64,000 nucleotides of DNA from an uncultured delta proteobacterium (GTDB lineage Bacteria > Desulfobacterota > BSN033 > UBA1163). The first letter of the stretch is position 1, and the number at the start of each line of letters is the position of its first letter. This document shows, in pieces, positions 1 through 64,000 of the stretch. The stretch lies in the NCBI GenBank assembly GCA_963708295.1, contig CAVPSJ010000011.1:257121-321120 (forward strand). Direction: 5' to 3'. A model generated the notes under the pieces. The model saw only the letters and a program-made list of their open reading frames with translations, had not been told where the DNA came from and did no database searches. The translations under genes and the position numbers were made by a program.

Positions 1-116
1 GGAAGTTTGATGTTGATGTCACTGTATCGATGATTTACGGAGCGAGACTCCACAACCACCTTCCCCAAGGTCGTATCCCCTTCTCCTCTTCCAAACCCTG
101 TCATCGATTTCAGCAT
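1..116 (-). CDS. yicC: YicC/RapZ-associated YicC family endoribonuclease, N-terminal part (runs off window)
   Basis: Manual translation MLKSMTGFGRGEGDTTLGKVVVESRSVNHRYSDINIKLP; SMTGFGR and SVNHR are YicC N-terminal motifs. Confidence 0.9.
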   Translation of the reverse strand, partial: MLKSMTGFGRGEGDTTLGKVVVESRSVNHRYSDINIKL

Positions 117-655
117 AATCGGTGTTTCCCCTCTCTTAAGTCTTCCAAATATTCTTTGCGGAATTGATTGAAGAGTCGGATGACCGCTTCTTGTCGATAA
201 TCCGGATAGGTCCACTCTAAGGCTTGGAAGGATTGATGACGATAGATCAATTCCAGATCAGCATAGATGCCGTCTCTGAGATAGGGGCGATGGGTATAAC
301 CTTTGGTTGTGGCGAGGATCACGTGTTCCAAACAGACGTATCCCGGATCGATATTGATTCTTCGTTTTCCGCCCAGGACCGCATATTTCTCTTCGAGACG
401 ATTGGTGGTCTGTTTAATATCGGGGAGGCGGGGAATGGGGATGAGATGTCCGAAGGTAACGAAATGGCGGAAGAGAGGTTTCCCCATCTCCGCGGTGTAA
501 TAATCGGTGAAGTCAAAAGGGAATCTCTCGCTGACCGTGTCGGTTTCGCCAAAGGCCGAGCAAAGGTCTTCCACTCCCTGATCAAAGACTTCCTTTTCCA
601 TAGCAATCAGGCTCACAAAGAGTTTAGCGCGTTGGGGTTCCTTCGGTTTGCCCAT
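110..655 (-). CDS. DUF4416 family protein
   Basis: MGKPKEP start; FDFTDYY..EMG, RRINIDPGY, HRPYL..GIYA and WTYPDY motifs; lies just upstream of yicC. Confidence 0.85.
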   Translation of the reverse strand: MGKPKEPQRAKLFVSLIAMEKEVFDQGVEDLCSAFGETDTVSERFPFDFTDYYTAEMGKPLFRHFVTFGHLIPIPRLPDIKQTTNRLEEKYAVLGGKRRINIDPGYVCLEHVILATTKGYTHRPYLRDGIYADLELIYRHQSFQALEWTYPDYRQEAVIRLFNQFRKEYLEDLREGKHRLC

Positions 656-1400
656 GTCCTTCATCCTCTTTTTTCAAGTAGATGAAAAACTCCCTATTTC
701 CCCTGGGGCCGAGCAGTGCAGATTCCGTGACGCCCAGAACCGTCAGCCCCAGCCCTCGACCGAAGGCTGAAATCCTAGTGATCACACTTTCATGTAGCGT
801 CTTGTCCCTCACGACTCCGCCCTTCCCTACCTCCCCCTTCCCGACTTCAAACTGGGGTTTGATGAGGCTGAGAATCGCCCCCCCTCTTTTAAGAAACCCA
901 AGAAGGTGAGGGAGAAATTTTTCAACGGAGATGAAGGAGGTATCGATGAGAATCAAATCTATCTCTTCTTTTACTTCCTCCCGCTGGAGGTACCGTATGT
1001 TTCTCCTCTCCAGGCTGACGACCCTGGGGTCCTTTTGGAGCTTCCAAGCCAGCTGCCCGTATCCCACATCTACGGCGTAAACTTTCTTCGCCCCTTTCTG
1101 AAGAATACAATCCGTGAATCCCCCCGTCGAGGCCCCCACGTCCATGACGATCATTCCCTTTGGATCGACCGCAAAGGCCTTGAGGGCCCCCTCCATTTTT
1201 TCACCCCCCCGGCTCACATAACAGGAGTCCCCTTCTTGCACACGAAGGTTGGCGTCGCCGTCTATCTGAGCCCCCGGCTTGTCAACCCTCTTTTCGTCAA
1301 CCGTGACTTTCCCTGCCATAACCAACGCCCTGGCTTTCTCACGGCTCGACACTAACCCTCGTTCCACTAAAACTTTGTCGACACGGTCTTTTCTCGCCAT
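624..1400 (-). CDS. tlyA: TlyA family rRNA methyltransferase (S4 + FtsJ domains)
   Basis: KDRVDKVLVERGL S4 domain; YVSRGGEK, DVGASTGGFTD and LIKPQFE; start placed at MARKDR. Confidence 0.93.
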   Translation of the reverse strand: MARKDRVDKVLVERGLVSSREKARALVMAGKVTVDEKRVDKPGAQIDGDANLRVQEGDSCYVSRGGEKMEGALKAFAVDPKGMIVMDVGASTGGFTDCILQKGAKKVYAVDVGYGQLAWKLQKDPRVVSLERRNIRYLQREEVKEEIDLILIDTSFISVEKFLPHLLGFLKRGGAILSLIKPQFEVGKGEVGKGGVVRDKTLHESVITRISAFGRGLGLTVLGVTESALLGPRGNREFFIYLKKEDEGHGQTEGTPTR

Positions 1401-1461
1401 CTCGCGGGGACAAACTCGATCCGTCGCCTTTTCCGGGGCCGAGGCGCAGGAGGTGGTCAAA

Positions 1462-3408
1462 TTATTTCGGGTTGGGAAAAGCTCTCTTTAAAGAGGTTTC
1501 AGCTTGACTTGAATAAACAGGGTCTGCCCATCCTTCTTCAAACATCTTCTGTACCTCTCTAAGAATTCCATTCTCGTCAATTCCGTATTTTTCTCTGAGC
1601 AGAGCTTGTGGTCCGTGTTCGACGAAGATGTCAGGAATTCCCAGGCGACTGACTTGAGCCGGAAAAAAACCTCTCTCTTGGAAGAGTTCGAGCACCGCGC
1701 TTCCAAACCCTCCCTGAAGAACATTCTCTTCGACGGTGAGGACTTTCCCGGTCTTCTCGGCCCAATCGCACAGCAAGTTTGCGTCCAGAGGTTTTAAAAA
1801 CCTACTGTTGATGACGGTGGCCTGAATCCCGACTTCCGCCAATCTTTGCGCTGCCCGGAGGGCGGGATGAACCGTGGTGCCGATGGCGATGATGAGAATA
1901 TCCTTTCCTTCCCTCAGAACTTCGCCTTTTCCAATATCGATCGATTGGAGAGCCGCATCTCTTCTTTTGCCCTCCCCTTTCCCCCTCGGATACCGGAAAG
2001 CGACCGGGCCGGGACACTCCATGGCGGTTTTGATCATATGCTGAAATTCATTTTCATCCTTGGGAACCATCACGATCAGGTTCGGGATATGGCGAAGATA
2101 TGAAAAATCAAAAACGCCATGATGCGTCGGGCCATCCTCCCCCACAATTCCGCCACGGTCCAATGCAAAGACCACCGGAAGCCTTTGTAAACAGACATCC
2201 TGCAATACTTGGTCATAGGCCCTCTGTAAAAAAGTGGAATAGATGGCCACGACAGGTCGCATCCCTTCGAGGGCGAGCCCAGCAGCAAACGTGACGGCAT
2301 GCTGTTCCGCAATGCCAATATCATAGAATCGATCAGGGAATTGCCCCGCGAATTCCTCGAGGCCCGTTCCGCTCTGCATGGCGGCCGTGATCGCGATCAA
2401 GCGCTTATTCTCCTTCGCCAGCCGGCAGAGCGTTTCCCCAAAAATCTCCGTATAGCTGGGGGCGGTCTTCTGACTGCTCTTGAATTCACCCGTCTCGACG
2501 ACAAACGGCGGGACACCATGAAAACGGGAAGGATCCATCTCTGCAGGGGCATACCCTTTTCCCTTCTTGGTGATCACATGGATGAGGATGGGCCCCTCCA
2601 ATTTTTTAATGTTCTGAAAGGTTTCGATCAGGTAATCCAGGCGATGGCCGTCGATCGGCCCGATATACTTCAACCCTAATTCTTCAAAAAGGGCACCCGG
2701 CATGACGAGACCTTTCAAAGACTCCTCAGCCTGCTTGGCAAACCGAAGGACCGACTTCCCGATTCGAGGAAGGGTTTCCAAGAACCCCCCCATGTCACGA
2801 CGAACACGGTTTACGAACTGTCCGGTCATCAACCGGTTGAGGTAAGAAGAGAGGGCTCCCACATTCGGGGAGATGGACATCTCATTGTCGTTTAGAATGA
2901 CGATAAGATCCCGGTCAATGTGCCCTGTCTGATTGAGACCTTCAAAGGCCAGACCTGAGGTCATCGACCCATCCCCGATGACCGCGATGACCCTTCCCTC
3001 TTCACCTTTGAGCCTCCGGGCCTCCGCCATCCCAAGGGCGGAAGAGATGGAGTTGCCACTATGGCCGGAGTCAAACGCATCGTAAGGGCTTTCATCTCTC
3101 TTCGGAAAACCGCTGATTCCTTTGTACTGCCTCAGCGTCTGAAAGCGATCCCTTCTCCCTGTAAGGAGCTTATGAACATAACTCTGATGTCCGACATCCC
3201 ACACGACTTTATCCCATGGGAAGTCGAAAACATAGTGCAGAGCCGCAGTCAACTCGACCACGCCCAAATTAGAGGCTAAATGCCCTCCTGTTTTTGAAAC
3301 CGTGGAAATGATCTCCTCTCTTATCTCTCGGCAGAGCTCCACCAGTTCCTCCTGGTCTAGCTGCTTAATATCATGAGAGGTTTGTATCCGATCTAATACC
3401 TTCTCCAT
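1462..3408 (-). CDS. dxs: 1-deoxy-D-xylulose-5-phosphate synthase
   Basis: [43 protein letters not shown] and DGPTHHG motifs; 648 aa. Confidence 0.98.
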
Positions 3409-3496
3409 GGGTCAACCTTCCTTATCCCTTCTTGCCAAAAATATCTTAAAATACCGATGGGGCCTGACGACCATGCAGCAAAAGGAGTCTACCTTC

Positions 3497-3784
3497 TTAC
3501 TCGTTACCGTCTTCAGAAATTATTTCGTCGGAGTTTATCGAAGAAGATTGCCCCGAGTTCATGGACGGATCGAAAGGGTGTGGTTTGAGCATTCCATTTT
3601 TGTCTTTCAACAGAATCTCCACTTTCTTCTCTGCCTCATCCAGTTTTTGGTTACAGAATCGCGACAATCGGATGCCTTCTTCAAAGAGTCTCAGGGATTC
3701 TTCCAAAGCAATATCCCCCTCTTCTAATTTTGACACGATCTTTTCAAGTTTATGGAGCGCGTCTTCAAACTTTTCTTTTGCCAT
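3497..3784 (-). CDS. xseB: Exodeoxyribonuclease VII small subunit
   Basis: FEDALHKLEKIVSKLEEGDIALEESLRLFEEG; adjacent to xseA. Confidence 0.95.
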   Translation of the reverse strand: MAKEKFEDALHKLEKIVSKLEEGDIALEESLRLFEEGIRLSRFCNQKLDEAEKKVEILLKDKNGMLKPHPFDPSMNSGQSSSINSDEIISEDGNE

Positions 3785-3883
3785 CGCCCTCCCCTTCCCG
3801 GATTGCCGAAAGTCCTCCCGACCTTAAACGAAGGCAAGGACCCACGATTGAGAATTAATTCTATATTTTATAAGCCATGATCG

Positions 3884-5227
3884 TCAAGACCTGTCCGTTT
3901 TTTCAACCCCACAGAACAGTTTTCCTCGGAAAAGCTTCACCTCCACCCTGTCTCCTTCCCGGACATGGCTGGCGTCCCTTAAGATTTCTAACGAAGGAAC
4001 TTGACGCGTAATACTGTACCCCCTTCGAAGGATTGAAAGGGGGCTTAACGAATCCAACTTTCCGAAAGCGCCTGCCATTCTATGGCGGTGAATTTCAATC
4101 CTGTGTTTGATGAGTTGCTCCATTCGCCTTTGACCCTCCGAAACGAATAACCTGAGATTCTTCAACCTTTCCGCGGGAATTCGAAGAAGCAGTTTTTCAC
4201 TGAGGTGGGATTGTTTCTCCCTCGTTCTTTTAAGCGTCCACGAGGTCAAAAGGCGAAGCCGGTTCACAAGGTCATCCATCCGCAAGAAATATTCTTCCAT
4301 CTTCTTTTCTGGCTCACGGAAGACTCTTACGAGATGGGAGAGATGAGTTCGATATTCCTGAATCCTTTGAACCATTTCATTTTCTAAACGTCCTCGTAAA
4401 TAGTTGAGGATCTTTTTGATCTCCCTTTTGTCCCTGACGACCAACTCTGCGGCTGCAGACGGAGTCGGCGCCCTTAGGTCTGCGACAAAGTCTGAAATGG
4501 TGTAATCCGTTTCATGGCCTACGGCAGAGATGATGGGGATCTTCGAACGGAAGATGGCTCTTGCGACAGCCTCCTCGTTAAATGCCCATAGGTCTTCCAG
4601 CGAACCCCCTCCTCTGCCCACAATGATAACATCGACGTCCGTTCGTTGATTGAAAAACAGCAGCGCTTCAGCAATTTCTCTGGACGCCCTTTCCCCCTGA
4701 ACACGAACAGGATAGAGGAGGATATGAAGATTTTCGAACCGACGGTTGAGGACATGAAGCATATCTCGAATGACCGCGCCCGTCGGTGAAGTGATCACTC
4801 CAATTTTTTGTGGAACCATGGGGATCGGCTTCTTGCGACCCGTGTCAAAGAGCCCCTCTTTTTCGAGTTTCTCCTTCAATTGGAGAAAAGCAAGTTGAAG
4901 AGCTCCGACCCCCTTAGGCTCCATCGATTCTAAGATGAGCTGGTAATCCCCCCGCTTTTCGTAAACACCTACCCTCCCCCGACAAACAACATGGAGGCCA
5001 TCTTCCGGGGCGAAGCGAAGGGTTCGCGCCTGCATCTTGAAGAGAACGGCTCGAATCTGGCTGGCATCATCCTTCAAGGTGAAGTAGATGTGCCCCGAAG
5101 GAGGGATCCGGAGGTTTGAGATCTCTCCCTCGACCCAGACTTCCGGAAATCTGTCTTCAAGAATCTCCTTGATTTCTTGGGTGAGTTCTGAAACGGTCAG
5201 GATGTATCGAAGGGGTAACTCCATCAT
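3884..5227 (-). CDS. xseA: Exodeoxyribonuclease VII large subunit
   Basis: VWVEGEISN, SGHIYFTLKD, GRGGGSLEDLWAFN, SAVGHETD and RAPTPSAAAE; start placed at MMELP. Confidence 0.97.
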   Translation of the reverse strand: MMELPLRYILTVSELTQEIKEILEDRFPEVWVEGEISNLRIPPSGHIYFTLKDDASQIRAVLFKMQARTLRFAPEDGLHVVCRGRVGVYEKRGDYQLILESMEPKGVGALQLAFLQLKEKLEKEGLFDTGRKKPIPMVPQKIGVITSPTGAVIRDMLHVLNRRFENLHILLYPVRVQGERASREIAEALLFFNQRTDVDVIIVGRGGGSLEDLWAFNEEAVARAIFRSKIPIISAVGHETDYTISDFVADLRAPTPSAAAELVVRDKREIKKILNYLRGRLENEMVQRIQEYRTHLSHLVRVFREPEKKMEEYFLRMDDLVNRLRLLTSWTLKRTREKQSHLSEKLLLRIPAERLKNLRLFVSEGQRRMEQLIKHRIEIHRHRMAGAFGKLDSLSPLSILRRGYSITRQVPSLEILRDASHVREGDRVEVKLFRGKLFCGVEKTDRS

Positions 5228-5504
5228 TACGTTCGGGGTCCGGAGTATTGAGTTCGGAGTCTTAGCATTTTCATCGATCATCCCCTTTTTCTTAAGAAGC
5301 GTTCGAGGACGTCTGGCATAGTATAACACAAGATGTCGCAGTGTTCAGCTTTCATGTCAAGGGTCTACGTCAGGGGTGGCGCTTCGAGGTTAAGGTGACG
5401 ATCTCGATATTTCCCTGCTCTCAGGCAGAGCGTTCCTGCAAAATCGAGAGGTTGACTAAGAACGGGGATAGAGTTATAAATTTCAAGATGTTGAACTGGA
5501 GGGC

Positions 5505-6863
5505 TTGACATTGGACCATTTTACCTTAGATGAGATGAAGAGAATAGCAAAGGCCTTGTTTCTAAAGGCACTTTCCGCAGTCGATCCAGCCAAAATCCTG
5601 AAAGACAGAATTCGAATTGAGAGGGACCGATTATTCATCAAAACGGAAGGGAATTCAGAACGTTTTTTTGATTTGAAGAAGGTTGATAAAATTTTCCTTG
5701 TCGGCACCGGGAAAGCCGCCGGTGCGATGGCCAGGGCAATTGAAGAAATCTTCGAGGATCGAATCACAAAGGGAATCATCACAACAAAATATGGACATCA
5801 GCTGCCTCTCAAGAAGACGGATATCATCGAAGCCGGTCATCCCCTTCCTGACCGGAAGGGCTTCGAAGGAGCAAAGAAAATCCAGCGTCTGCTGCAAGAA
5901 TCCGGGCCAAGAGATTTGGTGATTTTTCTCCTATCGGGAGGCGCCTCGGCTCTACTCCCGTTCCCAGCCGACCAGATCGATCTCAAAGAGAAACAAGAGG
6001 TGACTCAACTTCTTCTCGACTGTGGAGCTGACATCCGGGAAATCAACACCATCCGGAAACATATCTCCAGGATCAAAGGAGGATGGCTGGCCAAGTGGGC
6101 CTATCCTTCTACGGTCATCGGGCTCATCCTGTCCGATGTCGTGGGAGATCATCTGGATGTCATCGGCTCGGGCCCTACCGTTCCCGATCCCTCCACCTTT
6201 GAAGAAGCTTGGGAGATTTTGAAAAAATATGACTTGATTAACGAAATTGCTCCTTCGATTCGGAAACATCTCCAGTCGGGAAAAGAAGGGAAAATCGAGG
6301 AGACCCCCAAGCCTCAAGAAGTGATCTTCGAGAGGGTCCACAACAGTCTCCTTGGGTCGAATATCCTCGCTCTTCAGGCAGCAAGAGAAGAGGCAGCTGC
6401 CCTTGGTTTCCACGTCTCCATCCTCTCCTCTTCGATCGAAGGTGAAACGCGGGAGGCCGCTCGATTTCACACCGCCATTGCCAAGGAAGTGATCTCCAGC
6501 GGGAATCCAATCCCGAGGCCTGCCTGCATCCTTTCCGGAGGGGAGACCACCGTGACCATCAAAGGGAAAGGTCTCGGAGGAAGAAATCAAGAATTTGTCC
6601 TGGCAGGAGCTTTAGAAATCAGCGGGGTCGAAAAGGTGGTCCTTCTGAGTGGCGGGACAGATGGAACGGATGGACCCACAGATGCAACGGGCGCGGTAGC
6701 AGATCATACCACGGTTCAGAGAGGAAAATCCCTGGGGCTGGACCCGAATTTCTATCTTGATAATAATGATGCCTATCCTTTCTTCAAGAAATTGGAAGAC
6801 CTTCTGATGACAGGACCGACTCATACCAACGTCATGGATGTTAGGATCCTTCTGGTAGACTGA
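5505..6863 (+). CDS. Glycerate 2-kinase (MOFRL family)
   Basis: GTGKAA, EAGHPLPD, SGGASAL, SGGETTV, GGRNQE, GTDGTDG and TGPTHTNVMD motifs. Confidence 0.92.
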   Translation: MTLDHFTLDEMKRIAKALFLKALSAVDPAKILKDRIRIERDRLFIKTEGNSERFFDLKKVDKIFLVGTGKAAGAMARAIEEIFEDRITKGIITTKYGHQLPLKKTDIIEAGHPLPDRKGFEGAKKIQRLLQESGPRDLVIFLLSGGASALLPFPADQIDLKEKQEVTQLLLDCGADIREINTIRKHISRIKGGWLAKWAYPSTVIGLILSDVVGDHLDVIGSGPTVPDPSTFEEAWEILKKYDLINEIAPSIRKHLQSGKEGKIEETPKPQEVIFERVHNSLLGSNILALQAAREEAAALGFHVSILSSSIEGETREAARFHTAIAKEVISSGNPIPRPACILSGGETTVTIKGKGLGGRNQEFVLAGALEISGVEKVVLLSGGTDGTDGPTDATGAVADHTTVQRGKSLGLDPNFYLDNNDAYPFFKKLEDLLMTGPTHTNVMDVRILLVD

Positions 6864-7035
6864 CCTCAGATGTGCGATGGAAAAGTCCCGTTCAAGGCGA
6901 AGCGCTCGTCAGATCATGACCGGACACGTCCAGCCTTCCTCCGGAACGTTTCTTTTTGAAGGGGCAGGTTAAAAGAGATTCAAACTCTGCTTGCTGCCCT
7001 TGGGTTCGAGGGTTAGCAACTTTTCAAAAAGGAAA

Positions 7036-7413
7036 ATGACCATGTATGAAATCACCGTCCATTCCCACTTCTCCGGAGCCCACCGATTGCGGTACCTCCA
7101 CGGAAAATGCGAAACATTGCACGGCCACAACTGGAAAGTGGAGGCTTCCGTCGTGTCCAATCGACTGGGCAAAGAAGGAGTGGTCATCGACTTCGGAATC
7201 TTGAAACAGAAAGTGGAAAAGGTCTTGAAGCCTTTGGATCATACCTACCTGAACGATCTCCCCTATTTTTCGGAAACGGAGCCCTCTTCCGAAAATATTG
7301 CAAAATATATCTTTGACCGACTCAAACGTGATCTGAAGGGACATTCAGGAATCCTTAAAAAGGTGACGGCATGGGAGTCGGAGACTTCGAGCGCCGCCTA
7401 TCTGCGGAGATGA
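7036..7413 (+). CDS. queD: 6-carboxytetrahydropterin synthase
   Basis: FSGAHRL, C..LHGHNW, LDHTYLN, PSSENIA and WES motifs. Confidence 0.93.
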   Translation: MTMYEITVHSHFSGAHRLRYLHGKCETLHGHNWKVEASVVSNRLGKEGVVIDFGILKQKVEKVLKPLDHTYLNDLPYFSETEPSSENIAKYIFDRLKRDLKGHSGILKKVTAWESETSSAAYLRR

Positions 7414-8204
7414 CCATGAACGATATTCAAAATCAAATGGATCATCGGAAGATTGAGATCAATAAAGTCGGGGTAAAAAATATCCGTTATCCGATTACCG
7501 TCTTGGATAAGGCAAAAGGGTTTCAACACACGGTGGCCAGCGTCAACATGTATGTGGATCTCCCTCACCGCTTCAAGGGAACCCACATGAGTCGCTTTGT
7601 AGAGATCCTCAATAAATACAAGGGAGATATTGCCATCAAAAACTTCTCGAAGATTCTGACAGAGGTCAAAAGGAGGCTGAAGGCCAAGACCGCCCACCTC
7701 GAGGTAGAATTTCCTTATTTCATCGAAAAGGAAGCTCCCATCACGAAATCGAGGAGTCTGATGGAATATATCTGTCGAATCTGCGGTTCAAGCAATGAAA
7801 AAGAGGATTTCTATATGGGGATTGTCGTGCCGATCACGACCGTGTGCCCCTGCTCAAAAGAGATTAGCCAATTCGGGGCACACAACCAAAGATCCCTTGT
7901 GACGGTCAACCTCCGATTCAGAAAATTCATCTGGATTGAAGATATCATCCAATTGATCGAGGAATGTGCTTCGTGTGATCTTTACTCTATTTTGAAAAGG
8001 CCGGACGAGAAATATGTGACAGAAAAAGGCTACGAAAATCCGATGTTTGTCGAGGATGTGGTAAGAGAGATTGCCAAACGCCTAAAAAAGGATAAGAACA
8101 TCACCTGGTTTACCGTGGAATCTGAAAACTTCGAGTCGATTCATAACCACAGCGCTTATGCTTTTGTAGAAAGAGGCGAAAACTTATCATTATCAAGGCC
8201 TTAA
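7410..8204 (+). CDS. folE2: GTP cyclohydrolase I type 2 (FolE2); 3' end supplied by island 1
   Basis: KGTHMSRF, TTVCPCSK, GAHNQRS, LKRPDEK, NPMFVEDVVR and ESIHNHSAYA motifs. Confidence 0.96.
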   Translation: MTMNDIQNQMDHRKIEINKVGVKNIRYPITVLDKAKGFQHTVASVNMYVDLPHRFKGTHMSRFVEILNKYKGDIAIKNFSKILTEVKRRLKAKTAHLEVEFPYFIEKEAPITKSRSLMEYICRICGSSNEKEDFYMGIVVPITTVCPCSKEISQFGAHNQRSLVTVNLRFRKFIWIEDIIQLIEECASCDLYSILKRPDEKYVTEKGYENPMFVEDVVREIAKRLKKDKNITWFTVESENFESIHNHSAYAFVERGENLSLSRP

Positions 8205-8408
8205 CTGTACCACCTTCTCTACCTGTGGTGAATTTTGTGACAAATCTTCCCCCCGAATATCGAGATACTTATTCTCCACAATCTCTGTCTTCTTCTTAGC
8301 GATCACCTTTTCCGCACCCTTCCGAGATGGCCCAATGGACTCCCTAACCTTCTGACCCTTGAACCAGAAATCAATATACCAATTATCCCCTCTTTGATAG
8401 ACTGCCAT
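8193..8408 (-). pseudogene. Tyrosine integrase remnant (N-terminal arm-binding segment fused to a probable C-terminal tail)
   Basis: MAVYQRGDNWYIDFWFKGQKVRESIGPSRKGAEK resembles an integrase arm domain; no catalytic domain; tail SQNSPQVEKVVQLRP resembles the tail of the island 2 remnant. Confidence 0.75.
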
Positions 8409-8440
8409 TCAAACCCCTCCTTTCTTTGAATTGTTTAGGA

Positions 8441-8596
8441 TTAATTGGATTTACCTCCTTTCTTCTCATATTTCTCCAGCCATTCATCCATTGCTCTTCT
8501 GATGATTTCTGCTATTGGATAGCCAGCTTTTTTAGCAATCGCTTTGAACTTCTTTAACTGAGCCTCCGTCAAATAGATATTAGTTCTTGTCATCAT
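8441..8596 (-). CDS. Ribbon-helix-helix (CopG-like) protein
   Basis: MTRTNIYLTEAQLKKFKAIAKKAGYPIAEIIRRAMDEWL fits the RHH pattern. Confidence 0.8.
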   Translation of the reverse strand: MMTRTNIYLTEAQLKKFKAIAKKAGYPIAEIIRRAMDEWLEKYEKKGGKSN

Positions 8597-8722
8597 GGTT
8601 TTTTCTCCCCAAGAGATATACATCATACATACACTAATTAGACTCTTTTGTCAAACACTATTTTTGAGACTCTTCCTCGGTCATTGGTCGGTTAGGTTGA
8701 TCGGGCTTACCTTATTTCCCAT

Positions 8723-9148
8723 TCATTTGCATACTATTTTGTAACATATTGCTGTAATTGTTCCCGAAGCTATAAAATTCCATTCCCGTTCTAAATTAGG
8801 GAGAGAATATATAACACCTCCATGTTTGGAGCAATCGTGGGAGCAAACAATACAGCTCTTTTTGTCAACACAATTGATCTCCCGCAAAATCAATGTTTCA
8901 CCTAAATTCTTATATTTCTCCCCAAATCTTGCTGCCATCTCATCTATACCTTTCTGTGAATAAATAATTCTCAACCAAATTCCATAAATGTTCTCTGATG
9001 GATGAGTTATTCCTTGTGCGTCGTAAAAATATTCCCCCGTATCGTTTTTTAGCAAAAACTTCCAATCCGCCCCCCACACTTCCGCACTACCAAACATAGC
9101 AACTCCAATAATAAAAATAACTCCAAGCTTTACTAAGAATGATTTCAT
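8723..9148 (-). CDS. Secreted protein, surface-adhesin E-like family
   Basis: Signal peptide ending EVWGA; DWK..YFYDA..I, EINC and W.FI motifs; paralog of 9652-10080. Confidence 0.65.
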   Translation of the reverse strand: MKSFLVKLGVIFIIGVAMFGSAEVWGADWKFLLKNDTGEYFYDAQGITHPSENIYGIWLRIIYSQKGIDEMAARFGEKYKNLGETLILREINCVDKKSCIVCSHDCSKHGGVIYSLPNLEREWNFIASGTITAICYKIVCK

Positions 9149-9169
9149 TCAGGTCCCCCCTTCTCGCCT

Positions 9170-9346
9170 TGTTACACCATTTTTTCCCCATTTCAAGATT
9201 TACCTCGTTCACCATTTCCAAAAACTCCTCTTTGGTGAATATTCCCTCTCCACAAGCAACCTAATAATAGCCTCCTGTGAGACTACCTGGGACATTAAGA
9301 GTTCATCATTCAAAACGAGGTGTTTAGGGTCGAGAGCGATTGCCAT
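9170..9346 (-). pseudogene. Frameshifted small hypothetical gene
   Basis: MAIALDPKHLVLNDELLMSQVVSQEAIIRLLVE then, in a shifted frame, GIFTKEEFLEMV; strong RBS; a homologous remnant lies at ~48420-48505; left end approximate. Confidence 0.55.
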
Positions 9347-9386
9347 TCAACTTACCTCCTTCATTCTTATATTTCCCAAAAGCTCA

Positions 9387-9572
9387 TCAATCGTTCTTCT
9401 GATACCCTGCTAATCCACAATACCCCATTTCCTCATGAGTAGTTGGTACTGCGGGGGATTTTCTCCATGCCATACAGAATAAGTTGGAACAGAATCTGTT
9501 AGGATCCGCCCTATCCAATACAAATTTAAACGGACAATATTTTGTAGCTGCGTCTGCTATTGTGACTAACAT
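9387..9572 (-). CDS. Small Cys-rich phage-like hypothetical protein
   Basis: CPF...C...CMAW...GYCGLAG pattern; AAGGAGG RBS. Confidence 0.65.
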   Translation of the reverse strand: MLVTIADAATKYCPFKFVLDRADPNRFCSNLFCMAWRKSPAVPTTHEEMGYCGLAGYQKND

Positions 9573-9651
9573 GATCCATCCTCCTTCTTTCGGCCATTGG
9601 CCGGTTAGGGTTAGTCGGGTTCACCTCCTTTGTGTTTTCCACCGTGGTTCT

Positions 9652-10080
9652 TTAAGGTTTCTTACATGGAATTTTGTATAATGCCTCATCAATAGAGTCA
9701 GGAGACATAAAATTCCAATTGGAGATTTGTCTATAATCAGGTATTAATAACTTTCCATCTTCAGAATAAAATGCTATAGGTACTATTACCTTCTTTTTAT
9801 CTCCACAATTGTATTCAAATAAAGCTATCGCATAGCTCAAAGTCTCATATTTTTTCCCTAACAACCTCACCATATCATGTACACCCTTCTCCATATAAAG
9901 TACTTTTATCCACACCCTAACACTACCCTGAGATGGTCGGGTTATGCGATCTGCATCGTAGTAATACATTCCATCATCAGCTTGATCAATATATCTCCAA
10001 CTCGCTCCCCACACTTCACCATAGGTAAAGATAGCAAGCCCGATAAGGATGACTCCCAATTTACCCAATAATGATTTCAT
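9652..10080 (-). CDS. Secreted protein, surface-adhesin E-like family
   Basis: MKSLLGKLGVILIG..EVWGASW signal; YYYDA.RI, VRVWIK, EYNC and W.FMSPDS motifs. Confidence 0.65.
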   Translation of the reverse strand: MKSLLGKLGVILIGLAIFTYGEVWGASWRYIDQADDGMYYYDADRITRPSQGSVRVWIKVLYMEKGVHDMVRLLGKKYETLSYAIALFEYNCGDKKKVIVPIAFYSEDGKLLIPDYRQISNWNFMSPDSIDEALYKIPCKKP

Positions 10081-10111
10081 TTGGTCACCCCTTCTTTGGA
10101 GAAGTGTAACT

Positions 10112-10927
10112 CTATTCTAAAACTTCACTGCTGATCCATCCTTCTTGGTTATTGTCTGACCGCACCCTAACCCATTCCCCAGATTGCTCCAAAATAGTTA
10201 GCTTATCACCTTTTCGGAAAGTAGCTATTACTGGATAATCATTTCCGGGGCCAGATTTAGCAACTGAGAAGTCCCAAGTAAGAATTTTCCTTGTCCCTGA
10301 AGAAAAAGTAGTTGGGGCTGACGTTATAGGTTTCTCAGGTGCATATTCTTGGCTCTTAACAGCTTCACTGTTAATCCATCCTTCTTTTCCATCTTCCAAC
10401 CGAACATTAAACCACTCTCCACGTTCTCCAATTACGGTTAACTTATCTCCTTTATCCACTGTCATCACGATAGGAAATTCATTCCCTGCGCCTGAGCGAA
10501 TATCTGCGGAAGTCCAAATGACAGTAACAACAGTTGCTGTACCTGAAGGAGGAATAGTTGGGGTTGATGTTATTGGTTTTTCCGGTTTTGCTGTTTCAGG
10601 TGGTAGGGATTCTACAGCTTTTAATTGTGGTGCTTTTTGTTGGCTGTTGTAACCTCCTTTTGTATAAAATAAAGTGCTATTGGTAATAAGGGATCCCCCT
10701 GCGTGAACCTCCCACTCATACCCCCTATCCTTCATGCAGTTGGCTAAATCTTTCTGAAGCTTCGGGAATACCGCAGATGACCTCATTGCCTCACGCCTGC
10801 ACTCAACATAATCCTTTGAAAACTGCTCATATGAAGCTTCCGGTTTAACCCAATACCCATTTTTAAGATAAGGAGCACATCCATTAAACATCACCATCGC
10901 CACCAAAACCAACATGATCTTTTTCAT
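10112..10927 (-). CDS. Lipoprotein with two bacterial SH3 (SH3b) domains
   Basis: Lipobox FNGC; two repeats of R/KSG.GN..P......GDKLT....GEW..VR.....EGWI. Confidence 0.8.
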   Translation of the reverse strand: MKKIMLVLVAMVMFNGCAPYLKNGYWVKPEASYEQFSKDYVECRREAMRSSAVFPKLQKDLANCMKDRGYEWEVHAGGSLITNSTLFYTKGGYNSQQKAPQLKAVESLPPETAKPEKPITSTPTIPPSGTATVVTVIWTSADIRSGAGNEFPIVMTVDKGDKLTVIGERGEWFNVRLEDGKEGWINSEAVKSQEYAPEKPITSAPTTFSSGTRKILTWDFSVAKSGPGNDYPVIATFRKGDKLTILEQSGEWVRVRSDNNQEGWISSEVLE

Positions 10928-11269
10928 GCTTTCCCTCTGTCCTTCTTCTCAAACCTGTCCCAATACTCATCAGATGTCCTTTTAAGATAGACCTTTCATT
11001 TGGATTGTCAATAAAATCTTTGGACTTGATTGGACATGGATTCAGAAAAAATTTTATTGTATTTCGTTTGAGCTTGAGTGAGAAGAAGATTCGTTAATTT
11101 TTTTAATCTCAAACTCCATAGTGCTCTTTCATTGAGGAGATTAATTTTTCCATGGCTTGGTGTTCCATGGCCGTGCATGGTTCAAAAATCCATTTTTCCC
11201 TGAGAGTTTCTTGGGTAATATGAATGATGTTCATTTTATACCCCCTATCAATGAGAATCGAGTAAGTCT

Positions 11270-11425
11270 TTATTGTCTGAACCATTTAATATCCTTCTTT
11301 GCAATCCTCCAATCCCTTCCCACCTTGTGGGCAGGGATTCCCTTAGCCCAAAGCCTCCGATAGATCGTCTTTGGATTAACCCCGAAATGGTCTGCAAGCT
11401 GGTTGACAGTATAGTAGTCCTTCAT
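11270..11425 (-). CDS. Excisionase-like helix-turn-helix protein (51 aa, not in ORF track)
   Basis: Manual translation MKDYYTVNQLADHFGVNPKTIYRRLWAKGIPAHKVGRDWRIAKKDIKWFRQ*. Confidence 0.8.
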   Translation of the reverse strand: MKDYYTVNQLADHFGVNPKTIYRRLWAKGIPAHKVGRDWRIAKKDIKWFRQ

Positions 11426-11705
11426 TTCTTTTTTCCCTCAATCCGAAGAGGGCCATTTGAAGGAAGTAATTTAGAACTTTTGTGTCAATCTCTTTCTCTT
11501 GTGGCTCCCATTAAAAATAAAATCCCAGTAATTTCGGACTCTTAAATTTGGCATACAAAATGCATTTTCTAACTCAGGCGGTTGACTCCGCTTACCTCCT
11601 TTTAATGATATCTCCTTTCACAGCACCTTCGGGGGGTGGATCAGGGAAACCCCCCACCAGTTCTGTGTATGTTGGCTTACAAGGTTTACAGAAAGGAGAA
11701 GTATA

Positions 11706-11930
11706 ATGCAAAAATGGGAGCATTCTTTTTTGATACGATACATAACAGAAAAAACGAGATACAAAGAAGCTGTTTTCATTGGGTCTGACGGCACAGAAGA
11801 AAAATGCCCCGCTAAAGAAGAAGACCTTTTGATAGAGCTTAACAAGTTGGGAGCAGAAGGGTGGGAGGTTGCGGGTTATGGAGTCTCTCCAAGCCATAAA
11901 GCAATATGGACCCTCAAAAGACCTATATAG
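11706..11930 (+). CDS. DUF4177-like small protein
   Basis: MQKWEH...LNKLGAEGWEV...LKRP; AAGGAG RBS. Confidence 0.7.
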   Translation: MQKWEHSFLIRYITEKTRYKEAVFIGSDGTEEKCPAKEEDLLIELNKLGAEGWEVAGYGVSPSHKAIWTLKRPI

Positions 11931-11998
11931 AGAAGCAAAGTAGCCTATTATCCCCATAGTTCACATTTTCTTCAATCTCCCTCTGTTCTCTCGCTTGA

Positions 11999-12187
11999 TC
12001 AATACAATCCATCAAGTTCCCTTTTTAGGCAATCCACACAGGCGATGCCCTGCGTGGTGAAGTCAAGCTTTTCATCTCGCATAATTTCTCGCTGACAAAC
12101 ATGGCATTGAACTATTAAGTCCACAGGAGGCAACTCACCCGACTTCCTACGTTTCCAAGTGGAGAGGAATTCTTCTGCTGGATTCAT
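11999..12187 (-). CDS. Small CxxC...CxxC hypothetical protein
   Basis: CHVC and CVDC pairs; ATGA overlap with the upstream ORF. Confidence 0.5.
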   Translation of the reverse strand: MNPAEEFLSTWKRRKSGELPPVDLIVQCHVCQREIMRDEKLDFTTQGIACVDCLKRELDGLY

Positions 12188-12429
12188 TGTCCCAAGTCTT
12201 GTTTAACCTGACTGATAATCCTCTTAGCTTTTAGAAGCTGCTCCACTGCCAAGTCTCTTTCACTCGTCAAGCTGGCAATGATCCTGTGGCATCTTAGAAC
12301 CTCACCATCTGCCCAGGTTTTATGATCTTCCACAGACTGTTTGACGGCCTGTCCTAAATTCTCCAGAGTTTTCTCAATCGAATCCTGTCTCTCGATACTC
12401 GACTTCAATTTTTCTTGGACTTTCTCCAT
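12184..12429 (-). CDS. Coiled-coil hypothetical protein
   Basis: 81-aa ORF with AAGGAG RBS and heptad character. Confidence 0.55.
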   Translation of the reverse strand: MEKVQEKLKSSIERQDSIEKTLENLGQAVKQSVEDHKTWADGEVLRCHRIIASLTSERDLAVEQLLKAKRIISQVKQDLGQ

Positions 12430-12480
12430 ACTATTCTCCTTCCTGAATCTTCTTTAGACACTTCTCACAGCATGGCTTCT

Positions 12481-12573
12481 CTATCCATCATTGCTGATCT
12501 GGAACAAGTACCCGTTCAACTCCTGGGGAATGTTATCAATAAGAATTTCTAGTCGTGGTGGTCTTGGGTTCAT
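12481..12573 (-). pseudogene. Possible N-terminal stub of a phage primase-polymerase (NrS-1-like)
   Basis: MNPRPPRLEILIDNIPQELNGY then an early stop; NIPxEL is typical of such N-termini, but the match is short. Confidence 0.3.
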
Positions 12574-12587
12574 AATACAGAGTTCCT

Positions 12588-12719
12588 TCAGTTCTTAATG
12601 GTTACAGCGGTACTGCCTGGAAATATCTTCTTCACTTCCTCAACAATACGAGCTTCTTCCTTGGTCAGCTTCCAGGTTTTGCTTTTCACTTTCTCGGGTT
12701 TTGGTTTTGTGTCTGTCAT
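12588..12719 (-). CDS. 43-aa hypothetical protein
   Basis: MTDTKPKPEKVKSKTWKLTKEEARIVEEVKKIFPGSTAVTIKN*. Confidence 0.45.
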   Translation of the reverse strand: MTDTKPKPEKVKSKTWKLTKEEARIVEEVKKIFPGSTAVTIKN

Positions 12720-12728
12720 CTTATTGAT

Positions 12729-12764
12729 AAAAAAGCCGAGACACCATTTAGGTAATCTCGGCTT
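12729..12764 (-). terminator. Intrinsic terminator inside the island's small-gene operon
   Basis: 9-bp stem AAGCCGAGA/TCTCGGCTT followed by a U-tract on the minus strand. Confidence 0.75.
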
Positions 12765-12811
12765 ACTGGCTTTAAGCTTGCTTGCTTATGACTGGCTTGC
12801 CGTTTTATTCG

Positions 12812-12988
12812 TTAATTAAGTATGTAGCCACCATTCCTGGTTCTTATAATTCGGTATTCACGGACCTTTCCGGGCTCAAGGAGAATAATCAATCTTTTAG
12901 GGAATTGGCCCTTACTATCAAGAATAAGTTTATCTCCTTCAATCCTATCTGCATGTAAGTGAGTCTCTGATTTCTTGGTTTGCTCCAT
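12812..12988 (-). CDS. 58-aa HemP/HmuP-like small protein
   Basis: MEQTKKSETHLHADRIEGDKLILDSKGQFPKRLIILLEPGKVREYRIIRTRNGGYILN*; the C-terminus resembles the HemP motif YRLRxTRxGKLIL. Confidence 0.5.
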   Translation of the reverse strand: MEQTKKSETHLHADRIEGDKLILDSKGQFPKRLIILLEPGKVREYRIIRTRNGGYILN

Positions 12989-13142
12989 GGTTATTTTCCG
13001 ATTCCTCTTGAAGTCTTACCAGCAAGAATGTTGAATACGGAAGAGACACCCTGCTTCACCGTTTCGCCATGTTTCCGCCTGATTTCTGGTTAACGATGTC
13101 ATTCATTACCCTGTCAATCTCCCTTCATCACTCTCAAAGTAT

Positions 13143-13204
13143 GAAGCGGAGGCCCAGGCAGTAGGGAATACCGCTTTTCGGTAGCGAACCTAGAGCCTCC
13201 CTTC
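13143..13204 (-). ncRNA. Candidate two-stem structured RNA element
   Basis: Outer stem GAAG-GGAGGC..CTAGG / CCTGGGCCTCC-CTTC with G-U pairs on the minus strand; inner hairpin TACCG-AAAAG-CGGTA. Confidence 0.35.
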
Positions 13205-13747
13205 AATGTTTACTTCTCCTCGGTAGTATCTTCAACCTTTTCCTGCTTTTCCTGTTCACTGGTCGCGGCCTTTTGCACGCACTCTCCTAACGCCCCGATT
13301 GAGTCAGCTTCCCGGCATTCAGGGTGCTGACGGTAAAGTATAAGACCCCCAATGATCGTCCCCGGCATGAAAAAAAGCCGCTATCAAAAGCCTCTGTCTT
13401 TTTGGTCGTGGTGAGGGTGAAAGTTATAGCAAGCAGGATCGCCAACAGAATAACTATTAAATTCTTCATTTTCCGTTCTCCTTTTTGAATGGGCTCAAAG
13501 TCTATCCTGCGCCTCAGTTGATTATATCTCCCCCTTTTGGGATTCTGTAACTGTTTTCTCTTTATCGTGTTCAAACCCTTTCTTGTCGAATGCCCTAGTC
13601 TATCCCTCTGTTTTAAAATATGGGGGGATTTCGTGACTACCTTCGCTCCTTTTCAATAGAATCAAGGCTATTTCGTCACTCATCTTCATTTTAGAAAATT
13701 CCAAAGGTTTCATTAAGTTGTCGGCCTTGCCTATCTTGCGAGAAGCT

Positions 13748-13787
13748 CAGCGCTTATGCCTATGTCGAGCGAGGGGATAACGTTTGA
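13748..13787 (+). other. attR with the displaced folE2 3' end
   Basis: Encodes SAYAYVERGDNV*, versus the current folE2 tail SAYAFVERGENLSLSRP*. Confidence 0.85.
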
Positions 13788-13861
13788 GAAACCGAGTTGC
13801 TGCCGAACCATGAATCGATTTAAAGGGAGAACTGATCGAGGAGGGTTTGAAAGCTTTGGCC

Positions 13862-14512
13862 TTATCTTCCGGTCCTTGTTTTCGCCACATCCCAGCAGTA
13901 GTCATAAATATGGAGTCCCTTGCTGGAGGCAATGATCTCACCGTCCTCTACCCCAATCTCCTTCGCCATATATTCCTTAAGGAGTTGAAGGCCGGCCAGA
14001 TTGGATGGAAATCCCGCCCATAAATCCCACGAACGGAAGTAGAGCATGAAATGGAGTTTTCCATTACGAATGCGCGTATCCACGCCGCGGAGGCATTGGG
14101 GGTCCTGGAGTAAAATTGAACCGGCGTTGCCGACCGCCATGTACGCCTGATTGGTATTGAGTCCTTCTTCCCGATACATCCGGATGACTTCGTCGATCTG
14201 TTTTTCAAGATCCTCCCCATAGGTGTAGGTTTCGTGGACATCTTTTCTCGATGTGATCAACTTCTCAAGATATTGTTCCACGTATTCCATCGAGGTGGGA
14301 GGGGGAACATTGCAACCCGGAGGGATGTCCGGGATGAGCGGTCTTGTACCGGGGTGGGTGATGTGGACGACGATATAGTCATATTCCAACCTCTTCTGGC
14401 CTTTGAAACTTCCCCGGTCGATGGTATATTCATAGCCCTTGTCAAAAAGGTTGTAAACACATTGAAACCATGCGTCTGGCAAATCCCTTGCCCGAATGAA
14501 CTCGATCTTCAT
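13862..14512 (-). CDS. thyA: Thymidylate synthase family protein (short type)
   Basis: YTYG, catalytic PQCL, FRSWD...FPSN and LHIY motifs; 216 aa. Confidence 0.8.
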   Translation of the reverse strand: MKIEFIRARDLPDAWFQCVYNLFDKGYEYTIDRGSFKGQKRLEYDYIVVHITHPGTRPLIPDIPPGCNVPPPTSMEYVEQYLEKLITSRKDVHETYTYGEDLEKQIDEVIRMYREEGLNTNQAYMAVGNAGSILLQDPQCLRGVDTRIRNGKLHFMLYFRSWDLWAGFPSNLAGLQLLKEYMAKEIGVEDGEIIASSKGLHIYDYCWDVAKTRTGR

Positions 14513-14636
14513 CGTTCCCTCTGCGGTCAGTAGATTTTATTTAACGGCTTCTATTAACCCACCTCCCCTGAAGTTGTCAACCCGTATGCTTTCCCCTTTG
14601 AGACGGTGTCGCAATCATAATGAAAAGTAGATATAG

Positions 14637-14795
14637 GCCGGACAGGCACACAGGCTCCTTAGCTTTAGAATGCGGTCTTGTAGAATGGGTAATCGAGCTT
14701 CTTGCAAGTGCAATCTCTTCATGGGATTGCGGCCCGGTAGCTGACCGATAAAGGGTTTCCGCCCTAAAGCTTCGGAACCTGGCTGCCTGTCCGGC
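14637..14795. ncRNA. Candidate rod-shaped RNA (6S-like architecture)
   Basis: Nested stems GCCGGACAGGCA/TGCCTGTCCGGC, CAGGCTCC/GGAACCTG, AGCTTTAG/CTAAAGCT and GCGG/CCGC, then a central bubble and apical GCAATC/GATTGC; intergenic. Confidence 0.45.
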
Positions 14796-14932
14796 TTTAC
14801 GACGGAAGTGGTTTTCCGTGAGTTGTGACACAATCTCTTTGGGGGAGGAAAAGGGTAGTGGTGGCTATCTACTTTTGATTTTGAACAACAGGTGGCACAA
14901 AAGGGGAATGACGCTTCACTTAATCGGGTATA

Positions 14933-15742
14933 CTACTGATGACGCCAGAAATGATAAAGATAGAGCTGTGCATAGCCTGCATAAGGGCCAAAATGATTGG
15001 ATACAAATTCCTCCATCGCCCTCTCTCCAGTTTTCTTCCGATTAAAATAAGTCTTTTGTAATCCCTTTTTAATCCACGTATCCATCGGAAAGGCTTCAAG
15101 GAAATCCAACGAATAAAGAAGCGTACAATCCGCAACCTTTTTCCCTACTCCGGAAAGGCTCATTAACCGTTCTCTCGCCTCCTTGTAGGATAAATCTCTA
15201 AGCGAAAGGAGAGCGCTCCTGTCTATGCATTGGCTCGCCTTGACTAAATATTTTGTCCTAAACCCGGCCTTGACCGGTTCCAATTGGAGAGGGGTTTCCA
15301 TACAACGGGGCTCTGGAAATCCGTAACCCACATGGTTTCCCCAAGAGATCTTTTTCCCAGAAGATTTGCAAAGGACCTCGATCATGGAGCGTATCTGGGA
15401 AATGGCTTTGGCCGACGAGCACAGGAAAGAGATCAGACACTCCCATGGATCCTGCCGGATCATTCTTAACCCTCGATATTTCTCGATGGCCTCGTGAACG
15501 ACCGGGTCCCGATCGATCTCTTTGTAGACGAAATCCAAGTCTTCATCCAACCTAAAAAAGCGGATCACAAAAGACTCTTCGACTCCATCATAGAAGAGGA
15601 ATTCCCCGGCTTGACGGATGGAAAACATTCTATCCGAGGATTGAATCATGTAGGTATCGAGGGCCTTGGTAAATCGAAAGAATTGTCCGCATTCCAGGGT
15701 ATGCTGAAGAGAAAAGAAGGGGATTCGAAGTCGGGAGGTCAT
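14933..15742 (-). CDS. 8-oxoguanine DNA glycosylase (OGG/HhH-GPD family)
   Basis: TLECGQFFRF, RQDPWECLISF, HhH LSGVGKKVADC, AFPMDTW and YAGYAQLYL. Confidence 0.88.
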   Translation of the reverse strand: MTSRLRIPFFSLQHTLECGQFFRFTKALDTYMIQSSDRMFSIRQAGEFLFYDGVEESFVIRFFRLDEDLDFVYKEIDRDPVVHEAIEKYRGLRMIRQDPWECLISFLCSSAKAISQIRSMIEVLCKSSGKKISWGNHVGYGFPEPRCMETPLQLEPVKAGFRTKYLVKASQCIDRSALLSLRDLSYKEARERLMSLSGVGKKVADCTLLYSLDFLEAFPMDTWIKKGLQKTYFNRKKTGERAMEEFVSNHFGPYAGYAQLYLYHFWRHQ

Positions 15743-15923
15743 TCTTTTTTCCCACCCCAGGTCGAATGATAGCGGCGGTATAAGCTTCTAAGTTGAAATA
15801 TTTCTCAGCCACCCGGTGTCCACGCCGTCTCTCTCATGTTCCGGCCCGGCCTCAGGCCAGGAGGTATCCCACCGCTTCTGGCGGCGGAGTCCGAGGGGTT
15901 GATTTTTTCCCGTGGTGACTCCC

Positions 15924-16634
15924 CTATTTTTCAAGGCTGGATATTTTTCTTAATACGATATTTGCCATCTGGGATTTTTCGGAGATTTTCATAAAACTCT
16001 TATAATTCTCGAGCGCCTCTTTGGTCTTCCCCATTTTTTCACTGCACCGCCCCAGGCCTAAATAGGCACTGGCCAATTGGAAGCCCTGTCCCAAATCAAT
16101 GATCTTCTGAAAGGCTTGCATCGCCTTTTCATAATCCTTCTTGCCCTCGTAAGAGTAACCCAGACCTTCCATGGCAAACGCGCGGTAGAGTTTTTCTTTC
16201 CCCGCTTTTTCGAGGTAATTCTCATAGGTCTTGATGGCTTCATCAAATTCGCCCAGCCTCAGATGGATATTCCCCTTGTATAACACGGCCAGTTTACCCG
16301 ACTGAGTTTTCGGGAATTTTGCGATCACCTCATTAAATCTTTCTATGGCATTCTTATATTCTTGGGGGGACCCTTCCCGATACGGGGAGCTGACCATCTG
16401 GTAGGTCTCCATCGCTATATTAAACATCTGGTCAGCATCTTCCGTTTTTTTCTTATCCCAAGTTTGAAATAGAAAGGTAAATAATAGAAGGATCAAAACA
16501 ATACCCGCCCCCAAGCCAATGGGCTTGGCATGATGGGTGATAAAAAGATACATTCTCTCCGTAAAGGTAATAAATTCATCGGGTTCTTTCAGCTTCCTTT
16601 TTATAATTTTCTTTGTACTGGTCATTTTAGCCAC
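15924..16634 (-). CDS. Membrane-anchored TPR protein (YfgM-like)
   Basis: KLKEPDEF N-terminus, one TM helix, then TPR repeats. Confidence 0.8.
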   Translation of the reverse strand: MAKMTSTKKIIKRKLKEPDEFITFTERMYLFITHHAKPIGLGAGIVLILLLFTFLFQTWDKKKTEDADQMFNIAMETYQMVSSPYREGSPQEYKNAIERFNEVIAKFPKTQSGKLAVLYKGNIHLRLGEFDEAIKTYENYLEKAGKEKLYRAFAMEGLGYSYEGKKDYEKAMQAFQKIIDLGQGFQLASAYLGLGRCSEKMGKTKEALENYKSFMKISEKSQMANIVLRKISSLEK

Positions 16635-16652
16635 CTTTCAGAATAGAATTCC

Positions 16653-18581
16653 CTATTTTTTTTCAGCTTTTTGAGAAGTACCTCGCAGGACCCTTTTCTC
16701 CCCTAAGCGAAGGGTCAGTTTAATCTGGTCAAAATACTCAATCAATGGAATGACGTATTTTCTCGAGGCCCTGGTCATCTCTTTAAATTGCGGGGTTGTG
16801 ATTTCCTGATGACTCTTTAAATAGGAGATTAGTTGCTCTCTCAAGTTTTCGAAGGAGACGTGATGGAAATAGATTTCATTCTTGATCCTGACCAAAACCC
16901 CTTCATGAGCGAGATGCTCAAAAACGGCTCGAACCTCCCCTTCGCTTTCAGACCATTTTTCCGACAATTCTTTCGGGGACGGCGGCTGGAGCGCCCCCTT
17001 CAAAACAGCCGCCTCTATTCGCTTCGCCAACCCCTTCTCGTCTACCGACGAAATATGGTGACCGGAAAGTCTCAATTTGTCCCTTTCCAGTACGACTTCC
17101 TTCGACTGGATGAGCTCATTGATGAGGATTTGGAAAAGCTTGACATCCACCTCCGGAGGAAGTTTTGTTCTCAGCTCCTCTTTGGACGACCCGAATTTCA
17201 TCGGAAATCGCTGATGGAATTCTTTCAATTGCACCAGCGCCACTCCTCTTAATGCCTGGTAGGGTCCTTTTGCAATAACCTTTAGTTTCTCAGTATCGAT
17301 GAATAAGAGATCCCCTCTCCTCACCATCTGTCTGATGACTGTCTGGACGTCGCCCGGTGACATCTCGACGCGGTTCGATAACTCTTCCAGGGCGATGCCT
17401 CCCATGCCTGAATGATCGATGTGCTGTCGTAGGGCCTGTTCACTCGTCCCGTCTTTGAGGAGACTCAGGTCAGCGATCACTGACGGAGAAAACCTCTTAT
17501 GTTTGTCAGGATGGGCGTCCAGTATCACGCCTCCTCCCATGGTTTGGATGGCGGAAGAACCCCGGATGACAAAGCGGTCCTGGGGAAGAGCCACCACCGG
17601 TTGCTCCAATCTCAACTGAACAAAACCAGCTTGTCCCGGAACAAGCTCTTCCCGATCAAGGAGAAAGACGGATGCGCCCGTCAGGGTGGTCCCTACATGA
17701 AACCTCTGCTTGGTGCGGTGCTTTAAGGAACGTGGGGCATGGGACAAATACTCAAGATAGGCATCGATCAGCTGAGTGGCACGAAGGGTGTTCGGTCGTA
17801 TGAGAACGTCCCCTCGCTCGACCGCTGAAGTTTCTATTCCTTGAAGGTTGACTGCCGTCCTCTCCCCGGCGACTGCCTCTTCGACACTTCGACCGTAAAC
17901 CTGGAGGTTTCTGACTTTCCCTTCTAAGCCGGAAGGCAACACTTGAACCGTCTCCCCAAGAGAAAGGCTTCCGGAAATCAAGGTCCCCGTCACCACCGTT
18001 CCAAAACCCTTCATGGTAAAGACACGGTCGATCGGCAAGCGGAATAAACCCTCGGAGGACCTTTCCCTGACTTCCTGGGACAGGAGATCGAGAGCGGAAA
18101 GGAGTTGAGGAATTCCCTCCCTTGTCACAGAAGAGACGGGAAGGATTGGAGCATCTTCTAAGAATGTCCCCCGGACGATTTCAGTGACTTCCTCTTTAAC
18201 CAACTCTAATAACTCATGATCAAGCAGATCGATTTTGGTTAGGACAACTAACCCCTTGTTTACTTTCAAAAGTCTGCAGATATCCAAATGCTCCCTCGTC
18301 TGTGGCATGACCCCTTCATCTGCAGCAATGACGAGGGCGACCAAGTCGATTCCCCAGACGCCCGCCACCATATGCTTAACGAACTTCTCGTGACCCGGCA
18401 CATCAATGATCCCGAGCCGGATCCCGCTCGGAAGGTCCAGGAAAGCAAACCCCAGTTCAATCGTGATCCCTCTCTCCTTTTCCTCTTTCAATCGATCTGT
18501 ATCCACCCCGGTGAGAGCTTTAACAAGAGAAGTTTTTCCGTGGTCGATGTGCCCGGCTGTCCCGAGAATCACATGCTTCAT
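16653..18581 (-). CDS. selB: Selenocysteine-specific elongation factor
   Basis: [28 protein letters not shown] and DVPGHE; C-terminal [13 protein letters not shown] winged helix. Confidence 0.97.
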
Positions 18582-19111
18582 CAATCACCCCTCAGACGAA
18601 TCCTTTGATGAACTGTTTAAAGATAACAAAAAGCGTTCCATCTTTCAATTCCATTCCTTTCTCAGCCTCTCCGTTCATCTTTATTTCACTTTATTTCACT
18701 CCAAAACAGAAGATCGGGTCTCCCCAACCCAGGAAAGACAAGCGCCTAAGAAGGGTGGGGCTAAAGCAGGCCCGGGTATATTGCTCAGGAACAATATATC
18801 TCTCTCCAGTGATCAATTTCCCTGTGATTGCCGGGTGGTATTCTCTCTTTTGCCCGTTCCGTCGAGGTCTCCACAGGATGGGTGGTGCAATCGGCATGGG
18901 ATCAGGGAAACAGGGTGGTACCGCCCTTAAATGCATATAAATCAATAGCTGGGAGAATGGCTCCTCACAATGTTTAAATCCTGTGGAAAAAAAGGTTCCT
19001 GTTCCGTATACCCCCTCAATTCTCTTATATAATTGAATATGTGGAAGAAAATCTCTGAATAAAATGTTGATATTTCAATAGGTTACATTATTGTGGCTGC
19101 AAAGCAAAGAA

Positions 19112-19127
19112 ACACAACATCTTGTGG
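19112..19127. promoter_or_regulatory. NrdR-box-like palindrome
   Basis: ACACAACATCTTGTGG fits the acaCwAyATmTwGtg consensus; no nrd gene adjacent. Confidence 0.3.
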
Positions 19128-19215
19128 TTTGTGACGTAACTTTCAAAACCTCGATGTTTACAACCTGTTCATATGCCATCTGCCGCTTACCTGTTTCCTG
19201 ACCTTTTCTGATAAT

Positions 19216-19245
19216 AAAAAAGGGGAGAATCTCACCCTTCTCCCC
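19216..19245 (-). terminator. Intrinsic terminator after HU gene
   Basis: GGGGAGAA/TTCTCCCC stem plus a minus-strand U-tract. Confidence 0.75.
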
Positions 19246-19287
19246 CTTCTATCAATGCTCCTAAAGCAGGATTTATCTTATAAAGGA

Positions 19288-19560
19288 TTACCTTACCGCA
19301 CTTTTTAACACATTCCCTGCTTTGAATTTTGCCACCCGCGTGGCAGGGATCTTGATCTCCCTCCCGGTTTGGGGATTTCTCCCTGTTCTAGCCCTCCTCT
19401 TCGCCACAGAGAACGTCCCAAATCCCGTCAACGCCAGTTTGTCCCCCTTTTTTAACGCCTTCATCACCGTATTGGTAAATGCATTAATGGCTTTTTCAGC
19501 TGACGCTTTCGAGATCTTGGCTTCCTTCCCTATACTGGCGATCAACTCCGCCTTTGTCAT
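19288..19560 (-). CDS. hup: HU family DNA-binding protein
   Basis: MTKAELI, GFGTFSV..R.ARTGRNPQTG and FKAG. Confidence 0.96.
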   Translation of the reverse strand: MTKAELIASIGKEAKISKASAEKAINAFTNTVMKALKKGDKLALTGFGTFSVAKRRARTGRNPQTGREIKIPATRVAKFKAGNVLKSAVR

Positions 19561-19930
19561 CTAAATCACCTCCTTTGTAAGGGATAAATTGTTTTGAGTC
19601 GAATCGAAATCAGCTTCCCTAAAACGATGCCCATCATAAACCATCGATATTTTAAAAGTCAAGCCTTTTATTTCAAAAATTATTTCAAAATTTAATATGC
19701 TAAACCCTTCATCCTCTGACAAAAAAAAGACTCCATCCGTTCGAAGAGAACCTTCTCCGTGCCTTCCGGTCTCTCTGATTCAATCTGCTGAAGCGCCTCT
19801 CCCTCGGAATCCCCCGTTCTGGCTTTGGAAAACTCCTCCGGGGACGGATCGATTTCCCCTCTTTCTAATTTCGAAGCTGTTTTGGCCCTCGCACAAAGCA
19901 CGACCTGAGAGAGAAGAAGGATGAATGCAG

Positions 19931-20464
19931 TTAAAGGTGCCGAAGATCATTGGGGTCGAACTGTAAAATAAAAAAGATCTTATTCTCGATCCCGTAGATC
20001 TCCATCTGCAGCCGCTCCAGGTAGTCCATGGCCTTCGGATTCAAACCGTATCTGGCCTTCAGATCGTCAAACCTTTCCCTTAGCGAAACGATTCGATCGT
20101 GCATCACTCGTTTATCCGCATAATTGACGATTTCTTCTTCAGTAACGCAGGAAGGGTTTCCCTGTTTCCCTAACCAAATATGCTGTGTCACGACGTCTCC
20201 AACTCTTTCGTACCCCATTCCTTTCAAGACTTGACCGCCTGTCCGTGCATGGTCGTCCTTTGTCTTGAGACACTCTGTCTTGGTAAGGTCATGTAATAAA
20301 GAGCCCGCTTCCACCAAATCGAGATCAATCTTTTGGCCTCTCTTATTTAGCTCGACTGAGAGGAAAAGGGCTACCTTAGCCACCTCTAGGCTATGGGAAA
20401 CGATGTTTTCCAGCATTCCATATTTAATCATCAAGCTCAGACATTCTTCCCTGCTGGGGATCAT
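19931..20464 (-). CDS. HD/HDIG domain phosphohydrolase
   Basis: MIPSREEC, HSLEVA, LLHDL, DHA..G and VNYADKRV. Confidence 0.85.
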   Translation of the reverse strand: MIPSREECLSLMIKYGMLENIVSHSLEVAKVALFLSVELNKRGQKIDLDLVEAGSLLHDLTKTECLKTKDDHARTGGQVLKGMGYERVGDVVTQHIWLGKQGNPSCVTEEEIVNYADKRVMHDRIVSLRERFDDLKARYGLNPKAMDYLERLQMEIYGIENKIFFILQFDPNDLRHL

Positions 20465-20707
20465 CTTCAATCCGGTTCCAGATTTCCTAGAAATAAGTGT
20501 GCGTCTCAAATAAGTTGTCGCCGTAGAGTGTTGTTTCGAACGAAGTAAAGCAACCCCGTTAGAATGTCACGCTTGCGCGCCGCAGCGCCTCAGCGCGCGG
20601 GCGGATCGACCAAAAAGAAAAAAGCGATACCTGCAATCCTAAAATAAAAGTCGTCGACTGCATGTTTACTTCCCTAGCTATTCGACCCCCGACCAATGAT
20701 GCTGACC

Positions 20708-22159
20708 CTAGGGATGCTGAATGATGAGGTATCCTTCCACTTTCTTCTTTATGAGATTCGTGACAAAGACATTCCAAACATTTTCTTTCTGGGCTTCTTC
20801 AAAAGGGATAGAAAATTCCACTTTGAGGGGGCTTTTCCCTGTCAGGGTGGGGGTCCCTTCTAAACTCCCCAATTTCTTGAAAGAAAGTTTCAGTGAGTTC
20901 CCGCCCCACTCCCACCTCACCTCGATCGTCACCTTTTCTGTTTGAGCTTTGCTTCGGAGCCGTGGTGCAAGAAAAGAAAAAGAGAACTCTTCCTTCCCCT
21001 GGGGCCTGATTTGAAACGGAAAGATGATGAATGTTCTTTCAAATACATTATTTTCCGGATGGATGTCATCGGAGGATAGCTCGGGAGAGATTGACACTTT
21101 CACTCTGGAAACCCCGGCAAGTCCTACCTGATACGGAGGGGCGACCGTGTAACGATTCTTAAGATTTGCCTTTAATGCCTCCGAAATGAAATGGTCAAAC
21201 TCCGACATCTTCTGGTCATTCACAAATACCTGAACCTGAAAGATGGCCCCCTTCCGGAGTTCAACCTCCCCGGCATTGGACAGGATGATCACGAGCTCAA
21301 AGTCCTCCGTCAACTCCAATTGTTTGACAACGATGTCCGGTCCCGCAGGAGATCCTTCCAGTATTTTCCTCAGGTGGTTATTCTCCTCATTGGACTCCTT
21401 CACCTCTTTAGAAAAGGTCACATGGGCGTCAATTTCATGTCGTCCAACAACGATCAGGGGAGTCGTCAGAGTCATCGTTCCTTTCACTGGAAGAGAGGAC
21501 TGATCAGATAGGCTCCGGAACACATAACTTCCTTTCGGGGACCCATCAACCAGGATCTTCAAATTGCCCTCCCCTAAAGGAAGTGGGCTATCCCCGAAAT
21601 TGGCGATGGTCACTGCCAATTCCTTGCGGGAGGTGAGGAAAAGATCGGTGATGGCAAGGTCTGGGAAAGGGGGTTTGGTCTCTTTTTTTTCCCTCTCCAA
21701 GACTTTAGGAAAAACTTTACTCGACTTATTTTCTTCAACTGTCTTCTCTTCCTTATCCAGGACAGCCCGGACCTCATGCTTGCCGACCAACTCAACCGGA
21801 GTCGTATAGAGGGTCGTACCTCCTGGTCCCAGAAACCCCTGATCCGGAAGGGTTCCAAGAGAGTCTTTCCATTTCAAAAGGCCATCTACGTAAATCGTTA
21901 AACTCCCGATACCGTACGGAGCGGGTCCCTCCCCAACATTTGTAAGCATCACCTCTATCTTTCCGGTCTCACTTAATGAAATATCGGAAATGATAAGGTT
22001 AGGAAGGAGGACAGGTTGGGGCGCAGGAGATGGAACAGGCTGGGATGCAGGTGGGGAAACGGGTGGAGCAGAAGGAGGTTGAGGGGTATGGGCGACTTGT
22101 GCGGCACAACTGAAAAGAAAGACGGACAAGGCGAAAATCGCAATCGCCCATTTAACCAT
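20708..22159 (-). CDS. Lipoprotein with three CARDB-like Ig domains
   Basis: Lipobox LFSC, Pro-rich linker, three P(N/D)L.I.D...N.G...VDG repeats and ESNEENN. Confidence 0.7.
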   Translation of the reverse strand: MVKWAIAIFALSVFLFSCAAQVAHTPQPPSAPPVSPPASQPVPSPAPQPVLLPNLIISDISLSETGKIEVMLTNVGEGPAPYGIGSLTIYVDGLLKWKDSLGTLPDQGFLGPGGTTLYTTPVELVGKHEVRAVLDKEEKTVEENKSSKVFPKVLEREKKETKPPFPDLAITDLFLTSRKELAVTIANFGDSPLPLGEGNLKILVDGSPKGSYVFRSLSDQSSLPVKGTMTLTTPLIVVGRHEIDAHVTFSKEVKESNEENNHLRKILEGSPAGPDIVVKQLELTEDFELVIILSNAGEVELRKGAIFQVQVFVNDQKMSEFDHFISEALKANLKNRYTVAPPYQVGLAGVSRVKVSISPELSSDDIHPENNVFERTFIIFPFQIRPQGKEEFSFSFLAPRLRSKAQTEKVTIEVRWEWGGNSLKLSFKKLGSLEGTPTLTGKSPLKVEFSIPFEEAQKENVWNVFVTNLIKKKVEGYLIIQHP

Positions 22160-22396
22160 AGAAAAGATTCCCCCTCCTAGGAGAGGAAAATAACGCATCA
22201 AGCAATGAAATGCAAGAGATTTCTCCCTTTTAAGATTGATTTCATGAGGAATTACGATATACTCCTGTTGTTTCGAGGAGCTGAATACTTTAAAGCCCGT
22301 TGATCCCGATATATTGTTCCAGACCCTAGACTTCTTAGGGCAACCAAAAGACTCAACAAAAAGTCATCCATGTAAGTGAGACTTGGAGACAAATTC

Positions 22397-22660
22397 ATGC
22401 CCACTAACGCAGAACGTGTCCCAAGCAAGGCGAGTAAGATCATTCTATTCTGGAGTAACTGGTTGCTGGTTTTGTTTCTCGGTAGGAGATTTATGGGTTC
22501 CCCTGGAGATGGTGTGGATTTCTTGCTTAAGAATTTGGGTACTTTCGCCATTGCTATAATCGCCACAATCGTAATGCTTCGCTATCTTCACGGGGTTATT
22601 TTTAAAATGACGATAGCCGTAATTTGGATTGTAACAATTTTGATTGCTGCGGTATTATGA
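22397..22660 (+). CDS. Small hydrophobic membrane protein
   Basis: GGAG RBS before ATG; about 3 hydrophobic segments; low GC. Confidence 0.4.
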   Translation: MPTNAERVPSKASKIILFWSNWLLVLFLGRRFMGSPGDGVDFLLKNLGTFAIAIIATIVMLRYLHGVIFKMTIAVIWIVTILIAAVL

Positions 22661-22788
22661 GTTTATTAGTTTTTCCCTTTCCAAGACTGATGAAGATCTT
22701 TCATTACCGACCCCAACAAAATGCTGTATCAGACTTAGACCATTATTCCATTTTTGCCTTCGAGTCCTTGTTGATTCTTCGATTCGAT

Positions 22789-23560
22789 TTAGCGGGCGGT
22801 CCAGCCTCCGTCGATGAGAAGGACATGGCCTGTGACCATATTGGAAGCTTCTGAAGCCAGATAGATGATCGCTCCGGTAATATCCTTCGTCTGCGCTATC
22901 CGGCCTAAAGGAATGTTTCCCAGAACGGAGTCTCGAAAACCCTTTTCTTCAAACATCGGCTTTGTCAGGGGAGTTTCAACAAAGGTTGGAGCAATCGCAT
23001 TCACGTTGATCTGATACGGAGCCCACTCGATAGCCAGAACCTTTGTCAGAAGATTGACCCCTGCCTTGCTTGATGAATAGGATGCCCTCCGCTCGAGACC
23101 CACGCTGCCCATCGTCGACGAAACATTGATGATCTTTCCTTTTCTCTGCTGGATCATCACCTTTCCAACCGCCTGGCAGCAAAAAAAGAGACCCTTAAGA
23201 TTCAGGTTAATGACTCGATCCCACGCCTCTTCCGTAACCTCAGTTGCCCATTGAGGGATGTTGATCCCGGCGTTATTGACCAAAATATCGATATGGCCGA
23301 AAACCTTTGTTGCCTCGTTTACCAACGCCTGGATTTCCGGAATCTTAGTGAGGTCTGCCTGCTGAATTAAGACTTTTCGACCGAGCCTCTCGATCTCGGG
23401 TTTGATCTTTTGGAGATCGGGAAGGATGTCACACACAATCAGATCGGCTCCATATTTAGCCAGGGCCAGGGCAAATTCGCGGCCCATGCCTCTTCCTGCT
23501 CCGGTGACAAGGGCCAACTTTACCTGTGAGGTCGAATTCAGAAAAAGGATTGCCTCCCAT
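22789..23560 (-). CDS. Short-chain dehydrogenase/reductase (KduD/gluconate 5-dehydrogenase-like); 1-nt frameshift near 23517
   Basis: MGGNPFSEFDLTGKV joins ALVTGAGRGMG across the shift; NNAG, YSSSK and DGGW motifs. Confidence 0.85.
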
Positions 23561-23612
23561 GCTTCTCACCTCCTGGGAACTGTTTCGTAATCGAGAAAAC
23601 AACTCTTCCCAA

Positions 23613-23835
23613 AATCTCCCCCTACCCCTCACTGCTAAAGAGGGGAGTGACTCCCTTGCGTAAACAGGGGCGATATTTACACCCTCATGGTCTGCGCAAT
23701 AATTGGATTCAACATAACATGCCACCCGATACCAATCAAGAAACGTTCCCTCACCGCGCCGTCGCCAAAGCGGCTATGGCTCGTCGGCGGGCTCCACAGC
23801 CCTCTCCTTGGTGGGGAGAGGGCTGGATGATGAGA
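23613..23835. repeat. REP-like palindromes
   Basis: CCCCTC-ACTGCTAAA-GAGGGG and CAGCCCTCTCC-TTGGTG-GGGAGAGGGCTG hairpins. Confidence 0.55.
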
Positions 23836-23947
23836 CCTTGACACTCATCAGCTAAAATTGTATCTCTTGGAAATAGGTAGCAATGGTCCGTTTGGGGGCA
23901 GATGAGTTCTGTCCCAAACTTTCAATGGGTCATTTCCCGGAGGATGC

Positions 23948-24982
23948 ATGAAGGAATTTATCGATCTCAGAAGCGATACCGTGACCAAACCCACGCCTGC
24001 CATGAGAAAAGTCATGGCAGAGGCAGAGGTGGGCGATGATGTCTTTGGCGAAGACCCTACCGTGAATGCCCTGCAGGAAACCGTGGCCCATCTTCTCGGA
24101 AAAGAGGCCGCCCTCTTCGTTCCGTCGGGGACAATGGCTAATCAGTTGTCCATCAAATCCCATACCCAGCCCGGCGATGAGGTAATCATCGAAACCTCTT
24201 CACATCCTTACAATTTTGAGGGGGGAGCGGGAGCAGCCCTTTCGGGTATCCAATTTCAGTGCCTGAAAGGGACACGTGGCATTCTCGATGCCTCCCAGAT
24301 TGAAGAAAGCATCCGGCCCGCCGATCATCACTTTGCAGTCACGCGGCTCATCTGTCTTGAAAACACGCACAACCGCGGTGGCGGCTCCGTCTACCCGCTT
24401 GAGAAAATGACCGAAATCTATCGATTGGCGAAATCGAGAGACCTCGCAGTCCATCTCGACGGGGCCAGGCTTTGGAATGCCTCCGTGGCCACGGGAATCA
24501 AACCCCAGGAATATGCTCAATGGGCAGACTCTGTATCGGTCTGTCTCTCCAAGGGATTAGGGGCTCCCATCGGCTCCCTGGTCGCCGGTTCCAAAGGATT
24601 CATCGAACGCGTTCATCGTTTTCGAAAGATGTTCGGGGGCGGAATGCGTCAGGTAGGAATCATTGCTGCTGCCGGGATCTATGCTCTGGACCATCACCTC
24701 GGACGTATCAAAGAAGACCATCAGAATGCGAAGCGCCTGGCAGTAGGTTTGAAAGAGTTTAAGGGAGTCTCCATCGACCCGAAACATGTGGAAACGAATA
24801 TTGTCATCTTCGATGTCGCCAACACCAGGATGACAGCCGCCCAGCTGGCGGAAGCGATGAAGAAGGAAGGAATCCTCATCCATGCTTTTGGCAAGATGCA
24901 AATCCGCCTGGTCACCCATTTGGATGTCACCGCCGAAGATATTGAGAAGGCTTTGGAAACCTTTAAAAAGGTCTTTCGGTAA
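23948..24982 (+). CDS. ltaE: Low-specificity L-threonine aldolase
   Basis: [39 protein letters not shown] and CLSKGLGAP. Confidence 0.96.
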
Positions 24983-25009
24983 TTTCGATATTCGGATCTT
25001 AGGAAGGCT

Positions 25010-25327
25010 ATGTCTGACCCGATCGTTGTCTTCGTAACTTGCGGCTCTGAAGAAGAGGCGCTCAAGATTGCCAATGCCCTGGTCGAGGACCATCTGGCCG
25101 CCTGCGTGAACCTTGTCGCTCCCATCCGCTCCATCTATCGATGGGAGGGGAAGATCTGGGACGAAAAGGAATGGCTGTTGATTGTCAAAACACAAAAGCA
25201 CAGGTTTGAAACATTGGAAAAAAAAGTGAAGTCCCTTCACTCCTATTCTGTTCCTGAGATTATCAGCGTACCCATCACGGAGGGTTCTTCGGCTTACCTC
25301 AACTGGATCGGAGAAAATATAAGGTAA
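25010..25327 (+). CDS. cutA: Divalent-cation tolerance protein CutA
   Basis: LAACVN, SIYRWEG and HSYSVPEII. Confidence 0.95.
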   Translation: MSDPIVVFVTCGSEEEALKIANALVEDHLAACVNLVAPIRSIYRWEGKIWDEKEWLLIVKTQKHRFETLEKKVKSLHSYSVPEIISVPITEGSSAYLNWIGENIR

Positions 25328-25380
25328 TTGTCCAAGGTTAGGGCGACGAAGTCAGTTTCGTATATCGTCAAAGGGGGAGA

Positions 25381-25474
25381 TGTCATTCCGGCCCCGATTT
25401 TCATCGGGATAAACTTCAGCCGGAATCCAGTGTTTTGCAGGGCCTCTGGATGCCGGATCAAGTCCGGCATGACG
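25381..25474. repeat. REP-like composite palindrome between convergent genes
   Basis: GTCATTCCGG...CCGGAATCCAG...CTGGATGCCGGATCAAGTCCGGCATGAC; a related copy lies at ~36377-36460. Confidence 0.65.
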
Positions 25475-25546
25475 GACTCTGAGAGTTTATTGAAGAGTTT
25501 GAGGATTCAATGGGTGAAGGGTTCGAGCAAAAATCTCCTCGACCCC

Positions 25547-27010
25547 TCAGGTCAGATTTGGCTTCTTGAGATGAAAGTCAGTGTTCTGCTCGAAAGTGTA
25601 GGCTACCCTGAGAAGCATCTCCTCATCGAAATGCTTTCCCATGATTTGAAGTCCGACGGGAAGCCCTTCATGATTGAACCCGCAAGGAATGGATATCGCG
25701 GGGATTCCTGCCATATTCACCGGGATGGTAAGGATATCGGATAAATACATCTGGAGAGGGTCTCCTGTCTTCTCACCGATTCGGAAAGCCGGCGTAGGTG
25801 CGGTCGGTGCCACAATGACGTCCACCTTTTGGAAAGCCTCTTCAAAGTCCTTCCTGATCAAGGTTCTCACCTGCGAAGCCTTTCGGTAGTAGGCGTCATA
25901 GTATCCGGCAGAAAGGACGTAGGTTCCCAGAATGATCCGTCGTTTCACTTCTTTTCCGAACCCTTTGGCCCGGGTCTGAGTATACATTTCCATCAGATCC
26001 CGATATCCTTTCGAACGGAGCCCGTACTTCACCCCATCGTATCGAGCCAGGTTGGAGCTGGCCTCCGCCGTTGCGATGATGTAATAGACGGCCACCGCAT
26101 ATTCCGTATGCGGCAAAGAGATACTCTGGATTTCCGCTCCCCACCTCTTAAAAGAATCGACGGCATCCCTGACGGACCTCTCGACCTCCGGATCCATTCC
26201 TTCTACAAAATATTCTTCAGGGATCCCGACTCGGATCCCCTTGACATCCTTTTTGAGCGATTTTTTATAGTCCGGGACCTCTGCATTGACCGAGGTCGAG
26301 TCACAAGGGTCGTAGCCGCTGATCGCATTCATCAGAATCGCACAGTCCACCACATCCTTTGTGATCGGACCGATTTGATCCAAGGAGGAGGCAAACGCCA
26401 CGAGTCCATATCTGGACACTCTACCATAAGTGGGTTTCAACCCGACCACGCCGCAACAGGCGGCGGGCTGTCTAATTGAGCCGCCCGTATCGGTCCCCAG
26501 AGCGCCGATGCACTCATCAGCAGCCACCGCGGCAGCCGAACCCCCACTGGAACCTCCCGGAATCCGATGAAGGTCCCAAGGGTTATGAGTGACTTGAAAT
26601 CCTGAGTTTTCTGTGGAAGACCCCATGGCAAATTCGTCCATGTTGAGCTTTCCCAAGAAAACCGTATTTCTCTCCCTGAGCTTCTTAATGACCGTTCCGT
26701 CGTAAAAGGGGATATACCCTTCTAAAATCTTGGATCCACAAGTCGTCTGAGTCCCCTTTGTACACAGGATATCCTTCAATCCTATCGGGACTCCTGCCAG
26801 ATCTCCAATCTCTTCTCCCCTCGCAATCTTGCCGTCGACTTGATCGGCTTGGCGGAAAGCCCCTTCCTCCGTGAAAAGCAGATAGGCCTTCACCTTTCCT
26901 TCGACTTCTCGGATTCGTCGGTAGAGAGCCTCCGTGGCCTCTCTGGAGGTAACCTCTTTTCTGACTAAAAGATCGTGTAATTGGTGAATAGTCAATTGAT
27001 GGAGTTTCAT
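25547..27010 (-). CDS. gatA: Asp-tRNA(Asn)/Glu-tRNA(Gln) amidotransferase subunit A
   Basis: Amidase signature [11 protein letters not shown] and [12 protein letters not shown]; [11 protein letters not shown]. Confidence 0.97.
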
Positions 27011-27020
27011 TGTCATTCCA

Positions 27021-27140
27021 CAAGTGCCTAAAATGCCAAAAGTGAGCTAACGTGTCTAAAGTCAAAGGCCAAACAGATTCTTTCCGGTTTTTGTTTTTTA
27101 ACTTAAGACAATTTAGTCATTTGAGTCACTTTAGGCACTC
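27021..27140. repeat. Degenerate 9-nt-period inverted repeat between gatC and gatA
   Basis: AGTGCCTAAA-type units at left, TTTAGGCACT-type units at right. Confidence 0.5.
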
Positions 27141-27143
27141 CAG

Positions 27144-27422
27144 TTACTCAATGATCCTCGGTACTTTAAAATGCCCATCCTCTTCATCGGGTGCAATAGC
27201 CAATACCTCTCCCTGGGGGAGAGAAGGTTTCACTTCGTCGTCTCTGAAGACATTATAGATAGGGATGGCGTGGGAAGTGGGTTCCACCCCGGTGGTATCG
27301 ATCCGGTTTAATTGCTCCATATAGGTAAGGATTTGCTCCATCTGGTTCCCAAAAATCTCCTTTTCTTCATCGGACAACTCCAGACGAGCCAGTCTGGCTA
27401 CCTTCTCGATATCCATCCCCAT
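27144..27422 (-). CDS. gatC: Amidotransferase subunit C
   Basis: VARLARLEL, DTTGVEPTSH and FKVPRII. Confidence 0.95.
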   Translation of the reverse strand: MGMDIEKVARLARLELSDEEKEIFGNQMEQILTYMEQLNRIDTTGVEPTSHAIPIYNVFRDDEVKPSLPQGEVLAIAPDEEDGHFKVPRIIE

Positions 27423-27454
27423 GCGTTCAACTCCTCGCTTTCTTCCCTCACTGG

Positions 27455-30124
27455 CTATCCCAGCATCCCCTTTATCTTATTCAGGCTTTCTTCCAATTTC
27501 TCGCGCTGGATGCGGAACTCCAGCGCTTTGTCCTTCACCTCCTGGACCACATCCGGAGGAGCTTTGGAAAGAAATTGCTCGTTGGAGAGTTTCTTCATAA
27601 CGAAAACGCTTTCCTTCTCGGCTTTCAGTATCTCCTTCTGAAGTCTTTTGGCTTCCTCTTCCATTCGAGACCGCTCCATGGGGACAAAAATCTCAACATT
27701 TCGAACGACCACAAAGGCACTGAAGAGTGGTTTTTCAATCTCTCGCCCAAACTTAAATTCCTTGACCAGAGCGAGAAACTGAATGAAAGATTGATTCTCT
27801 CGAAGCTTCCTTTCCACTTCATCTGTCCCCGGTCGAAAGAGCACGGTCATCTGCTCTCCCGGTGGAAGGTTCATCTCCCCCCGAATGTTCCGAAGGGCAC
27901 TGGTCACTTCGATGACCAGCCCCATCTTGTTGCTCACTCCTTCGTCATCATACCTTCCGTCCGGTTTTGGGAATTCGGCGACCATAATCGATTCATTTTC
28001 TTTTCGTCCTGGAAGCTGCTGCCAAATTTCCTCCGTAATAAATGGCATGAAAGGATGAAGCAGTCTGAGAATGGCATCGAGGACCTCTACAAGCGTCTGC
28101 TGGGTAAGACTCTGTCTCTTCCGATCTCCTTCCTTATAGAGGTAGAGTTTGGTCATCTCCAGATACCAGTCGCAGAACTCGTGCCAGATGAAATGGTAAA
28201 GGGTATGGGTGACCTCGTTGAATTTATACCCCTCCAATGACTCGCGGACCTCCCGGATAACCTGGTTCAGCCTTCCCCGGATCCAGCGATCCGGAAGGCT
28301 GAAATCTTCAGGCGGGATCCCCTGAGCGATTTCGTTCGCTTTAAAACTCTCAAGATTCATCAGGGCAAAGCGTGAGGCATTCCAGATCTTATTGGCGAAG
28401 TGACGGTAGCCCTCTGTCCTGGACTCTGATAGTTTCAAATCGCTTCCAGGCATCGTTAATGCCGCAAGGGTGAACCGCAGGGCATCGGCACCGAAGCGGT
28501 CGATGAGGTCAAGGGGATCGACCACGTTTCCGCGGGTCTTCGAATATTTTTCTCCTCGCTCGTCTCTCACCAAGCCGTGGATGTATACATCTCTGAAGGG
28601 AACATCGCCCATAAACTTCAAACCCATCATCATCATTCTGGCCACCCAGAAGAAAAGGATGTCGAAGCCCGTCACCAGGACGGATGTGGGATAGAACTTC
28701 TTCAACAACTTCGTCTCCTTTGGCCACCCCATGGTGGAAAAAGGCCAGAGGGCAGAACTGAACCAGGTATCCAGAACGTCGGTCTCAGGGGTCAAGTGAT
28801 CGGAACCACACTTCGGACAGGAGGTGGGCACCTCCTTGGAGACAATGACTTCTCCGCACCCGCTACAATACCAGGCCGGAATTCGATGACCCCACCAGAT
28901 CTGCCGTGAGATGCACCAATCCCTAATATTCTCCATCCATTCGAAATAGGTTTTCTCCCAGACGTCGGGAATGATTCGAGTCCTGCCTCCCCGAACAGCC
29001 TCAATGGCTTCCTTGGCCAATGGCTTGGTTTTCACAAACCACTGAAGGGAGAGGTTTGGCTCCACGATGGTCCGGCAACGATAACAATGGCCGACCACAT
29101 GGGGATAGTCCTCAATTTTGACCAATACGCCATCCCGCTCAAAATCTTCGACGATCTTCTCCCGGCACTCAAAACGGTCCATCCCCCGATAAGGACCCGC
29201 ATTTTCGTTCATATGGCCCTTTTCATCAATCACCTTGACCTGTTCGAGGCCGTGTTTCAACCCGATCTCAAAATCGTTGAAATCATGAGCCGGAGTGATC
29301 TTCAAACAGCCTGTGCCAAATTCAACATCCACATAGGGGTCCGCAATAACGGGAATCTCCCGATCGACCACGGGAAGGAGAACCTTCTCTCCGACCGCTG
29401 CACGATAGCGTTCATCCCCCGGGTTGACCGCCACCGCCGTATCCCCGAGCATGGTTTCCGGTCGCGTCGTCGCCACGACCACAGAACGATTGCTTCCCTT
29501 GAAGGGATACTTCAGATGATAGAGTTTCCCTAAGACTTCCTCATGTTCCACTTCGAGATCGGACAGGGCGGTTTGGCATCGGGGGCACCAATTGATGATG
29601 TAGTTGCTCCGGTAGATCAGGCCTTCCCCATACAGACGGACAAAAACTTCTTTGACCGCATCGGAAAGGCCTTCATCCATCGTAAACCGTTCACGATCCC
29701 AGTCGCACGAAGCGCCCAGTTTCTTCAACTGGTTGATGATCGTCCCCCCGGATTGCTCTTTCCACTTCCATACCCTCTCAATCAGTTTTTCCCTTCCCAG
29801 GGTGTGCCGGTCGATCCCTTCCTCCAAAAGCTGTTTCTCCACGACGTTCTGGGTGGCAATGCCTGCGTGATCCGTCCCCGGCATCCAGAGGACCACGTAG
29901 CCCTCCATCCTCTTAAGGCGGATCAGAATGTCCTGCAGGGTATTGTTCAGTGCGTGTCCGATGTGGAGAACGCCCGTTACGTTCGGGGGCGGGATGACAA
30001 TAGAATAGGCTTTTCGTTTGGAATCTTCATCGGCCTTGAAATAGCCGCGCTTCTCCCACTGCTGATACCATTTCTCTTCCACCTGATGCGGATTATAAGA
30101 TTTTTCCAAGAGCTTTGGGGCCAT
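27455..30124 (-). CDS. valS: Valine--tRNA ligase
   Basis: PPPNVTGVLHIGHA, WCISRQIWWGH, DVLDTWFSS and KYSKT (KMSKS variant). Confidence 0.98.
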   Translation of the reverse strand: MAPKLLEKSYNPHQVEEKWYQQWEKRGYFKADEDSKRKAYSIVIPPPNVTGVLHIGHALNNTLQDILIRLKRMEGYVVLWMPGTDHAGIATQNVVEKQLLEEGIDRHTLGREKLIERVWKWKEQSGGTIINQLKKLGASCDWDRERFTMDEGLSDAVKEVFVRLYGEGLIYRSNYIINWCPRCQTALSDLEVEHEEVLGKLYHLKYPFKGSNRSVVVATTRPETMLGDTAVAVNPGDERYRAAVGEKVLLPVVDREIPVIADPYVDVEFGTGCLKITPAHDFNDFEIGLKHGLEQVKVIDEKGHMNENAGPYRGMDRFECREKIVEDFERDGVLVKIEDYPHVVGHCYRCRTIVEPNLSLQWFVKTKPLAKEAIEAVRGGRTRIIPDVWEKTYFEWMENIRDWCISRQIWWGHRIPAWYCSGCGEVIVSKEVPTSCPKCGSDHLTPETDVLDTWFSSALWPFSTMGWPKETKLLKKFYPTSVLVTGFDILFFWVARMMMMGLKFMGDVPFRDVYIHGLVRDERGEKYSKTRGNVVDPLDLIDRFGADALRFTLAALTMPGSDLKLSESRTEGYRHFANKIWNASRFALMNLESFKANEIAQGIPPEDFSLPDRWIRGRLNQVIREVRESLEGYKFNEVTHTLYHFIWHEFCDWYLEMTKLYLYKEGDRKRQSLTQQTLVEVLDAILRLLHPFMPFITEEIWQQLPGRKENESIMVAEFPKPDGRYDDEGVSNKMGLVIEVTSALRNIRGEMNLPPGEQMTVLFRPGTDEVERKLRENQSFIQFLALVKEFKFGREIEKPLFSAFVVVRNVEIFVPMERSRMEEEAKRLQKEILKAEKESVFVMKKLSNEQFLSKAPPDVVQEVKDKALEFRIQREKLEESLNKIKGMLG

Positions 30125-30149
30125 TGATACACCCTTTATCCTCCCTAAT

Positions 30150-30283
30150 AGGTTGCCGAAAAACGCCCATCTGCTGCGGTGTCTGGTCCCTCTCGGGGAC
30201 GTGGCAAGAAGTCACTCCTCATTCATCGTGATGCCACTCTCAGGATTTCGAAACCCTTGCATGTGGGCATTTTTGAGCACCCT
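30150..30283. mobile_element. MITE with IS5/IS1182-like terminal inverted repeats
   Basis: AGGTTGCCGAAAAACGCCCATCTGC ... GCATGTGGGCATTTTTGAGCACCCT imperfect 25-bp TIRs; no ORF. Confidence 0.6.
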
Positions 30284-30307
30284 AACAAACCACCTTAACT
30301 ATCCCTT

Positions 30308-32107
30308 CTATCCCTTCTCTCCCTTCTCAAGCCTTTTGATCTCCTCTTGAATCGCCTTTTCTGCCAAATCCGGAACTACTTCTTTAACAATCTTTTCGAT
30401 CCGTTCAATGGTAAAGCCCACGACATTCTGGGTCATCTCCGGGACAAGTTTTGTCATCATCTCTCGCATGATCTCCTGAACCTTTTGCGAAATGACCTCC
30501 TGCATCTGTCTATCCACTGCCCTCACCAGGGAAGGAACTTCTTCCTGAGGTATCTTCGTGGCTTCCAACGGAGTCATCTTCGGAGCCTCGACTCGAATCA
30601 TGCTCGGAGCTGCCCCCTCTTCCAACTGATCTATGGTTATTTCTTCTATTTCCTCCAACCGCTCCATCTCTCCAATCTGACCAGTCGGTTCCGTCCCCCC
30701 CATCTCTTCTATCTCTTCCACTTCTTCCAGCTTCTCTATCTCTTCCATTCCCTCTATCGGCTCAACCTCGAGATCCTCCAGACTCAATTCTTCGGCCTTG
30801 ACCTCGCTTGGCTCCCCGACGGCACTAATCTCCCCCTCTCCCAATAGATCTTCCAAGAGTTCTTCCGGAAACTCCTCTTCGGCCAACTCCTGAATTTCCT
30901 CTATCTCAACGGGTTCCTCTAAACCCTCCTCAACGGCTTCCCCCAAGGCCTCTCTCAGAGATTCCACCACGGATTCTTTCAGAGGCTCTACCACGAATTG
31001 TTTCAGAGGTTCAACCTGGGCTTCTTTAAGAGGCTCCTCCAGGGCTTCTCCCAGGGGCTTTTCTAGGGATTCTTCCAAAGGTCCCCTTAAACCCTTCTCT
31101 AAAGGCTTGCGTGACATCTTCTCTGGGGGCTTCTCCAACAACTCCTCGGGGAAAATGGTTTCTTCGGTGACCTTTTTCTTGGGCTCCTCCACTAAAAAAG
31201 GCTGGGGTTCCTCCTGTGGCGGCGCAGTTTTTACCTCTTTCCGAAGGGCTTTTTCGAATTCTGAGAGGTCCAGCTTTTCTGCAGGCTCCTCTATCTGGAA
31301 AGGACTCTCTTCAATATCCCTTACCATTTTTTCAGCAGGCCATTCCTTCTCCAAAGAGGGCTTGAGTTGTTCCACTTTTTCGAGGATCTCCTCTAATTCG
31401 ATTTTGTCAAACAGCTCTTCCTCCGGAGAGGCATCTCTTAAAGGGACCTTTCTTTTCAGCCGGAGATCCATCCCTACGGTTTTCTTTTCAGGACGGAGCT
31501 CCAATTCCTTTTCCGCTGTTTTTTCTTCAAATTCCGGTTTTTCCCAGGAATCCAGAGAGGGCACTTCTCCAAAGGGTTTTTCCCTCCCTGTCGGGACAAA
31601 ACTATCAATGCTCATCCTGGGTTCGGGTTCCCCCACGACATCCACCAATTCGATGATTTCCTCTTCCTCCTCTCCCGTTTCATCCAGGGAAAACCCCTGT
31701 TTTTCAGAAACCATTTCTCCCCTCTTTCCGCCCGTCCCCTCTTCCATCAGGTTGTCCACCAAATCAAGGACCTCAACTTCGTTGAGAGGTTTTGAAATCA
31801 CTCCGTCTGCCTGGATTCGTTTGCGGTCGTCTTCCGAAATCTCGTCAAGAATACTTGAAATGACGATGAATGGGATGTGCTTAAAATCAGGGTCTCCTTT
31901 GACGGCTCCACATAATTCCAAACCGCCCTTTTCCTCAAGACCCGCCCCCGACGCAATGATCATATCCGGCTTGAAAAGTTTTGCCCGGAGAAGGGCATCT
32001 TCCCCGCTCTCCGAAAAGATGAGATGATAATCCGTCGATTCAAAAATCCTTTGAAACTCTTTCTGGTCGGTCTTGTCCGAATCAGCAATGAGAATTTCTT
32101 TTGCCAT
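30308..32107 (-). CDS. RomR-like protein: pseudo-receiver, long Glu/Pro-rich linker and conserved C-terminal helices
   Basis: N-terminal REC fold; C-terminal IEKIVKEVVPDLAEKAIQEEIKRL; directly upstream of valS. Confidence 0.7.
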   Translation of the reverse strand: MAKEILIADSDKTDQKEFQRIFESTDYHLIFSESGEDALLRAKLFKPDMIIASGAGLEEKGGLELCGAVKGDPDFKHIPFIVISSILDEISEDDRKRIQADGVISKPLNEVEVLDLVDNLMEEGTGGKRGEMVSEKQGFSLDETGEEEEEIIELVDVVGEPEPRMSIDSFVPTGREKPFGEVPSLDSWEKPEFEEKTAEKELELRPEKKTVGMDLRLKRKVPLRDASPEEELFDKIELEEILEKVEQLKPSLEKEWPAEKMVRDIEESPFQIEEPAEKLDLSEFEKALRKEVKTAPPQEEPQPFLVEEPKKKVTEETIFPEELLEKPPEKMSRKPLEKGLRGPLEESLEKPLGEALEEPLKEAQVEPLKQFVVEPLKESVVESLREALGEAVEEGLEEPVEIEEIQELAEEEFPEELLEDLLGEGEISAVGEPSEVKAEELSLEDLEVEPIEGMEEIEKLEEVEEIEEMGGTEPTGQIGEMERLEEIEEITIDQLEEGAAPSMIRVEAPKMTPLEATKIPQEEVPSLVRAVDRQMQEVISQKVQEIMREMMTKLVPEMTQNVVGFTIERIEKIVKEVVPDLAEKAIQEEIKRLEKGEKG

Positions 32108-32246
32108 TCTTCGGTCCCTTAGGATTGGCTGGAGAGAATTGACAACGGTTCCAAATTGTCATTTTCTATCACACGGAATGTGAAATGTCAAGAAAATCGC
32201 CGCCTTTTGTGTAATCCCTCGGCCGCCTGACTTTCCGAGATCCGGC

Positions 32247-33623
32247 TCACCGCTTTCCACTCTTCCCTTGCCGTAACGGAGAGGTTACTCGTCTCTCTAT
32301 AAAACGGTCGACCAGAGGGCGAAGATCGACATCGAAATCATAGCTGACCCTTACCACCGGTTGATCCATTTTGATCTTTTTTCCCAAGTCCGTGGGGGTT
32401 GCAACCACCACCGCATCACAAACCGATCGGCGGATGGTTTCTTCGAGGTCTCTGATCTGCTCTTCTGAATAACCCATGGCCGGCAGCACTCGACCAATAT
32501 GCGGGTAGTTTTTATAGACATCTCTCAGCGAACCCACCGCATAAGGTCTCGGATCCACCAGCTCTCTGGCCAGCTTCCTCGAAGCTGATGCGCCTGCCCC
32601 GTCAGGCATGCCTCCATGGGTGATGGTCGGCCCATCCTCGATCACCAGTACCCTTTTGTCCGCGATTCTTTCCGGATGGTCCAGCCGGATGACGGAGGGG
32701 GCCTCCAGGACTTCCGCCCCGGGATTCATCAGGGAGATATTGCCTCTTATCTTCTTTAAAGACTCCTCGCTCCCTTCATTTACCTTTGTGATGACAAGAA
32801 GCTCCGCCCTCCTCAAGTTCACCTCTCCGGGATAATAGAGTTTCTCATGACCCGGCCTCAGTGCATCCACGAGAACAATCTCCCAGTCGGGCTCGATAAA
32901 CGGGAAATCATTATTCCCTCCGTCCCAAACAATCACCTCAGACTCTCGTTCGGCCACTCTCAATACCCGCTCATAATCCACACCTGCGTAGACTGTAATT
33001 CCTGCTCCGACGAGAGGCTCGAATTCTTCTCGCTCTTCAATGGTACACGTTTCTTCCTCCACATCCCTCCTGCTGGAGAAACGGAGTACCGGCTTAAACC
33101 CACAATAAACCATCGGATGCCGGATCACCGAAACTTTGAAACCTTTCTCTCTTAGGATGGCGGCCAACTTTCGCGTGATGACCGACTTTCCGCACCCCGT
33201 CCTGACCGCGCAAACAGAGACCACGGGTACCCGGCTATCAATCATCGTTTCTTTGGGCCCGAGAAAAACAAAGTTTTGGCCTTTGGAAAGAACCAGTGAG
33301 GCCATATCCATCAGCGCTTCGTGCGAAACATCGCTATAAGAGAAGACGACCTGATCCGCAAGATGTTCTGAGAGCAACCGGGATAGTTCTTCCTCAGGGT
33401 AGATGGGAATTCCCCTGGGATAACGGGGCCCGGAAAGCTGCGGGGGATAGTTCCGGCCGGCGATATAAGGAATTTGGGCGGCCGTAAATGCAATGACCCG
33501 GTAAGAGGGACGCTTTCTGAAGTAGGTGTTGAAGTTATGGAAATCCCTTCCTCCAGCTCCGAGAATGATCACCCGGATAGAAGGGGCCCGCTTCGTCTTA
33601 TCGCCCAAACCTCTCTTCTTCAT
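32247..33623 (-). CDS. COG2403 P-loop protein (cyclic 2,3-diphosphoglycerate synthetase-like/'predicted GTPase')
   Basis: [34 protein letters not shown] and [11 protein letters not shown]. Confidence 0.85.
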
Positions 33624-34681
33624 TGAACGACCCAGGGGAGGGGGAGAAAAAGCTTCTCATAAAGACTGAAGGCGTACCGGTCGGTCATGCCGGCCACAAA
33701 GTCACAGACACATCGTTCCAAGGAGTCGTAAAGCGATTCCATCTTGATCAGCGTCAAGAAATAATCCGGATGGTCCGCCAAATAGTGATAGAGTTCTTCT
33801 AGAATCTTTGTCGCCTTGAAGAAATCCGCATGAACCGCTTTGCTCTCGTAGACATGTTCCCAAAGAAATGCGCGTAGATCCCACACCGCAGAGAGGATCT
33901 CCTTGGAAATGGACAACCTTCCATCTCCCGATTCGAGGGTTTCCCGGATGATATCATTGACCATCGTACCAATTCGTTTGGAATGGGTATCGCCCAGACG
34001 GTTCAGACAATCCTCTGGAATATCGTTTGAGGAAATCACTTCACCTCGAATCGCATCATCAATGTCGTGGTTTATGTAAGCAATGATGTCCGCAATCCGA
34101 ACCACCTGCCCCTCCCGGGTAAAGGCCATCGCTTCGGGGTCCTCACAAAGAATCTCCCCTCTCCCCTTGGTATGTTTCAAAATACCATCGCGGACCTCAA
34201 AGGTGAGGTTCAGCCCTCTCCCGTCCTTTTCCAGAAGGTCGACAACCCTCAGGCTTTGATCGGCATGATTGAATCCCCCTGGGACGATCTCATTCAGGGT
34301 ATCTTCTCCGGCATGGCCGAACGGCGTATGACCCAGGTCGTGTCCCAGCGCGATGGCCTCTGTCAAATCCTCATTGAGGCGGAGGGCTTTCGAGATCGTT
34401 CTTGCAATTTGAGACACCTCAAGGGTATGCGTCAATCGAGTCCGGTAATGGTCGCCCGTAGGAGTGAGAAAGACCTGAGTTTTATGTTTCAGTCTCCGAA
34501 AGGACTTGGAATGAATGATTCGATCTCGGTCGTGCTGAAAGGCTGGCCGGAGAGGACATTCCTCCTCGAAAAATGAGCGGCCTTTCGACCTTGAACTCAA
34601 CGCCGCAAAAGGAGAAAGACTCTTTTCCTCCCTTTCTTCTAACTCCTCCCTGATCGTCTTTGGCAATTGACAACGCTCCAC
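33620..34681 (-). CDS. dgt: Deoxyguanosinetriphosphate triphosphohydrolase
   Basis: [34 protein letters not shown] and AGMTDRYA. Confidence 0.93.
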
Positions 34682-34856
34682 TTGATCGAATATGTTAGTT
34701 TAGCTAACTTATCATAAAAAAAGGGAGTTATCAAACTGAAATCCCGCCCGGGCTTTCCTGAAGCGGTGCGGTGATTTGGGGAACCGGTCGGGCAAAGGGA
34801 CCCGACTTGTGGCGATTTTTTCACACCTTCCTTTGGAAACGGATTGGGATTGAAAG

Positions 34857-36266
34857 TTGATGTTACAAACGGGCACGGAGAATATAAGACAAGAAATCCG
34901 CAAAGATCCTATTCTTTCTGTACTGTCGGCTTTGGCAAGGGAGAAAAGGATCCCTCTCTTTTTAGTAGGAGGCTTTCTCCGGGACCTCCTCCTTGGATCA
35001 AGAGGAAAGGATTATGACTTTGCGTTGCCGAAAGATGCATCTTCATCCATCGAGATCATCGACGAAGCCCTTGGCCTCCGCTTCTTTAAGGTAGGAAAGG
35101 AGGAAAAGAACACCATCACGTATCGAACCATTCAAGAAGGGCGATCCATTGACATCGCCTTTTTACAAGGCCAAACGATCGAGGAAGATCTTAGAAGGAG
35201 AGATTTCACTATCAATGCGATGGCCTTTTCTTTACGAGACGAGACATTTCATTCGGCGGAGGGGTCCCTCGAGGATTTAGGCAAAAAGTTGATCCGCACC
35301 GTAGCTGACAATTCCATTGCTCTGGATCCCTTAAGGATGCTCCGAGCGATCCGTTATCGTTGTACTCTGAAAGGTTTCACCTTAGATGAGAGCCTCATCG
35401 GAGAAATCTCCTCTAAGAAAGGACAGATCACGATCATCCCTGGAGAACGCATCAAGACAGAACTGGACCAAATTCTCCTCTCTCCCGGCGCCTTCACCGG
35501 AATGAAATTCCTTTATGAATCGAGTTTGCTCCTCACCCTCTTTCCAGAATTCAAGTCACTAGAGGACCTGGGTCAAGGGGGATACCATCACCTAAACGTC
35601 CTCCCCCACATCCTCCTGATGATAGAGAAAATATCCTGGGCTCTTGAATGGGTCGCTTCAAGAGGGGCGAAGATCTCCTTGCCCGAAGAAGATCGTCTCG
35701 CTTTGTATTACGCCGCCCTGTTCCACGACATCGGGAAACAGGATACCTATTCGGAAGATGAGAAAGGGAGGGTTCATTTCTATACCCATGAATCTTATTC
35801 GTGCCGGAGGGCGGAAGGAATCATGGAGAAATTAAGGTTTTCGAATCACCTGAGGAATAGAGTTCTTCACCTTGTCCAACATCACATGAGAATACACAAC
35901 CTGCCCGGCGGCACCGGGGAGGGAGCGCTGAAGAGGTTGGTCAACCAGATGGGGGAGGAAACTCCCCTTCTGGTTCTTCACACCCTCGCTGATAAAGAAG
36001 CAAGCCGCGGCATCCTGTCCGTTGAGATCGACCAAGTGGTGGAAGGCCACTGTCTTCGAATCCTGGAATGGTTTAGAGAGAAAGATATTGTTCACCCACC
36101 CCCTTTGATCAACGGAGAAGATGTCATGGCTCTGGGATACTCTTCCGGACCACAGGTTGGCCAAATCCTCGACGTCATCCACCGTAAGCAGGTGGAGGGT
36201 GAGATTAAGAATAGGGAAGAAGCGTTAGAGGTATTAGAAGAAGAATTCGGAAGTAAACCCCGTTAG
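34857..36266 (+). CDS. CCA tRNA nucleotidyltransferase/poly(A) polymerase family protein with HD domain
   Basis: LVGGFLRD, DYDF, DLRRRDFTINAMA, DPLRMLRA and FHDIGK. Confidence 0.88.
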   Translation: MMLQTGTENIRQEIRKDPILSVLSALAREKRIPLFLVGGFLRDLLLGSRGKDYDFALPKDASSSIEIIDEALGLRFFKVGKEEKNTITYRTIQEGRSIDIAFLQGQTIEEDLRRRDFTINAMAFSLRDETFHSAEGSLEDLGKKLIRTVADNSIALDPLRMLRAIRYRCTLKGFTLDESLIGEISSKKGQITIIPGERIKTELDQILLSPGAFTGMKFLYESSLLLTLFPEFKSLEDLGQGGYHHLNVLPHILLMIEKISWALEWVASRGAKISLPEEDRLALYYAALFHDIGKQDTYSEDEKGRVHFYTHESYSCRRAEGIMEKLRFSNHLRNRVLHLVQHHMRIHNLPGGTGEGALKRLVNQMGEETPLLVLHTLADKEASRGILSVEIDQVVEGHCLRILEWFREKDIVHPPPLINGEDVMALGYSSGPQVGQILDVIHRKQVEGEIKNREEALEVLEEEFGSKPR

Positions 36267-36346
36267 AAATTCCAGGGAGGCAATAAACTCCGCCGGAATT
36301 ATTATAAAGCCCAACCCTCCTGCAGAACAGCCGGGAAATATTTCCA
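36257..36346 (-). mobile_element. Partial inverted copy of the 108-bp MITE; supplies the stop codon of the upstream gene
   Basis: ACCCCGTTAGAAATTCCAGGGAGGCAATAAACTCCGCCGGAATTATTATAAA closely matches the reverse complement of the right end of 38847-38954. Confidence 0.7.
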
Positions 36347-36517
36347 GTGTGGTGTCTCAGAAATAACCTTACATGTTGTCATTCCGGACTTGATAAGCCT
36401 GCCCCGTACTTGATACGGGGGAACCCAGTGTTTTCTATCTCGATTCCCGCTTTCGCAGAGATTTTAATGGTACCATTTATTTTACGCCATGGTAAGTCTA
36501 ATACAACTCCGACAGAT

Positions 36518-36608
36518 ACCCCATCCCCCACCGGACCTCCCCCTTGAAGGGGGAGGAACATAACGATTTCCCTCCCCTTCAGGGGGAGGGTTAGGGTGGG
36601 GGTGGGGT
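36518..36608. repeat. REP-like double palindrome
   Basis: CCTCCCCCTTGAAGGGGGAGG and CCCTCCCCTTCAGGGGGAGGG flanked by CCCCATCCCCCA/TGGGGGTGGGG. Confidence 0.6.
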
Positions 36609-36950
36609 TTCATGAGTTATTTGCCCAAGCAAAATTAATTGTGGCGGTTTCACCAAAAAATGGTTTTTCAATAGTTCTTTGTTAGGGCCTCTCCTGTTTT
36701 GGTAAATAAGTGTAATCCAGAAAACACCGCCATATTTAATTTTACACAAAATGGAACGAGTCAGTCCATTGCCTCGAATTCATCTAATGCATCAGATTGG
36801 AAATGTAAAATTATCTGCCGCCCTAAAATCTCTGCTCTGGCGGGAATGACAGCTCTTGAATCATTGTAAAGCCTTTATTGAGACAGTCCACTGCCGGGCA
36901 AAAAATGTCTTGACGAATCCCGGATTATCCCTTCCATCGTCAGTTTTTAC

Positions 36951-36979
36951 TTGACATATGCCATGGCATGATGTATCAT
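36951..36979 (+). promoter_or_regulatory. sigma70 promoter with operator palindrome for vapBC
   Basis: TTGACA-17 bp-TATCAT; spacer holds the palindrome ATGCCATGGCAT. Confidence 0.65.
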
Positions 36980-37005
36980 GTACGCATACAATGGAGGTGC
37001 TTAAT

Positions 37006-37239
37006 ATGCGTGCTACATTGAACATACCTGATGATCTCCTTGCGGAGGTGCAGAAAATCTCGGGTGAAAAATCGAAAACGAAGGCTATTACCACCGCCAT
37101 GCAGGAATTCATCAAGCAGAAAAAGATGAAAGAGTTGATTGCGCTCAAAGGAAAAGTTCAAATCGAGTATGACTGGGAAAAGGAAGAAGAGCGTGAAATG
37201 AAGGCTCAGAAGAAGAGAGAAAACATCCTTGAAAAATAG
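37006..37239 (+). CDS. vapB: Type II antitoxin, VapB (DUF2191-like)
   Basis: MRATLNIPDDLLAEVQKISGEKSKTKAITTAMQEFI; GGAGG RBS; overlaps the PIN gene. Confidence 0.85.
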   Translation: MRATLNIPDDLLAEVQKISGEKSKTKAITTAMQEFIKQKKMKELIALKGKVQIEYDWEKEEEREMKAQKKRENILEK

Positions 37240-37726
37240 AATACTTGTCGATACGACCATCTGGATCGAGTTCTTCAGGGCGAGGTCAAAAATTGGAGAT
37301 CGTCTTGAAATGCTCCTCATGGAAAATGCGGTCTCGACATGCGGGGTTGTGATGTTTGAGGTTCTCCAGGGAATAAAGTCAGAAGGTGAAAAAAATAAGA
37401 TACTGGGCGTCCTGGCGAGTCTGCCCTATGTTGAAATGACGAGAAAACTGTGGCGCCGTGCTTCGGACCTTTCCATACTGCTGAAGAGGAATGGCGTAAC
37501 CCTGCCTTTATCCGATATTCTCATTGCCGCTATTGCCACTGAAAACGATCTCTCCATCTACACCCTCGACAACCACTTCAAACAAATCCCCAATCTGAAA
37601 CTTCATCCCCTACAAAAAGCAAGCCCTCCCGGCTTCAAGATAAAATCAACCCGTTCACCCTTAAAAGAAAAATTCGGAAGTAAAGAACCCCGCCCACAGG
37701 GCGGGGCTTTAAAACCTAAATTCTAA
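37229..37726 (+). CDS. vapC: PIN-domain toxin VapC (C-terminus extends into a repeat)
   Basis: ILVDTTIWIEFF, EVLQG, DILIAAIA and TLDNHF. Confidence 0.9.
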   Translation: MKNRILVDTTIWIEFFRARSKIGDRLEMLLMENAVSTCGVVMFEVLQGIKSEGEKNKILGVLASLPYVEMTRKLWRRASDLSILLKRNGVTLPLSDILIAAIATENDLSIYTLDNHFKQIPNLKLHPLQKASPPGFKIKSTRSPLKEKFGSKEPRPQGGALKPKF

Positions 37727-37890
37727 AGCCCAAAACCGAGATCCCGAAACAAGTTCGGGATGACAAAAAAGATCAGGACCGTCATGTCATGCTGAACTTG
37801 TTTCAGCATCTGATTTATTTTTTCTGCTTTCAGCAGACGCACCTTTCATCCCCGTCCACAGGACGGGTTTTCGGGTGCGATCTTAATAAA
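37680..37890 (+). mobile_element. Non-autonomous IS200/IS605-type (IscB-like ends) miniature element, copy 1
   Basis: Left hairpin GTAAAGAACCCCGCCCACAGGGCGGGGCTT; right hairpin TTCATCCCCGTCCACAGGACGGGTTTTC; second copy at 59907. Confidence 0.6.
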
Positions 37891-37984
37891 TCGGATCAAC
37901 TTGACCGGATCAATCCGCATGAAAAATCTCACCCTCGTCCTTTGGCATAATATTATCAGGTGCCTTTCCGAGATAAATTGTCCA

Positions 37985-38197
37985 CTATTGCATTGCCACG
38001 TACTCGGCAAAGGAGGTCGATTCAGGTACAGGCAACCCATCCTCACGCAACCCCTTAATATGGAATTCAATAGCCTGATACATGTTCCGCTCTGTCTCTT
38101 CACGGGTAGCCCCTGTCGCCACACAACCAGGTAAGTCGGGTGAGTACGCCGAATAGTTGCCATCTGCCTTTTCAATCACCACAAGAAAACGATACAT
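37985..38197 (-). CDS. hicB: HicB family antitoxin (short form)
   Basis: YSAYSPDLPGCVATGATREE...AIEFHI.GL.EDG.PVP. Confidence 0.88.
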   Translation of the reverse strand: MYRFLVVIEKADGNYSAYSPDLPGCVATGATREETERNMYQAIEFHIKGLREDGLPVPESTSFAEYVAMQ

Positions 38198-38199
38198 AT

Positions 38200-38298
38200 T
38201 TACTTGACCTCCTTCAGTTTTGCCTGTTTCAAAATGCTATTTAAAGTGCCCTGCGCCAAATCATCATTTGGATGCCCTGCTATTGTGACCCGACATGG
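38200..38298 (-). pseudogene. hicA: 5'-truncated HicA toxin
   Basis: RVTIAGHPNDDLAQGTLNSILKQAKL is the HicA C-terminal half; the N-terminal GSH segment is absent. Confidence 0.8.
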
Positions 38299-38846
38299 TA
38301 TCCGCTCATGATTGATCCATAGGATTCCCCTTCTGCCAAGTTGTCAAGGATCACCGAAACCATGGCGCGTGTTCCTTTGATGCAGGCGTTACCATGGGAG
38401 ATTTGCGGATCGATGTTAATTCGCTCTCGCCAGTTCATCGCTCAACCCTCCTATTCAAGCGTCTAATATCCCTTTTATTATTTATAGCCGAAGAATTCGG
38501 AGACGTGCATCCAGGTTTCACTGTAATCCTTGAACTCGTTCTTTCTATTCCCCTTTCCGTTTCCCTCGCGGTCCCTCCCACACAACTGTTTATGATCATC
38601 CTCGCCCGAAACATCGATACTGACCTTATCTGTTTCCTCAACGAGGCCTAATATTTTTGTGTAATTGGGGGTACTATATCAAATAAGTGACACCATGACA
38701 AGTTTTGTAAGAACATAACAAAGGGAATTTGATAACGACATGTTCGTGCTCCAGTACGGGGGAATGGGAAGGGAAAAATGTTGTTGATTATCGATACACA
38801 TTTGGTAGAATGGCGATAATGGCAGTGTTTCCAAAATTGACTTTTT

Positions 38847-38954
38847 ACCCCGTTAGAAATAATGCGCCACTGTTCAACAGTCCCGCTATCGTGGGGTTAG
38901 GTTTTATAATAATTCCGGCGGACTTTATTGCCCCCCTGGAATTTCTAACGGGGT
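38847..38954. mobile_element. 108-bp MITE
   Basis: Perfect 14-bp TIR ACCCCGTTAGAAAT/ATTTCTAACGGGGT. Confidence 0.75.
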
Positions 38955-38974
38955 GAACCTAAGGGGGTGAGCCT

Positions 38975-41900
38975 ATGTTTCGAAAAATATCGGAGATATA
39001 TGAAAATAAGCTAAGGCCCCGTGCGAAGAAAATCCTCATTGGAGTATTCTCTTCTTCGTCGTCTTTACCCTGGTCGGCTTCTTTGTTCTGCCTCCGATCT
39101 TAAAATCTATTCTGACCAAGCAGCTCTCCGAGAATCTTCACCGTGACGTGACGATCGATCAGATTAAGATCAATCCCTACACCCTCTCCATATCGGTAAG
39201 AGGTCTCACGATAAAAGACAAAGGAAGCCCAGAAACCTTTGTCTCTTTCGGGGAGATCTTTCTGAATTTCCAGAGTTTCTCCGCCCTTAGGAGGGCTGTC
39301 ATTTTTAGCGAAATCAGGCTAACCCAACCCTACATCAAGATTAGCCGTAATCAAGACGCGTCTTATAATTTTTCTGATTTACTGGAGAAGAAGGAAACGA
39401 AACCTCCGGAAAAAGAAAAGTCCAAGTCCAAACCTTTGAGATTCTCTCTGAATAATATAAGAATAGAAAACGGAAGCATCGATTTCTGGGATGGACCCGT
39501 GCAGATAAAGCACACCGTCAGGGAATTGAATATCGGCGTCCCATTTATATCGAATATCCCATCCTACATCAATAGATACGTTCAACCCCATTTTTCGGCC
39601 AAAATTAATGACACTCCTTATGTGATTGAAGGTACGACGAAACCGTTTGTCGACTCGCGCGAAACCTCTTTTGATATCAACATTAAAGATCTTGACATCC
39701 CTTATTATCTTGCCTATGCCCCTACGAAAATGAATTTTAAAATCGTCTCGGCCCTTCTGGATACCCAGACAAAACTCTCTTTTATTGAAACGAAGGATAA
39801 GAAGCCTTCGATCACCATTTCGGGAGATGTTTCTTTGAAAAGAATTGCGGTAGACGATGGGAAAAACAAGCCTCTTCTCAGACTCCCCCTGCTGGGTGTC
39901 TCTATCGCCCCGTCGGAGCCCATCACGAAGGTCATTCATCTATCAAAGATATCCATCCAATCACCGGAGCTGGAAATACGAAGAGATGAAAAGGGAGTGG
40001 TCAATGTTCAAACCCTCTTCCCCGAAACAAAAGAAACAAAGCCTGCCCCCAAGAAAGCGGAGGAGTCAGCGCCTCTATCTTTAGACATCGATGAGATACA
40101 ATTGTCGGGGGGAAAAGTTACATTTTCTGACATCTCCAGGAGTAAACCCTTTAAGACGATTTTAGATCCGATCGAGTTCAAGGTTGACCATTTCAGCAAC
40201 GTCAAAGACAAGAAATCCGCCTACGCGCTATCCATCAAAACCGAAGCCAAAGAAAGTATCAGTTTACAAGGTGAGTTCTCTATGGACCCTCTGGGGGCAG
40301 AAGGGACCCTGGAAATCAAATCCGTCCCTCTGAAAAAATACGCGCCTTACTATCGGGACAGTATCCTGTTCGACATCGAGGATGGGCGACTCGATTTTTC
40401 AACCCGTTATAAATATGCTAAGGGCGAGAGGGAGCCGGAGATTTCGCTTCCGGGAATGTCTCTCTCCCTCAGTGCTCTCCGCTGCAAGAAATCTGATGAA
40501 AACGAGGACTTTCTCAAAATTCCTGCTTTTTCGATTAAAGAGACTGAATTGAACATGACGAAAAAAGAGATGAAAATTGGAGTTTTTGCAACTCAGAAGG
40601 GTGAACTTCTGATCAAACGTTTACCCAACGGGGATATGAACATCCTCAAACTGGTTGCTCCTCCGCCCGTGCCCGAGGAAACAGCTTCCAAGGAGCGATC
40701 GCCTGTGGATAAACCCAAACCTCCTGAAAAACCATGGCTTGTATCACTCAGGAACCTGTCTCTTGACAATTATATGATCAGAGTCGAAGACCAGACGAAT
40801 TCCGAGCCTGTCACCCTCACTGCAAAAAACCTGAAGGTCAAGGGGGAGAATATCTCGACCGCTAAAAATAGCAAGGGGAAACTCGCTCTGTCCCTCCGTT
40901 TGAATGATACAGGATCGATTTCCACAACGGGAACGATTGGCATCGAACCCATGACCGCAGATTTGAAAATGGAACTTAAAGGGATTGAAATTGCCACCTC
41001 TCCAACCCTATTTTACGGACAAAGTAAATATTAATGTGACAGGGGGAGCTATTTCCACCGCGGGGAATCTCTCCTTTGCTTCCACGGAGAAGAAGGAAAT
41101 GAAGGCGTCCTATAAGGGCGAGGCCGCTTTAACTAATTTTTCTTCGGTTGATAAACTGAGCGGAGGAGACCTGCTGAAATTTGAATCCCTTTCCTTTAAC
41201 GATCTCAATTTCGGATATACTCCCCTCTCGGTTGACATCAAAGGGATCTCCCTCACTGACTTCTATGCCCGCATCTCCATCGACGCCCAGGGAAAAATCA
41301 ATCTTCAGGAGATTATGAAAACGGGGGAGCCGAAGCAAGCGTCACCTCCCCCTCCCGTTCAGCAAGCGAAAAGTGAGCCCCCCCCAGGGGAAAATGCAAC
41401 TTCAAAGAATATCAAGATCGGTCAGATCACGCTTCAGGGAGGGAGGATAGACGTTTCAGACCAGTCGGTCAAACCTGAATTTTCAATGAACCTATCAGAG
41501 ATGGGAGGAAGGGTCTCGGGGCTTTCGGCTGAGGCAAATACGACCGCAGATGTTGAACTCCGGGGCAAACTGAACGAGTATACTCCTCTTGAGATCACCG
41601 GCAAAATTAATCCCCTGAGAGACGACCTCTATGTAGACATAAAAGCCAGAATTAAGGACTTTGAGCTAAGTCCGACAACACCTTACTCAGGGAAATATGT
41701 CGGCTATACCATCGAGAAGGGTAAACTCTCCTTCGATTTGAAATATCTGATCGTTAAGAGGAAGCTTGAATCGCAAAATACTATCTTCTTCGACCAATTC
41801 ACCTTCGGCGAAAAGGTTGAAAGCGCTACCGCAACGAAATTACCCGTAAAGCTTGCCGTTGCCCTTCTAAAGGACAGGAAGGGTGAGATCAAATTGGACC

Positions 41901-42598
41901 TTCCCGTCACGGGGAGCCTGGATGATCCGAAATTCAGCGTATGGGGAGTGATCCTGAAGATCCTCGTTAATTTGATTTCAAAGGCAGCCACGTCACCTTT
42001 TTCTCTTCTCGGAGCTGCATTCGGGGGCGGAGAAGAACTGAGTTACGTTGAGTTCGATTACGGGAGTACCGTCGTTTCAGAATCGAGTGCAAAAAAACTT
42101 GAAACCATCGTCAAGGCTCTTCGTGATCGACCGTCGCTCAAAATGGATATCGAAGGCCATGTCGATTCGGAGAGAGACCGGGAGGGATTGAAACAATACT
42201 TGTTTAACAGAAAGGTTCAGGTTCAGAAGCTGAATGAAACGGTTAAGAAGGGGCAGCCTGCCATCCCGGCGGATGAAGTTAAAGTCGAGAAACAGGAATA
42301 CGAAAAATACCTGAAGATGGCTTACAAAGAAGAAAAATTTCCCAAGCCCAAGAATTTCATCGGCATGGCGAAAGACCTGCCTGTCCCGGAAATGGAAAAA
42401 TTAATGCTGACCCACATCGAGGTCAAGGAGGGTGACCTGAGAACCCTTGCCTCTCAACGATCGATGAAGGTAAGGGATGCCATGTTGAAATCCGGACAGG
42501 TTGAACCGGAGAGAGTTTTTGTCCTTGAACCTAAATCTCTTGCACCTGTAAAGAAGGAAAAGGTTAAAGACAGCCGTGTTGATTTTAAGCTGAAATAA
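38975..42598 (+). CDS. DUF748 (AsmA-like) protein with OmpA-like C-terminus; split by two frameshifts (~39045, ~40997)
   Basis: N-terminal [34 protein letters not shown] and [29 protein letters not shown]; fragments are contiguous in adjacent frames. Confidence 0.8.
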
Positions 42599-42647
42599 TT
42601 ACAATAAAAGATTCTTCAAAATCCCAATCGAAGAGGAGGGACCAGCA

Positions 42648-43103
42648 ATGTTAAAGGAATTCAAAGAATTTGCGATGCGAGGAAACGTCGTGGATATGGC
42701 TGTTGGAATTATCATCGGGGCGGCCTTTGGCACCATTGTCAATTCGCTTGTTCAGGATGTGATCATGCCGCCCATCGGCCTGCTTCTGGGGAATATTGAT
42801 TTTTCTAATCTCTTTGCAGTCCTTAAAGATGGCAAGGTGGCAGGACCCTATACCTCTGTCGCCGCTGCGAAAGCCGCAGGCGCGGTTACCATAAACTATG
42901 GTCTGTTCATCAACACCATCATCAGCTTTGTCATCGTCGCCTTCGCGGTGTTTCTGCTTGTGAAGACGGTTAATAAATTGAATCGCCAAAAGGAAGCTCT
43001 CCCGGCTGTGCCGACGACGAAAGAGTGTTCTTATTGTCTCTCAACCATTCCGATTAAGGCAACGCGTTGCCCGAATTGCACTTCTGAGTTGAAGATGGCC
43101 TGA
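42648..43103 (+). CDS. mscL: Large-conductance mechanosensitive channel with C-terminal CxxC-CxxC tail
   Basis: [28 protein letters not shown]; INYGLFIN; tail CSYC..CPNC. Confidence 0.95.
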
Positions 43104-43283
43104 AGGTGGACCGAAATAGTTTCCCGAACAAGTTATTCCCGTCCTTCTGATCACTCCTGCGAAAGCGGGAATCTAGATGATTCAACGTATTCTGTCGCCC
43201 CCACCCCGTGCTGCATAGGGGCCGCGTGTGACAGATCGTTGAGGTTTCTTACTAGCTTCATAAGATAAGACAGGAGATCTACG

Positions 43284-44612
43284 ATGCTATCACGCTTCCT
43301 CACCTTTTTTAGGACCGGCATTTGGGAAATTCAACTAAGAAATCTTTCACCCATAAAAGCCTTTTCCGTCAAATATCTTCGTATCATTCTTTTGGCATCC
43401 AGAGGATTTATGAGAGATCATTGTCAGAAGACCGCTTCGGTTCTAACCTATTACTCTCTACTCAATTTGGTTCCCGTTGTGGCCGTAGCCTTTGCGATGG
43501 CGAAAGGCTTCGGTCTTGAAAAACTCATCGAGAAACAGATCCTCCAAATGGCAGAGAAGGCAAATTGGCAGGCCGATATCACCAACCAGATCATTTCGTT
43601 CTCCCATAACCTTCTTAATCAGGCGAAGGGAGGTTTAATTGCGGGTGTCGGAATAGTCTTGCTGTTCTGGACCGTCATTTCCATCATGGGAAAAATTGAA
43701 GAGTCTCTTAACGAAATTTGGGAAATAAAAAAACCAAGGACACTGATAAGAAAATTTAGCGATTATATTACAATGATGGTCCTTGGCCCTGTTCTTATGA
43801 TCATTTCCAGCAGTGCGACCATTCTTGTGGCCAGTCAAGTGACAGTGATCGTCAATAAAATCGAGGTCCTAGGGGTTTTCAGCAAGGTTATTTTTCTCCT
43901 GTTGAATCTATTACCCTATGCGTCGATTTGGGTTCTCTTAACGATGCTCTATCTCATCATGCCAAACTCCAAGATTCCGATCAGGTCAGCCATTTTGGGA
44001 GGTGTCGCCGCCGGGACGATCGCCCAAATTGTTCAGTGGATATATATCAAATTCCAGATAGGGGTAGCAAGTTATGGTGCCATTTACGGGAGCTTTGCGG
44101 CCCTGCCTCTTTTCCTAGGCATGCTTCAAATGAGTTGGATGATCGTTCTTTTCGGGGCAGAAATTGCGAATGCCAATGAACATTATGAAACGTTCGGCTT
44201 TCACCCGGACTATTCCAGGATGAGCGTTTCATCAAAAAAAATTCTCATGCTCAGGATCTTTCACCTCCTCACCAAAAAGTTTTCTCTGGGAGAAAAACCC
44301 TTGAGTGTCCACCAGATTGCCCATGCTTTGGAGATTCCGGTTCGCCTCGTACGGCAGTTCCTCCATGAACTCAGCGATGTCGGCCTGGTGGTTGAGACAA
44401 CAAGGGGAATCAAGAGCGAGGTCGCCTTTCAACCCGGGAGGACGATTGAAAACATTACAGTCAAATTCGCACTGGATGAGTATGAGAAATACGGAACCAC
44501 CAAGATCCCTGATTATCAATCCGAGGAAGCGGAGAAGATCTCAAGGTACTTCAAAGACATTTCGGAAACCATCGAGAAATCACCAGCAAATGTTCGCTTA
44601 AAAGAGATATAA
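43284..44612 (+). CDS. YihY/BrkB family membrane protein with C-terminal winged helix
   Basis: LTYYSLL..VP, IEESLNEIW and YGAIYGSFAALPLF. Confidence 0.88.
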   Translation: MLSRFLTFFRTGIWEIQLRNLSPIKAFSVKYLRIILLASRGFMRDHCQKTASVLTYYSLLNLVPVVAVAFAMAKGFGLEKLIEKQILQMAEKANWQADITNQIISFSHNLLNQAKGGLIAGVGIVLLFWTVISIMGKIEESLNEIWEIKKPRTLIRKFSDYITMMVLGPVLMIISSSATILVASQVTVIVNKIEVLGVFSKVIFLLLNLLPYASIWVLLTMLYLIMPNSKIPIRSAILGGVAAGTIAQIVQWIYIKFQIGVASYGAIYGSFAALPLFLGMLQMSWMIVLFGAEIANANEHYETFGFHPDYSRMSVSSKKILMLRIFHLLTKKFSLGEKPLSVHQIAHALEIPVRLVRQFLHELSDVGLVVETTRGIKSEVAFQPGRTIENITVKFALDEYEKYGTTKIPDYQSEEAEKISRYFKDISETIEKSPANVRLKEI

Positions 44613-44656
44613 CAGGGGTTTGCTGCATTGACAAATGGATCCGAAATCACTTATAA

Positions 44657-45657
<1,001 letters not shown>

Positions 45658-45659
<2 letters not shown>

Positions 45660-45818
45660 ATTCGAAGCACGAAGTCCGAAATTCGAAACAAGCACGAAGG
45701 TCCAAAATAAAAATGTTAAAATAGTCCAAATAGTCTTAATTCTCAATTATTGAATTCAGATTTCGTTTCGGATTGGTCCGAGGTAGACCTTTCGCCCGAT
45801 ATTCGAATTTCGGATCTG
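45658..45818. repeat. Degenerate 7-nt-period inverted repeat
   Basis: AAATTCG/AAGCACG/AAGTCCG units at left; CGATATT/CGAATTT/CGGATCT units at right. Confidence 0.5.
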
Positions 45819-45843
45819 AACTGACAAAGGATTAGGAGACTCT

Positions 45844-47196
45844 ATGTGCGGTATCTTTGGGATCTATAATCATTTTGAAGCATCCAATCTCGCGTATCTA
45901 GGCCTCTATGCCCTCCAGCATCGTGGCCAGGAGAGCGCTGGGATCGTCTCCTCAGACAGGAGACAACTCCATCATTACCGCCAGATGGGGTTGGTCTCTG
46001 AGGTCTTCACCCAAGATATTCTGAAGCGACTCACTGGAAATAGCGCCATCGGCCATGTCCGGTATTCAACCGCCGGTTCAAGCGAGCTCAAAAACGCCCA
46101 GCCTTTTTCTGTGGATTATCACAAAGGCAGTTTAGCCATCGCCCACAACGGCAATCTGACCAATGCCTTTCTTATTAAAAGCGAACTCGAATCGAAAGGT
46201 TCCATATTTCAGTCGAATATGGATACGGAGGTCATCGTTCATCTCATCGCCCGTTCCAAAGAAAAAAGCTTCGTAGAGCGAACGGCCCATGCCCTCAAAC
46301 AGGTGGAAGGAGCCTACTCTTTACTCATCCTGACGGAGAACGAGATGATCGCAGCCAGAGATCCTTTTGGTTTAAGGCCTTTGGTTCTCGGTCAGCTTAA
46401 GGATGCACCTGTGGTTGCCTCTGAGACATGCGCCTTTGACCTCATCGGAGCCAAGTTTGTCAGGGAGATTGAACCCGGCGAAATCCTCTTGGTGAATGAA
46501 GACGGAACGAAATCCTTCAAACCCTTTGCGCGCAAACAACTTCACCAATGCATCTTTGAGTTCATCTACTTCGCCCGGCCGGATAGTTTCCTTTTCAACA
46601 GAAGTGTTTATGAAGTCAGAAAATCGTTTGGAGTTCAGCTTGCCAGGGAGTCCCCAGTCGATGTGGATATGGTCGTTCCTATCCCAGATTCCGGATTCTC
46701 GGCCGCATTGGGCTACGCAGCTGAATCGAAAATCCCCTTCGAACTTGGAATGATAAGAAATCATTATATCGGACGGACGTTTATCGAACCCGAACGACGA
46801 ATTCGCCATTTCGGTGTCAAGATCAAGCTGAACCCGGTAAGAGAATTATTGAAAGGCAAAAAGATTATCACCGTGGATGACTCCATCGTCCGGGCAACCA
46901 CCAGCCGAAAGATCAACAGGATGTTTCGGAATGCCGGCGCACAAGAAATTCATGTCAGAATCAGCTCTCCACCCATTACCCACCCCTGTTTTTTCGGCAT
47001 CGACACCCCAAAAAGATCAGAACTGATCGCCTCCTCCCATAAGATCAAGCAGATTCAAAAGTTCATCGAGGCGAGTTCTCTACATTATTTAACTTTAGAG
47101 GGTCTCAAGAAGTGTGTAAAGGAAGACGCCGAACAGTTCTGCTATGCCTGTTTCACAGGAGATTATCCCATACCTTTCCAGATGGATTTAGAGTAA
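45844..47196 (+). CDS. purF: Amidophosphoribosyltransferase; 3' end at island 2 attL
   Basis: [40 protein letters not shown] and VDDSIVR. Confidence 0.97.
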
Positions 47197-47201
47197 AAAC
47201 A

Positions 47202-47330
47202 TTACCCCTTACATTCCAATACTTTTCGTTCCTGCTCTTTTTCATGTGGGGGATTTTGTGCCATGAGCTGATCCAGAGCATCCAAAGCGCTTATTTTATG
47301 GTTTGGAGCAGAACGGGCGTGGCGTAACCT
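47202..47330 (-). pseudogene. Tyrosine integrase C-terminal remnant
   Basis: LRHARSAPNHKISALDALDQLMAQNPPHEKEQERKVLECKG* resembles the RYAHLAPxHK..A...LD tail with the catalytic Tyr lost. Confidence 0.6.
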
Positions 47331-47363
47331 CCTTCTTTTGCCAATCGGCGGGTTAACGTTTTA

Positions 47364-47795
47364 TCACGTCCGCCTCCTTCCCGTTGTTTCTTTCTTGCCT
47401 AAAAGTAAGAATCCCAAACCAAGTCCAAAAATAATGATGCTAAATGCTACACAATCAAAATAGTGAATAGAAATAGAAATTTCCCGGTTCTTAACTCTTG
47501 ATGGTAGGTCTAATATGATCTCTTCTACGGACATATCCGAATCTGAAAAACTATCTACTTTCCTCCCTCTCTCTAATTTCATGTATTTTTCATATACACT
47601 AGGGTCTCTTTTTCTAAGCATGTCTTCATATTCCTTATGACTGTAATAAATCGCATCCTTTAGGACGAACCGACCAACATATTTAGATCGAATATTCTTA
47701 AGGTTAAACTTCCCTCCCTTGAAATCAGTGTAAAGTGAAACAATTATAGGGAAGAGAAATCCAAAAATAAGAAATATGAAACCAATCCTTCTCAT
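47364..47795 (-). CDS. Hypothetical membrane protein (N- and C-terminal TM)
   Basis: 143 aa; GGAGGTGA RBS; two hydrophobic segments. Confidence 0.65.
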   Translation of the reverse strand: MRRIGFIFLIFGFLFPIIVSLYTDFKGGKFNLKNIRSKYVGRFVLKDAIYYSHKEYEDMLRKRDPSVYEKYMKLERGRKVDSFSDSDMSVEEIILDLPSRVKNREISISIHYFDCVAFSIIIFGLGLGFLLLGKKETTGRRRT

Positions 47796-47856
47796 TCACC
47801 TCACCTCCTTTCTTTCGCCCGTTGCCCGGTTAAAGTTATCGGGTTGACCTCCTTCC

Positions 47857-48021
47857 TCAGAATTTTACTCCTGCGCTCTTTGCCCAGATATAGAAAAAAT
47901 CATCAGCAAAGATCCAGACCCGTCGCTCGTCATCATTCAATTTCTTGACGTTCGGATATTTCCGCCGGATGGCCTGATCCAACTCCCGCCTGTTCTTTCT
48001 GATAAATTGGTCTAAGGTCAT
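47857..48021 (-). CDS. 54-aa phage-like hypothetical protein
   Basis: MTLDQFIRKNRRELDQAI...LNDDERRVWI...WAKSAGV; GGAG RBS. Confidence 0.55.
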   Translation of the reverse strand: MTLDQFIRKNRRELDQAIRRKYPNVKKLNDDERRVWIFADDFFYIWAKSAGVKF

Positions 48022-48533
48022 ACTTAATCTCCGTTTTTTGCGTCCAGAATGCTCCCAGGACAAGGCTTCTCACCGCTGCCTATACTGCAAAAAACCATGA
48101 ATCAATAAGTTACGTTAACCTCCATCCGTGCCAATGGCATCAAACGTTAACGGCTCACCTTTTCTGCTTTTGTGACCTTCTTCGAAACTGTATTGATATT
48201 TTTTCAACCCTAAGACGCAACGTTTTAAGCTCGTCCTCTAAGCCTTTCACTTGATTTTCAAGGCTGGTAACCTTCGATTCTAAAGATCGTATTCTCCTTG
48301 ATTGTGATCATTATTCTTTATATCTATCAAGGAGGTCAGCGGACCATCCAATCGCCACGATGAATATTAAACCACAGAGAATAGCGACTAAATATTTTTC
48401 ATGCTTGCCCCCCTCTCTGGCCTTGTTACACCATCCTGTCGATCTTGAGATTAACTTCTCATTCACCATTTCCAAAACCTCCTCCTGGGTGATTATTCCC
48501 TTTTCATCGCCAACAAGATCAATACAATCTTAT

Positions 48534-48689
48534 TCATGCTTTCCCCCTCCCCTTTTTCTCAAACCCTTCCCAATATTTGTCAAAAGCCCTTCTTAAAATC
48601 TCAGAAGCACTAAGACCTGTTTTTTTACAAATCAAACCCAATCTCCTGAACTGGAAATCCGTGAGATAAAACATTCGCCTCTTACCCAT
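48534..48689 (-). CDS. Ribbon-helix-helix protein (51 aa, not in ORF track)
   Basis: MGKRRMFYLTDFQFRRLGLICKKTGLSASEILRRAFDKYWEGFEKKGRGKA*; homologous to 8441-8596. Confidence 0.75.
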   Translation of the reverse strand: MGKRRMFYLTDFQFRRLGLICKKTGLSASEILRRAFDKYWEGFEKKGRGKA

Positions 48690-48906
48690 GATCTTAAATC
48701 CCCTCCGATTGAGATGTATCGTTATGATATACCCCTCATTTCTTTTTTGTCAAGCATTTCCTTGGACTTCATTGGGCATGGATTTAGAAAACATTTAGAA
48801 AACATTTTGTTGCGTTCTACCTAATTTTTTGATATCTTGTTCTTGGCAATCAACTCCTGACTGCGTCTCCTCATATTTTCGATTCTAAAATAGGGAGTGC
48901 GCTTAA

Positions 48907-49401
48907 ATGAATTTAATAGCTGTTATAGAGAAACTTATTAATGGATCTGCCATCCTTAAGGAACAGCTTGAGTTTCTTAGGGATCAAATATCTGCACTTG
49001 AGAAAGAGAATGGTGCGCTCAAATCGGAGATTGCCAATTTGAAGCACAAGCAAAATGAAAATGAATCTCAATTTGATAAGGCAACAAAAGAAATAGAACG
49101 ATTGAATCAGGTCATTGAAGCACCTAAAAAAGAGGATGCAAAGCCACATCTCGATGCAATGACTGAGAAAGTTTTGAAACTGTTATTTGACAAAGGTCGG
49201 GACATGTCTATGAATGAAGTCGCTGCCACTCTTTCTATGGATATTGGCACCGCTCAGTATCATTTCGATCTCCTTTTAGAAGGTAATTTAATAATACAAA
49301 CAAGGACAGGCTTCACATCTTCTCGGAGTCGTGAAAATGCCCCTTTTTTTGAGCTTACTCTCTCTGGTCGGAAATATGTCGTTGAGAACATTCTCAAATA
49401 A
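48907..49401 (+). CDS. Coiled-coil plus winged-helix hypothetical protein
   Basis: Heptad N-terminal half; VAATLSMDIGTAQYHFDLL...FELTLSGRKYV wHTH. Confidence 0.7.
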   Translation: MNLIAVIEKLINGSAILKEQLEFLRDQISALEKENGALKSEIANLKHKQNENESQFDKATKEIERLNQVIEAPKKEDAKPHLDAMTEKVLKLLFDKGRDMSMNEVAATLSMDIGTAQYHFDLLLEGNLIIQTRTGFTSSRSRENAPFFELTLSGRKYVVENILK

Positions 49402-49568
49402 CCATTGCCTCACCTGTTGCCTCAACCACACAATATCCTTCTTCGCAATCCTCCAGGCCCTTTCGACCTTATACGCCGGGATTGGATTAGCCACAACCTC
49501 TGGCAGATCGCATTTGGATTCAATCCACGATATTCTGCCAGTTCGCTAAGTGTGAAGAACTCCTTCAT
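49395..49568 (-). pseudogene. Frameshifted excisionase-like HTH gene
   Basis: MKEFFTLSELAEYRGLNPNAICQRLW / IPAYKVERAWRIAKKDIVWLRQ in two frames; homolog of 11270-11425; ends approximate. Confidence 0.7.
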
Positions 49569-49825
49569 TGTTTTTGATACCTCCGTTATTTCATGAGGTC
49601 TCATTTTCTAAAATCCTCCTTCATACAACCTTTCCACTGATAATCGATAATTCTTCCGATAATTCTTGTTGAAGTTTCCGATCCAAATGAGTAGACTCTT
49701 ATTAAACTATGGGGCTTCAAACCCACCTGCCTCCTAACTTTTGGGGGATGATCGTTGGGGGAAATAAAGACCAAGAAATCCGTCACCCTAACTGGGATTG
49801 ACATGCAAGGAAGGAGGAACAAAAG

Positions 49826-50558
49826 ATGATCTGGAATGAATATGCCGAGAGGTTGAGAGAGGTTTTGAAAATCGAGGGAAATCCTATTGCCGTTACCTTC
49901 TCAATGGCCCCCACCGAGGGGGGAAGAGAGGGTAAGCATTGGGTCTGTGGGGCTTTGCAGGAAGCAAGGGATGGGGCCATTATCAATTTAGATAAGGAGA
50001 ATTCAGCCTGCCATGGAGGCACGTGGCATCTTGGGCTGGGGCCAAGACCCACCGGGAAGGACGATAAAGCACTGAAGAAATTCTTAGTTGAAGGAGAGAA
50101 ATTGTTCTGCTCTATTGCTACCTTTCATCGAGCAATGACCCTGACCGCCCAGCCTCCCCTCGGGCTGGCTGATTATGTTGTTTTTTCTCCTTTGGGAAAA
50201 GCCAAATTCAAGCCAGACCTCGTTCTTTTCCTATGCAACGCCGAGCAGGCGTGCCGTCTTCTTACTTTAGCCACTTACGATAGCGGAGTTTCACCCAAGA
50301 CTGAACTCGTCGGATCGGCCTGCCATATGTCCATTACCTATCCTCTGGTATCTGGGGAGATCAATGTGAGTTTCATGGATTATACGGCAAGAAAGATGAA
50401 AGGTTATAAGCCGAATGAACTCTTTGTATCTGTTCCCTACCATCGGATGGCTGGGATACATTGAGAGCATTCCTTTCTGTACGGCAGGAACGGCCAAGAC
50501 AGAATATCCACCTGAATTTAGACACTTAGTGGAAGGGTCGTCGAAATCCAAAACCTAA
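49826..50558 (+). CDS. DUF169 family protein; 1-nt frameshift near 50460
   Basis: C..L..AR.G, SACHGG..LG, PDLVLFLCNAEQA and SACH; the tail IESIPFCTAGTAK continues in a shifted frame. Confidence 0.75.
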
Positions 50559-50775
50559 TACTACGAAAGGACAGACGAATTTAAGAGCAAATTGCAGATT
50601 CGTTAGGATAGGATAGATAACTTAACAGGTGAAACGGGATGTCACGGACTTCTTTCTGAAGTCAACATTTGACACCGATCACGGAAAGATGTAGATCACT
50701 TGCCGAAATATTGTTTTCCGAGGATCGCCATTAACAAAACGTAGAAAGCGGTCGGCGATCAAGAAAGGATGGAAT

Positions 50776-52161
50776 ATGGGAAGACGAAGAACGATTCTTA
50801 TCCTACTGGGGCTATCAATAGTGCTGATGGCAGTGTCAACACAAGCAATGCCGGTAAGTTACGTTTTCAGGGTTACTGCGACGACTGGGCCGCTCGCCGG
50901 TGTCAGCGCGAGAGGCACTTTCACATTTGACAATAGCATCATTCCTTCAGGAGGCGGGACTCTCGATCAGATCAATCTGTTATCCTACCTCAATTTCACG
51001 TGGCACGGTATCTTCTATGATCAGACCACTGCCAACACGGGCGGGTTGGCTTTCGATGAGTCCGGGAACCTATCGTCATTCGGTTTCGGCAATCAACATG
51101 GTGACGGATGGGTGGGAATTGGTATTGACACCAAGGATTGGCTTGTTTCCTCGCACTCAGGATTCCGGTATGCGAGTCCTGGCACAGGTGACTTCTGGGG
51201 CGGGACTGTTACTATAGAGCGGGCCGGGCCCGTTTCCGAAGATTTTGATGGGGATAGAAAGACCGATATGGCCTTCTACCGTTCCAGCACGGGTGCCTGG
51301 TGGATCATCCCTTCTTCAGGGATAGGGCCACAAGGACAGGTGGGAGCCTATGGAATTGGCTGGGGTGGATCAGGTTTCAAACCTGTCCCAGGAGACTATG
51401 ACGGAGATGGAAAGACCGACATTGCAATCTACGATACCACAGGGGGTGCCTGGTGGATCATCCCTTCTTCAGGGATAGGGCCACAAGGACAGGTAGGGGC
51501 CTATGGGGTGGGTTGGGGCGGATCAGCCTTCAAACCTGTTCCTGGAGATTATGATGGGGATGGAAAGACCGATGTTGCAATCTACGATACCACAGGGGGT
51601 GCCTGGTGGATCATCCCTTCTTCAGGGATAGGGCCACAAGGACAGGTAGGGGCCTATGGGGTGGGTTGGGGCGGATCAGCCTTCAAACCTGTTCCTGGAG
51701 ATTATGATGGGGATGGAAAGACAGATGTTGCAATCTACGATACCACAGGGGGTGCCTGGTGGATCATCCCTTCTTCAGGGATAGGGCCACAAGGACAGGT
51801 AGGGGCCTATGGGGTGGGCTGGGGCGGATCAGTTTACAACCCTGTCCCTGGAGATTATGATGGAGATGGAAAAACAGACATTGCCCTCTACCGTTCCTAT
51901 ACAGATAACTGGTGGATTATCCCCTCTTCTGGCATAGGCCCACAAGGGCAGGTGGGGCCTTATAGCGTGGACAGAGGTGGAGAAGGATTCAAGCCTGTCC
52001 CCGGAGATTATGATGGGGATGGAAAGACCGATGTGGCCTATTACGGGAACATCGATGGCAGCTGGAGGGTCGTCTACTCCTCCGATGGAAGATACAACGT
52101 CATGTGTTGGAGTTGGGGGGGAGATGTTTCCGATATCCCTCTGACCACAAATCCAGATTAG
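50776..52161 (+). CDS. Secreted FG-GAP/VCBS-repeat protein
   Basis: Signal peptide; six D.DGD.KTD motifs; five 51-aa repeats. Confidence 0.85.
   Translation: MGRRRTILILLGLSIVLMAVSTQAMPVSYVFRVTATTGPLAGVSARGTFTFDNSIIPSGGGTLDQINLLSYLNFTWHGIFYDQTTANTGGLAFDESGNLSSFGFGNQHGDGWVGIGIDTKDWLVSSHSGFRYASPGTGDFWGGTVTIERAGPVSEDFDGDRKTDMAFYRSSTGAWWIIPSSGIGPQGQVGAYGIGWGGSGFKPVPGDYDGDGKTDIAIYDTTGGAWWIIPSSGIGPQGQVGAYGVGWGGSAFKPVPGDYDGDGKTDVAIYDTTGGAWWIIPSSGIGPQGQVGAYGVGWGGSAFKPVPGDYDGDGKTDVAIYDTTGGAWWIIPSSGIGPQGQVGAYGVGWGGSVYNPVPGDYDGDGKTDIALYRSYTDNWWIIPSSGIGPQGQVGPYSVDRGGEGFKPVPGDYDGDGKTDVAYYGNIDGSWRVVYSSDGRYNVMCWSWGGDVSDIPLTTNPD
51238..52040 (+). repeat. Coding tandem repeat, 153-bp unit x ~5
   Basis: Unit GGAWWIIPSSGIGPQGQVGAYGVGWGGSAFKPVPGDYDGDGKTDVAIYDTT; central copies nearly identical at DNA level. 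Confidence 0.9.
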
Positions 52162-52204
52162 ATTGATTGAACTGTTTTAGGTATTGATTTGTTAAGCTTG
52201 AGAA

Positions 52205-52249
52205 GAAGGGGTGCAGTTGTGATGATTATTTAGGCTGCATCCCTTTTTT
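52205..52249 (+). terminator. Intrinsic terminator
   Basis: AAGGGGTGCAGT...GCTGCATCCCTT followed by a T-run. Confidence 0.65.
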
Positions 52250-52949
52250 GTTCCCACAGAATGAGATTCATAAACTTTCCATGTTTCATTCCGTAATCGT
52301 CAACCTTAGTGGTGTTCAATGGCTAATGACTTGGTGGAAGTGTCAAATTAACTTTTTGATCGGCGGAGACTTGACAAATTGAGGATAACTTCCCTCTACG
52401 GGGACCTACAATGTTAAAGGCCCCAAAGCCGGTGTAGGAAATCCGGCCATGTTGGTCTGCGCTACCTATCGGACCTCTTCATCACCATGATTCTAATTCG
52501 GCTGAAAATTGTACCATCACCGCTCCCAATCTCTCATATCAAGGCTTTCCTGTTAATCGACTGAATTCTACTCTTCTGAAGTAATTTCGTCAAACTTAGA
52601 TTTCTTAATTAGATTTCTTAAACGTCTTCCCCCTTGCCGGTTTTCACTTTTCAGATGGATCTAGAGCCGATACCCTCGTGGAGTTCACTCTTCTCCTTTC
52701 TTCACATTCTATTGAATGGGACATTTGACTTTTTGGTTCAGAATTTGTAAATTGATACTTCGGCAGCGCCAAACCCCTTCGTTTAGGATAGGTTAAGGGT
52801 GTTGCTCAGCATCAACCCCTGCCTACCGGCAGGCAGGCTGAGCCAACTCCAGGCATTAGACTGGCGATAGCCAAAGGGTCGATTCGAACCCTCCGCGGTT
52901 CACTAGAGTCCGCTCGAGAAAAATACTTTTCTTCCCAAAGGAGAAGGAA

Positions 52950-54110
52950 ATGGATTACAAATATCGATGGAAAATTATTGCGATCCTAGGTCAGGGGGAC
53001 CAAGGCAGGGTTTACCGAGTGATCGACACGAAAGAATACGACATCGATGGACAAATTCGCCCCGATATTGAAAACTCGCTTCAGGGTTTAATCTCATCTG
53101 ACAAAAGTGAAACTCGGAAAAAATTCTTTGAGTTATATCGCTGGGCAATGGTTGAGCTGATACAAATGGAAGACCCTGAGAATCAGGGTGCCCTAAAAGT
53201 CTTGCACAAGCCTAAGGAGACCAAAGAGGGGAAGGGGATGGAGCGAGTCCAGGACCGGATCAAGCGTGAGATTAAGGCAATGGCCGCCATTTCCCATCCG
53301 AGTCTTTTAGAGATTCTGGATACGGACCGCGACTCAAGGTGGTTTGTGTCCAAATTCTACTCGAAGGGATCACTCGATAAGCACCTGAATACGTATGTCG
53401 GAGATTTTGAAAATGCCCTCAAGGCCTTTCGGCCACTCGTGGATGCGGTTTCTGAATTACACAAGAGGGGCTTTGTGCATCGGGACATCAAGCCACAAAA
53501 TGTCTTTGTGGATCGTAACGATCACCTGGTCCTTGGAGATTTCGGTTTGCTATTCTTTACGGATGATAGTTACACGAAAATCTCTAAAACGTGGGAGAGT
53601 GTAGGAAGGGGGGACTGGATGCCTGGCTGGGCTCTGTCTCTCCGGATAGATGAGATTAAGCCTACCTTCGATGTCTTTTGCCTGGGGAAGCTGTTGTGGT
53701 CCATGGTTTCAGGCTTACCCGACCTACCTCTTTGGCATTACGATCAGCCCGAATTCAACCTGGAAACCAAATTCCCGCATCGGCACTCCATCCGATTGGC
53801 AAATTATCTTCTCAGTAAATGTGTCGTCGAATCTGAAAAGGATTGCCTTCCGGATGCAACGGCGCTCCTCAAAGTGATCGATGAAGTCTTGTCATTAATC
53901 GATAGCCATGGCGAGGTCGTCGACTCAACGTTGAAGCGGCGATGCAAAGTTTGCGGACAGGGCAATTATGAAGAATCCGATGGCGCATCTTATTTCACGA
54001 AGCCGGTTGGAAAGCGGATGCTGAAGATGTGGATTTGTGATCGTTGCGGTAACGTCCAATGGTTTGCCGTCGATCTCTGGCAAAAATGGATTGTTTCGGA
54101 CGAGAAATGA
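52950..54110 (+). CDS. Hanks-type Ser/Thr protein kinase with C-terminal zinc ribbon
   Basis: LGQGDQGRVY, ALKVL, HRDIKPQN, GDFG and DVFCLG; CKVC..CDRC tail. Confidence 0.85.
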   Translation: MDYKYRWKIIAILGQGDQGRVYRVIDTKEYDIDGQIRPDIENSLQGLISSDKSETRKKFFELYRWAMVELIQMEDPENQGALKVLHKPKETKEGKGMERVQDRIKREIKAMAAISHPSLLEILDTDRDSRWFVSKFYSKGSLDKHLNTYVGDFENALKAFRPLVDAVSELHKRGFVHRDIKPQNVFVDRNDHLVLGDFGLLFFTDDSYTKISKTWESVGRGDWMPGWALSLRIDEIKPTFDVFCLGKLLWSMVSGLPDLPLWHYDQPEFNLETKFPHRHSIRLANYLLSKCVVESEKDCLPDATALLKVIDEVLSLIDSHGEVVDSTLKRRCKVCGQGNYEESDGASYFTKPVGKRMLKMWICDRCGNVQWFAVDLWQKWIVSDEK

Positions 54111-54259
54111 AAGGAGGCAATGGCTCGTCCACCTGAGAGCTTTCGATGTCAGGGAGTGGTTTCTTTTACTCTTCGTTCAGCCTTTAGCCGATGGGTGGGT
54201 ATAAGAAGGGCTTATTGACACTGTCCGTCAACACGATAACCTGGTCGGGACAATCTAGA

Positions 54260-54541
54260 TTAACCTCGGTGTTTTACTTTTCTCGTCCTTGACTTAGGCT
54301 TCTTCGCCTTGATTGCCGTTACCTTTTTCAATTCCGCCACACCGGCGATCACTTTCTGCCATTCCGATTTGATCTGTTCTCTTTCTTTCTCAATCTTTAA
54401 GATCCGACGATACAGAGAAAGCACCCTTAGGGCAATCTTGGCCTTCTCGTCATCGGACTGCTTCCCGTCGCAATAAGCCCTCAGATAATTCTCCGCGGTG
54501 TCCAGCAATGGCTTAAAAAGCTCTGAGTCTTTCTTCCTCAT
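54260..54541 (-). CDS. Hypothetical basic protein
   Basis: 93-aa ORF with AAAGGA RBS. Confidence 0.5.
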   Translation of the reverse strand: MRKKDSELFKPLLDTAENYLRAYCDGKQSDDEKAKIALRVLSLYRRILKIEKEREQIKSEWQKVIAGVAELKKVTAIKAKKPKSRTRKVKHRG

Positions 54542-54587
54542 CTTTTGTATCCTTTCTGTTCCATGGACCTACCGTTCCATGAGGCAA

Positions 54588-55004
54588 TCACTTCGGCTCC
54601 GTAGGGTATTTTGCTTTATGCCATTCGTCCCAGCCGCCCTTTAATGCAAATACTTTCGAATACCCTAAAGAGATGAATTGCCGTGCCATCCAGGCACTGG
54701 TTTCTTCATTCGGTCAGCTACAGTAAAAGACCAGCGTTTTGTCTTTTGGATATTTCGACGCCCAGGTTTTATAATCCTTCTCCGGGTCCTCACGAACCGC
54801 GCCTTGAATCTTTAAATCGGCTCTCTTCCACTCTGCCGCGATACGAACATCCACCACAATCAGATCTGGATTGCCCAAAAGTGACTTCAGCTCTTCTTTT
54901 GTCATTCTTGGCACTTTGGCATCCAGCGCCAGATTTTGGAGACAACCTGTTGAAACAAACGCGAATAGAAAAAAGAGGGTTGTCCAGTACTTTCTCATAG
55001 CCAT
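54588..55004 (-). CDS. Rhodanese-like selenoprotein (lipoprotein), UGA at 54714-54716 read as Sec
   Basis: TLVFYCS-UGA-PNEETSAWMARQFISLGYSKVFALKGGWDEW completes the rhodanese fold; SECIS-like hairpin follows the UGA; selB is in the window. Confidence 0.88.
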
Positions 55005-55116
55005 TTTTCTCCCCTGCCTCTCCCCATTACGAATAACGCCTCGCTGCTGTACAGCGGGCCCAGCTTCTATACGATTCCCCGCGGGGAATAGCTCCCGCCG
55101 GAATTCTTAACGAGGT

Positions 55117-56445
55117 TTACTTTTTCGGATATTTTGGATGGGTAACCCCCTCGGTTGGTTTTCCGAAGGACATCGTGTCCACGCCGGATAGGGGATGATT
55201 TTTCTGGTACATGGGTTTGAGTCTCTTTGCCCTCACCCCTTCCGGGTAGAACCGTCCAATCGCTTCCTGGCTCCGATCGAGAGAAACCTTTTCAATGACA
55301 TACCGGGAACTCCCTAAGCTGTTCTCCGCTCCTCCGTAAACTTGCTGCTCGATGTCCTTTCCTTTGATGAGGTTCAGTTTTTTTGAACCCGGAGCGAGAG
55401 CATTGAATTCCTCCGCCTCTGAGTTAATCAGCCCCGGAGCCTCGTTCATCAGATCGATGCAGGCCTTGTCTACCGCCACGGGGTCCAGCGAGGCAAGAAC
55501 GCCGATGCCGTTCACAAAAGGCGTATCGGTCCACCCATAGCAGTCACAGGCAGGGGTCACATCCATTGCGTAGTTGACGAAGAATGCCCTGCCCGGCGCC
55601 TTGGTCATCATCGTGGCCAAGGCGGAGTCAGCGATGCGCCTTCCGAGGGCCGGCAAATAATCGAAGCGCTGAATCGCATTGATCCCTGCCATATTCACAC
55701 AGAGGTTCGCACAGGCGAAGCAATAGACGCACGAATCCAGGTTAACCTCTACCCCTCTCTCCGTCACCTGGATCGAGCCTTCCGGACAACAATCCTCACA
55801 GACCTGCCACCACTCGCACTTTCGACCGGGGCAGCGATCGGCCTGAATCACCGGTTTGTCCCCGGCCAAAGCCCCATGAAGGTTCATCTTGCCCCGTTTG
55901 CTGGCACAGCCCACTCCAATATTCTTGATCGCTCCTCCGTAGCCTCCGGCAGGATGCCCCTTAAAATGAGCGATGGATAACAGAGCATCTGCGTCCGCAA
56001 TGGCTCGAGCCACAAACTGCTTCCTTAGATAGTTTCCCCGGCCCTCGAGATCAACGATCATGTCATCTGTTCCCAACCAGCCGTCTGCGATAATCACAGG
56101 ACATCCCATCGAAGCTTGGTTAAACCCATTGCGGTTGGCAGTCTCCAAATGGTCTATTGCCAATGTTCTACTGATCCACGGGTGGTAAGGCATGGTCGTG
56201 GTGTCCGTGACGAAGGGTTTGCCCCCTCGTTCCTTGACGGCATCCACAAATGTCCGCACAATGATTGGCCTGAGGTAACCGACATTGTAGGATTCCCCCA
56301 TATGAGTTTTGACAGCCACAATGTCGCCTGGTTTGAGCTGGTCGAGCCATCCGGAATGCTCGAGAATTTGGCGACCCTTGATGGCAGTGGATTCCAGGAA
56401 ACGTCTGGATCGGGCATCCATAAACCAAACCGTTGTCTCGCTCAT
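55117..56445 (-). CDS. DUF362 family Fe-S protein with inserted ferredoxin domain
   Basis: VAVKTHMGE, HFKGH...GGAIKNIGVGC, CVYCFACANLC, PACDC and LDPVAVD. Confidence 0.85.
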   Translation of the reverse strand: MSETTVWFMDARSRRFLESTAIKGRQILEHSGWLDQLKPGDIVAVKTHMGESYNVGYLRPIIVRTFVDAVKERGGKPFVTDTTTMPYHPWISRTLAIDHLETANRNGFNQASMGCPVIIADGWLGTDDMIVDLEGRGNYLRKQFVARAIADADALLSIAHFKGHPAGGYGGAIKNIGVGCASKRGKMNLHGALAGDKPVIQADRCPGRKCEWWQVCEDCCPEGSIQVTERGVEVNLDSCVYCFACANLCVNMAGINAIQRFDYLPALGRRIADSALATMMTKAPGRAFFVNYAMDVTPACDCYGWTDTPFVNGIGVLASLDPVAVDKACIDLMNEAPGLINSEAEEFNALAPGSKKLNLIKGKDIEQQVYGGAENSLGSSRYVIEKVSLDRSQEAIGRFYPEGVRAKRLKPMYQKNHPLSGVDTMSFGKPTEGVTHPKYPKK

Positions 56446-56487
56446 GATTACTCCTCGCCTTTTTCCCGCGGCGTATCGTTTTTCACC

Positions 56488-58515
56488 TTATCCATTCATA
56501 TTTTTTAGGACAAACTCGAGGATATCCATCACAACGATAGGGATCTTTTTTCTTCGGGCATTGCTCTGAATCGAGCGGATGCATTGCTGGCAGGCGGTAA
56601 TCACCATATCCGCCCCTGTCGCCTTAATCTCCTCTATCTTTGCCAGCGCCATGGCTGCAGAGAGGTCCGGACGCACCATCTCGAGATTGCCCCCTCCCCC
56701 ACAACACTTGCATCGATCTCTATTCCCTTCCATTTCCACCAGTTCTACGCCCGGGATGGCTCGCAGGATTTCCCGAGGTGCTTCATAAACCCCGCTGGCC
56801 CTCCCCAGATCGCAGGGATCATGATACGTCACCCTGGTTATCTTCTCTTTGAAGCTGATCTTGCCTTCGTCGATCAATTTCTTAATAAACTGAGTCGAAT
56901 GAAAGAGTTGAAGACCATTCCTCGCCGGGTGTGCCTCGGTCCACGTATGATAGCAAGAGGGGCAAGCAAAAACAACGCTTTCTGCTCCTTTTTCTCTCAC
57001 CTTTTCCAAATTGTGTTCCATATAGGTCTCGGCCTTCTTCTTCATCCCTGCCGCGATCAGCGGAAAACCGCAGCACCATTCCTCCCCTCCCAGAAGTGTA
57101 AAATCGACCCCGGCCTTATCCAGAATTTGGACAAAGGACTGCGGGATCCTCTTCGTCATCGGAAAATAGGAGGCAACGCAGCCCGTGAAGTAGACCACCT
57201 TGGCCCTTCCCCTCTGAAACATATCCTTGGGGGGCTCGGCCAGGGCCTGCACCCACGCCGCCCGATCCTCGCCCGGCTCACCAATAATGTTGTGGACTCT
57301 GTCCAGGGTCTCCGCCAACTGGTCCATGGGCTGAGGATAATGCCCTTTTTCCACCATAAAGCCCCTCAGGGCAATTCTCACTTGCTTTGTGTCGATAAAT
57401 GCCGGACATTCCAACGCACACCTTCCACATAAGGTGCAGAGATAGGGGTGATCGGAGTACTTCTTGAGTGCTTCCTCGGAATTCTTGGCCCCAAAGAAAA
57501 TTCCCGGCAGACCGTACGTCTTTTTTATGACAGATTTCAGGCTGGTGTAAACCCCTCCCATGGTCGCCTCCAGCTGCTGATTCTGCGTGTAAACCGGACA
57601 AACCTCCACGCAGCTGCCGCACTTCACACAGGCGTCGAGAGAAACGAGATCCTTAACGGAAAGAGGGAGAGGTGCTTTTCGCGTCCCGGGTTGAAACGCC
57701 TTGGATGGCATCAAATCGATGAACATGACGACAGGGATCGTAATGATGTGCCAGAGTTTCTTATTATAAGGGATAAAGGCAACGAGCGTGGCCAAGAACA
57801 ACCCAGCGACGGACCAAAGAGGATAGTTGATGGAGGACCAGGGAAGCCCCAGAGGAGCGATGATTTTACTCAGCCCGAAGGACACAAACCAATATTGGGC
57901 TACGGAGTTTGGGAGAGAATACGTGAGGATGCTGATCGCTTCACAGAAAAACCGAAGGATAAACCACCCTCCTAACAGGTTGACCGCAACCATGTCTCCG
58001 AGCGATGTTTTGAAAGGCGTTGCCTTGGCGATAAATCTTCGATAGACGGCAATCAGCTCTCCAGCCAGGATCATCGCCCCAAAGAGGTCAAATAAGATCG
58101 CGAAAAGAGCGTCTGAAAGGTTGAGCGACAAACCGGTCAGATCTCGGAAAAAATAGAAGTCGCAAAAAGGCGCATAGAAAACCCTCAGCAAGATGGAATA
58201 CCCTTCAAATTGCGGCATGACATCCGCTTTCAAATGGCCTGCGATGAGAATCCCGGGGTAGCCGATCATGATCAGCACTTTCATCAGCCACCTTAACTTA
58301 TCCTGGCCGAAGATCTTTCTTTGGAGGATACCATCCATCAACATGATCTCGACCAGCTTCAGAATCTTGGCACTGAAAAGGACTGAAAATACTCCCTTCA
58401 CAAGGGCCTTCCAGTCCCATTGTCCCTGCCAGTAAAGGAATAGTCGCGAGAGAATTCCAGCGACAAAGACGATCGCTCCCAGCATAAAAAAGATGACAAA
58501 GAGTGGATGACCCAT
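56488..58515 (-). CDS. Membrane-bound heterodisulfide-reductase-like (NarI-like TM + 2x4Fe-4S + CCG) oxidoreductase
   Basis: Multiple TM helices; CVKCGSCVEVCP, CTLCGRCALECP, WCCG, YHDPCDLGR and CCGGGG. Confidence 0.85.
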   Translation of the reverse strand: MGHPLFVIFFMLGAIVFVAGILSRLFLYWQGQWDWKALVKGVFSVLFSAKILKLVEIMLMDGILQRKIFGQDKLRWLMKVLIMIGYPGILIAGHLKADVMPQFEGYSILLRVFYAPFCDFYFFRDLTGLSLNLSDALFAILFDLFGAMILAGELIAVYRRFIAKATPFKTSLGDMVAVNLLGGWFILRFFCEAISILTYSLPNSVAQYWFVSFGLSKIIAPLGLPWSSINYPLWSVAGLFLATLVAFIPYNKKLWHIITIPVVMFIDLMPSKAFQPGTRKAPLPLSVKDLVSLDACVKCGSCVEVCPVYTQNQQLEATMGGVYTSLKSVIKKTYGLPGIFFGAKNSEEALKKYSDHPYLCTLCGRCALECPAFIDTKQVRIALRGFMVEKGHYPQPMDQLAETLDRVHNIIGEPGEDRAAWVQALAEPPKDMFQRGRAKVVYFTGCVASYFPMTKRIPQSFVQILDKAGVDFTLLGGEEWCCGFPLIAAGMKKKAETYMEHNLEKVREKGAESVVFACPSCYHTWTEAHPARNGLQLFHSTQFIKKLIDEGKISFKEKITRVTYHDPCDLGRASGVYEAPREILRAIPGVELVEMEGNRDRCKCCGGGGNLEMVRPDLSAAMALAKIEEIKATGADMVITACQQCIRSIQSNARRKKIPIVVMDILEFVLKNMNG

Positions 58516-58751
58516 CGTTTATCCCTTCCCCTCCGTTCGACACCTATCCCTGCGGTCGCATTTAAGAACAGAAAATAAGCTTTGTTTAAAATGAAACCGA
58601 GGGTATCTCAACGGAATCTTAACACTTCTTCCAGGCGCTATCAATGCGGATCACATCCTACTCACACCCTTGCATTCCATCTCCCTGGGCCTTCCCCCTC
58701 TTGTAGGATACTTTATTCCGTGTTATTTTTCTGATCATTCAGCAGAAAGAT

Positions 58752-59861
58752 ATGAATCTAGCCATTCTGAAAGCCATTTTCGCCTCCATGGAACAGGGGG
58801 TTGTCTTTATTGATGACCGTAATCGGATCGCATACTGCAATCCGGCGGCAGAGAAGATTCGAAAGATTAAGATGAAGCGAGTTCTGGGCCGATCTATTTT
58901 GGATCTCCATCCGAAGAAAGCCCACCCGAAGGTCCTGCACATCATTGAAGCCTTAAGGTCACGGCAAGCGGAAGGACACCACCGGATGAACATTCAGATG
59001 GTAAAGGGAAAGTTCTATGACAACACCTATACGGCCGTCTGGGGGCCAAAAAACAAATATTGGGGCACCCTCGTCGTCAGCAAGGAAATCACTCAACGGA
59101 AAAAAACAGAGGACCAGCTGACGGAGGCGCTGAAAGAATTGGAAACCGCGAATGAAGAATTGACGAGGCTCAACCAGATGAAGGATGACTTTCTCTCCAC
59201 CGTCAGCCATGAGCTAAAGACCCCTATGATATCGGTCATGGGTTACCTCGGATTGATTCTCAAGGAGAAGGTGGGTTCTTTGACGGAACAGCAAAGAAAG
59301 TTCCTAGAAATATCCTACAAGAACCTTTTGAAACTTGAAAAAAATATCAACAACCTTCTGGATTTGGCCGAAATCGGAGTCCAGAAAGAATCCTGGATGT
59401 TCGAACCGATTGACCTCGTTAAAGTCATCGAATTCTCATGCACAACCGTTGAGCCCCTGGCCAAGGAACATGAAATTCGCCTGGAGACCCAGCTCCCTCC
59501 GGGACCGGTAACGATCTCCGGAGTTGAAGATAAACTCAACCAGCTATTCGACAACCTTTTCACCAATGCCATCAAATACAACCGCCGAGGGGGCAGGATC
59601 GGTGTGGGCTTTGAAGAGGATCCTGAATCTGTCCTCATCCGCATTGCCGATACAGGGGTTGGAATCTCCCACCAATCTTTGCAGGAAGTTTTCACACGCC
59701 ATTTCCAAGAAAAAACAAAACCCCTTGGAAATGCAAGGGGGTTAGGAATTGGTCTCTCCCTCGTTCAAGAAATAGTGAACCTCCATCAGGGAAAGATCCA
59801 AATCGAAAGCGAATTAGGCAAGGGAACGACGTTTACGGTGATATTACCCAAGAATCACTGA
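58752..59861 (+). CDS. Cytoplasmic PAS sensor histidine kinase
   Basis: PAS CNPAAEKI; H-box SHELKTP; N-box NLFTNAIKY; DTGVGI and GLGIGL. Confidence 0.92.
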   Translation: MNLAILKAIFASMEQGVVFIDDRNRIAYCNPAAEKIRKIKMKRVLGRSILDLHPKKAHPKVLHIIEALRSRQAEGHHRMNIQMVKGKFYDNTYTAVWGPKNKYWGTLVVSKEITQRKKTEDQLTEALKELETANEELTRLNQMKDDFLSTVSHELKTPMISVMGYLGLILKEKVGSLTEQQRKFLEISYKNLLKLEKNINNLLDLAEIGVQKESWMFEPIDLVKVIEFSCTTVEPLAKEHEIRLETQLPPGPVTISGVEDKLNQLFDNLFTNAIKYNRRGGRIGVGFEEDPESVLIRIADTGVGISHQSLQEVFTRHFQEKTKPLGNARGLGIGLSLVQEIVNLHQGKIQIESELGKGTTFTVILPKNH

Positions 59862-59906
59862 TTTAGAATTATAATTCCGAATGTCAAAGCTCAAATGTCA
59901 AACGAA

Positions 59907-60046
59907 GTAAAGAACCCCGCCCACAGGGCGGGGCTTTTGAGCCTAAATTCAAAAACCCAAAATCGAGATCCCGAAAGCATCTGATCCATTTTTTCTGCTT
60001 TCAGTAGGCGCAACTTTCATCAGGGGTTTTCAGATGCAGTCTTAAA
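59907..60046 (+). mobile_element. IS200/IS605-type miniature element, copy 2 (internally deleted)
   Basis: Identical left hairpin GTAAAGAACCCCGCCCACAGGGCGGGGCTT; colinear with copy 1. Confidence 0.6.
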
Positions 60047-60115
60047 CAAGAGCATGAGACTTCGTTTTTAAAATTCCACACCATGTTTTATTTGAACTTT
60101 GAACTTTGATCATTT

Positions 60116-60991
60116 CTATTTCTTAGTCCCTCCTCCCAGGAATCCTTCAGATTTCCCTAAATCGACGATAGGAATCCCTCCTCCGGAAACCTGCGGTAAA
60201 ATTCCATTCCACTTCTCGATACTCTTATACTGAACCAGGATCGAACTGATCGAGCGGGAAAGAGCATCGTTGGCTTTGGCCTGCCCTTGAGCGACCACCA
60301 GGATCGATTCGGCCTCTCCTTTGGCGGTGGCGACTTTTTGCTGAGCCTCAATCTCTCGTGAAGCTAAAATCTGCCTCTGGGTCTCAACCTGCTGCTGGGC
60401 CACCTGTTTGGCTTCGATCGCCTTCTCATAGTCCGGCGTGAACCGGATGTTGGCGAAGTAGATATCATCGACGATAACATGGTATCGGGCCAGATTATCT
60501 CCGAGTTTGAGCATCGCCCTTTTCCGAATTTCCTCTCTTTTCGGAAGGATTTCAGTGATGGAATAGTTCGGAACCACCTCTTTGACAAAGTCGTTAAAGG
60601 CCGGATCGATGACCTTGTCGGCAAAATCGAGTCCCACCTTTTGATAGAGGTCATTGACATAGGAGGGGTCGATATGGAAGTTCATCATCCCAGTCAGTTT
60701 AACCATCTGGTATTCTTTTGAAGCGGCATCAATCTCCTTGAAGGGATGGGGCCGAACCTTGACATCGATCTTAACCACCCTCTCTGCAATCGGGACTTTG
60801 AAATTGAGCCCTTCCCCCATGACCCTCTTCTCCACGCTTCCCCACCAGAGAACAATCCCCCGATTTCCCGCAGGGACAATAACAAACGTCCCCCAGGCAA
60901 GGATGAAGAGGATCACAAGGATCACAACGGTACCAATGGTTCGCGGCTTCGGCCCCCTGAATTCAAAAGATTCTGACGTTCTTTCTGGCAT
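60116..60991 (-). CDS. Prohibitin/SPFH family protein
   Basis: TM, then VPAGNRGIV, EGLNFKVP, YEKAIEAKQVAQQ and IEKWNG.LP. Confidence 0.9.
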   Translation of the reverse strand: MPERTSESFEFRGPKPRTIGTVVILVILFILAWGTFVIVPAGNRGIVLWWGSVEKRVMGEGLNFKVPIAERVVKIDVKVRPHPFKEIDAASKEYQMVKLTGMMNFHIDPSYVNDLYQKVGLDFADKVIDPAFNDFVKEVVPNYSITEILPKREEIRKRAMLKLGDNLARYHVIVDDIYFANIRFTPDYEKAIEAKQVAQQQVETQRQILASREIEAQQKVATAKGEAESILVVAQGQAKANDALSRSISSILVQYKSIEKWNGILPQVSGGGIPIVDLGKSEGFLGGGTKK

Positions 60992-61038
60992 GGTTTCCTC
61001 CCCTGAATGGTTTAACTTTACATTTCCGAGCTTTCCGT

Positions 61039-62487
61039 TTATTTCCCCCAAACCCGATAAGACGGGAATCCATATCCACGTTCCAATCTAGCCACCCCCG
61101 TTTGGAAGGCTGCTTCCTTCACGCTATTCGACACCTGTTCCGGGACCCTGCGGTCCAAAACACTCGGGATGATGTAGTCCTCACTCAATTCCTCCTCTGT
61201 AATCATGCGGGCAATCGCATTGGCCGCAGCGAGAAGCATCGGGTCGTTGATCTCTCTTGCTCGGGAGTCCAAAACTCCCCTGAAAAGACCGGGAAAACAG
61301 AGAACGTTATTGATCTGATTGGGATAATCCGAGCGTCCCGTCGCAATAATCCTCGCTAACCGGCCCACTTCCTCGGGCATGATCTCAGGATCGGGATTTG
61401 CCATGGCGAAGATAATCGGGTTTTTCGCCATTTTCTTGATGTCGTTCACATGGATGACGCCGGGTTGGGAAAGACCGATAAAGAGATCTGCACCCTTCAG
61501 GGCCTTTGATATCGGTCCACGAATCCTCTCCGGGTTTGTATTTTCCGCGATGAGTGTCTTGACGGGATTCATGTTTTCCTCTCGACCTTTATAGAGAATA
61601 CCACTTCGGTCGCATCCAACAATTTGTTTCACCCCCGTAGAAACGAGAAGTCGTATGGAAGCAATTCCGGCTGCACCTAACCCACAGACGACCACCCGGA
61701 TATTTTCCAATCTCTTGTTGACGACCTTCAAGGCATTGATCAGTCCGGCCAAAATTACCACGGCTGTTCCATGTTGATCATCATGAAAGACAGGAATGTC
61801 CAGCTCATTTCTCAATCGTCTCTCGATCTCAAAACAACGCGGGGCAGAGATATCTTCCAAATTCACCCCGCCAAACCCAGGAGATATAGATTTAACCACC
61901 ATGACAATTTGTTTCGGATCTTTTGTCTTTAGACAAAGGGGAATGGCATCGACACCCCCGAATTCCTTGAACAGCATGGCTTTGCCTTCCATGACGGGCA
62001 TCGCTGCCTCGGGGCCGATATCTCCGAGTCCGAGAACCGCGGTTCCATCTGTCACCACCGCGATGGTATTCCTTTTCATCGTCAAGTCATAAGCCTTCGT
62101 TCGATCCTCATGGATGGCCATGCAGATTCTCGCCACCCCAGGAGTGTAAGCCATGGAAAGGTCTTCCCGTGAATTTAAAGGGATCTTACTCTTGATTTCA
62201 ATCTTCCCCCCCTGATGGACCATGAAGGTTCGATCAGTCACCTGGAGAACCTTGGTCCCTTTTATTCGCCTCAGTTCTTCCACTACTTTCTCCCCCATCG
62301 GGACATCCGCTACGCTCACGATGAGATCTCGGACGGTTATATTCTTCTTAAATCCGACAATGTCGATCGCGCCAATGTCTCCTCCCGCTTTCCCGATCAC
62401 AGAAGCAACTTTGCCGAGCATCCCTGGTTTTGACAAAATCTCAAGTCGAATAATAATGCTATAACTCGGACTGGGTCTCCTGATCAT
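61039..62487 (-). CDS. NAD(P)-dependent malic enzyme with N-terminal ACT domain
   Basis: DLSMAYTPGVA, VTDGTAVLGLGDIG, NLEDISAPRCF, FHDDQHGT and ATGRSDYPNQINN. Confidence 0.93.
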   Translation of the reverse strand: MIRRPSPSYSIIIRLEILSKPGMLGKVASVIGKAGGDIGAIDIVGFKKNITVRDLIVSVADVPMGEKVVEELRRIKGTKVLQVTDRTFMVHQGGKIEIKSKIPLNSREDLSMAYTPGVARICMAIHEDRTKAYDLTMKRNTIAVVTDGTAVLGLGDIGPEAAMPVMEGKAMLFKEFGGVDAIPLCLKTKDPKQIVMVVKSISPGFGGVNLEDISAPRCFEIERRLRNELDIPVFHDDQHGTAVVILAGLINALKVVNKRLENIRVVVCGLGAAGIASIRLLVSTGVKQIVGCDRSGILYKGREENMNPVKTLIAENTNPERIRGPISKALKGADLFIGLSQPGVIHVNDIKKMAKNPIIFAMANPDPEIMPEEVGRLARIIATGRSDYPNQINNVLCFPGLFRGVLDSRAREINDPMLLAAANAIARMITEEELSEDYIIPSVLDRRVPEQVSNSVKEAAFQTGVARLERGYGFPSYRVWGK

Positions 62488-62727
62488 GAAATAGGCCTCC
62501 TCTGCCACTCCTGGGTTAAGCTCTTATTCTAAAAATGTCTTGCCTGACACCTTCCCACTCTCCCTCATCTCCAATTCAAGGATCCTCAGATTGCTTTTTG
62601 GAGCGCGTTTGCCCGGGAAGGAGCCATTACTTGCCATAGCTTAACATGATAGTCGAGCGCTAGAATCTTGTAAAGGGATTTTTGGATTTACGGGCGGGTC
62701 TCAAAAGGCCGACGGGTGGGAACAGAA

Positions 62728-63480
62728 CTACCGATACGCTTTGAGCCGTTCCAGCAATTTAGGGTCTATCGTCATCCCCAGTTTGCCAGCCTGATCAAAA
62801 TGTTCAATGGCCAGCTTAAATTCTTGCTTCTCGTAAAAGAGAACAGCCAGGGCATAGTGAGCGGCTGCATACTTCGGATCGATTTCCAACGCTTTTTCAA
62901 AAGAAGCGGCCGCCTCTTCCATTTTCTTCTGCTGCCGATAGACGCTCCCGATATTGTAATACCCCTTGGCATACTCCGGTTTGATCTCGATCGTCTTTTG
63001 ATACTCGGCCAGGGCCTGATCGAACAGTCCCTGCCGGAAGTGAATAATTCCAAGATTGGTATGGGCCTCGACATAATTGGGATAGATTTGAAGGGTTTTC
63101 TGATATTGGGCCTTCGCCTCTTTGAGCTTGCCTCTCCCCTGGTAGGCTACCCCGAGATTAAAATAGGCCTCGGCGAAATTGGGGTCAACATCGATGGCTT
63201 TCTTGTATTGCGAAATCTCTTTTTTCCATTCCTCCTGCCTTCCATAAACAATGCCGAGATTGAGATGGGCCTTCGCATTCTTTGAATCCAATTTCAACAC
63301 CTTTTGATATTCCGTGACGGCCTCCTTCAGGTCCCCTCTCGCCGCAGCACGATAGGCCAATTCAAAATATTCCTCAACGGTGACGGCTTTGTCCTTTTTT
63401 TCGGTCTTGTTCCCCCCTGCACAGGAGGCGAGCAGAAGAATCACGGTAAAAACAAGGAAATATTTCGCTATCGTTTGCAC
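62728..63480 (-). CDS. TPR-repeat lipoprotein
   Basis: Lipobox LASC; about 6 TPR repeats (AHLNLG, AYFNLG, AHTNLG). Confidence 0.88.
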   Translation of the reverse strand: MQTIAKYFLVFTVILLLASCAGGNKTEKKDKAVTVEEYFELAYRAAARGDLKEAVTEYQKVLKLDSKNAKAHLNLGIVYGRQEEWKKEISQYKKAIDVDPNFAEAYFNLGVAYQGRGKLKEAKAQYQKTLQIYPNYVEAHTNLGIIHFRQGLFDQALAEYQKTIEIKPEYAKGYYNIGSVYRQQKKMEEAAASFEKALEIDPKYAAAHYALAVLFYEKQEFKLAIEHFDQAGKLGMTIDPKLLERLKAYR

Positions 63481-63798
63481 AGGCTCCCTCCCTCGCTGAA
63501 AATCTTTTGATTCATTAACAGAAAAAAAGAAGTAAATCAAGAAAGATCGTCCCCCACACCGGAGTTACCCAAATCGGTCATATCTTTGCGGCCTCAAGCA
63601 AAATTCAAGATTCGGTCGGCGTCGCCTCCCTATAGAGATACCAACATGTCGCGAAGAGAGTGCCCGGAGCATACATTAACGTAGCGAGAATCGCCACGTC
63701 AGCCTGCGCGCTGTATTGGGCTGGCGCGGGCGCAAAAACTTAAACTTTCATAGATTCAGGTTGCCCCCTTATGGAACTTTCCGCGAAAATTAGCCCTA

Positions 63799-63999
63799 GT
63801 GATGGAGGCCAAGCTCAAACAGCACCAATTGGAGCATGCGCAATGGCGAGTGGATTTTGTGCGCTCGCTGCTGGATCTGCACCGGCATAGCATTGCCGTT
63901 CGTGGCGCAGAGTGGAGCAGGGAGGAAACCGTGCTGATTGAAAGGCTCGCAGCGGCGGAAAGCGAGTTGCAGCGGGTAAACGCGCAAGAGGTGGCCTGA
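63799..63999 (+). CDS. Hypothetical 66-aa protein
   Basis: Helical ORF in GC-richer sequence; no clear RBS. Confidence 0.3.
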   Translation: MMEAKLKQHQLEHAQWRVDFVRSLLDLHRHSIAVRGAEWSREETVLIERLAAAESELQRVNAQEVA

Positions 64000-64000
64000 C

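Follow-up and report, generated by a model that had tools for sequence, protein, structure and literature searches.

A probable fossil of an integrative element at the 3' end of folE2 in an uncultured delta proteobacterium, with a tail that the element brought to the gene

Introduction

The icd gene of Escherichia coli is the integration site of phage 21 as well as of the element e14. The element e14 has a tyrosine integrase and crosses over within the 3' portion of icd, leaving behind a pseudo-3' end, icdC (PMC13626634, citing Hill, Gray and Brody 1989). The element supplies icd with a diverged, mostly synonymous end, and excision re-joins the gene and the pseudogene (PMC13626634). Many genomic islands of the kind catalogued by TIGER/Islander are reported to use protein-coding genes as insertion sites and to reconstitute them (PMC12884075). 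Grounded or cryptic prophages have lost the recombinase by deletion and kept cargo genes and att scars (see PMC6379469).

In this work, we analyze a 64-kb stretch of DNA from an uncultured delta proteobacterium (the window), in which an earlier note had proposed that an element integrated in folE2 and carried a diverged tail in its attP. Low GC content, an integrase remnant, an empty site, and the recurrence of the arrangement with intact integrases all speak for that proposal. With a probability of about 0.88, positions 8162-13747 are the fossil of a small integrative element, which entered codons 260-264 (HSAYA) of folE2 by site-specific insertion through a tyrosine integrase, brought a substitute tail in its attP, and later decayed. 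The mechanism is the textbook one of e14 in icd; only the target and the integrase clade appear to be new. In the literature on integrases that we consulted, which does not extend to the TIGER/Islander catalogue, no description was found of folE2 or a GTP cyclohydrolase gene as an attachment site. Thus read, folE2, with its conserved HSAYA codons at the end, joins the protein-coding genes used as attachment sites.

Junctions of the Island and the folE2 Reading Frame

The sequence CAGCGCTTATGC occurs in the folE2 tail (8150-8161) and again 5.6 kb away (13748-13759), as had been noted before, and these are the sole two matches in the 64-kb window with up to one mismatch permitted. Shuffled sequences gave a mean of 0.13 matches, and two matches were reached in 0 of 100 shuffles. 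Around this core, a repeat search extended the direct repeat to 39 nt, imperfect and 77% identical (8145-8183 versus 13743-13781). Neither the 12-nt exact repeat nor the 39-nt imperfect one is expected by chance.

The open reading frame (7371-8204) of folE2, a gene for a folate/queuosine enzyme, terminates in ...HSAYAFVERGENLSLSRP and a stop codon, and the distal copy does stay in frame, as previously claimed, reading SAYAYVERGDNV up to its own stop at 13785-13787. Over the 21 nt after the core, the proximal and distal copies differ at six positions, four of which are synonymous. Four differences fall at third codon positions (GTA/GTC, GAA/GAG, GGC/GGG, and GAA/GAT), in keeping with the earlier description of mostly third-position changes under a kept peptide; the remaining two are AGA/CGA, at the first position and synonymous, and TTT/TAT, at the second position, which exchanges F and Y.

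The frame is open from 7371, from which FolE2 residues are counted here, and translation probably begins at the ATG at 7410, which overlaps the stop codon of queD. The protein matches its family model over the full length and above the curated cut-off (PF02649, E 2.9e-100, 335 bits; NF010200 equivalog, 298 bits versus a cut-off of 215), and its solved homologues include 2r5r, 8g6c, and 3d2o. The attL core spans His260 (third base), Ser, Ala, Tyr, and Ala264 (first two bases); FolE2 is host-encoded up to Ala264, and its last 13 residues are element-encoded. The last 12 nt of the replacement tail are the antisense of the final codons and stop of the integrase (SRP-stop/LRP-stop). The segment 8103-8242, which spans this tail, is 86% identical in alignment to the region of the related genome G045 that comprises the end of folE2, attL, and the 3' end of the integrase gene. 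For annotation, this means that the last 13 residues of FolE2 are element-derived, and that 13748-13787 is a gene fragment and not a gene.

Table 1. Features of the folE2 island and its borders (window coordinates).
Feature	Position	Strand	Basis or remark
folE2 (GTP cyclohydrolase IB)	7410..8204	+	PF02649, NF010200, solved homologues
attL core, 12-nt identity block containing the crossover	8150..8161	+	Repeat search; joint of the X3 contig
Element-borne replacement folE2 tail, F VERGENLSLSRP and stop	8162..8204	+	43 nt, 13 codons
Internally deleted tyrosine integrase, 71 aa	8193..8408	-	tblastn/blastn versus G045 integrase
Ribbon-helix-helix (CopG/Arc-like) regulator	8441..8626	-	RHH_3 E 5.7e-9; PHROGs Arc-like repressor; homologue in G045 island
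Secreted Adhesin_E-like protein copy 1, cargo	8723..9148	-	PF16747 E 1e-3, below cut-off
Secreted Adhesin_E-like protein copy 2, cargo	9652..10080	-	PF16747 E 1.8e-9, 38.3 bits versus cut-off 23.7
Lipoprotein with two bacterial SH3 domains, cargo	10112..10927	-	SH3_3 E 1.4e-29; TIGR04211 81 bits versus cut-off 65
HTH_17 excisionase-family DNA-binding protein, candidate directionality factor	11270..11425	-	PF12728 E 3.4e-13; PHROGs excisionase families
Small open reading frames	11706..13574		11706-11930 (+), 11999-12187 (-), 12184-12429 (-), 12812-12988 (-), 13287-13574 (-)
Candidate arm-type integrase site GGGGGATTTCGTGAC	13623..13637	+	Motif repeat
attR: core 13748-13759 plus displaced original folE2 3' end (SAYAYVERGDNV and stop), now a pseudo-tail	13748..13787	+	Repeat; X3 joint
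Thymidylate-synthase-like gene, host neighbor of folE2 at the empty site	13862..14512	-	PF00303 E 4.9e-10

Content and Composition of the Island

In 1-kb bins, the GC content is 0.39-0.425 from 8001 to 13000, compared with 0.46-0.52 on both flanks. The integrase stump runs convergently toward folE2, whose stop codon it overlaps. Its N-terminal residues 1-52, which make up the arm-binding domain, continue in frame into the last ~15-20 residues; relative to the G045 protein, residues 53 to about 332 are missing. The 280 lost codons include the whole catalytic domain, and the junction lies near 8243-8252. In the blastn blocks, the window has 10 nt where G045 has 850 nt. Residues 1-52 of the G045 integrase match 8408-8253 at 86.5% identity (tblastn), and the end of the stump matches the G045 C-terminus. 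In the Pfam search, the open reading frame 8193-8408 gave an Arm-DNA-bind_2 match below the cut-off (E 0.002) and no match to the catalytic domain PF00589. The window's integrase is a remnant and no longer a functional tyrosine recombinase, and because it is a 71-aa stump, we call the window copy a fossil. A split integrase of the SSV type (attP inside int) was considered, since the N-terminus of the integrase points out of the island, and was ruled out: no C-terminal integrase reading frame enters at attR, and the stump holds the true C-terminal codons.

Two cargo genes have counterparts in the G045 island, Adhesin_E-like copy 1 with 63-71% identity over ~130 aa (tblastx segments) and the SH3-domain lipoprotein with ~78% identity. 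The HTH_17 protein, which shares 83% identity over 53 aa with a gene of the element on contig L089, was probably the excisionase. The five small open reading frames have no Pfam or PHROGs match above threshold. Among the reading frames of the window island, Pfam detected no transposase, and Pfam and PHROGs detected no capsid, terminase, replication, or other phage structural genes. The candidate arm-type motif has a direct copy, GGTGAATTTTGTGAC, at 8227-8241, within the integrase 3' coding end. It has three matches in the window and is weak on its own, because 14 of 100 shuffles likewise reach three; in L090 and L089, its distance from the core equals that in the window. Core-type inverted repeats around the crossover were not definable by eye.

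Empty Site and FolE2 Ends of Relatives

The earlier note had suggested looking for reads across attB, comparing the FolE2 C-termini of relatives, and searching for integrases convergent on folE2, and all of these spoke in favor of its proposal. A 332-nt contig from run X3 joins 8149 directly to 13748, skipping exactly 5598 nt; it covers 113 + 219 nt on the two sides with five other letters overall, and 12 letters fit either side. This joint, known from one X3 contig at depth 3.5 in one run, is an empty attB. A circular attP junction (13747 back to 8162) was not seen in four runs, all of them in the form of contigs; no run holds more than 0.14 of the window's sampled words.

Same-genus relatives without integrase DNA 3' of folE2 end in YVERG plus 2-5 residues, and the LSLSRP end is absent from them; the tail variants of integrase-free relatives are GTNDQ, GPNDE, GTEDL, GNDDQ, GNENL, GTDD, and GNGE. 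No integrase DNA follows folE2 in 16 of the 21 family relatives examined, and none of these 16 ends in S[RG]P and a stop, a form of tail found only where integrase DNA follows (G012, G045, and the window). The thymidylate-synthase-like gene comes directly after folE2 in G007, G024, and G020, at a spacing of 80 nt in G007, and lies 78 nt after the distal remnant in the window. G009 has a decayed 21-nt second copy of the folE2 tail 4.6 kb away; in G012, neither a second tail copy of at least 11 nt nor a recognizable attR copy was found. An acyl-CoA dehydrogenase gene sits downstream of folE2 in many relatives, and this space is variable within the genus.

Integrases Convergent on folE2

The search for convergent integrases returned an intact gene in G045, remnants in G009, G012, and G006, and eight metagenome contigs. 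The G045 enzyme (351 aa) occupies the same convergent position with a 12-nt overlap with folE2, and the residues of the R..HxxR..Y catalytic domain can be made out in it by eye, as HDLRHTF ... LRYAHL. Ten metagenome contigs carry an integrase at least 72% identical to that of G045 together with its 3' flank, and folE2 is convergent in eight of them; it does not follow the integrases of L092 and L093 (72-76% identical). Contig L090 holds a complete element, with junctions 8.3 kb apart, a 28-nt repeat with one mismatch, and an integrase with PF00589 (E 2.2e-35), Int_N, and Arm-DNA-bind_2 domains; L089 holds two elements in tandem. The core AGCGCYTATGC is common to the junctions of both. All 14 element-side tails keep [YF]VE[RH] in frame, and class-level relatives keep the same residues.

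Relatives of the element carry Phage_capsid, Terminase_4, Phage_rep_O, DUF3987, and AEP primase, with capsid and small-terminase genes present in L089. The internal integrase junction is identical in G012 and G006. The viral contig collection contained no relative of the integrase, the best match among deposited phages was 35% identical, and the rest of the window's assembly contained no integrase more than 34% identical to the G045 enzyme.

Origin of the Island and Role of the Substitute Tail

We observe directly the repeat, the integrase remnant, and the empty site, and elsewhere the same architecture is seen to recur with intact integrases. The locus has the features of a site-specific island (attL/attR repeats at a conserved target, a precise empty site, and deviant composition) and those of the e14/icd type (a crossover within the coding sequence near its 3' end, an in-frame alternative end, and the original end as a pseudo-3' end). 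In the proposed mechanism, attP would have lain about 30 nt beyond the stop codon of the integrase gene and held the last ~35 nt of folE2 in a diverged form. Crossover within AGCGCYTATGC, at exact strand-exchange positions that we infer, would have let folE2 read on into element DNA and gain the new 13-residue end FVERGENLSLSRP, its last codons antisense to those of the integrase, with the original end YVERGDNV left as a pseudo-tail at the far junction. A later in-frame deletion of 840 nt would have removed the catalytic domain of the integrase. Without a cognate integrase acting in trans, the island is now fixed in place.

That chance or the target-site duplication of a transposon produced the repeat within an ordinary variable host segment deserves practically no credence: the window has no intact mobility gene and the space downstream of folE2 varies in the genus, but this explanation is already contradicted by the 0.13 matches expected by chance, by the in-frame extension of the repeat to 39 nt, by recognizable integrase remnants where no transposase is present, and by the recurrence of the same junction with intact integrases and the exact empty-site contig. 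It is unlikely, though a good deal less so, that homologous recombination via the flanking folE2 and thymidylate-synthase-like genes, and not the action of an integrase in this lineage, brought in the 5.6 kb or spread it among strains, with the att structure inherited from the donor. The integrase is dead in the window and decayed in G009, G012, and G006 too, and the internal junction common to G012 and G006 suggests that the island had already decayed when it was passed on, vertically or by recombination. However, such a history leaves the nature of the structure unchanged; the precise 12-nt boundaries and exact empty site mark site-specific recombination at some point, and intact elements exist (G045 and L090).

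Given site-specific insertion, FolE2 with the element tail probably still works, to judge from its open frame and the conserved [YF]VE[RH]. FolE2 seems to be the genome's sole GTP cyclohydrolase I; a type-IA enzyme (PF01227) was not found in this 91%-complete genome, and because none was found, a working tail should matter. The control search was positive in 11 of 14 genomes. The conservation of [YF]VER in element tails could instead stem from what the integrase requires of its core site, and not from selection on FolE2. We consider it improbable that the tail has no role for FolE2, the similarity of attP and attB beyond the core serving only core-type binding by the integrase, and FolE2 tolerating any short tail or being impaired. 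Natural FolE2 tails after SAYA are indeed short and variable (6 to 15 residues in relatives), the chain in the N. gonorrhoeae structure stops 3 residues past the Val266 equivalent, and element tails vary widely after VER. Against this stand the 14 of 14 in-frame tails with [YF]VE[RH], as in class-level relatives, the four of six synonymous differences in the window, the apparent status of FolE2 as sole GTP cyclohydrolase I, and sister integrases whose targets, tRNA genes and an ANTAR-type gene, retain complete ends as well. The earlier term "recoded" is best understood as a diverged homologous tail that came with attP; part of the similarity may serve integrase binding and not FolE2.

Integrase Clade and Change of Target

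In the tree, the nine integrases associated with folE2 cluster together (93/91) within a clade that has 100/99 support, and their neighbors target tRNA-Gln, tRNA-Arg, and an ANTAR gene. Beyond the folE2 clade, the nearest integrases (56-68% identical) are convergent on tRNA-Gln(CTG) or tRNA-Arg(CCT), with the integrase stop codon about 10-40 nt from the tRNA 3' end in L078 and L077; the targets of the sister integrases, tRNA genes and the ANTAR-type gene, keep complete ends. Tentatively, and at somewhat less than even odds, one tyrosine integrase clade of uncultured anaerobes may have shifted more than once between the 3' ends of tRNA genes and the very 3' ends of protein-coding genes (folE2, the gene of an ANTAR-type regulator, and probably purF in the same window), each time carrying a captured replacement tail against its own stop codon. 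As decay of the element leaves the replacement tail in place, several species of the genus would now have housekeeping enzymes whose C-termini derive from mobile elements. These 56-87% identical enzymes, directed at two different tRNAs, at folE2, and at an ANTAR-type gene, and each paired with a matching attP, form a natural series of target change, useful to those searching for genome-insertion integrases.

Comparison with Known Systems

Similar to grounded or cryptic prophages, the window island has lost its recombinase by deletion and keeps cargo and att scars; unlike them, it is without phage structural genes, whereas its relative L089 has capsid and small-terminase genes. It also fits the class of islands in protein-coding genes catalogued by TIGER/Islander. 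With integrases that use tRNA 3' ends and carry the tRNA 3' part in attP, it shares a conserved target restored by the element. In contrast to theirs, the restored folE2 sequence is protein-coding, and the restoring segment is therefore constrained by the reading frame and not by tRNA structure.

The closest counterpart is e14 in icd. In both, the target gene reads into element DNA, and its displaced original end is a pseudogene at the far junction. The substituted part in the window, 13 codons (43 nt), is presumably far shorter than in icd. The window differs from e14/icd in its target, folE2, in its host, an uncultured bacterium, and in a copy that has lost its integrase; unlike in icd, the substitute tail and the stop codon of the integrase itself overlap on opposite strands.

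A displaced 3' end of folE2

Our analysis supports the interpretation that a small element has integrated into the 3' end of folE2 and restored the gene with a diverged end carried in its attP. The gene order is queD, folE2, the island, and a thymidylate-synthase-like gene. The sequence CAGCGCTTATGC occurs within the final codons of the folE2 ORF and again at the far end of the island, and a search of the window that tolerates one mismatch brings up no further match (shuffle mean 0.13); similarity between the two copies extends to 39 nt at 77% identity. The present gene ends in SAYAFVERGENLSLSRP and a stop codon, and the in-frame reading of the distal copy is SAYAYVERGDNV and a stop codon; FVERGENLSLSRP is the tail supplied by the element and YVERGDNV the native one. 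Six differences fall within the 21 nt that follow the core, and four of these are synonymous. Both the repeat with its in-frame distal copy and the retention of the peptide past the core although the DNA differs, as described in the earlier note, were thus confirmed.

Coordinates of the features discussed
Feature	Sequence	Position	Details
folE2	window	7371-8204	ORF of 277 codons, probable start 7410; PF02649, E 2.9e-100; NCBIfam NF010200 above cut-off
CAGCGCTTATGC, first copy (attL core)	window	8150-8161	
CAGCGCTTATGC, second copy (attR core)	window	13748-13759	
Island	window	~8162-13747	5.6 kb
Low-GC 1-kb bins	window	8001-13000	GC 0.39-0.425 vs 0.46-0.52 outside
Integrase remnant	window	leftward from 8408	71-aa ORF
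Short direct repeats	window	8435-8503, 9345-9403, 9605-9631	81-85% identity
End of Adhesin_E-like copy 2 and part of SH3 lipoprotein gene	window	10004-10675	
Duplicate of the preceding	G000:C11 (contig of the window)	220742-221410	670 nt, 97% identical; ~36 kb before window start
Integrase-like frame	C11	223550-223987	near the 670-nt duplicate
purF	window	45844-47196	
Second low-GC stretch	window	47197-49850	GC 0.39-0.43; begins directly after purF
Putative integrase C-terminus	window	~47200-47330, minus strand	..ALDQLMAQNPPHEKEQERKVLECKG, stop
HTH_17-like fragment	window	49288-49604	
Two folE2-type elements in tandem	L089 (metagenome locus), reverse complement	1558-12391	
Regions with the 14-nt direct repeat	L115 (metagenome locus), reverse complement	3600-3700 and 8546-8646	4.9 kb apart

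Empty and occupied sites in relatives

Of 41 genomes searched, counting that of the window, 38 have FolE2, and no integrase DNA follows the gene in 16 of the 21 family-level loci examined. Same-genus proteins without integrase DNA end in YVERG plus 2-5 residues (ends GTNDQ, GPNDE, GTEDL, GNDDQ, GNENL, GTDD, and GNGE), and the distal remnant of the window is of this same type, as the earlier note had expected of an empty site. The thymidylate-synthase-like gene stands 80 nt past folE2 in the related genome G007 and, by the same measure, 78 nt past the remnant. Integrase DNA lies directly 3' of folE2 in G009 (where a 93-aa C-terminal piece remains and a second copy of the tail, now decayed, lies at a distance of 4.6 kb), in G012 and G006, which have an internal integrase junction in common, and weakly in G001. 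Counting the window, 4 of the genus's 15 genomes are clear cases, and every one of them is decayed. In many relatives an acyl-CoA dehydrogenase gene separates folE2 from the thymidylate-synthase-like gene, so this spacer also varies for other reasons. In G011 (locus L008) the folE2 frame extends to 312 aa (..YVERPSMDLYSF..); a deletion appears to have fused it to the antisense of the acyl-CoA dehydrogenase gene next to it.

Contigs from four public metagenome runs were compared with window 7600-14400. In run X3, a contig of 332 nt spans 8037-8149 followed by 13748-13966, skipping exactly 5598 nt, with 5 differing letters overall and 12 letters compatible with either side. This single contig, at depth 3.5, represents the expected attB in a strain almost identical to that of the window. 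The circular attP also envisaged did not come to light: no circular junction was seen in the four runs. In no run did the share of sampled words of the stretch exceed 0.14. A soil metagenome contig (run X5), ~90% identical, departs from the window at 8171 and continues ..AATGACTCCGTATAATCAGGGCCT; the continuation resembles the element tail of the related genome G045, which indicates that folE2 is occupied in a further relative as well.

A fossil element in the window

The 71-aa ORF is the remnant of a tyrosine integrase. Over residues 1-52 it shares 86.5% identity with the N-terminus of the 351-aa enzyme of G045, and its last residues (..SPQVEKVVQLRP, stop) match the C-terminus of that enzyme. 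In nucleotide alignment, window 8103-8242 matches the G045 folE2 end, attL, and integrase 3' end at 86%, and 8253-8426 matches the integrase 5' end at 79%; 10 nt stand here where G045 has 850 nt, so the integrase has lost 280 codons in frame, and with them its entire catalytic domain. The remnant is convergent on folE2, and its final codons and stop (LRP-stop) are the antisense of the folE2 SRP-stop. Elsewhere in the 91%-complete assembly of the window's genome, no integrase exceeding 34% identity to the G045 enzyme was found. The window copy is a fossil.

Other genes of the island encode a ribbon-helix-helix protein, two secreted proteins of the Adhesin_E-like kind, a lipoprotein with two SH3 domains, and an HTH_17 protein of the excisionase family; several small ORFs have no family. 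Over its left half the island is collinear with that of G045 (integrase, Adhesin_E-like gene, SH3 lipoprotein, RHH gene). The short direct repeats sit upstream of the RHH gene and both Adhesin_E-like genes, which suggests that a small promoter-plus-gene module was duplicated within the island. The 670-nt segment on C11 is a recent duplicate of island cargo on the same contig. At the second low-GC stretch, the minus-strand frame is probably a C-terminus remnant of the same integrase family, convergent on purF; for the purF end, the search for a second copy yielded nothing clearer than an 11-nt match (E 0.11).

Intact elements and the integrase family

Among 68 genomes of the class, the intact enzyme occurs only in G045. 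A metagenome scan with the integrase gave 46 loci, ten of which have an integrase at least 72% identical and the 3' flank present. The integrases convergent on folE2 that the earlier note proposed to look for are present in eight of these ten (L085-L091 and L111), with G045 as the intact genome case; in L092 and L093 folE2 is not convergent on the integrase stop. L090 is a complete element of 8.3 kb, with attL ..SAYAYVERGEDD and attR SAYAYVERGNDD, each followed by a stop codon, and the common sequence ACAGCGCTTATGC[T/C]TATGTGGAAAGAGG. At the inner junction of the L089 tandem, the tail of the older element, SAYAFVERNASPEISRH and a stop, is borne. The block AGCGCYTATGC is common to every junction pair whose second copy is clear (that of G009 is decayed), and strand exchange must therefore fall inside it.

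The cargo comprises a DUF3987 protein, SpoVG, and an M48 peptidase in L090, an AEP primase in L091, and a capsid, a small terminase, and Rep_O in L089, with a ribosomal protein S21 homologue in both L089 and L091. This variation indicates that the integrase-attP module is common to several kinds of small element. Judging from its Phage_capsid, Terminase_4, and Phage_rep_O genes, the outer L089 element resembles a phage satellite.

The integrase tree has 30 rows from 33 sequences with an alignment >240 aa, three (L092, L096, and L103) being left out for in-frame stops. The nine folE2-associated integrases form one group (support 93/91), nested in a 100/99-supported clade that also holds L093 and L094. 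Surrounding integrases converge on tRNA-Gln(CTG), tRNA-Arg(CCT), and the 3' end of an ANTAR-regulator-like gene. The integrases at this last target belong to a sister clade, 47-61% identical, and the product of the targeted gene ends ..REIAEAILLTEKMG.., judged ANTAR-like by eye. L115 has a displaced ..EKMGG end with its stop codon as well as the 14-nt repeat, and thus shows the tail-restoring design at a protein gene other than folE2.

Mechanism and role of the tail

The best reading would be classical attP x attB recombination, in which attP, ~30 nt beyond the integrase stop, would carry a diverged copy of the folE2 end, and integration would exchange the last 13 codons of the gene. An element with such a replacement tail in attP is supported by the X3 empty site, the integrase remnant, and the L090 junctions. 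A working tail should matter, because the search of the window's genome (a 91%-complete assembly) yielded no type-IA GTP cyclohydrolase and because element tails conserve the residues that class-level relatives conserve. The motif [YF]VE[RH] is kept in 14 of 14 element-side tails, six of which extend into the integrase stop region and eight of which end earlier. Solved FolE2 chains stop 2-4 residues beyond the aligned stretch, which reaches query positions 266-271. Part of the tail similarity may serve integrase binding.

Comparison with known systems

No paper found names folE2 as an attachment site, and the TIGER/Islander supplements may already include it. The precedent is e14/icd/icdC (PMC13626634); the folE2 island follows this design and differs in the target gene, and it is the protein-gene counterpart of tRNA-targeting islands.

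Follow-up and report, generated by a model that had tools for sequence, protein, structure and literature searches.

Mobile elements have long been known to target gene tails, and in E. coli both e14 and phage 21 integrate at the 3' end of icd and carry a surrogate tail. The cf-PICIs carry a head protein. According to the part of PMC5704250 drawn on here, CIMEs have lost their integration and transfer genes and kept attL and attR. The excerpted text of PMC10803314 gives a tyrosine integrase, an AlpA-type HTH_17 protein and a DUF3987 primase as markers of the PICMI model, and a table legend in PMC13612085 lists the gene content of cf-PICIs. Published surveys tend to find integrases kept or enriched in incomplete prophages (PMC7744054, in excerpt).

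We analysed a 64,000-nt stretch of DNA (the window) from an uncultured member of the Thermodesulfobacteriota, which holds two AT-rich islands, one of 5598 bp behind folE2 (island 1) and one of 5473 bp behind purF (island 2), both measured repeat to repeat (GC 0.414 and 0.403; window 0.478). The islands are relatives of each other and remnants of larger phage-like elements that insert at the ends of housekeeping genes. The best explanation, which we consider probable as a whole, is that both descend from one lineage of small integrative elements of phage origin and are now 'grounded' remnants, with a third copy at a tRNA-Arg, and that the intact lineage is satellite-like or cryptic-prophage-like, 8-14 kb long and hosted by Syntrophaceae-like Thermodesulfobacteriota. 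Contig C11 is possibly mis-binned (GC 0.471 against about 0.50), which would blur comparisons within the genus.

The boundaries of island 1 were marked by a 39-nt direct repeat of 77% identity (30/39), spaced 5598 nt apart, with an exact 12-nt core, CAGCGCTTATGC (E=0.038). Translated in frame, the right copy gave a native folE2 tail, ..SAYAYVERGDN, matching the native tails of relatives. The element-supplied tail, which begins at about 8164 and ends with the stop at 8204, resembles those at relatives' occupied sites and runs on into L085-like sequence (87.7%) as far as 8242. At an empty folE2 site in G007, a thymidylate-synthase-like gene follows folE2 after 89 bp, and X7 metagenome contigs have joints of 8176 with 13849 and with 13865. 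The repeat of island 2 (18/20, spacing 5473) was of marginal significance (E 0.02-0.04) and was missed by a repeat search with a 10-nt seed; the purF tail itself is conserved in 13 congeners. At the empty purF site of G014, G001 and G008, the next gene, within about 300 nt, is that of window positions 54260-54541, which makes the kinase gene at 52950-54110 extra DNA as well. The empty sites show insertion at both folE2 and purF. The right half of island 2 (DUF169, FG-GAP) has a host-like GC of 0.491, versus 0.403 in the left half.

Table 1. Features of the two islands, by position in the window
Feature	Position	Strand	Remarks
attL, island 1	8145..8183	+	folE2 3' end; direct repeat with 13743-13781
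Integrase remnant, 71-aa ORF	8193..8408	-	53 N-terminal arm-domain residues plus ~17 C-terminal (..QNSPQVEKVVQLRP, then stop)
RHH (CopG/Arc-type) regulator, copy 1	8441..8626	-	Pfam RHH_3 5.7e-09
Exported Adhesin_E-like cargo protein, 141 aa	8723..9148	-	Pfam Adhesin_E 0.00099, below cutoff
Frameshifted remnant of conserved 57-aa gene (..EKGIFTKEEFLEMV..)	9183..9346	-	close to the CCTTGTTACACCAT motif at 9167
Second exported Adhesin_E-like protein, 142 aa	9652..10080	-	Pfam Adhesin_E 1.8e-09
Lipoprotein, two bacterial SH3 domains, 271 aa	10112..10927	-	SH3_3 1.4e-29
Second RHH gene (RHH2) remnant (..SDEYWDRFEKKDRGKA, then stop)	10924..10990	-	intact counterpart: 54-aa RHH, L085 4772-4936
Conserved regulatory segment, island 1	11005..11063	.	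TTGTCAA (minus-strand TTGACA), TTGGAC-N4-TTGGAC repeats, A/T tract
Xis/AlpA-type HTH_17 protein, 51 aa, intact	11270..11425	-	Pfam HTH_17 3.4e-13
Zinc-ribbon protein, 62 aa	11999..12187	-	44% aa identity to L034 6446-6655
int-alpA RNA motif (RF02996)	13132..13200	-	42.9 bits vs gathering score 35.8
attR, island 1	13743..13781	+	displaced native folE2 3' end
attL, island 2	47174..47193	+	purF 3' end; 18/20 repeat
Integrase C-terminal remnant (..RHARSAPNHKISALDALDQLMAQNPPHEKEQ..)	47197..47330	-	resembles C-terminus of integrase clade
RHH regulator, island 2	48534..48689	-	Pfam RHH_1 at 0.0029
Conserved regulatory segment, island 2	48722..48796	.	match to island 1 segment
Coiled-coil and winged-helix protein, 164 aa	48907..49401	+	divergent from RHH
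Frameshifted Xis/AlpA gene	49417..49575	-	Xis of island 2
Candidate attR, island 2	52647..52666	+	18/20, E 0.02-0.04; without purF stop codon

Comparison of the islands by blastn showed five collinear segments of 72-85% identity, with the RHH, Xis/AlpA, regulatory and small-gene segments collinear and the integrases remnants in both; together with the att repeats, they confirmed two sibling islands of the lengths given by the sequence-only reading. The promoter segment was indeed identical at 26 of 29 positions between island 1 and 48763-48791, and the regulatory segment is conserved in islands 1-3 and the intact elements of G010 and G004. The window contains exactly two copies of the motif CCTTGTTACACCAT, at 9167 and at 48421. 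The RHH remnant and the starts overlapped through ATGA were both seen as described: MKKIMLVLVAM opens the SH3 lipoprotein gene of island 1 over the RHH2 remnant, and MNKIVLILLAM opens a lipoprotein stump in island 2 (MNKIVLILLAMKRE, about 48493-48537) that overlaps the RHH stop and ends after 14 codons. The same reading had given both islands one integrase remnant; remnants are present in both but differ in extent, with 53 N-terminal and about 17 C-terminal residues left in island 1 and no more than some 40 C-terminal residues in island 2. The parts common to the islands are an integration and regulation module left over from decay.

The last three codons of the island 1 integrase remnant overlap the folE2 tail. 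The remnant scored 0.0021 against Pfam Arm-DNA-bind_2 (below cutoff). L085 encodes an intact integrase of 351 aa, with whose residues 1-52 the remnant shares 87% identity; about 850 bp of that gene (L085 2421-3272) are missing from island 1. Homologs of RHH copy 1 adjoin the integrase in L085, L034 and L051. The first Adhesin_E-like gene is 83% identical in nucleotides to L085 3757-4174 (dN/dS 0.55), the SH3 lipoprotein has its ortholog at L085 4206-4775, and the cassette of the second Adhesin_E-like gene is missing in L085 and some metagenome variants (joints 9081-9111 to 10045-10073). The cargo ORFs are intact, with dN/dS about 0.55; their dS against L085 (0.29-0.30) is lower than that of the flanking genes (0.52-0.60), indicating movement or exchange of the cargo later than the divergence of the hosts. 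Pairs of RHH and Adhesin_E-like genes also occur away from att sites, for example on contig C4 and, in L014 and L015, past the thy gene. Intact copies of the 57-aa gene were found at L014 2446-2619 and L051 10172-10345. The Xis is 76-78% identical in amino acids to those of the intact G010 and G004 elements, and the L034 zinc-ribbon gene likewise follows Xis.

In island 2, tails similar to the integrase remnant also follow purF in G006, G009 and G013. Its RHH is 65-67% identical in amino acids to those of L097 and L103, and its coiled-coil protein is 55% identical to that of island 3 and 61% to G006:C162.

The sequence-only reading had proposed a search for copies with intact integrases, and these were found. 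L085, at folE2, carries the 351-aa integrase (PF00589 1.9e-31), RHH, Adhesin_E-like, SH3 lipoprotein and RHH2 genes and is collinear with island 1 at 79-83% nucleotide identity; the comparison covers the near part of the element, up to the contig edge that follows RHH2 in L085. Three further intact elements lie at folE2 with the same att core: L099 (8,306 bp, 27/28 repeat; DUF3987 primase/helicase 2e-91, HTH_17, SpoVG), L098 (9,733 bp, 22/24 repeat; major head protein 1.4e-32, tail-fibre fragment, O-like replication initiator) and L097 (11,105 bp, 18/18 repeat; AEP primase 8.6e-30). The tRNA-targeting element of G010 spans 13,866 bp between perfect 45-bp repeats and encodes TerL (3.2e-94) and a primase/helicase (1.2e-43); that of G004 encodes TerL (1.4e-47). 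Xis, RHH, the 57-aa gene and the zinc-ribbon gene are common to these two elements and the islands. G010 and G004 have only int, RHH, Xis and one HTH in common, so the 'one family' amounts to mosaic backbones with a common integration module. Every intact-integrase copy whose body was seen had phage-type replication or structural genes; no primase, head or terminase remnants were found inside island 1 or 2. The integrase clade targets several gene tails and tRNAs (folE2, purF, a GAF-ANTAR regulator tail, a cyclase-like gene and tRNA-Gln), in agreement with the earlier claim of diversified target cores.

Decay was repeated and independent. Integrase remnants of differing shapes lie at folE2 in G012, G009 and G006 (3/11 congener loci), and others at purF in G006, G011, G009, G013, L135 and L136; the interval from purF to p93 differs in almost every congener. 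A third sibling (island 3; 11,474 bp) lies on the same contig, and related islands are present in congeners and metagenomes, which bears out a lineage-specific family. Its proposed loss of integrases, with RHH and exported-protein genes persisting, recurs across these relatives.

From the family as a whole, an intact element would work as follows. A tyrosine integrase would recombine attP, at or over the 3' end of its own gene, with the 3' end of folE2, purF, another gene or a tRNA; a surrogate tail on attP would leave the target intact and push the native tail to the element's far end. An RHH regulator adjoining int, behind a sigma-70-like promoter flanked by TTGGAC repeats, would head an operon of exported cargo (Adhesin_E-like proteins, SH3 lipoprotein), followed by Xis/AlpA HTH_17, then primase/helicase and sometimes head or terminase genes. 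Comparison shows what happened in the window: the integrase of island 1 lost about 850 bp internally, that of island 2 lost all but some 40 C-terminal codons, and neither island has a replication and packaging part. Att sites, regulators and cargo are left, and the islands are now fixed, passing by vertical inheritance or by homologous recombination between siblings.

It is unlikely that the islands are instead non-autonomous elements with usable attL and attR, mobilised in cis by an accreted element or excised in trans by a sibling's integrase and the island's own Xis. The 12-nt identical core and the intact Xis of island 1 would suit such movement. So would the tandem elements at folE2 in L098, where an older integrase gene (280-1173) and an internal att (1354-1377) precede a second complete element. 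Islands 1 and 3 are 96.7% identical over 672 nt in the SH3 lipoprotein gene region, indicating that siblings exchange DNA. However, the 91%-complete genome yielded no cognate integrase: the remnant excepted, the best matches to the intact ortholog reached at most 33% identity. The suggested mobilisation in trans found no support. The island 3 integrase is of a different type with two frameshifts, the att copies of islands 1 and 2 have diverged, the Xis of island 2 is frameshifted, and nothing in the assembled contigs pointed to excision, their joints being those of diverged relatives.

We consider still less probable the sequence-only view that these are integrase-poor mini-elements of about 5.5 kb from a distinct and undescribed family, normally small arrays of exported-protein genes. 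The two lengths in the window are similar, and neither island has primase or packaging remnants. For the right arm of island 1, from about 11.5 to 13.7 kb, the intact relatives examined had no homolog, the zinc-ribbon gene excepted, and its int-alpA RNA motif, as at a genuine element end, was absent from 23 other loci scanned; for these reasons, the direct parent of island 1 could be a small element of about 6.4 kb without primase. Against this view, half of island 2 is host-like in GC with a weak boundary, and sizes vary: decayed islands measure about 2.1 kb (G012, attR not found), 4,567 bp (G009, folE2), 5,598 bp and 11,474 bp, and intact relatives 8.3, 9.7, 11.1 and 13.9 kb, with phage-type genes. 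The decayed folE2 islands of about 2.1 and 4.6 kb in congeners indicate that 5.5 kb is not a family size. That reading had allowed that phage-like intact relatives, shared parts that are decay products and unreproduced sizes would undo it, and this is essentially what was found: one family with varied targets and integrase loss stands, whereas the novelty as mini-elements does not. A non-mobile origin, in hypervariable intergenic regions with paralogous RHH/exported-protein genes spreading by gene conversion, might account for the pairs away from att sites and the variable purF to p93 interval, but is scarcely credible given target-tail duplications exactly at the boundaries, integrase remnants in the expected place and orientation, intact integrases at folE2 in L085, L097, L098 and L099, and precise empty sites.

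Read as grounded remnants, the islands can be set beside known systems. The cargo at 9652-10080, and more weakly that at 8723-9148, matches the domain of the Haemophilus surface-adhesin protein E family (PF16747), and both have signal peptides; sequence similarity is low, the adhesin function is putative, and in this anaerobic environmental bacterium the genes form multi-copy cassettes on a mobile element. Like cryptic prophages at icd, the islands show a duplicated target 3' end, an element-supplied functional tail and decay to a short island. Unlike the incomplete prophages of the excerpted survey (PMC7744054), they belong to a lineage in which the integrase was repeatedly destroyed while cargo and regulators stayed. 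The islands are CIME-like in what they retain (att sites, a regulator, cargo of exported proteins): CIMEs, derived from streptococcal ICEs/IMEs, likewise have attL/attR at a target-gene 3' end and a lost integrase, and occupy sites of integration and tandem accretion of related elements, as in L098 (PMC5704250, in part). CIMEs differ in having conjugative parents, those of the islands being phage-like (primase, head, terminase); the islands showed no relaxase or transfer gene, and their cis-mobilisation is putative. L099 has all three PICMI/PICI markers (int-alpA-prim), is inserted in or beside a housekeeping gene and has a small gene abutting int, like the PICMI of the excerpted text (PMC10803314), and L098 resembles cf-PICIs in its head protein (PMC13612085, table legend). 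The window islands lack int and prim and so fail the int-alpA-prim rule. PICI/PICMI hosts are Vibrionaceae or Enterobacterales, whereas here they are uncultured Thermodesulfobacteriota, with any helper phage, packaging or induction putative, in which, unlike in PICI/PICMI, an RHH-led block of exported-protein cargo lies between int and alpA.

Island 1, behind folE2, and island 2, behind purF, are best read as grounded, decayed remnants of phage-satellite-like integrative elements. We compared the two islands by blastn, and the results showed five collinear segments of 72-85% identity, namely the gene of the excisionase-type protein (Xis/AlpA), the tail of the CopG/Arc-type regulator gene (RHH), a regulatory segment, the remnant of a 57-aa gene and the ribosome-binding-site region. 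The promoter segment was identical at 26 of 29 positions; the promoter has a minus-strand TTGACA, followed after ~17 nt by a -10-like box, with TTGGAC repeats upstream. The motif CCTTGTTACACCAT was present in exactly two copies in the 64 kb, one in each island. Pfam backed the RHH, HTH_17, SH3 and Adhesin_E-like calls. An ATGA-overlapped start was seen in both islands; the MKKIMLVLVAM ORF of island 1 is a full 271-aa SH3 lipoprotein, and the MNKIVLILLAM ORF of island 2 is a 14-codon stump. The claim of the sequence-only reading that these are two related islands with common parts is borne out by these data.

Features of the islands and of related loci (window positions unless a contig or locus is named)
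Feature	Position	Strand	Remarks
folE2	7371-8204	+
Island 1			between folE2 and the thymidylate-synthase-like gene
Island 1 boundary repeats	8145-8183 / 13743-13781		39-nt direct repeat, 30/39 (77%) identical; spacing 5598; 12-nt exact core
Signal-peptide regions of two Adhesin_E-like genes	9081-9111, 10045-10073		conserved
SH3-lipoprotein gene of island 1, segment matching island 3	10004-10675
RHH remnant, island 1	~10924-10990		seen in translations
Xis/AlpA-type gene, island 1	11270-11425		PF12728, 3.4e-13; AlpA-type regulator as in PICI/PICMI
int-alpA RNA motif (Rfam RF02996)	13132-13200	-	full-length model match
Thymidylate-synthase-like gene	13862-14512	-
purF	45844-47196	+
Island 2			after purF
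Island 2 best boundary repeat	47174-47193 / 52647-52666		18/20 identical; spacing 5473
FG-GAP protein gene	50776-52161	+	five 153-nt tandem repeats
Ser/Thr protein kinase gene	52950-54110	+	between candidate attR and conserved purF neighbour
Small gene, purF neighbour	54260-54541
Island 3, tRNA-Arg(CCT)	C11 213073-224593 (L001 1073-12593)		~35 kb upstream of window, inverted
SH3-lipoprotein gene of island 3, segment matching island 1	C11 220742-221410
Integrase segment absent from window	L085 2421-3272
Tandem at folE2	L098 280-11110
G010 element, tRNA-Pro	L034 3620-17530 (G010:C1)
Island at tRNA-Gln	L086 243-14199 (G060:C130)

A tblastn search of the whole assembly with the island proteins revealed a third sibling, island 3, on the same contig (C11), flanked by perfect 47-bp repeats 11,474 bp apart. 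Its integrase belongs to a different subtype; the reading frame is broken twice, at a GGGG and an AAAAAA run, and these breaks could be assembly errors. Over 672 nt, islands 1 and 3 were 96.7% identical in their SH3-lipoprotein genes, compared with ~70-85% for the remaining parts, a sign that gene conversion or exchange has taken place recently between the siblings. No cognate integrase was found elsewhere in the 91%-complete assembly, and the 64-kb window contained no tRNA genes or targets.

At island 1, a duplication of the 3' end of the target was present at both boundaries. The right repeat copy reads in frame as ..SAYAYVERGDN, the native folE2 tail of relatives with unoccupied sites, and the present folE2 tail in the window resembles the tails at occupied sites of relatives. 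The GC content of the island was 0.414, against 0.478 for the whole window. Its integrase is reduced to a 71-aa fusion ORF in which both pieces lie adjacent because of an internal deletion. This deletion was located by comparison with L085, the folE2 locus of a genome from another genus of the same family, where an intact 351-aa tyrosine integrase (PF00589, 1.9e-31) overlaps folE2; RHH, an Adhesin_E-like gene, an SH3 lipoprotein gene and a second RHH come next, after which the contig ends. The two loci were collinear (folE2 87.7%, integrase N-terminus 79%, cargo 83%), and ~850 bp inside the L085 integrase were absent from the window. The integrase of island 2 is only a ~40-aa tail; the remnants in islands 1 and 2 gave no PF00589 match, and no functional tyrosine integrase adjoins the att sites of either island.

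Of 31 related genomes, folE2 was located in 29; we then examined it at 11 congener loci. The thymidylate-synthase-like gene lay within 1.5 kb of folE2 in 7 of the 11, with a gap of only 89 bp in G007 and an acyl-CoA dehydrogenase gene between the two in the other six. Integrase remnants adjoined folE2 at three loci (G012, G009 and G006), and at one further locus (G001) different inserted DNA came after a tail of the element type. The G012 island was ~2.1 kb and without integrase; in that of G009, 4,567 bp long, the integrase is a C-terminal stump of 93 aa, accompanied by one RHH and three Adhesin_E-like genes. A precise empty site was present in G007 and in contigs of the wetland metagenome set X7. 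The X7 contigs joined window position 8176 straight to 13849 and 13865 (the sequencing-run comparison drew on Logan assembled contigs of 11 runs, with shares of at most 0.12, four of which were compared); these joints are empty sites of diverged relatives, not excision.

Island 2 was less sharply bounded. A repeat search with a 10-nt seed missed the purF repeat, and blastn-short was required to detect it (E ~0.02-0.04). The repeat is barely above chance and the attR is uncertain; a duplication of the target tail is indicated more weakly than at island 1. The Xis/AlpA gene of island 2 was frameshifted in translation. GC content was 0.403 in the left half and 0.491 in the right half, which holds the DUF169 and FG-GAP genes, against 0.478 for the window; the FG-GAP gene is host-like in GC although it lies inside island 2, and its paralogs occupy many loci on contigs C8, C19, C14, C15 and C17. 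Precise empty purF sites were found in G014, G001 and G008, where purF is joined to the small neighbouring gene of the window. Because of this junction, the kinase gene is extra DNA too. No boundary repeat was found for the kinase gene, nor a second purF-tail copy near 54.1-54.26 kb that would have accounted for it as an older accreted island. In G006, G011, G009, G013 and G003, purF was followed by assorted decayed insertions (integrase stumps, Adhesin_E-like genes, RHH or IS). No significant repeat marked an attR for the G012 folE2 island or the purF islands of G006, G003, G013 and G009.

Intact integrases were also present in the integrated metagenome folE2 elements L097, L098 and L099. Scanning metagenome contigs with the L085 integrase yielded 47 loci, in 7 of which folE2 adjoined the integrase and in 2 of which purF adjoined N-terminal stumps; further targets were tRNA-Gln, the tail of a GAF-ANTAR regulator (4 loci) and a cyclase-like gene. 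Among genome contigs, the same search returned five loci, the source locus and four matches at 36-37% only. Three elements with the same folE2 core measured 8,306, 9,733 and 11,105 bp from att to att. The 8.3-kb L099 encodes a DUF3987 primase/helicase (2e-91), HTH_17 proteins and SpoVG; L097 encodes an AEP primase (8.6e-30), one RHH and exported proteins; and in L098 a major head protein (1.4e-32) occurs with an O-like replication initiator and a fragment of a tail fibre, and the Xis there shares 83% identity with that of island 1. L098 also shows a tandem at folE2, in which an older integrase gene and an internal att copy precede a complete second element with the head protein; this is an accretion structure. 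At a separate locus, L086, an integrase of the same clade (N-terminus 83% identical) sits at tRNA-Gln, adjoining an island in which large ORFs resemble, by eye, type I CRISPR-Cas genes (putative).

The tRNA-targeting siblings in the congeners G010 and G004 have in common with the islands the 57-aa gene, the zinc-ribbon gene, RHH and an Xis of 76-78% aa identity. The G010 element spans 13,866 bp between perfect 45-bp tRNA-Pro repeats, with an intact integrase, TerL (3.2e-94) and a primase/helicase (1.2e-43). It carries two large exported proteins and no recognisable capsid or portal gene, and may be either a satellite or a prophage that was truncated not long ago. The G004 element, at tRNA-Ala, has a different TerL (1.4e-47). 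Only the integrase, RHH, Xis and one HTH protein were common to these two elements; what makes up the "family" is therefore an integration and regulation module that its members share on phage-like backbones of mosaic make-up. Across the intact relatives the gene order was integrase, RHH, cargo, AlpA, then SpoVG and primase/helicase, sometimes with a head protein or TerL. Neither Pfam nor PHROGs had a match for the 57-aa gene, for G010's exported proteins of 466 and 255 aa or for several others. Islands 1-3 were searched by tblastn with G010 and G004 proteins (E<=0.05) and compared by tblastx with seven metagenome elements; the matches were confined to the integrase, RHH, Xis, cargo and the 57-aa and zinc-ribbon genes, with no remnants of primase, head or terminase genes.

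The sequence-only reading had interpreted the islands as a candidate undescribed family of ~5.5 kb mini-elements. Judged on the terms which that reading set for itself, its central claim, a new class of mini-element, fails. An element-derived sibling family with several target tails stands, and the size class does not, for the relatives are 8.3-13.9 kb and phage-like, and decayed islands measure ~2.1, 4.6 and 11.5 kb. Integrase-less islands of like size in one genome can be decay products that are similar by chance. What speaks for a small parent comes from the right end of island 1, where the int-alpA RNA scored 42.9 bits (gathering score 35.8); it was the sole Rfam match in the window and was absent from 23 other related loci scanned. 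If the element were circular, this RNA would sit just past attP, downstream of the integrase gene, a position that fits its name; in the literature searched, the term int-alpA denoted a gene order only. The right arm (~11.5-13.7 kb) had no counterpart among the relatives seen, except for the zinc-ribbon gene. The position of the RNA and this unmatched arm therefore leave room for a small parent of ~6.4 kb.

For the decayed phage-satellite-like elements, comparison at the sequence level establishes that DNA was inserted, that surrogate tails are in place, that the integrases suffered deletions and that everything beyond Xis and small ORFs was lost. By analogy with known tyrosine-integrase elements, the integrase would recombine attP with the tail of the target gene, Xis/AlpA would control excision, and the conserved promoter would drive the cargo operon under RHH control. 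For the cargo ORFs, all of them unbroken where examined, dN/dS was ~0.55 and dS against L085 was 0.29-0.30, compared with 0.52-0.60 for flanking core genes, as estimated on short genes by a simple method; the lower cargo dS suggests that the cargo moved or was exchanged once the hosts had diverged. In metagenome contigs, ~960 nt were skipped from the conserved signal-peptide region of one Adhesin_E-like gene to that of the other, and the cargo genes therefore act as cassettes recombining at their 5' ends. Repeated loss of the integrase and retention of RHH-led exported-protein genes are consistent with cargo domestication.

A wider reading, which we put forward tentatively and hold to be rather doubtful, takes the intact relatives (8.3-13.9 kb) as an undescribed phage-satellite family of Syntrophaceae-like Thermodesulfobacteriota, with an integrase clade specialised in housekeeping 3' tails (folE2, purF, GAF-ANTAR regulator) and tRNAs. 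Once the elements are grounded, their host would keep the RHH-controlled Adhesin_E-like/SH3 cassette array as a domesticated, recombining surface-protein locus, perhaps still movable in cis by accretion. Literature searches that did not name the lineage returned no description of satellite-like elements in Thermodesulfobacteriota. Contig C11 (321 kb) had a GC content of 0.471, against 0.485-0.52 in the other 19 contigs; its folE2 was 95% identical (aa) to that of another-genus genome, compared with 89-92% to "same-genus" genomes, bin contamination was 5.6%, and C11 may be mis-binned. The value of the system lies in a documented hot spot in an uncultured, little-studied anaerobic lineage, with one integrase clade retargeted to several protein-gene tails; in a decay series at one site across species, from intact through internally deleted to stump; and in a lead towards satellite-like elements in Thermodesulfobacteriota.

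Targeting of a gene tail with a surrogate tail is classical, with e14 and phage 21 at icd as examples. In the available text of PMC5704250, a CIME is an element whose integration genes are gone but whose attL and attR remain. The islands are alike in both respects, with the attR of island 2 uncertain; however, the parent of a CIME is conjugative or mobilizable (ICE or IME), whereas the parents here are phage-like, and no relaxase or transfer-gene domains were found in the proteins of islands 1 and 2. A CIME is moved in cis once it has accreted with a functional relative; a tandem arrangement was seen in L098 only. An SSV-type "suicidal" integrase, which has attP within the int ORF and leaves int halves at both ends on integration (PMC7253208, accessible portion), is ruled out by the whole integrases of the integrated L085, L097, L098 and L099 and by the adjacent pieces in island 1. 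Surveys covered in the available part of PMC7744054 found integrases enriched in incomplete prophages; there the integrase tends to be kept, whereas in the present islands it is the part repeatedly destroyed. The rule for PICMI/PICI-type satellites, as far as given in the available text of PMC10803314, combines an integrase, AlpA (PF12728) and a primase (DUF3987), and we tested PF00589 or a serine recombinase, PF05930 or PF12728, and a primase of the DUF3987, DUF5906 or similar type. Both window islands fall outside this rule because they are without integrase and without primase, the latter being carried by L099, L097 and the G010 element, and the intact relative L099 conforms to it.
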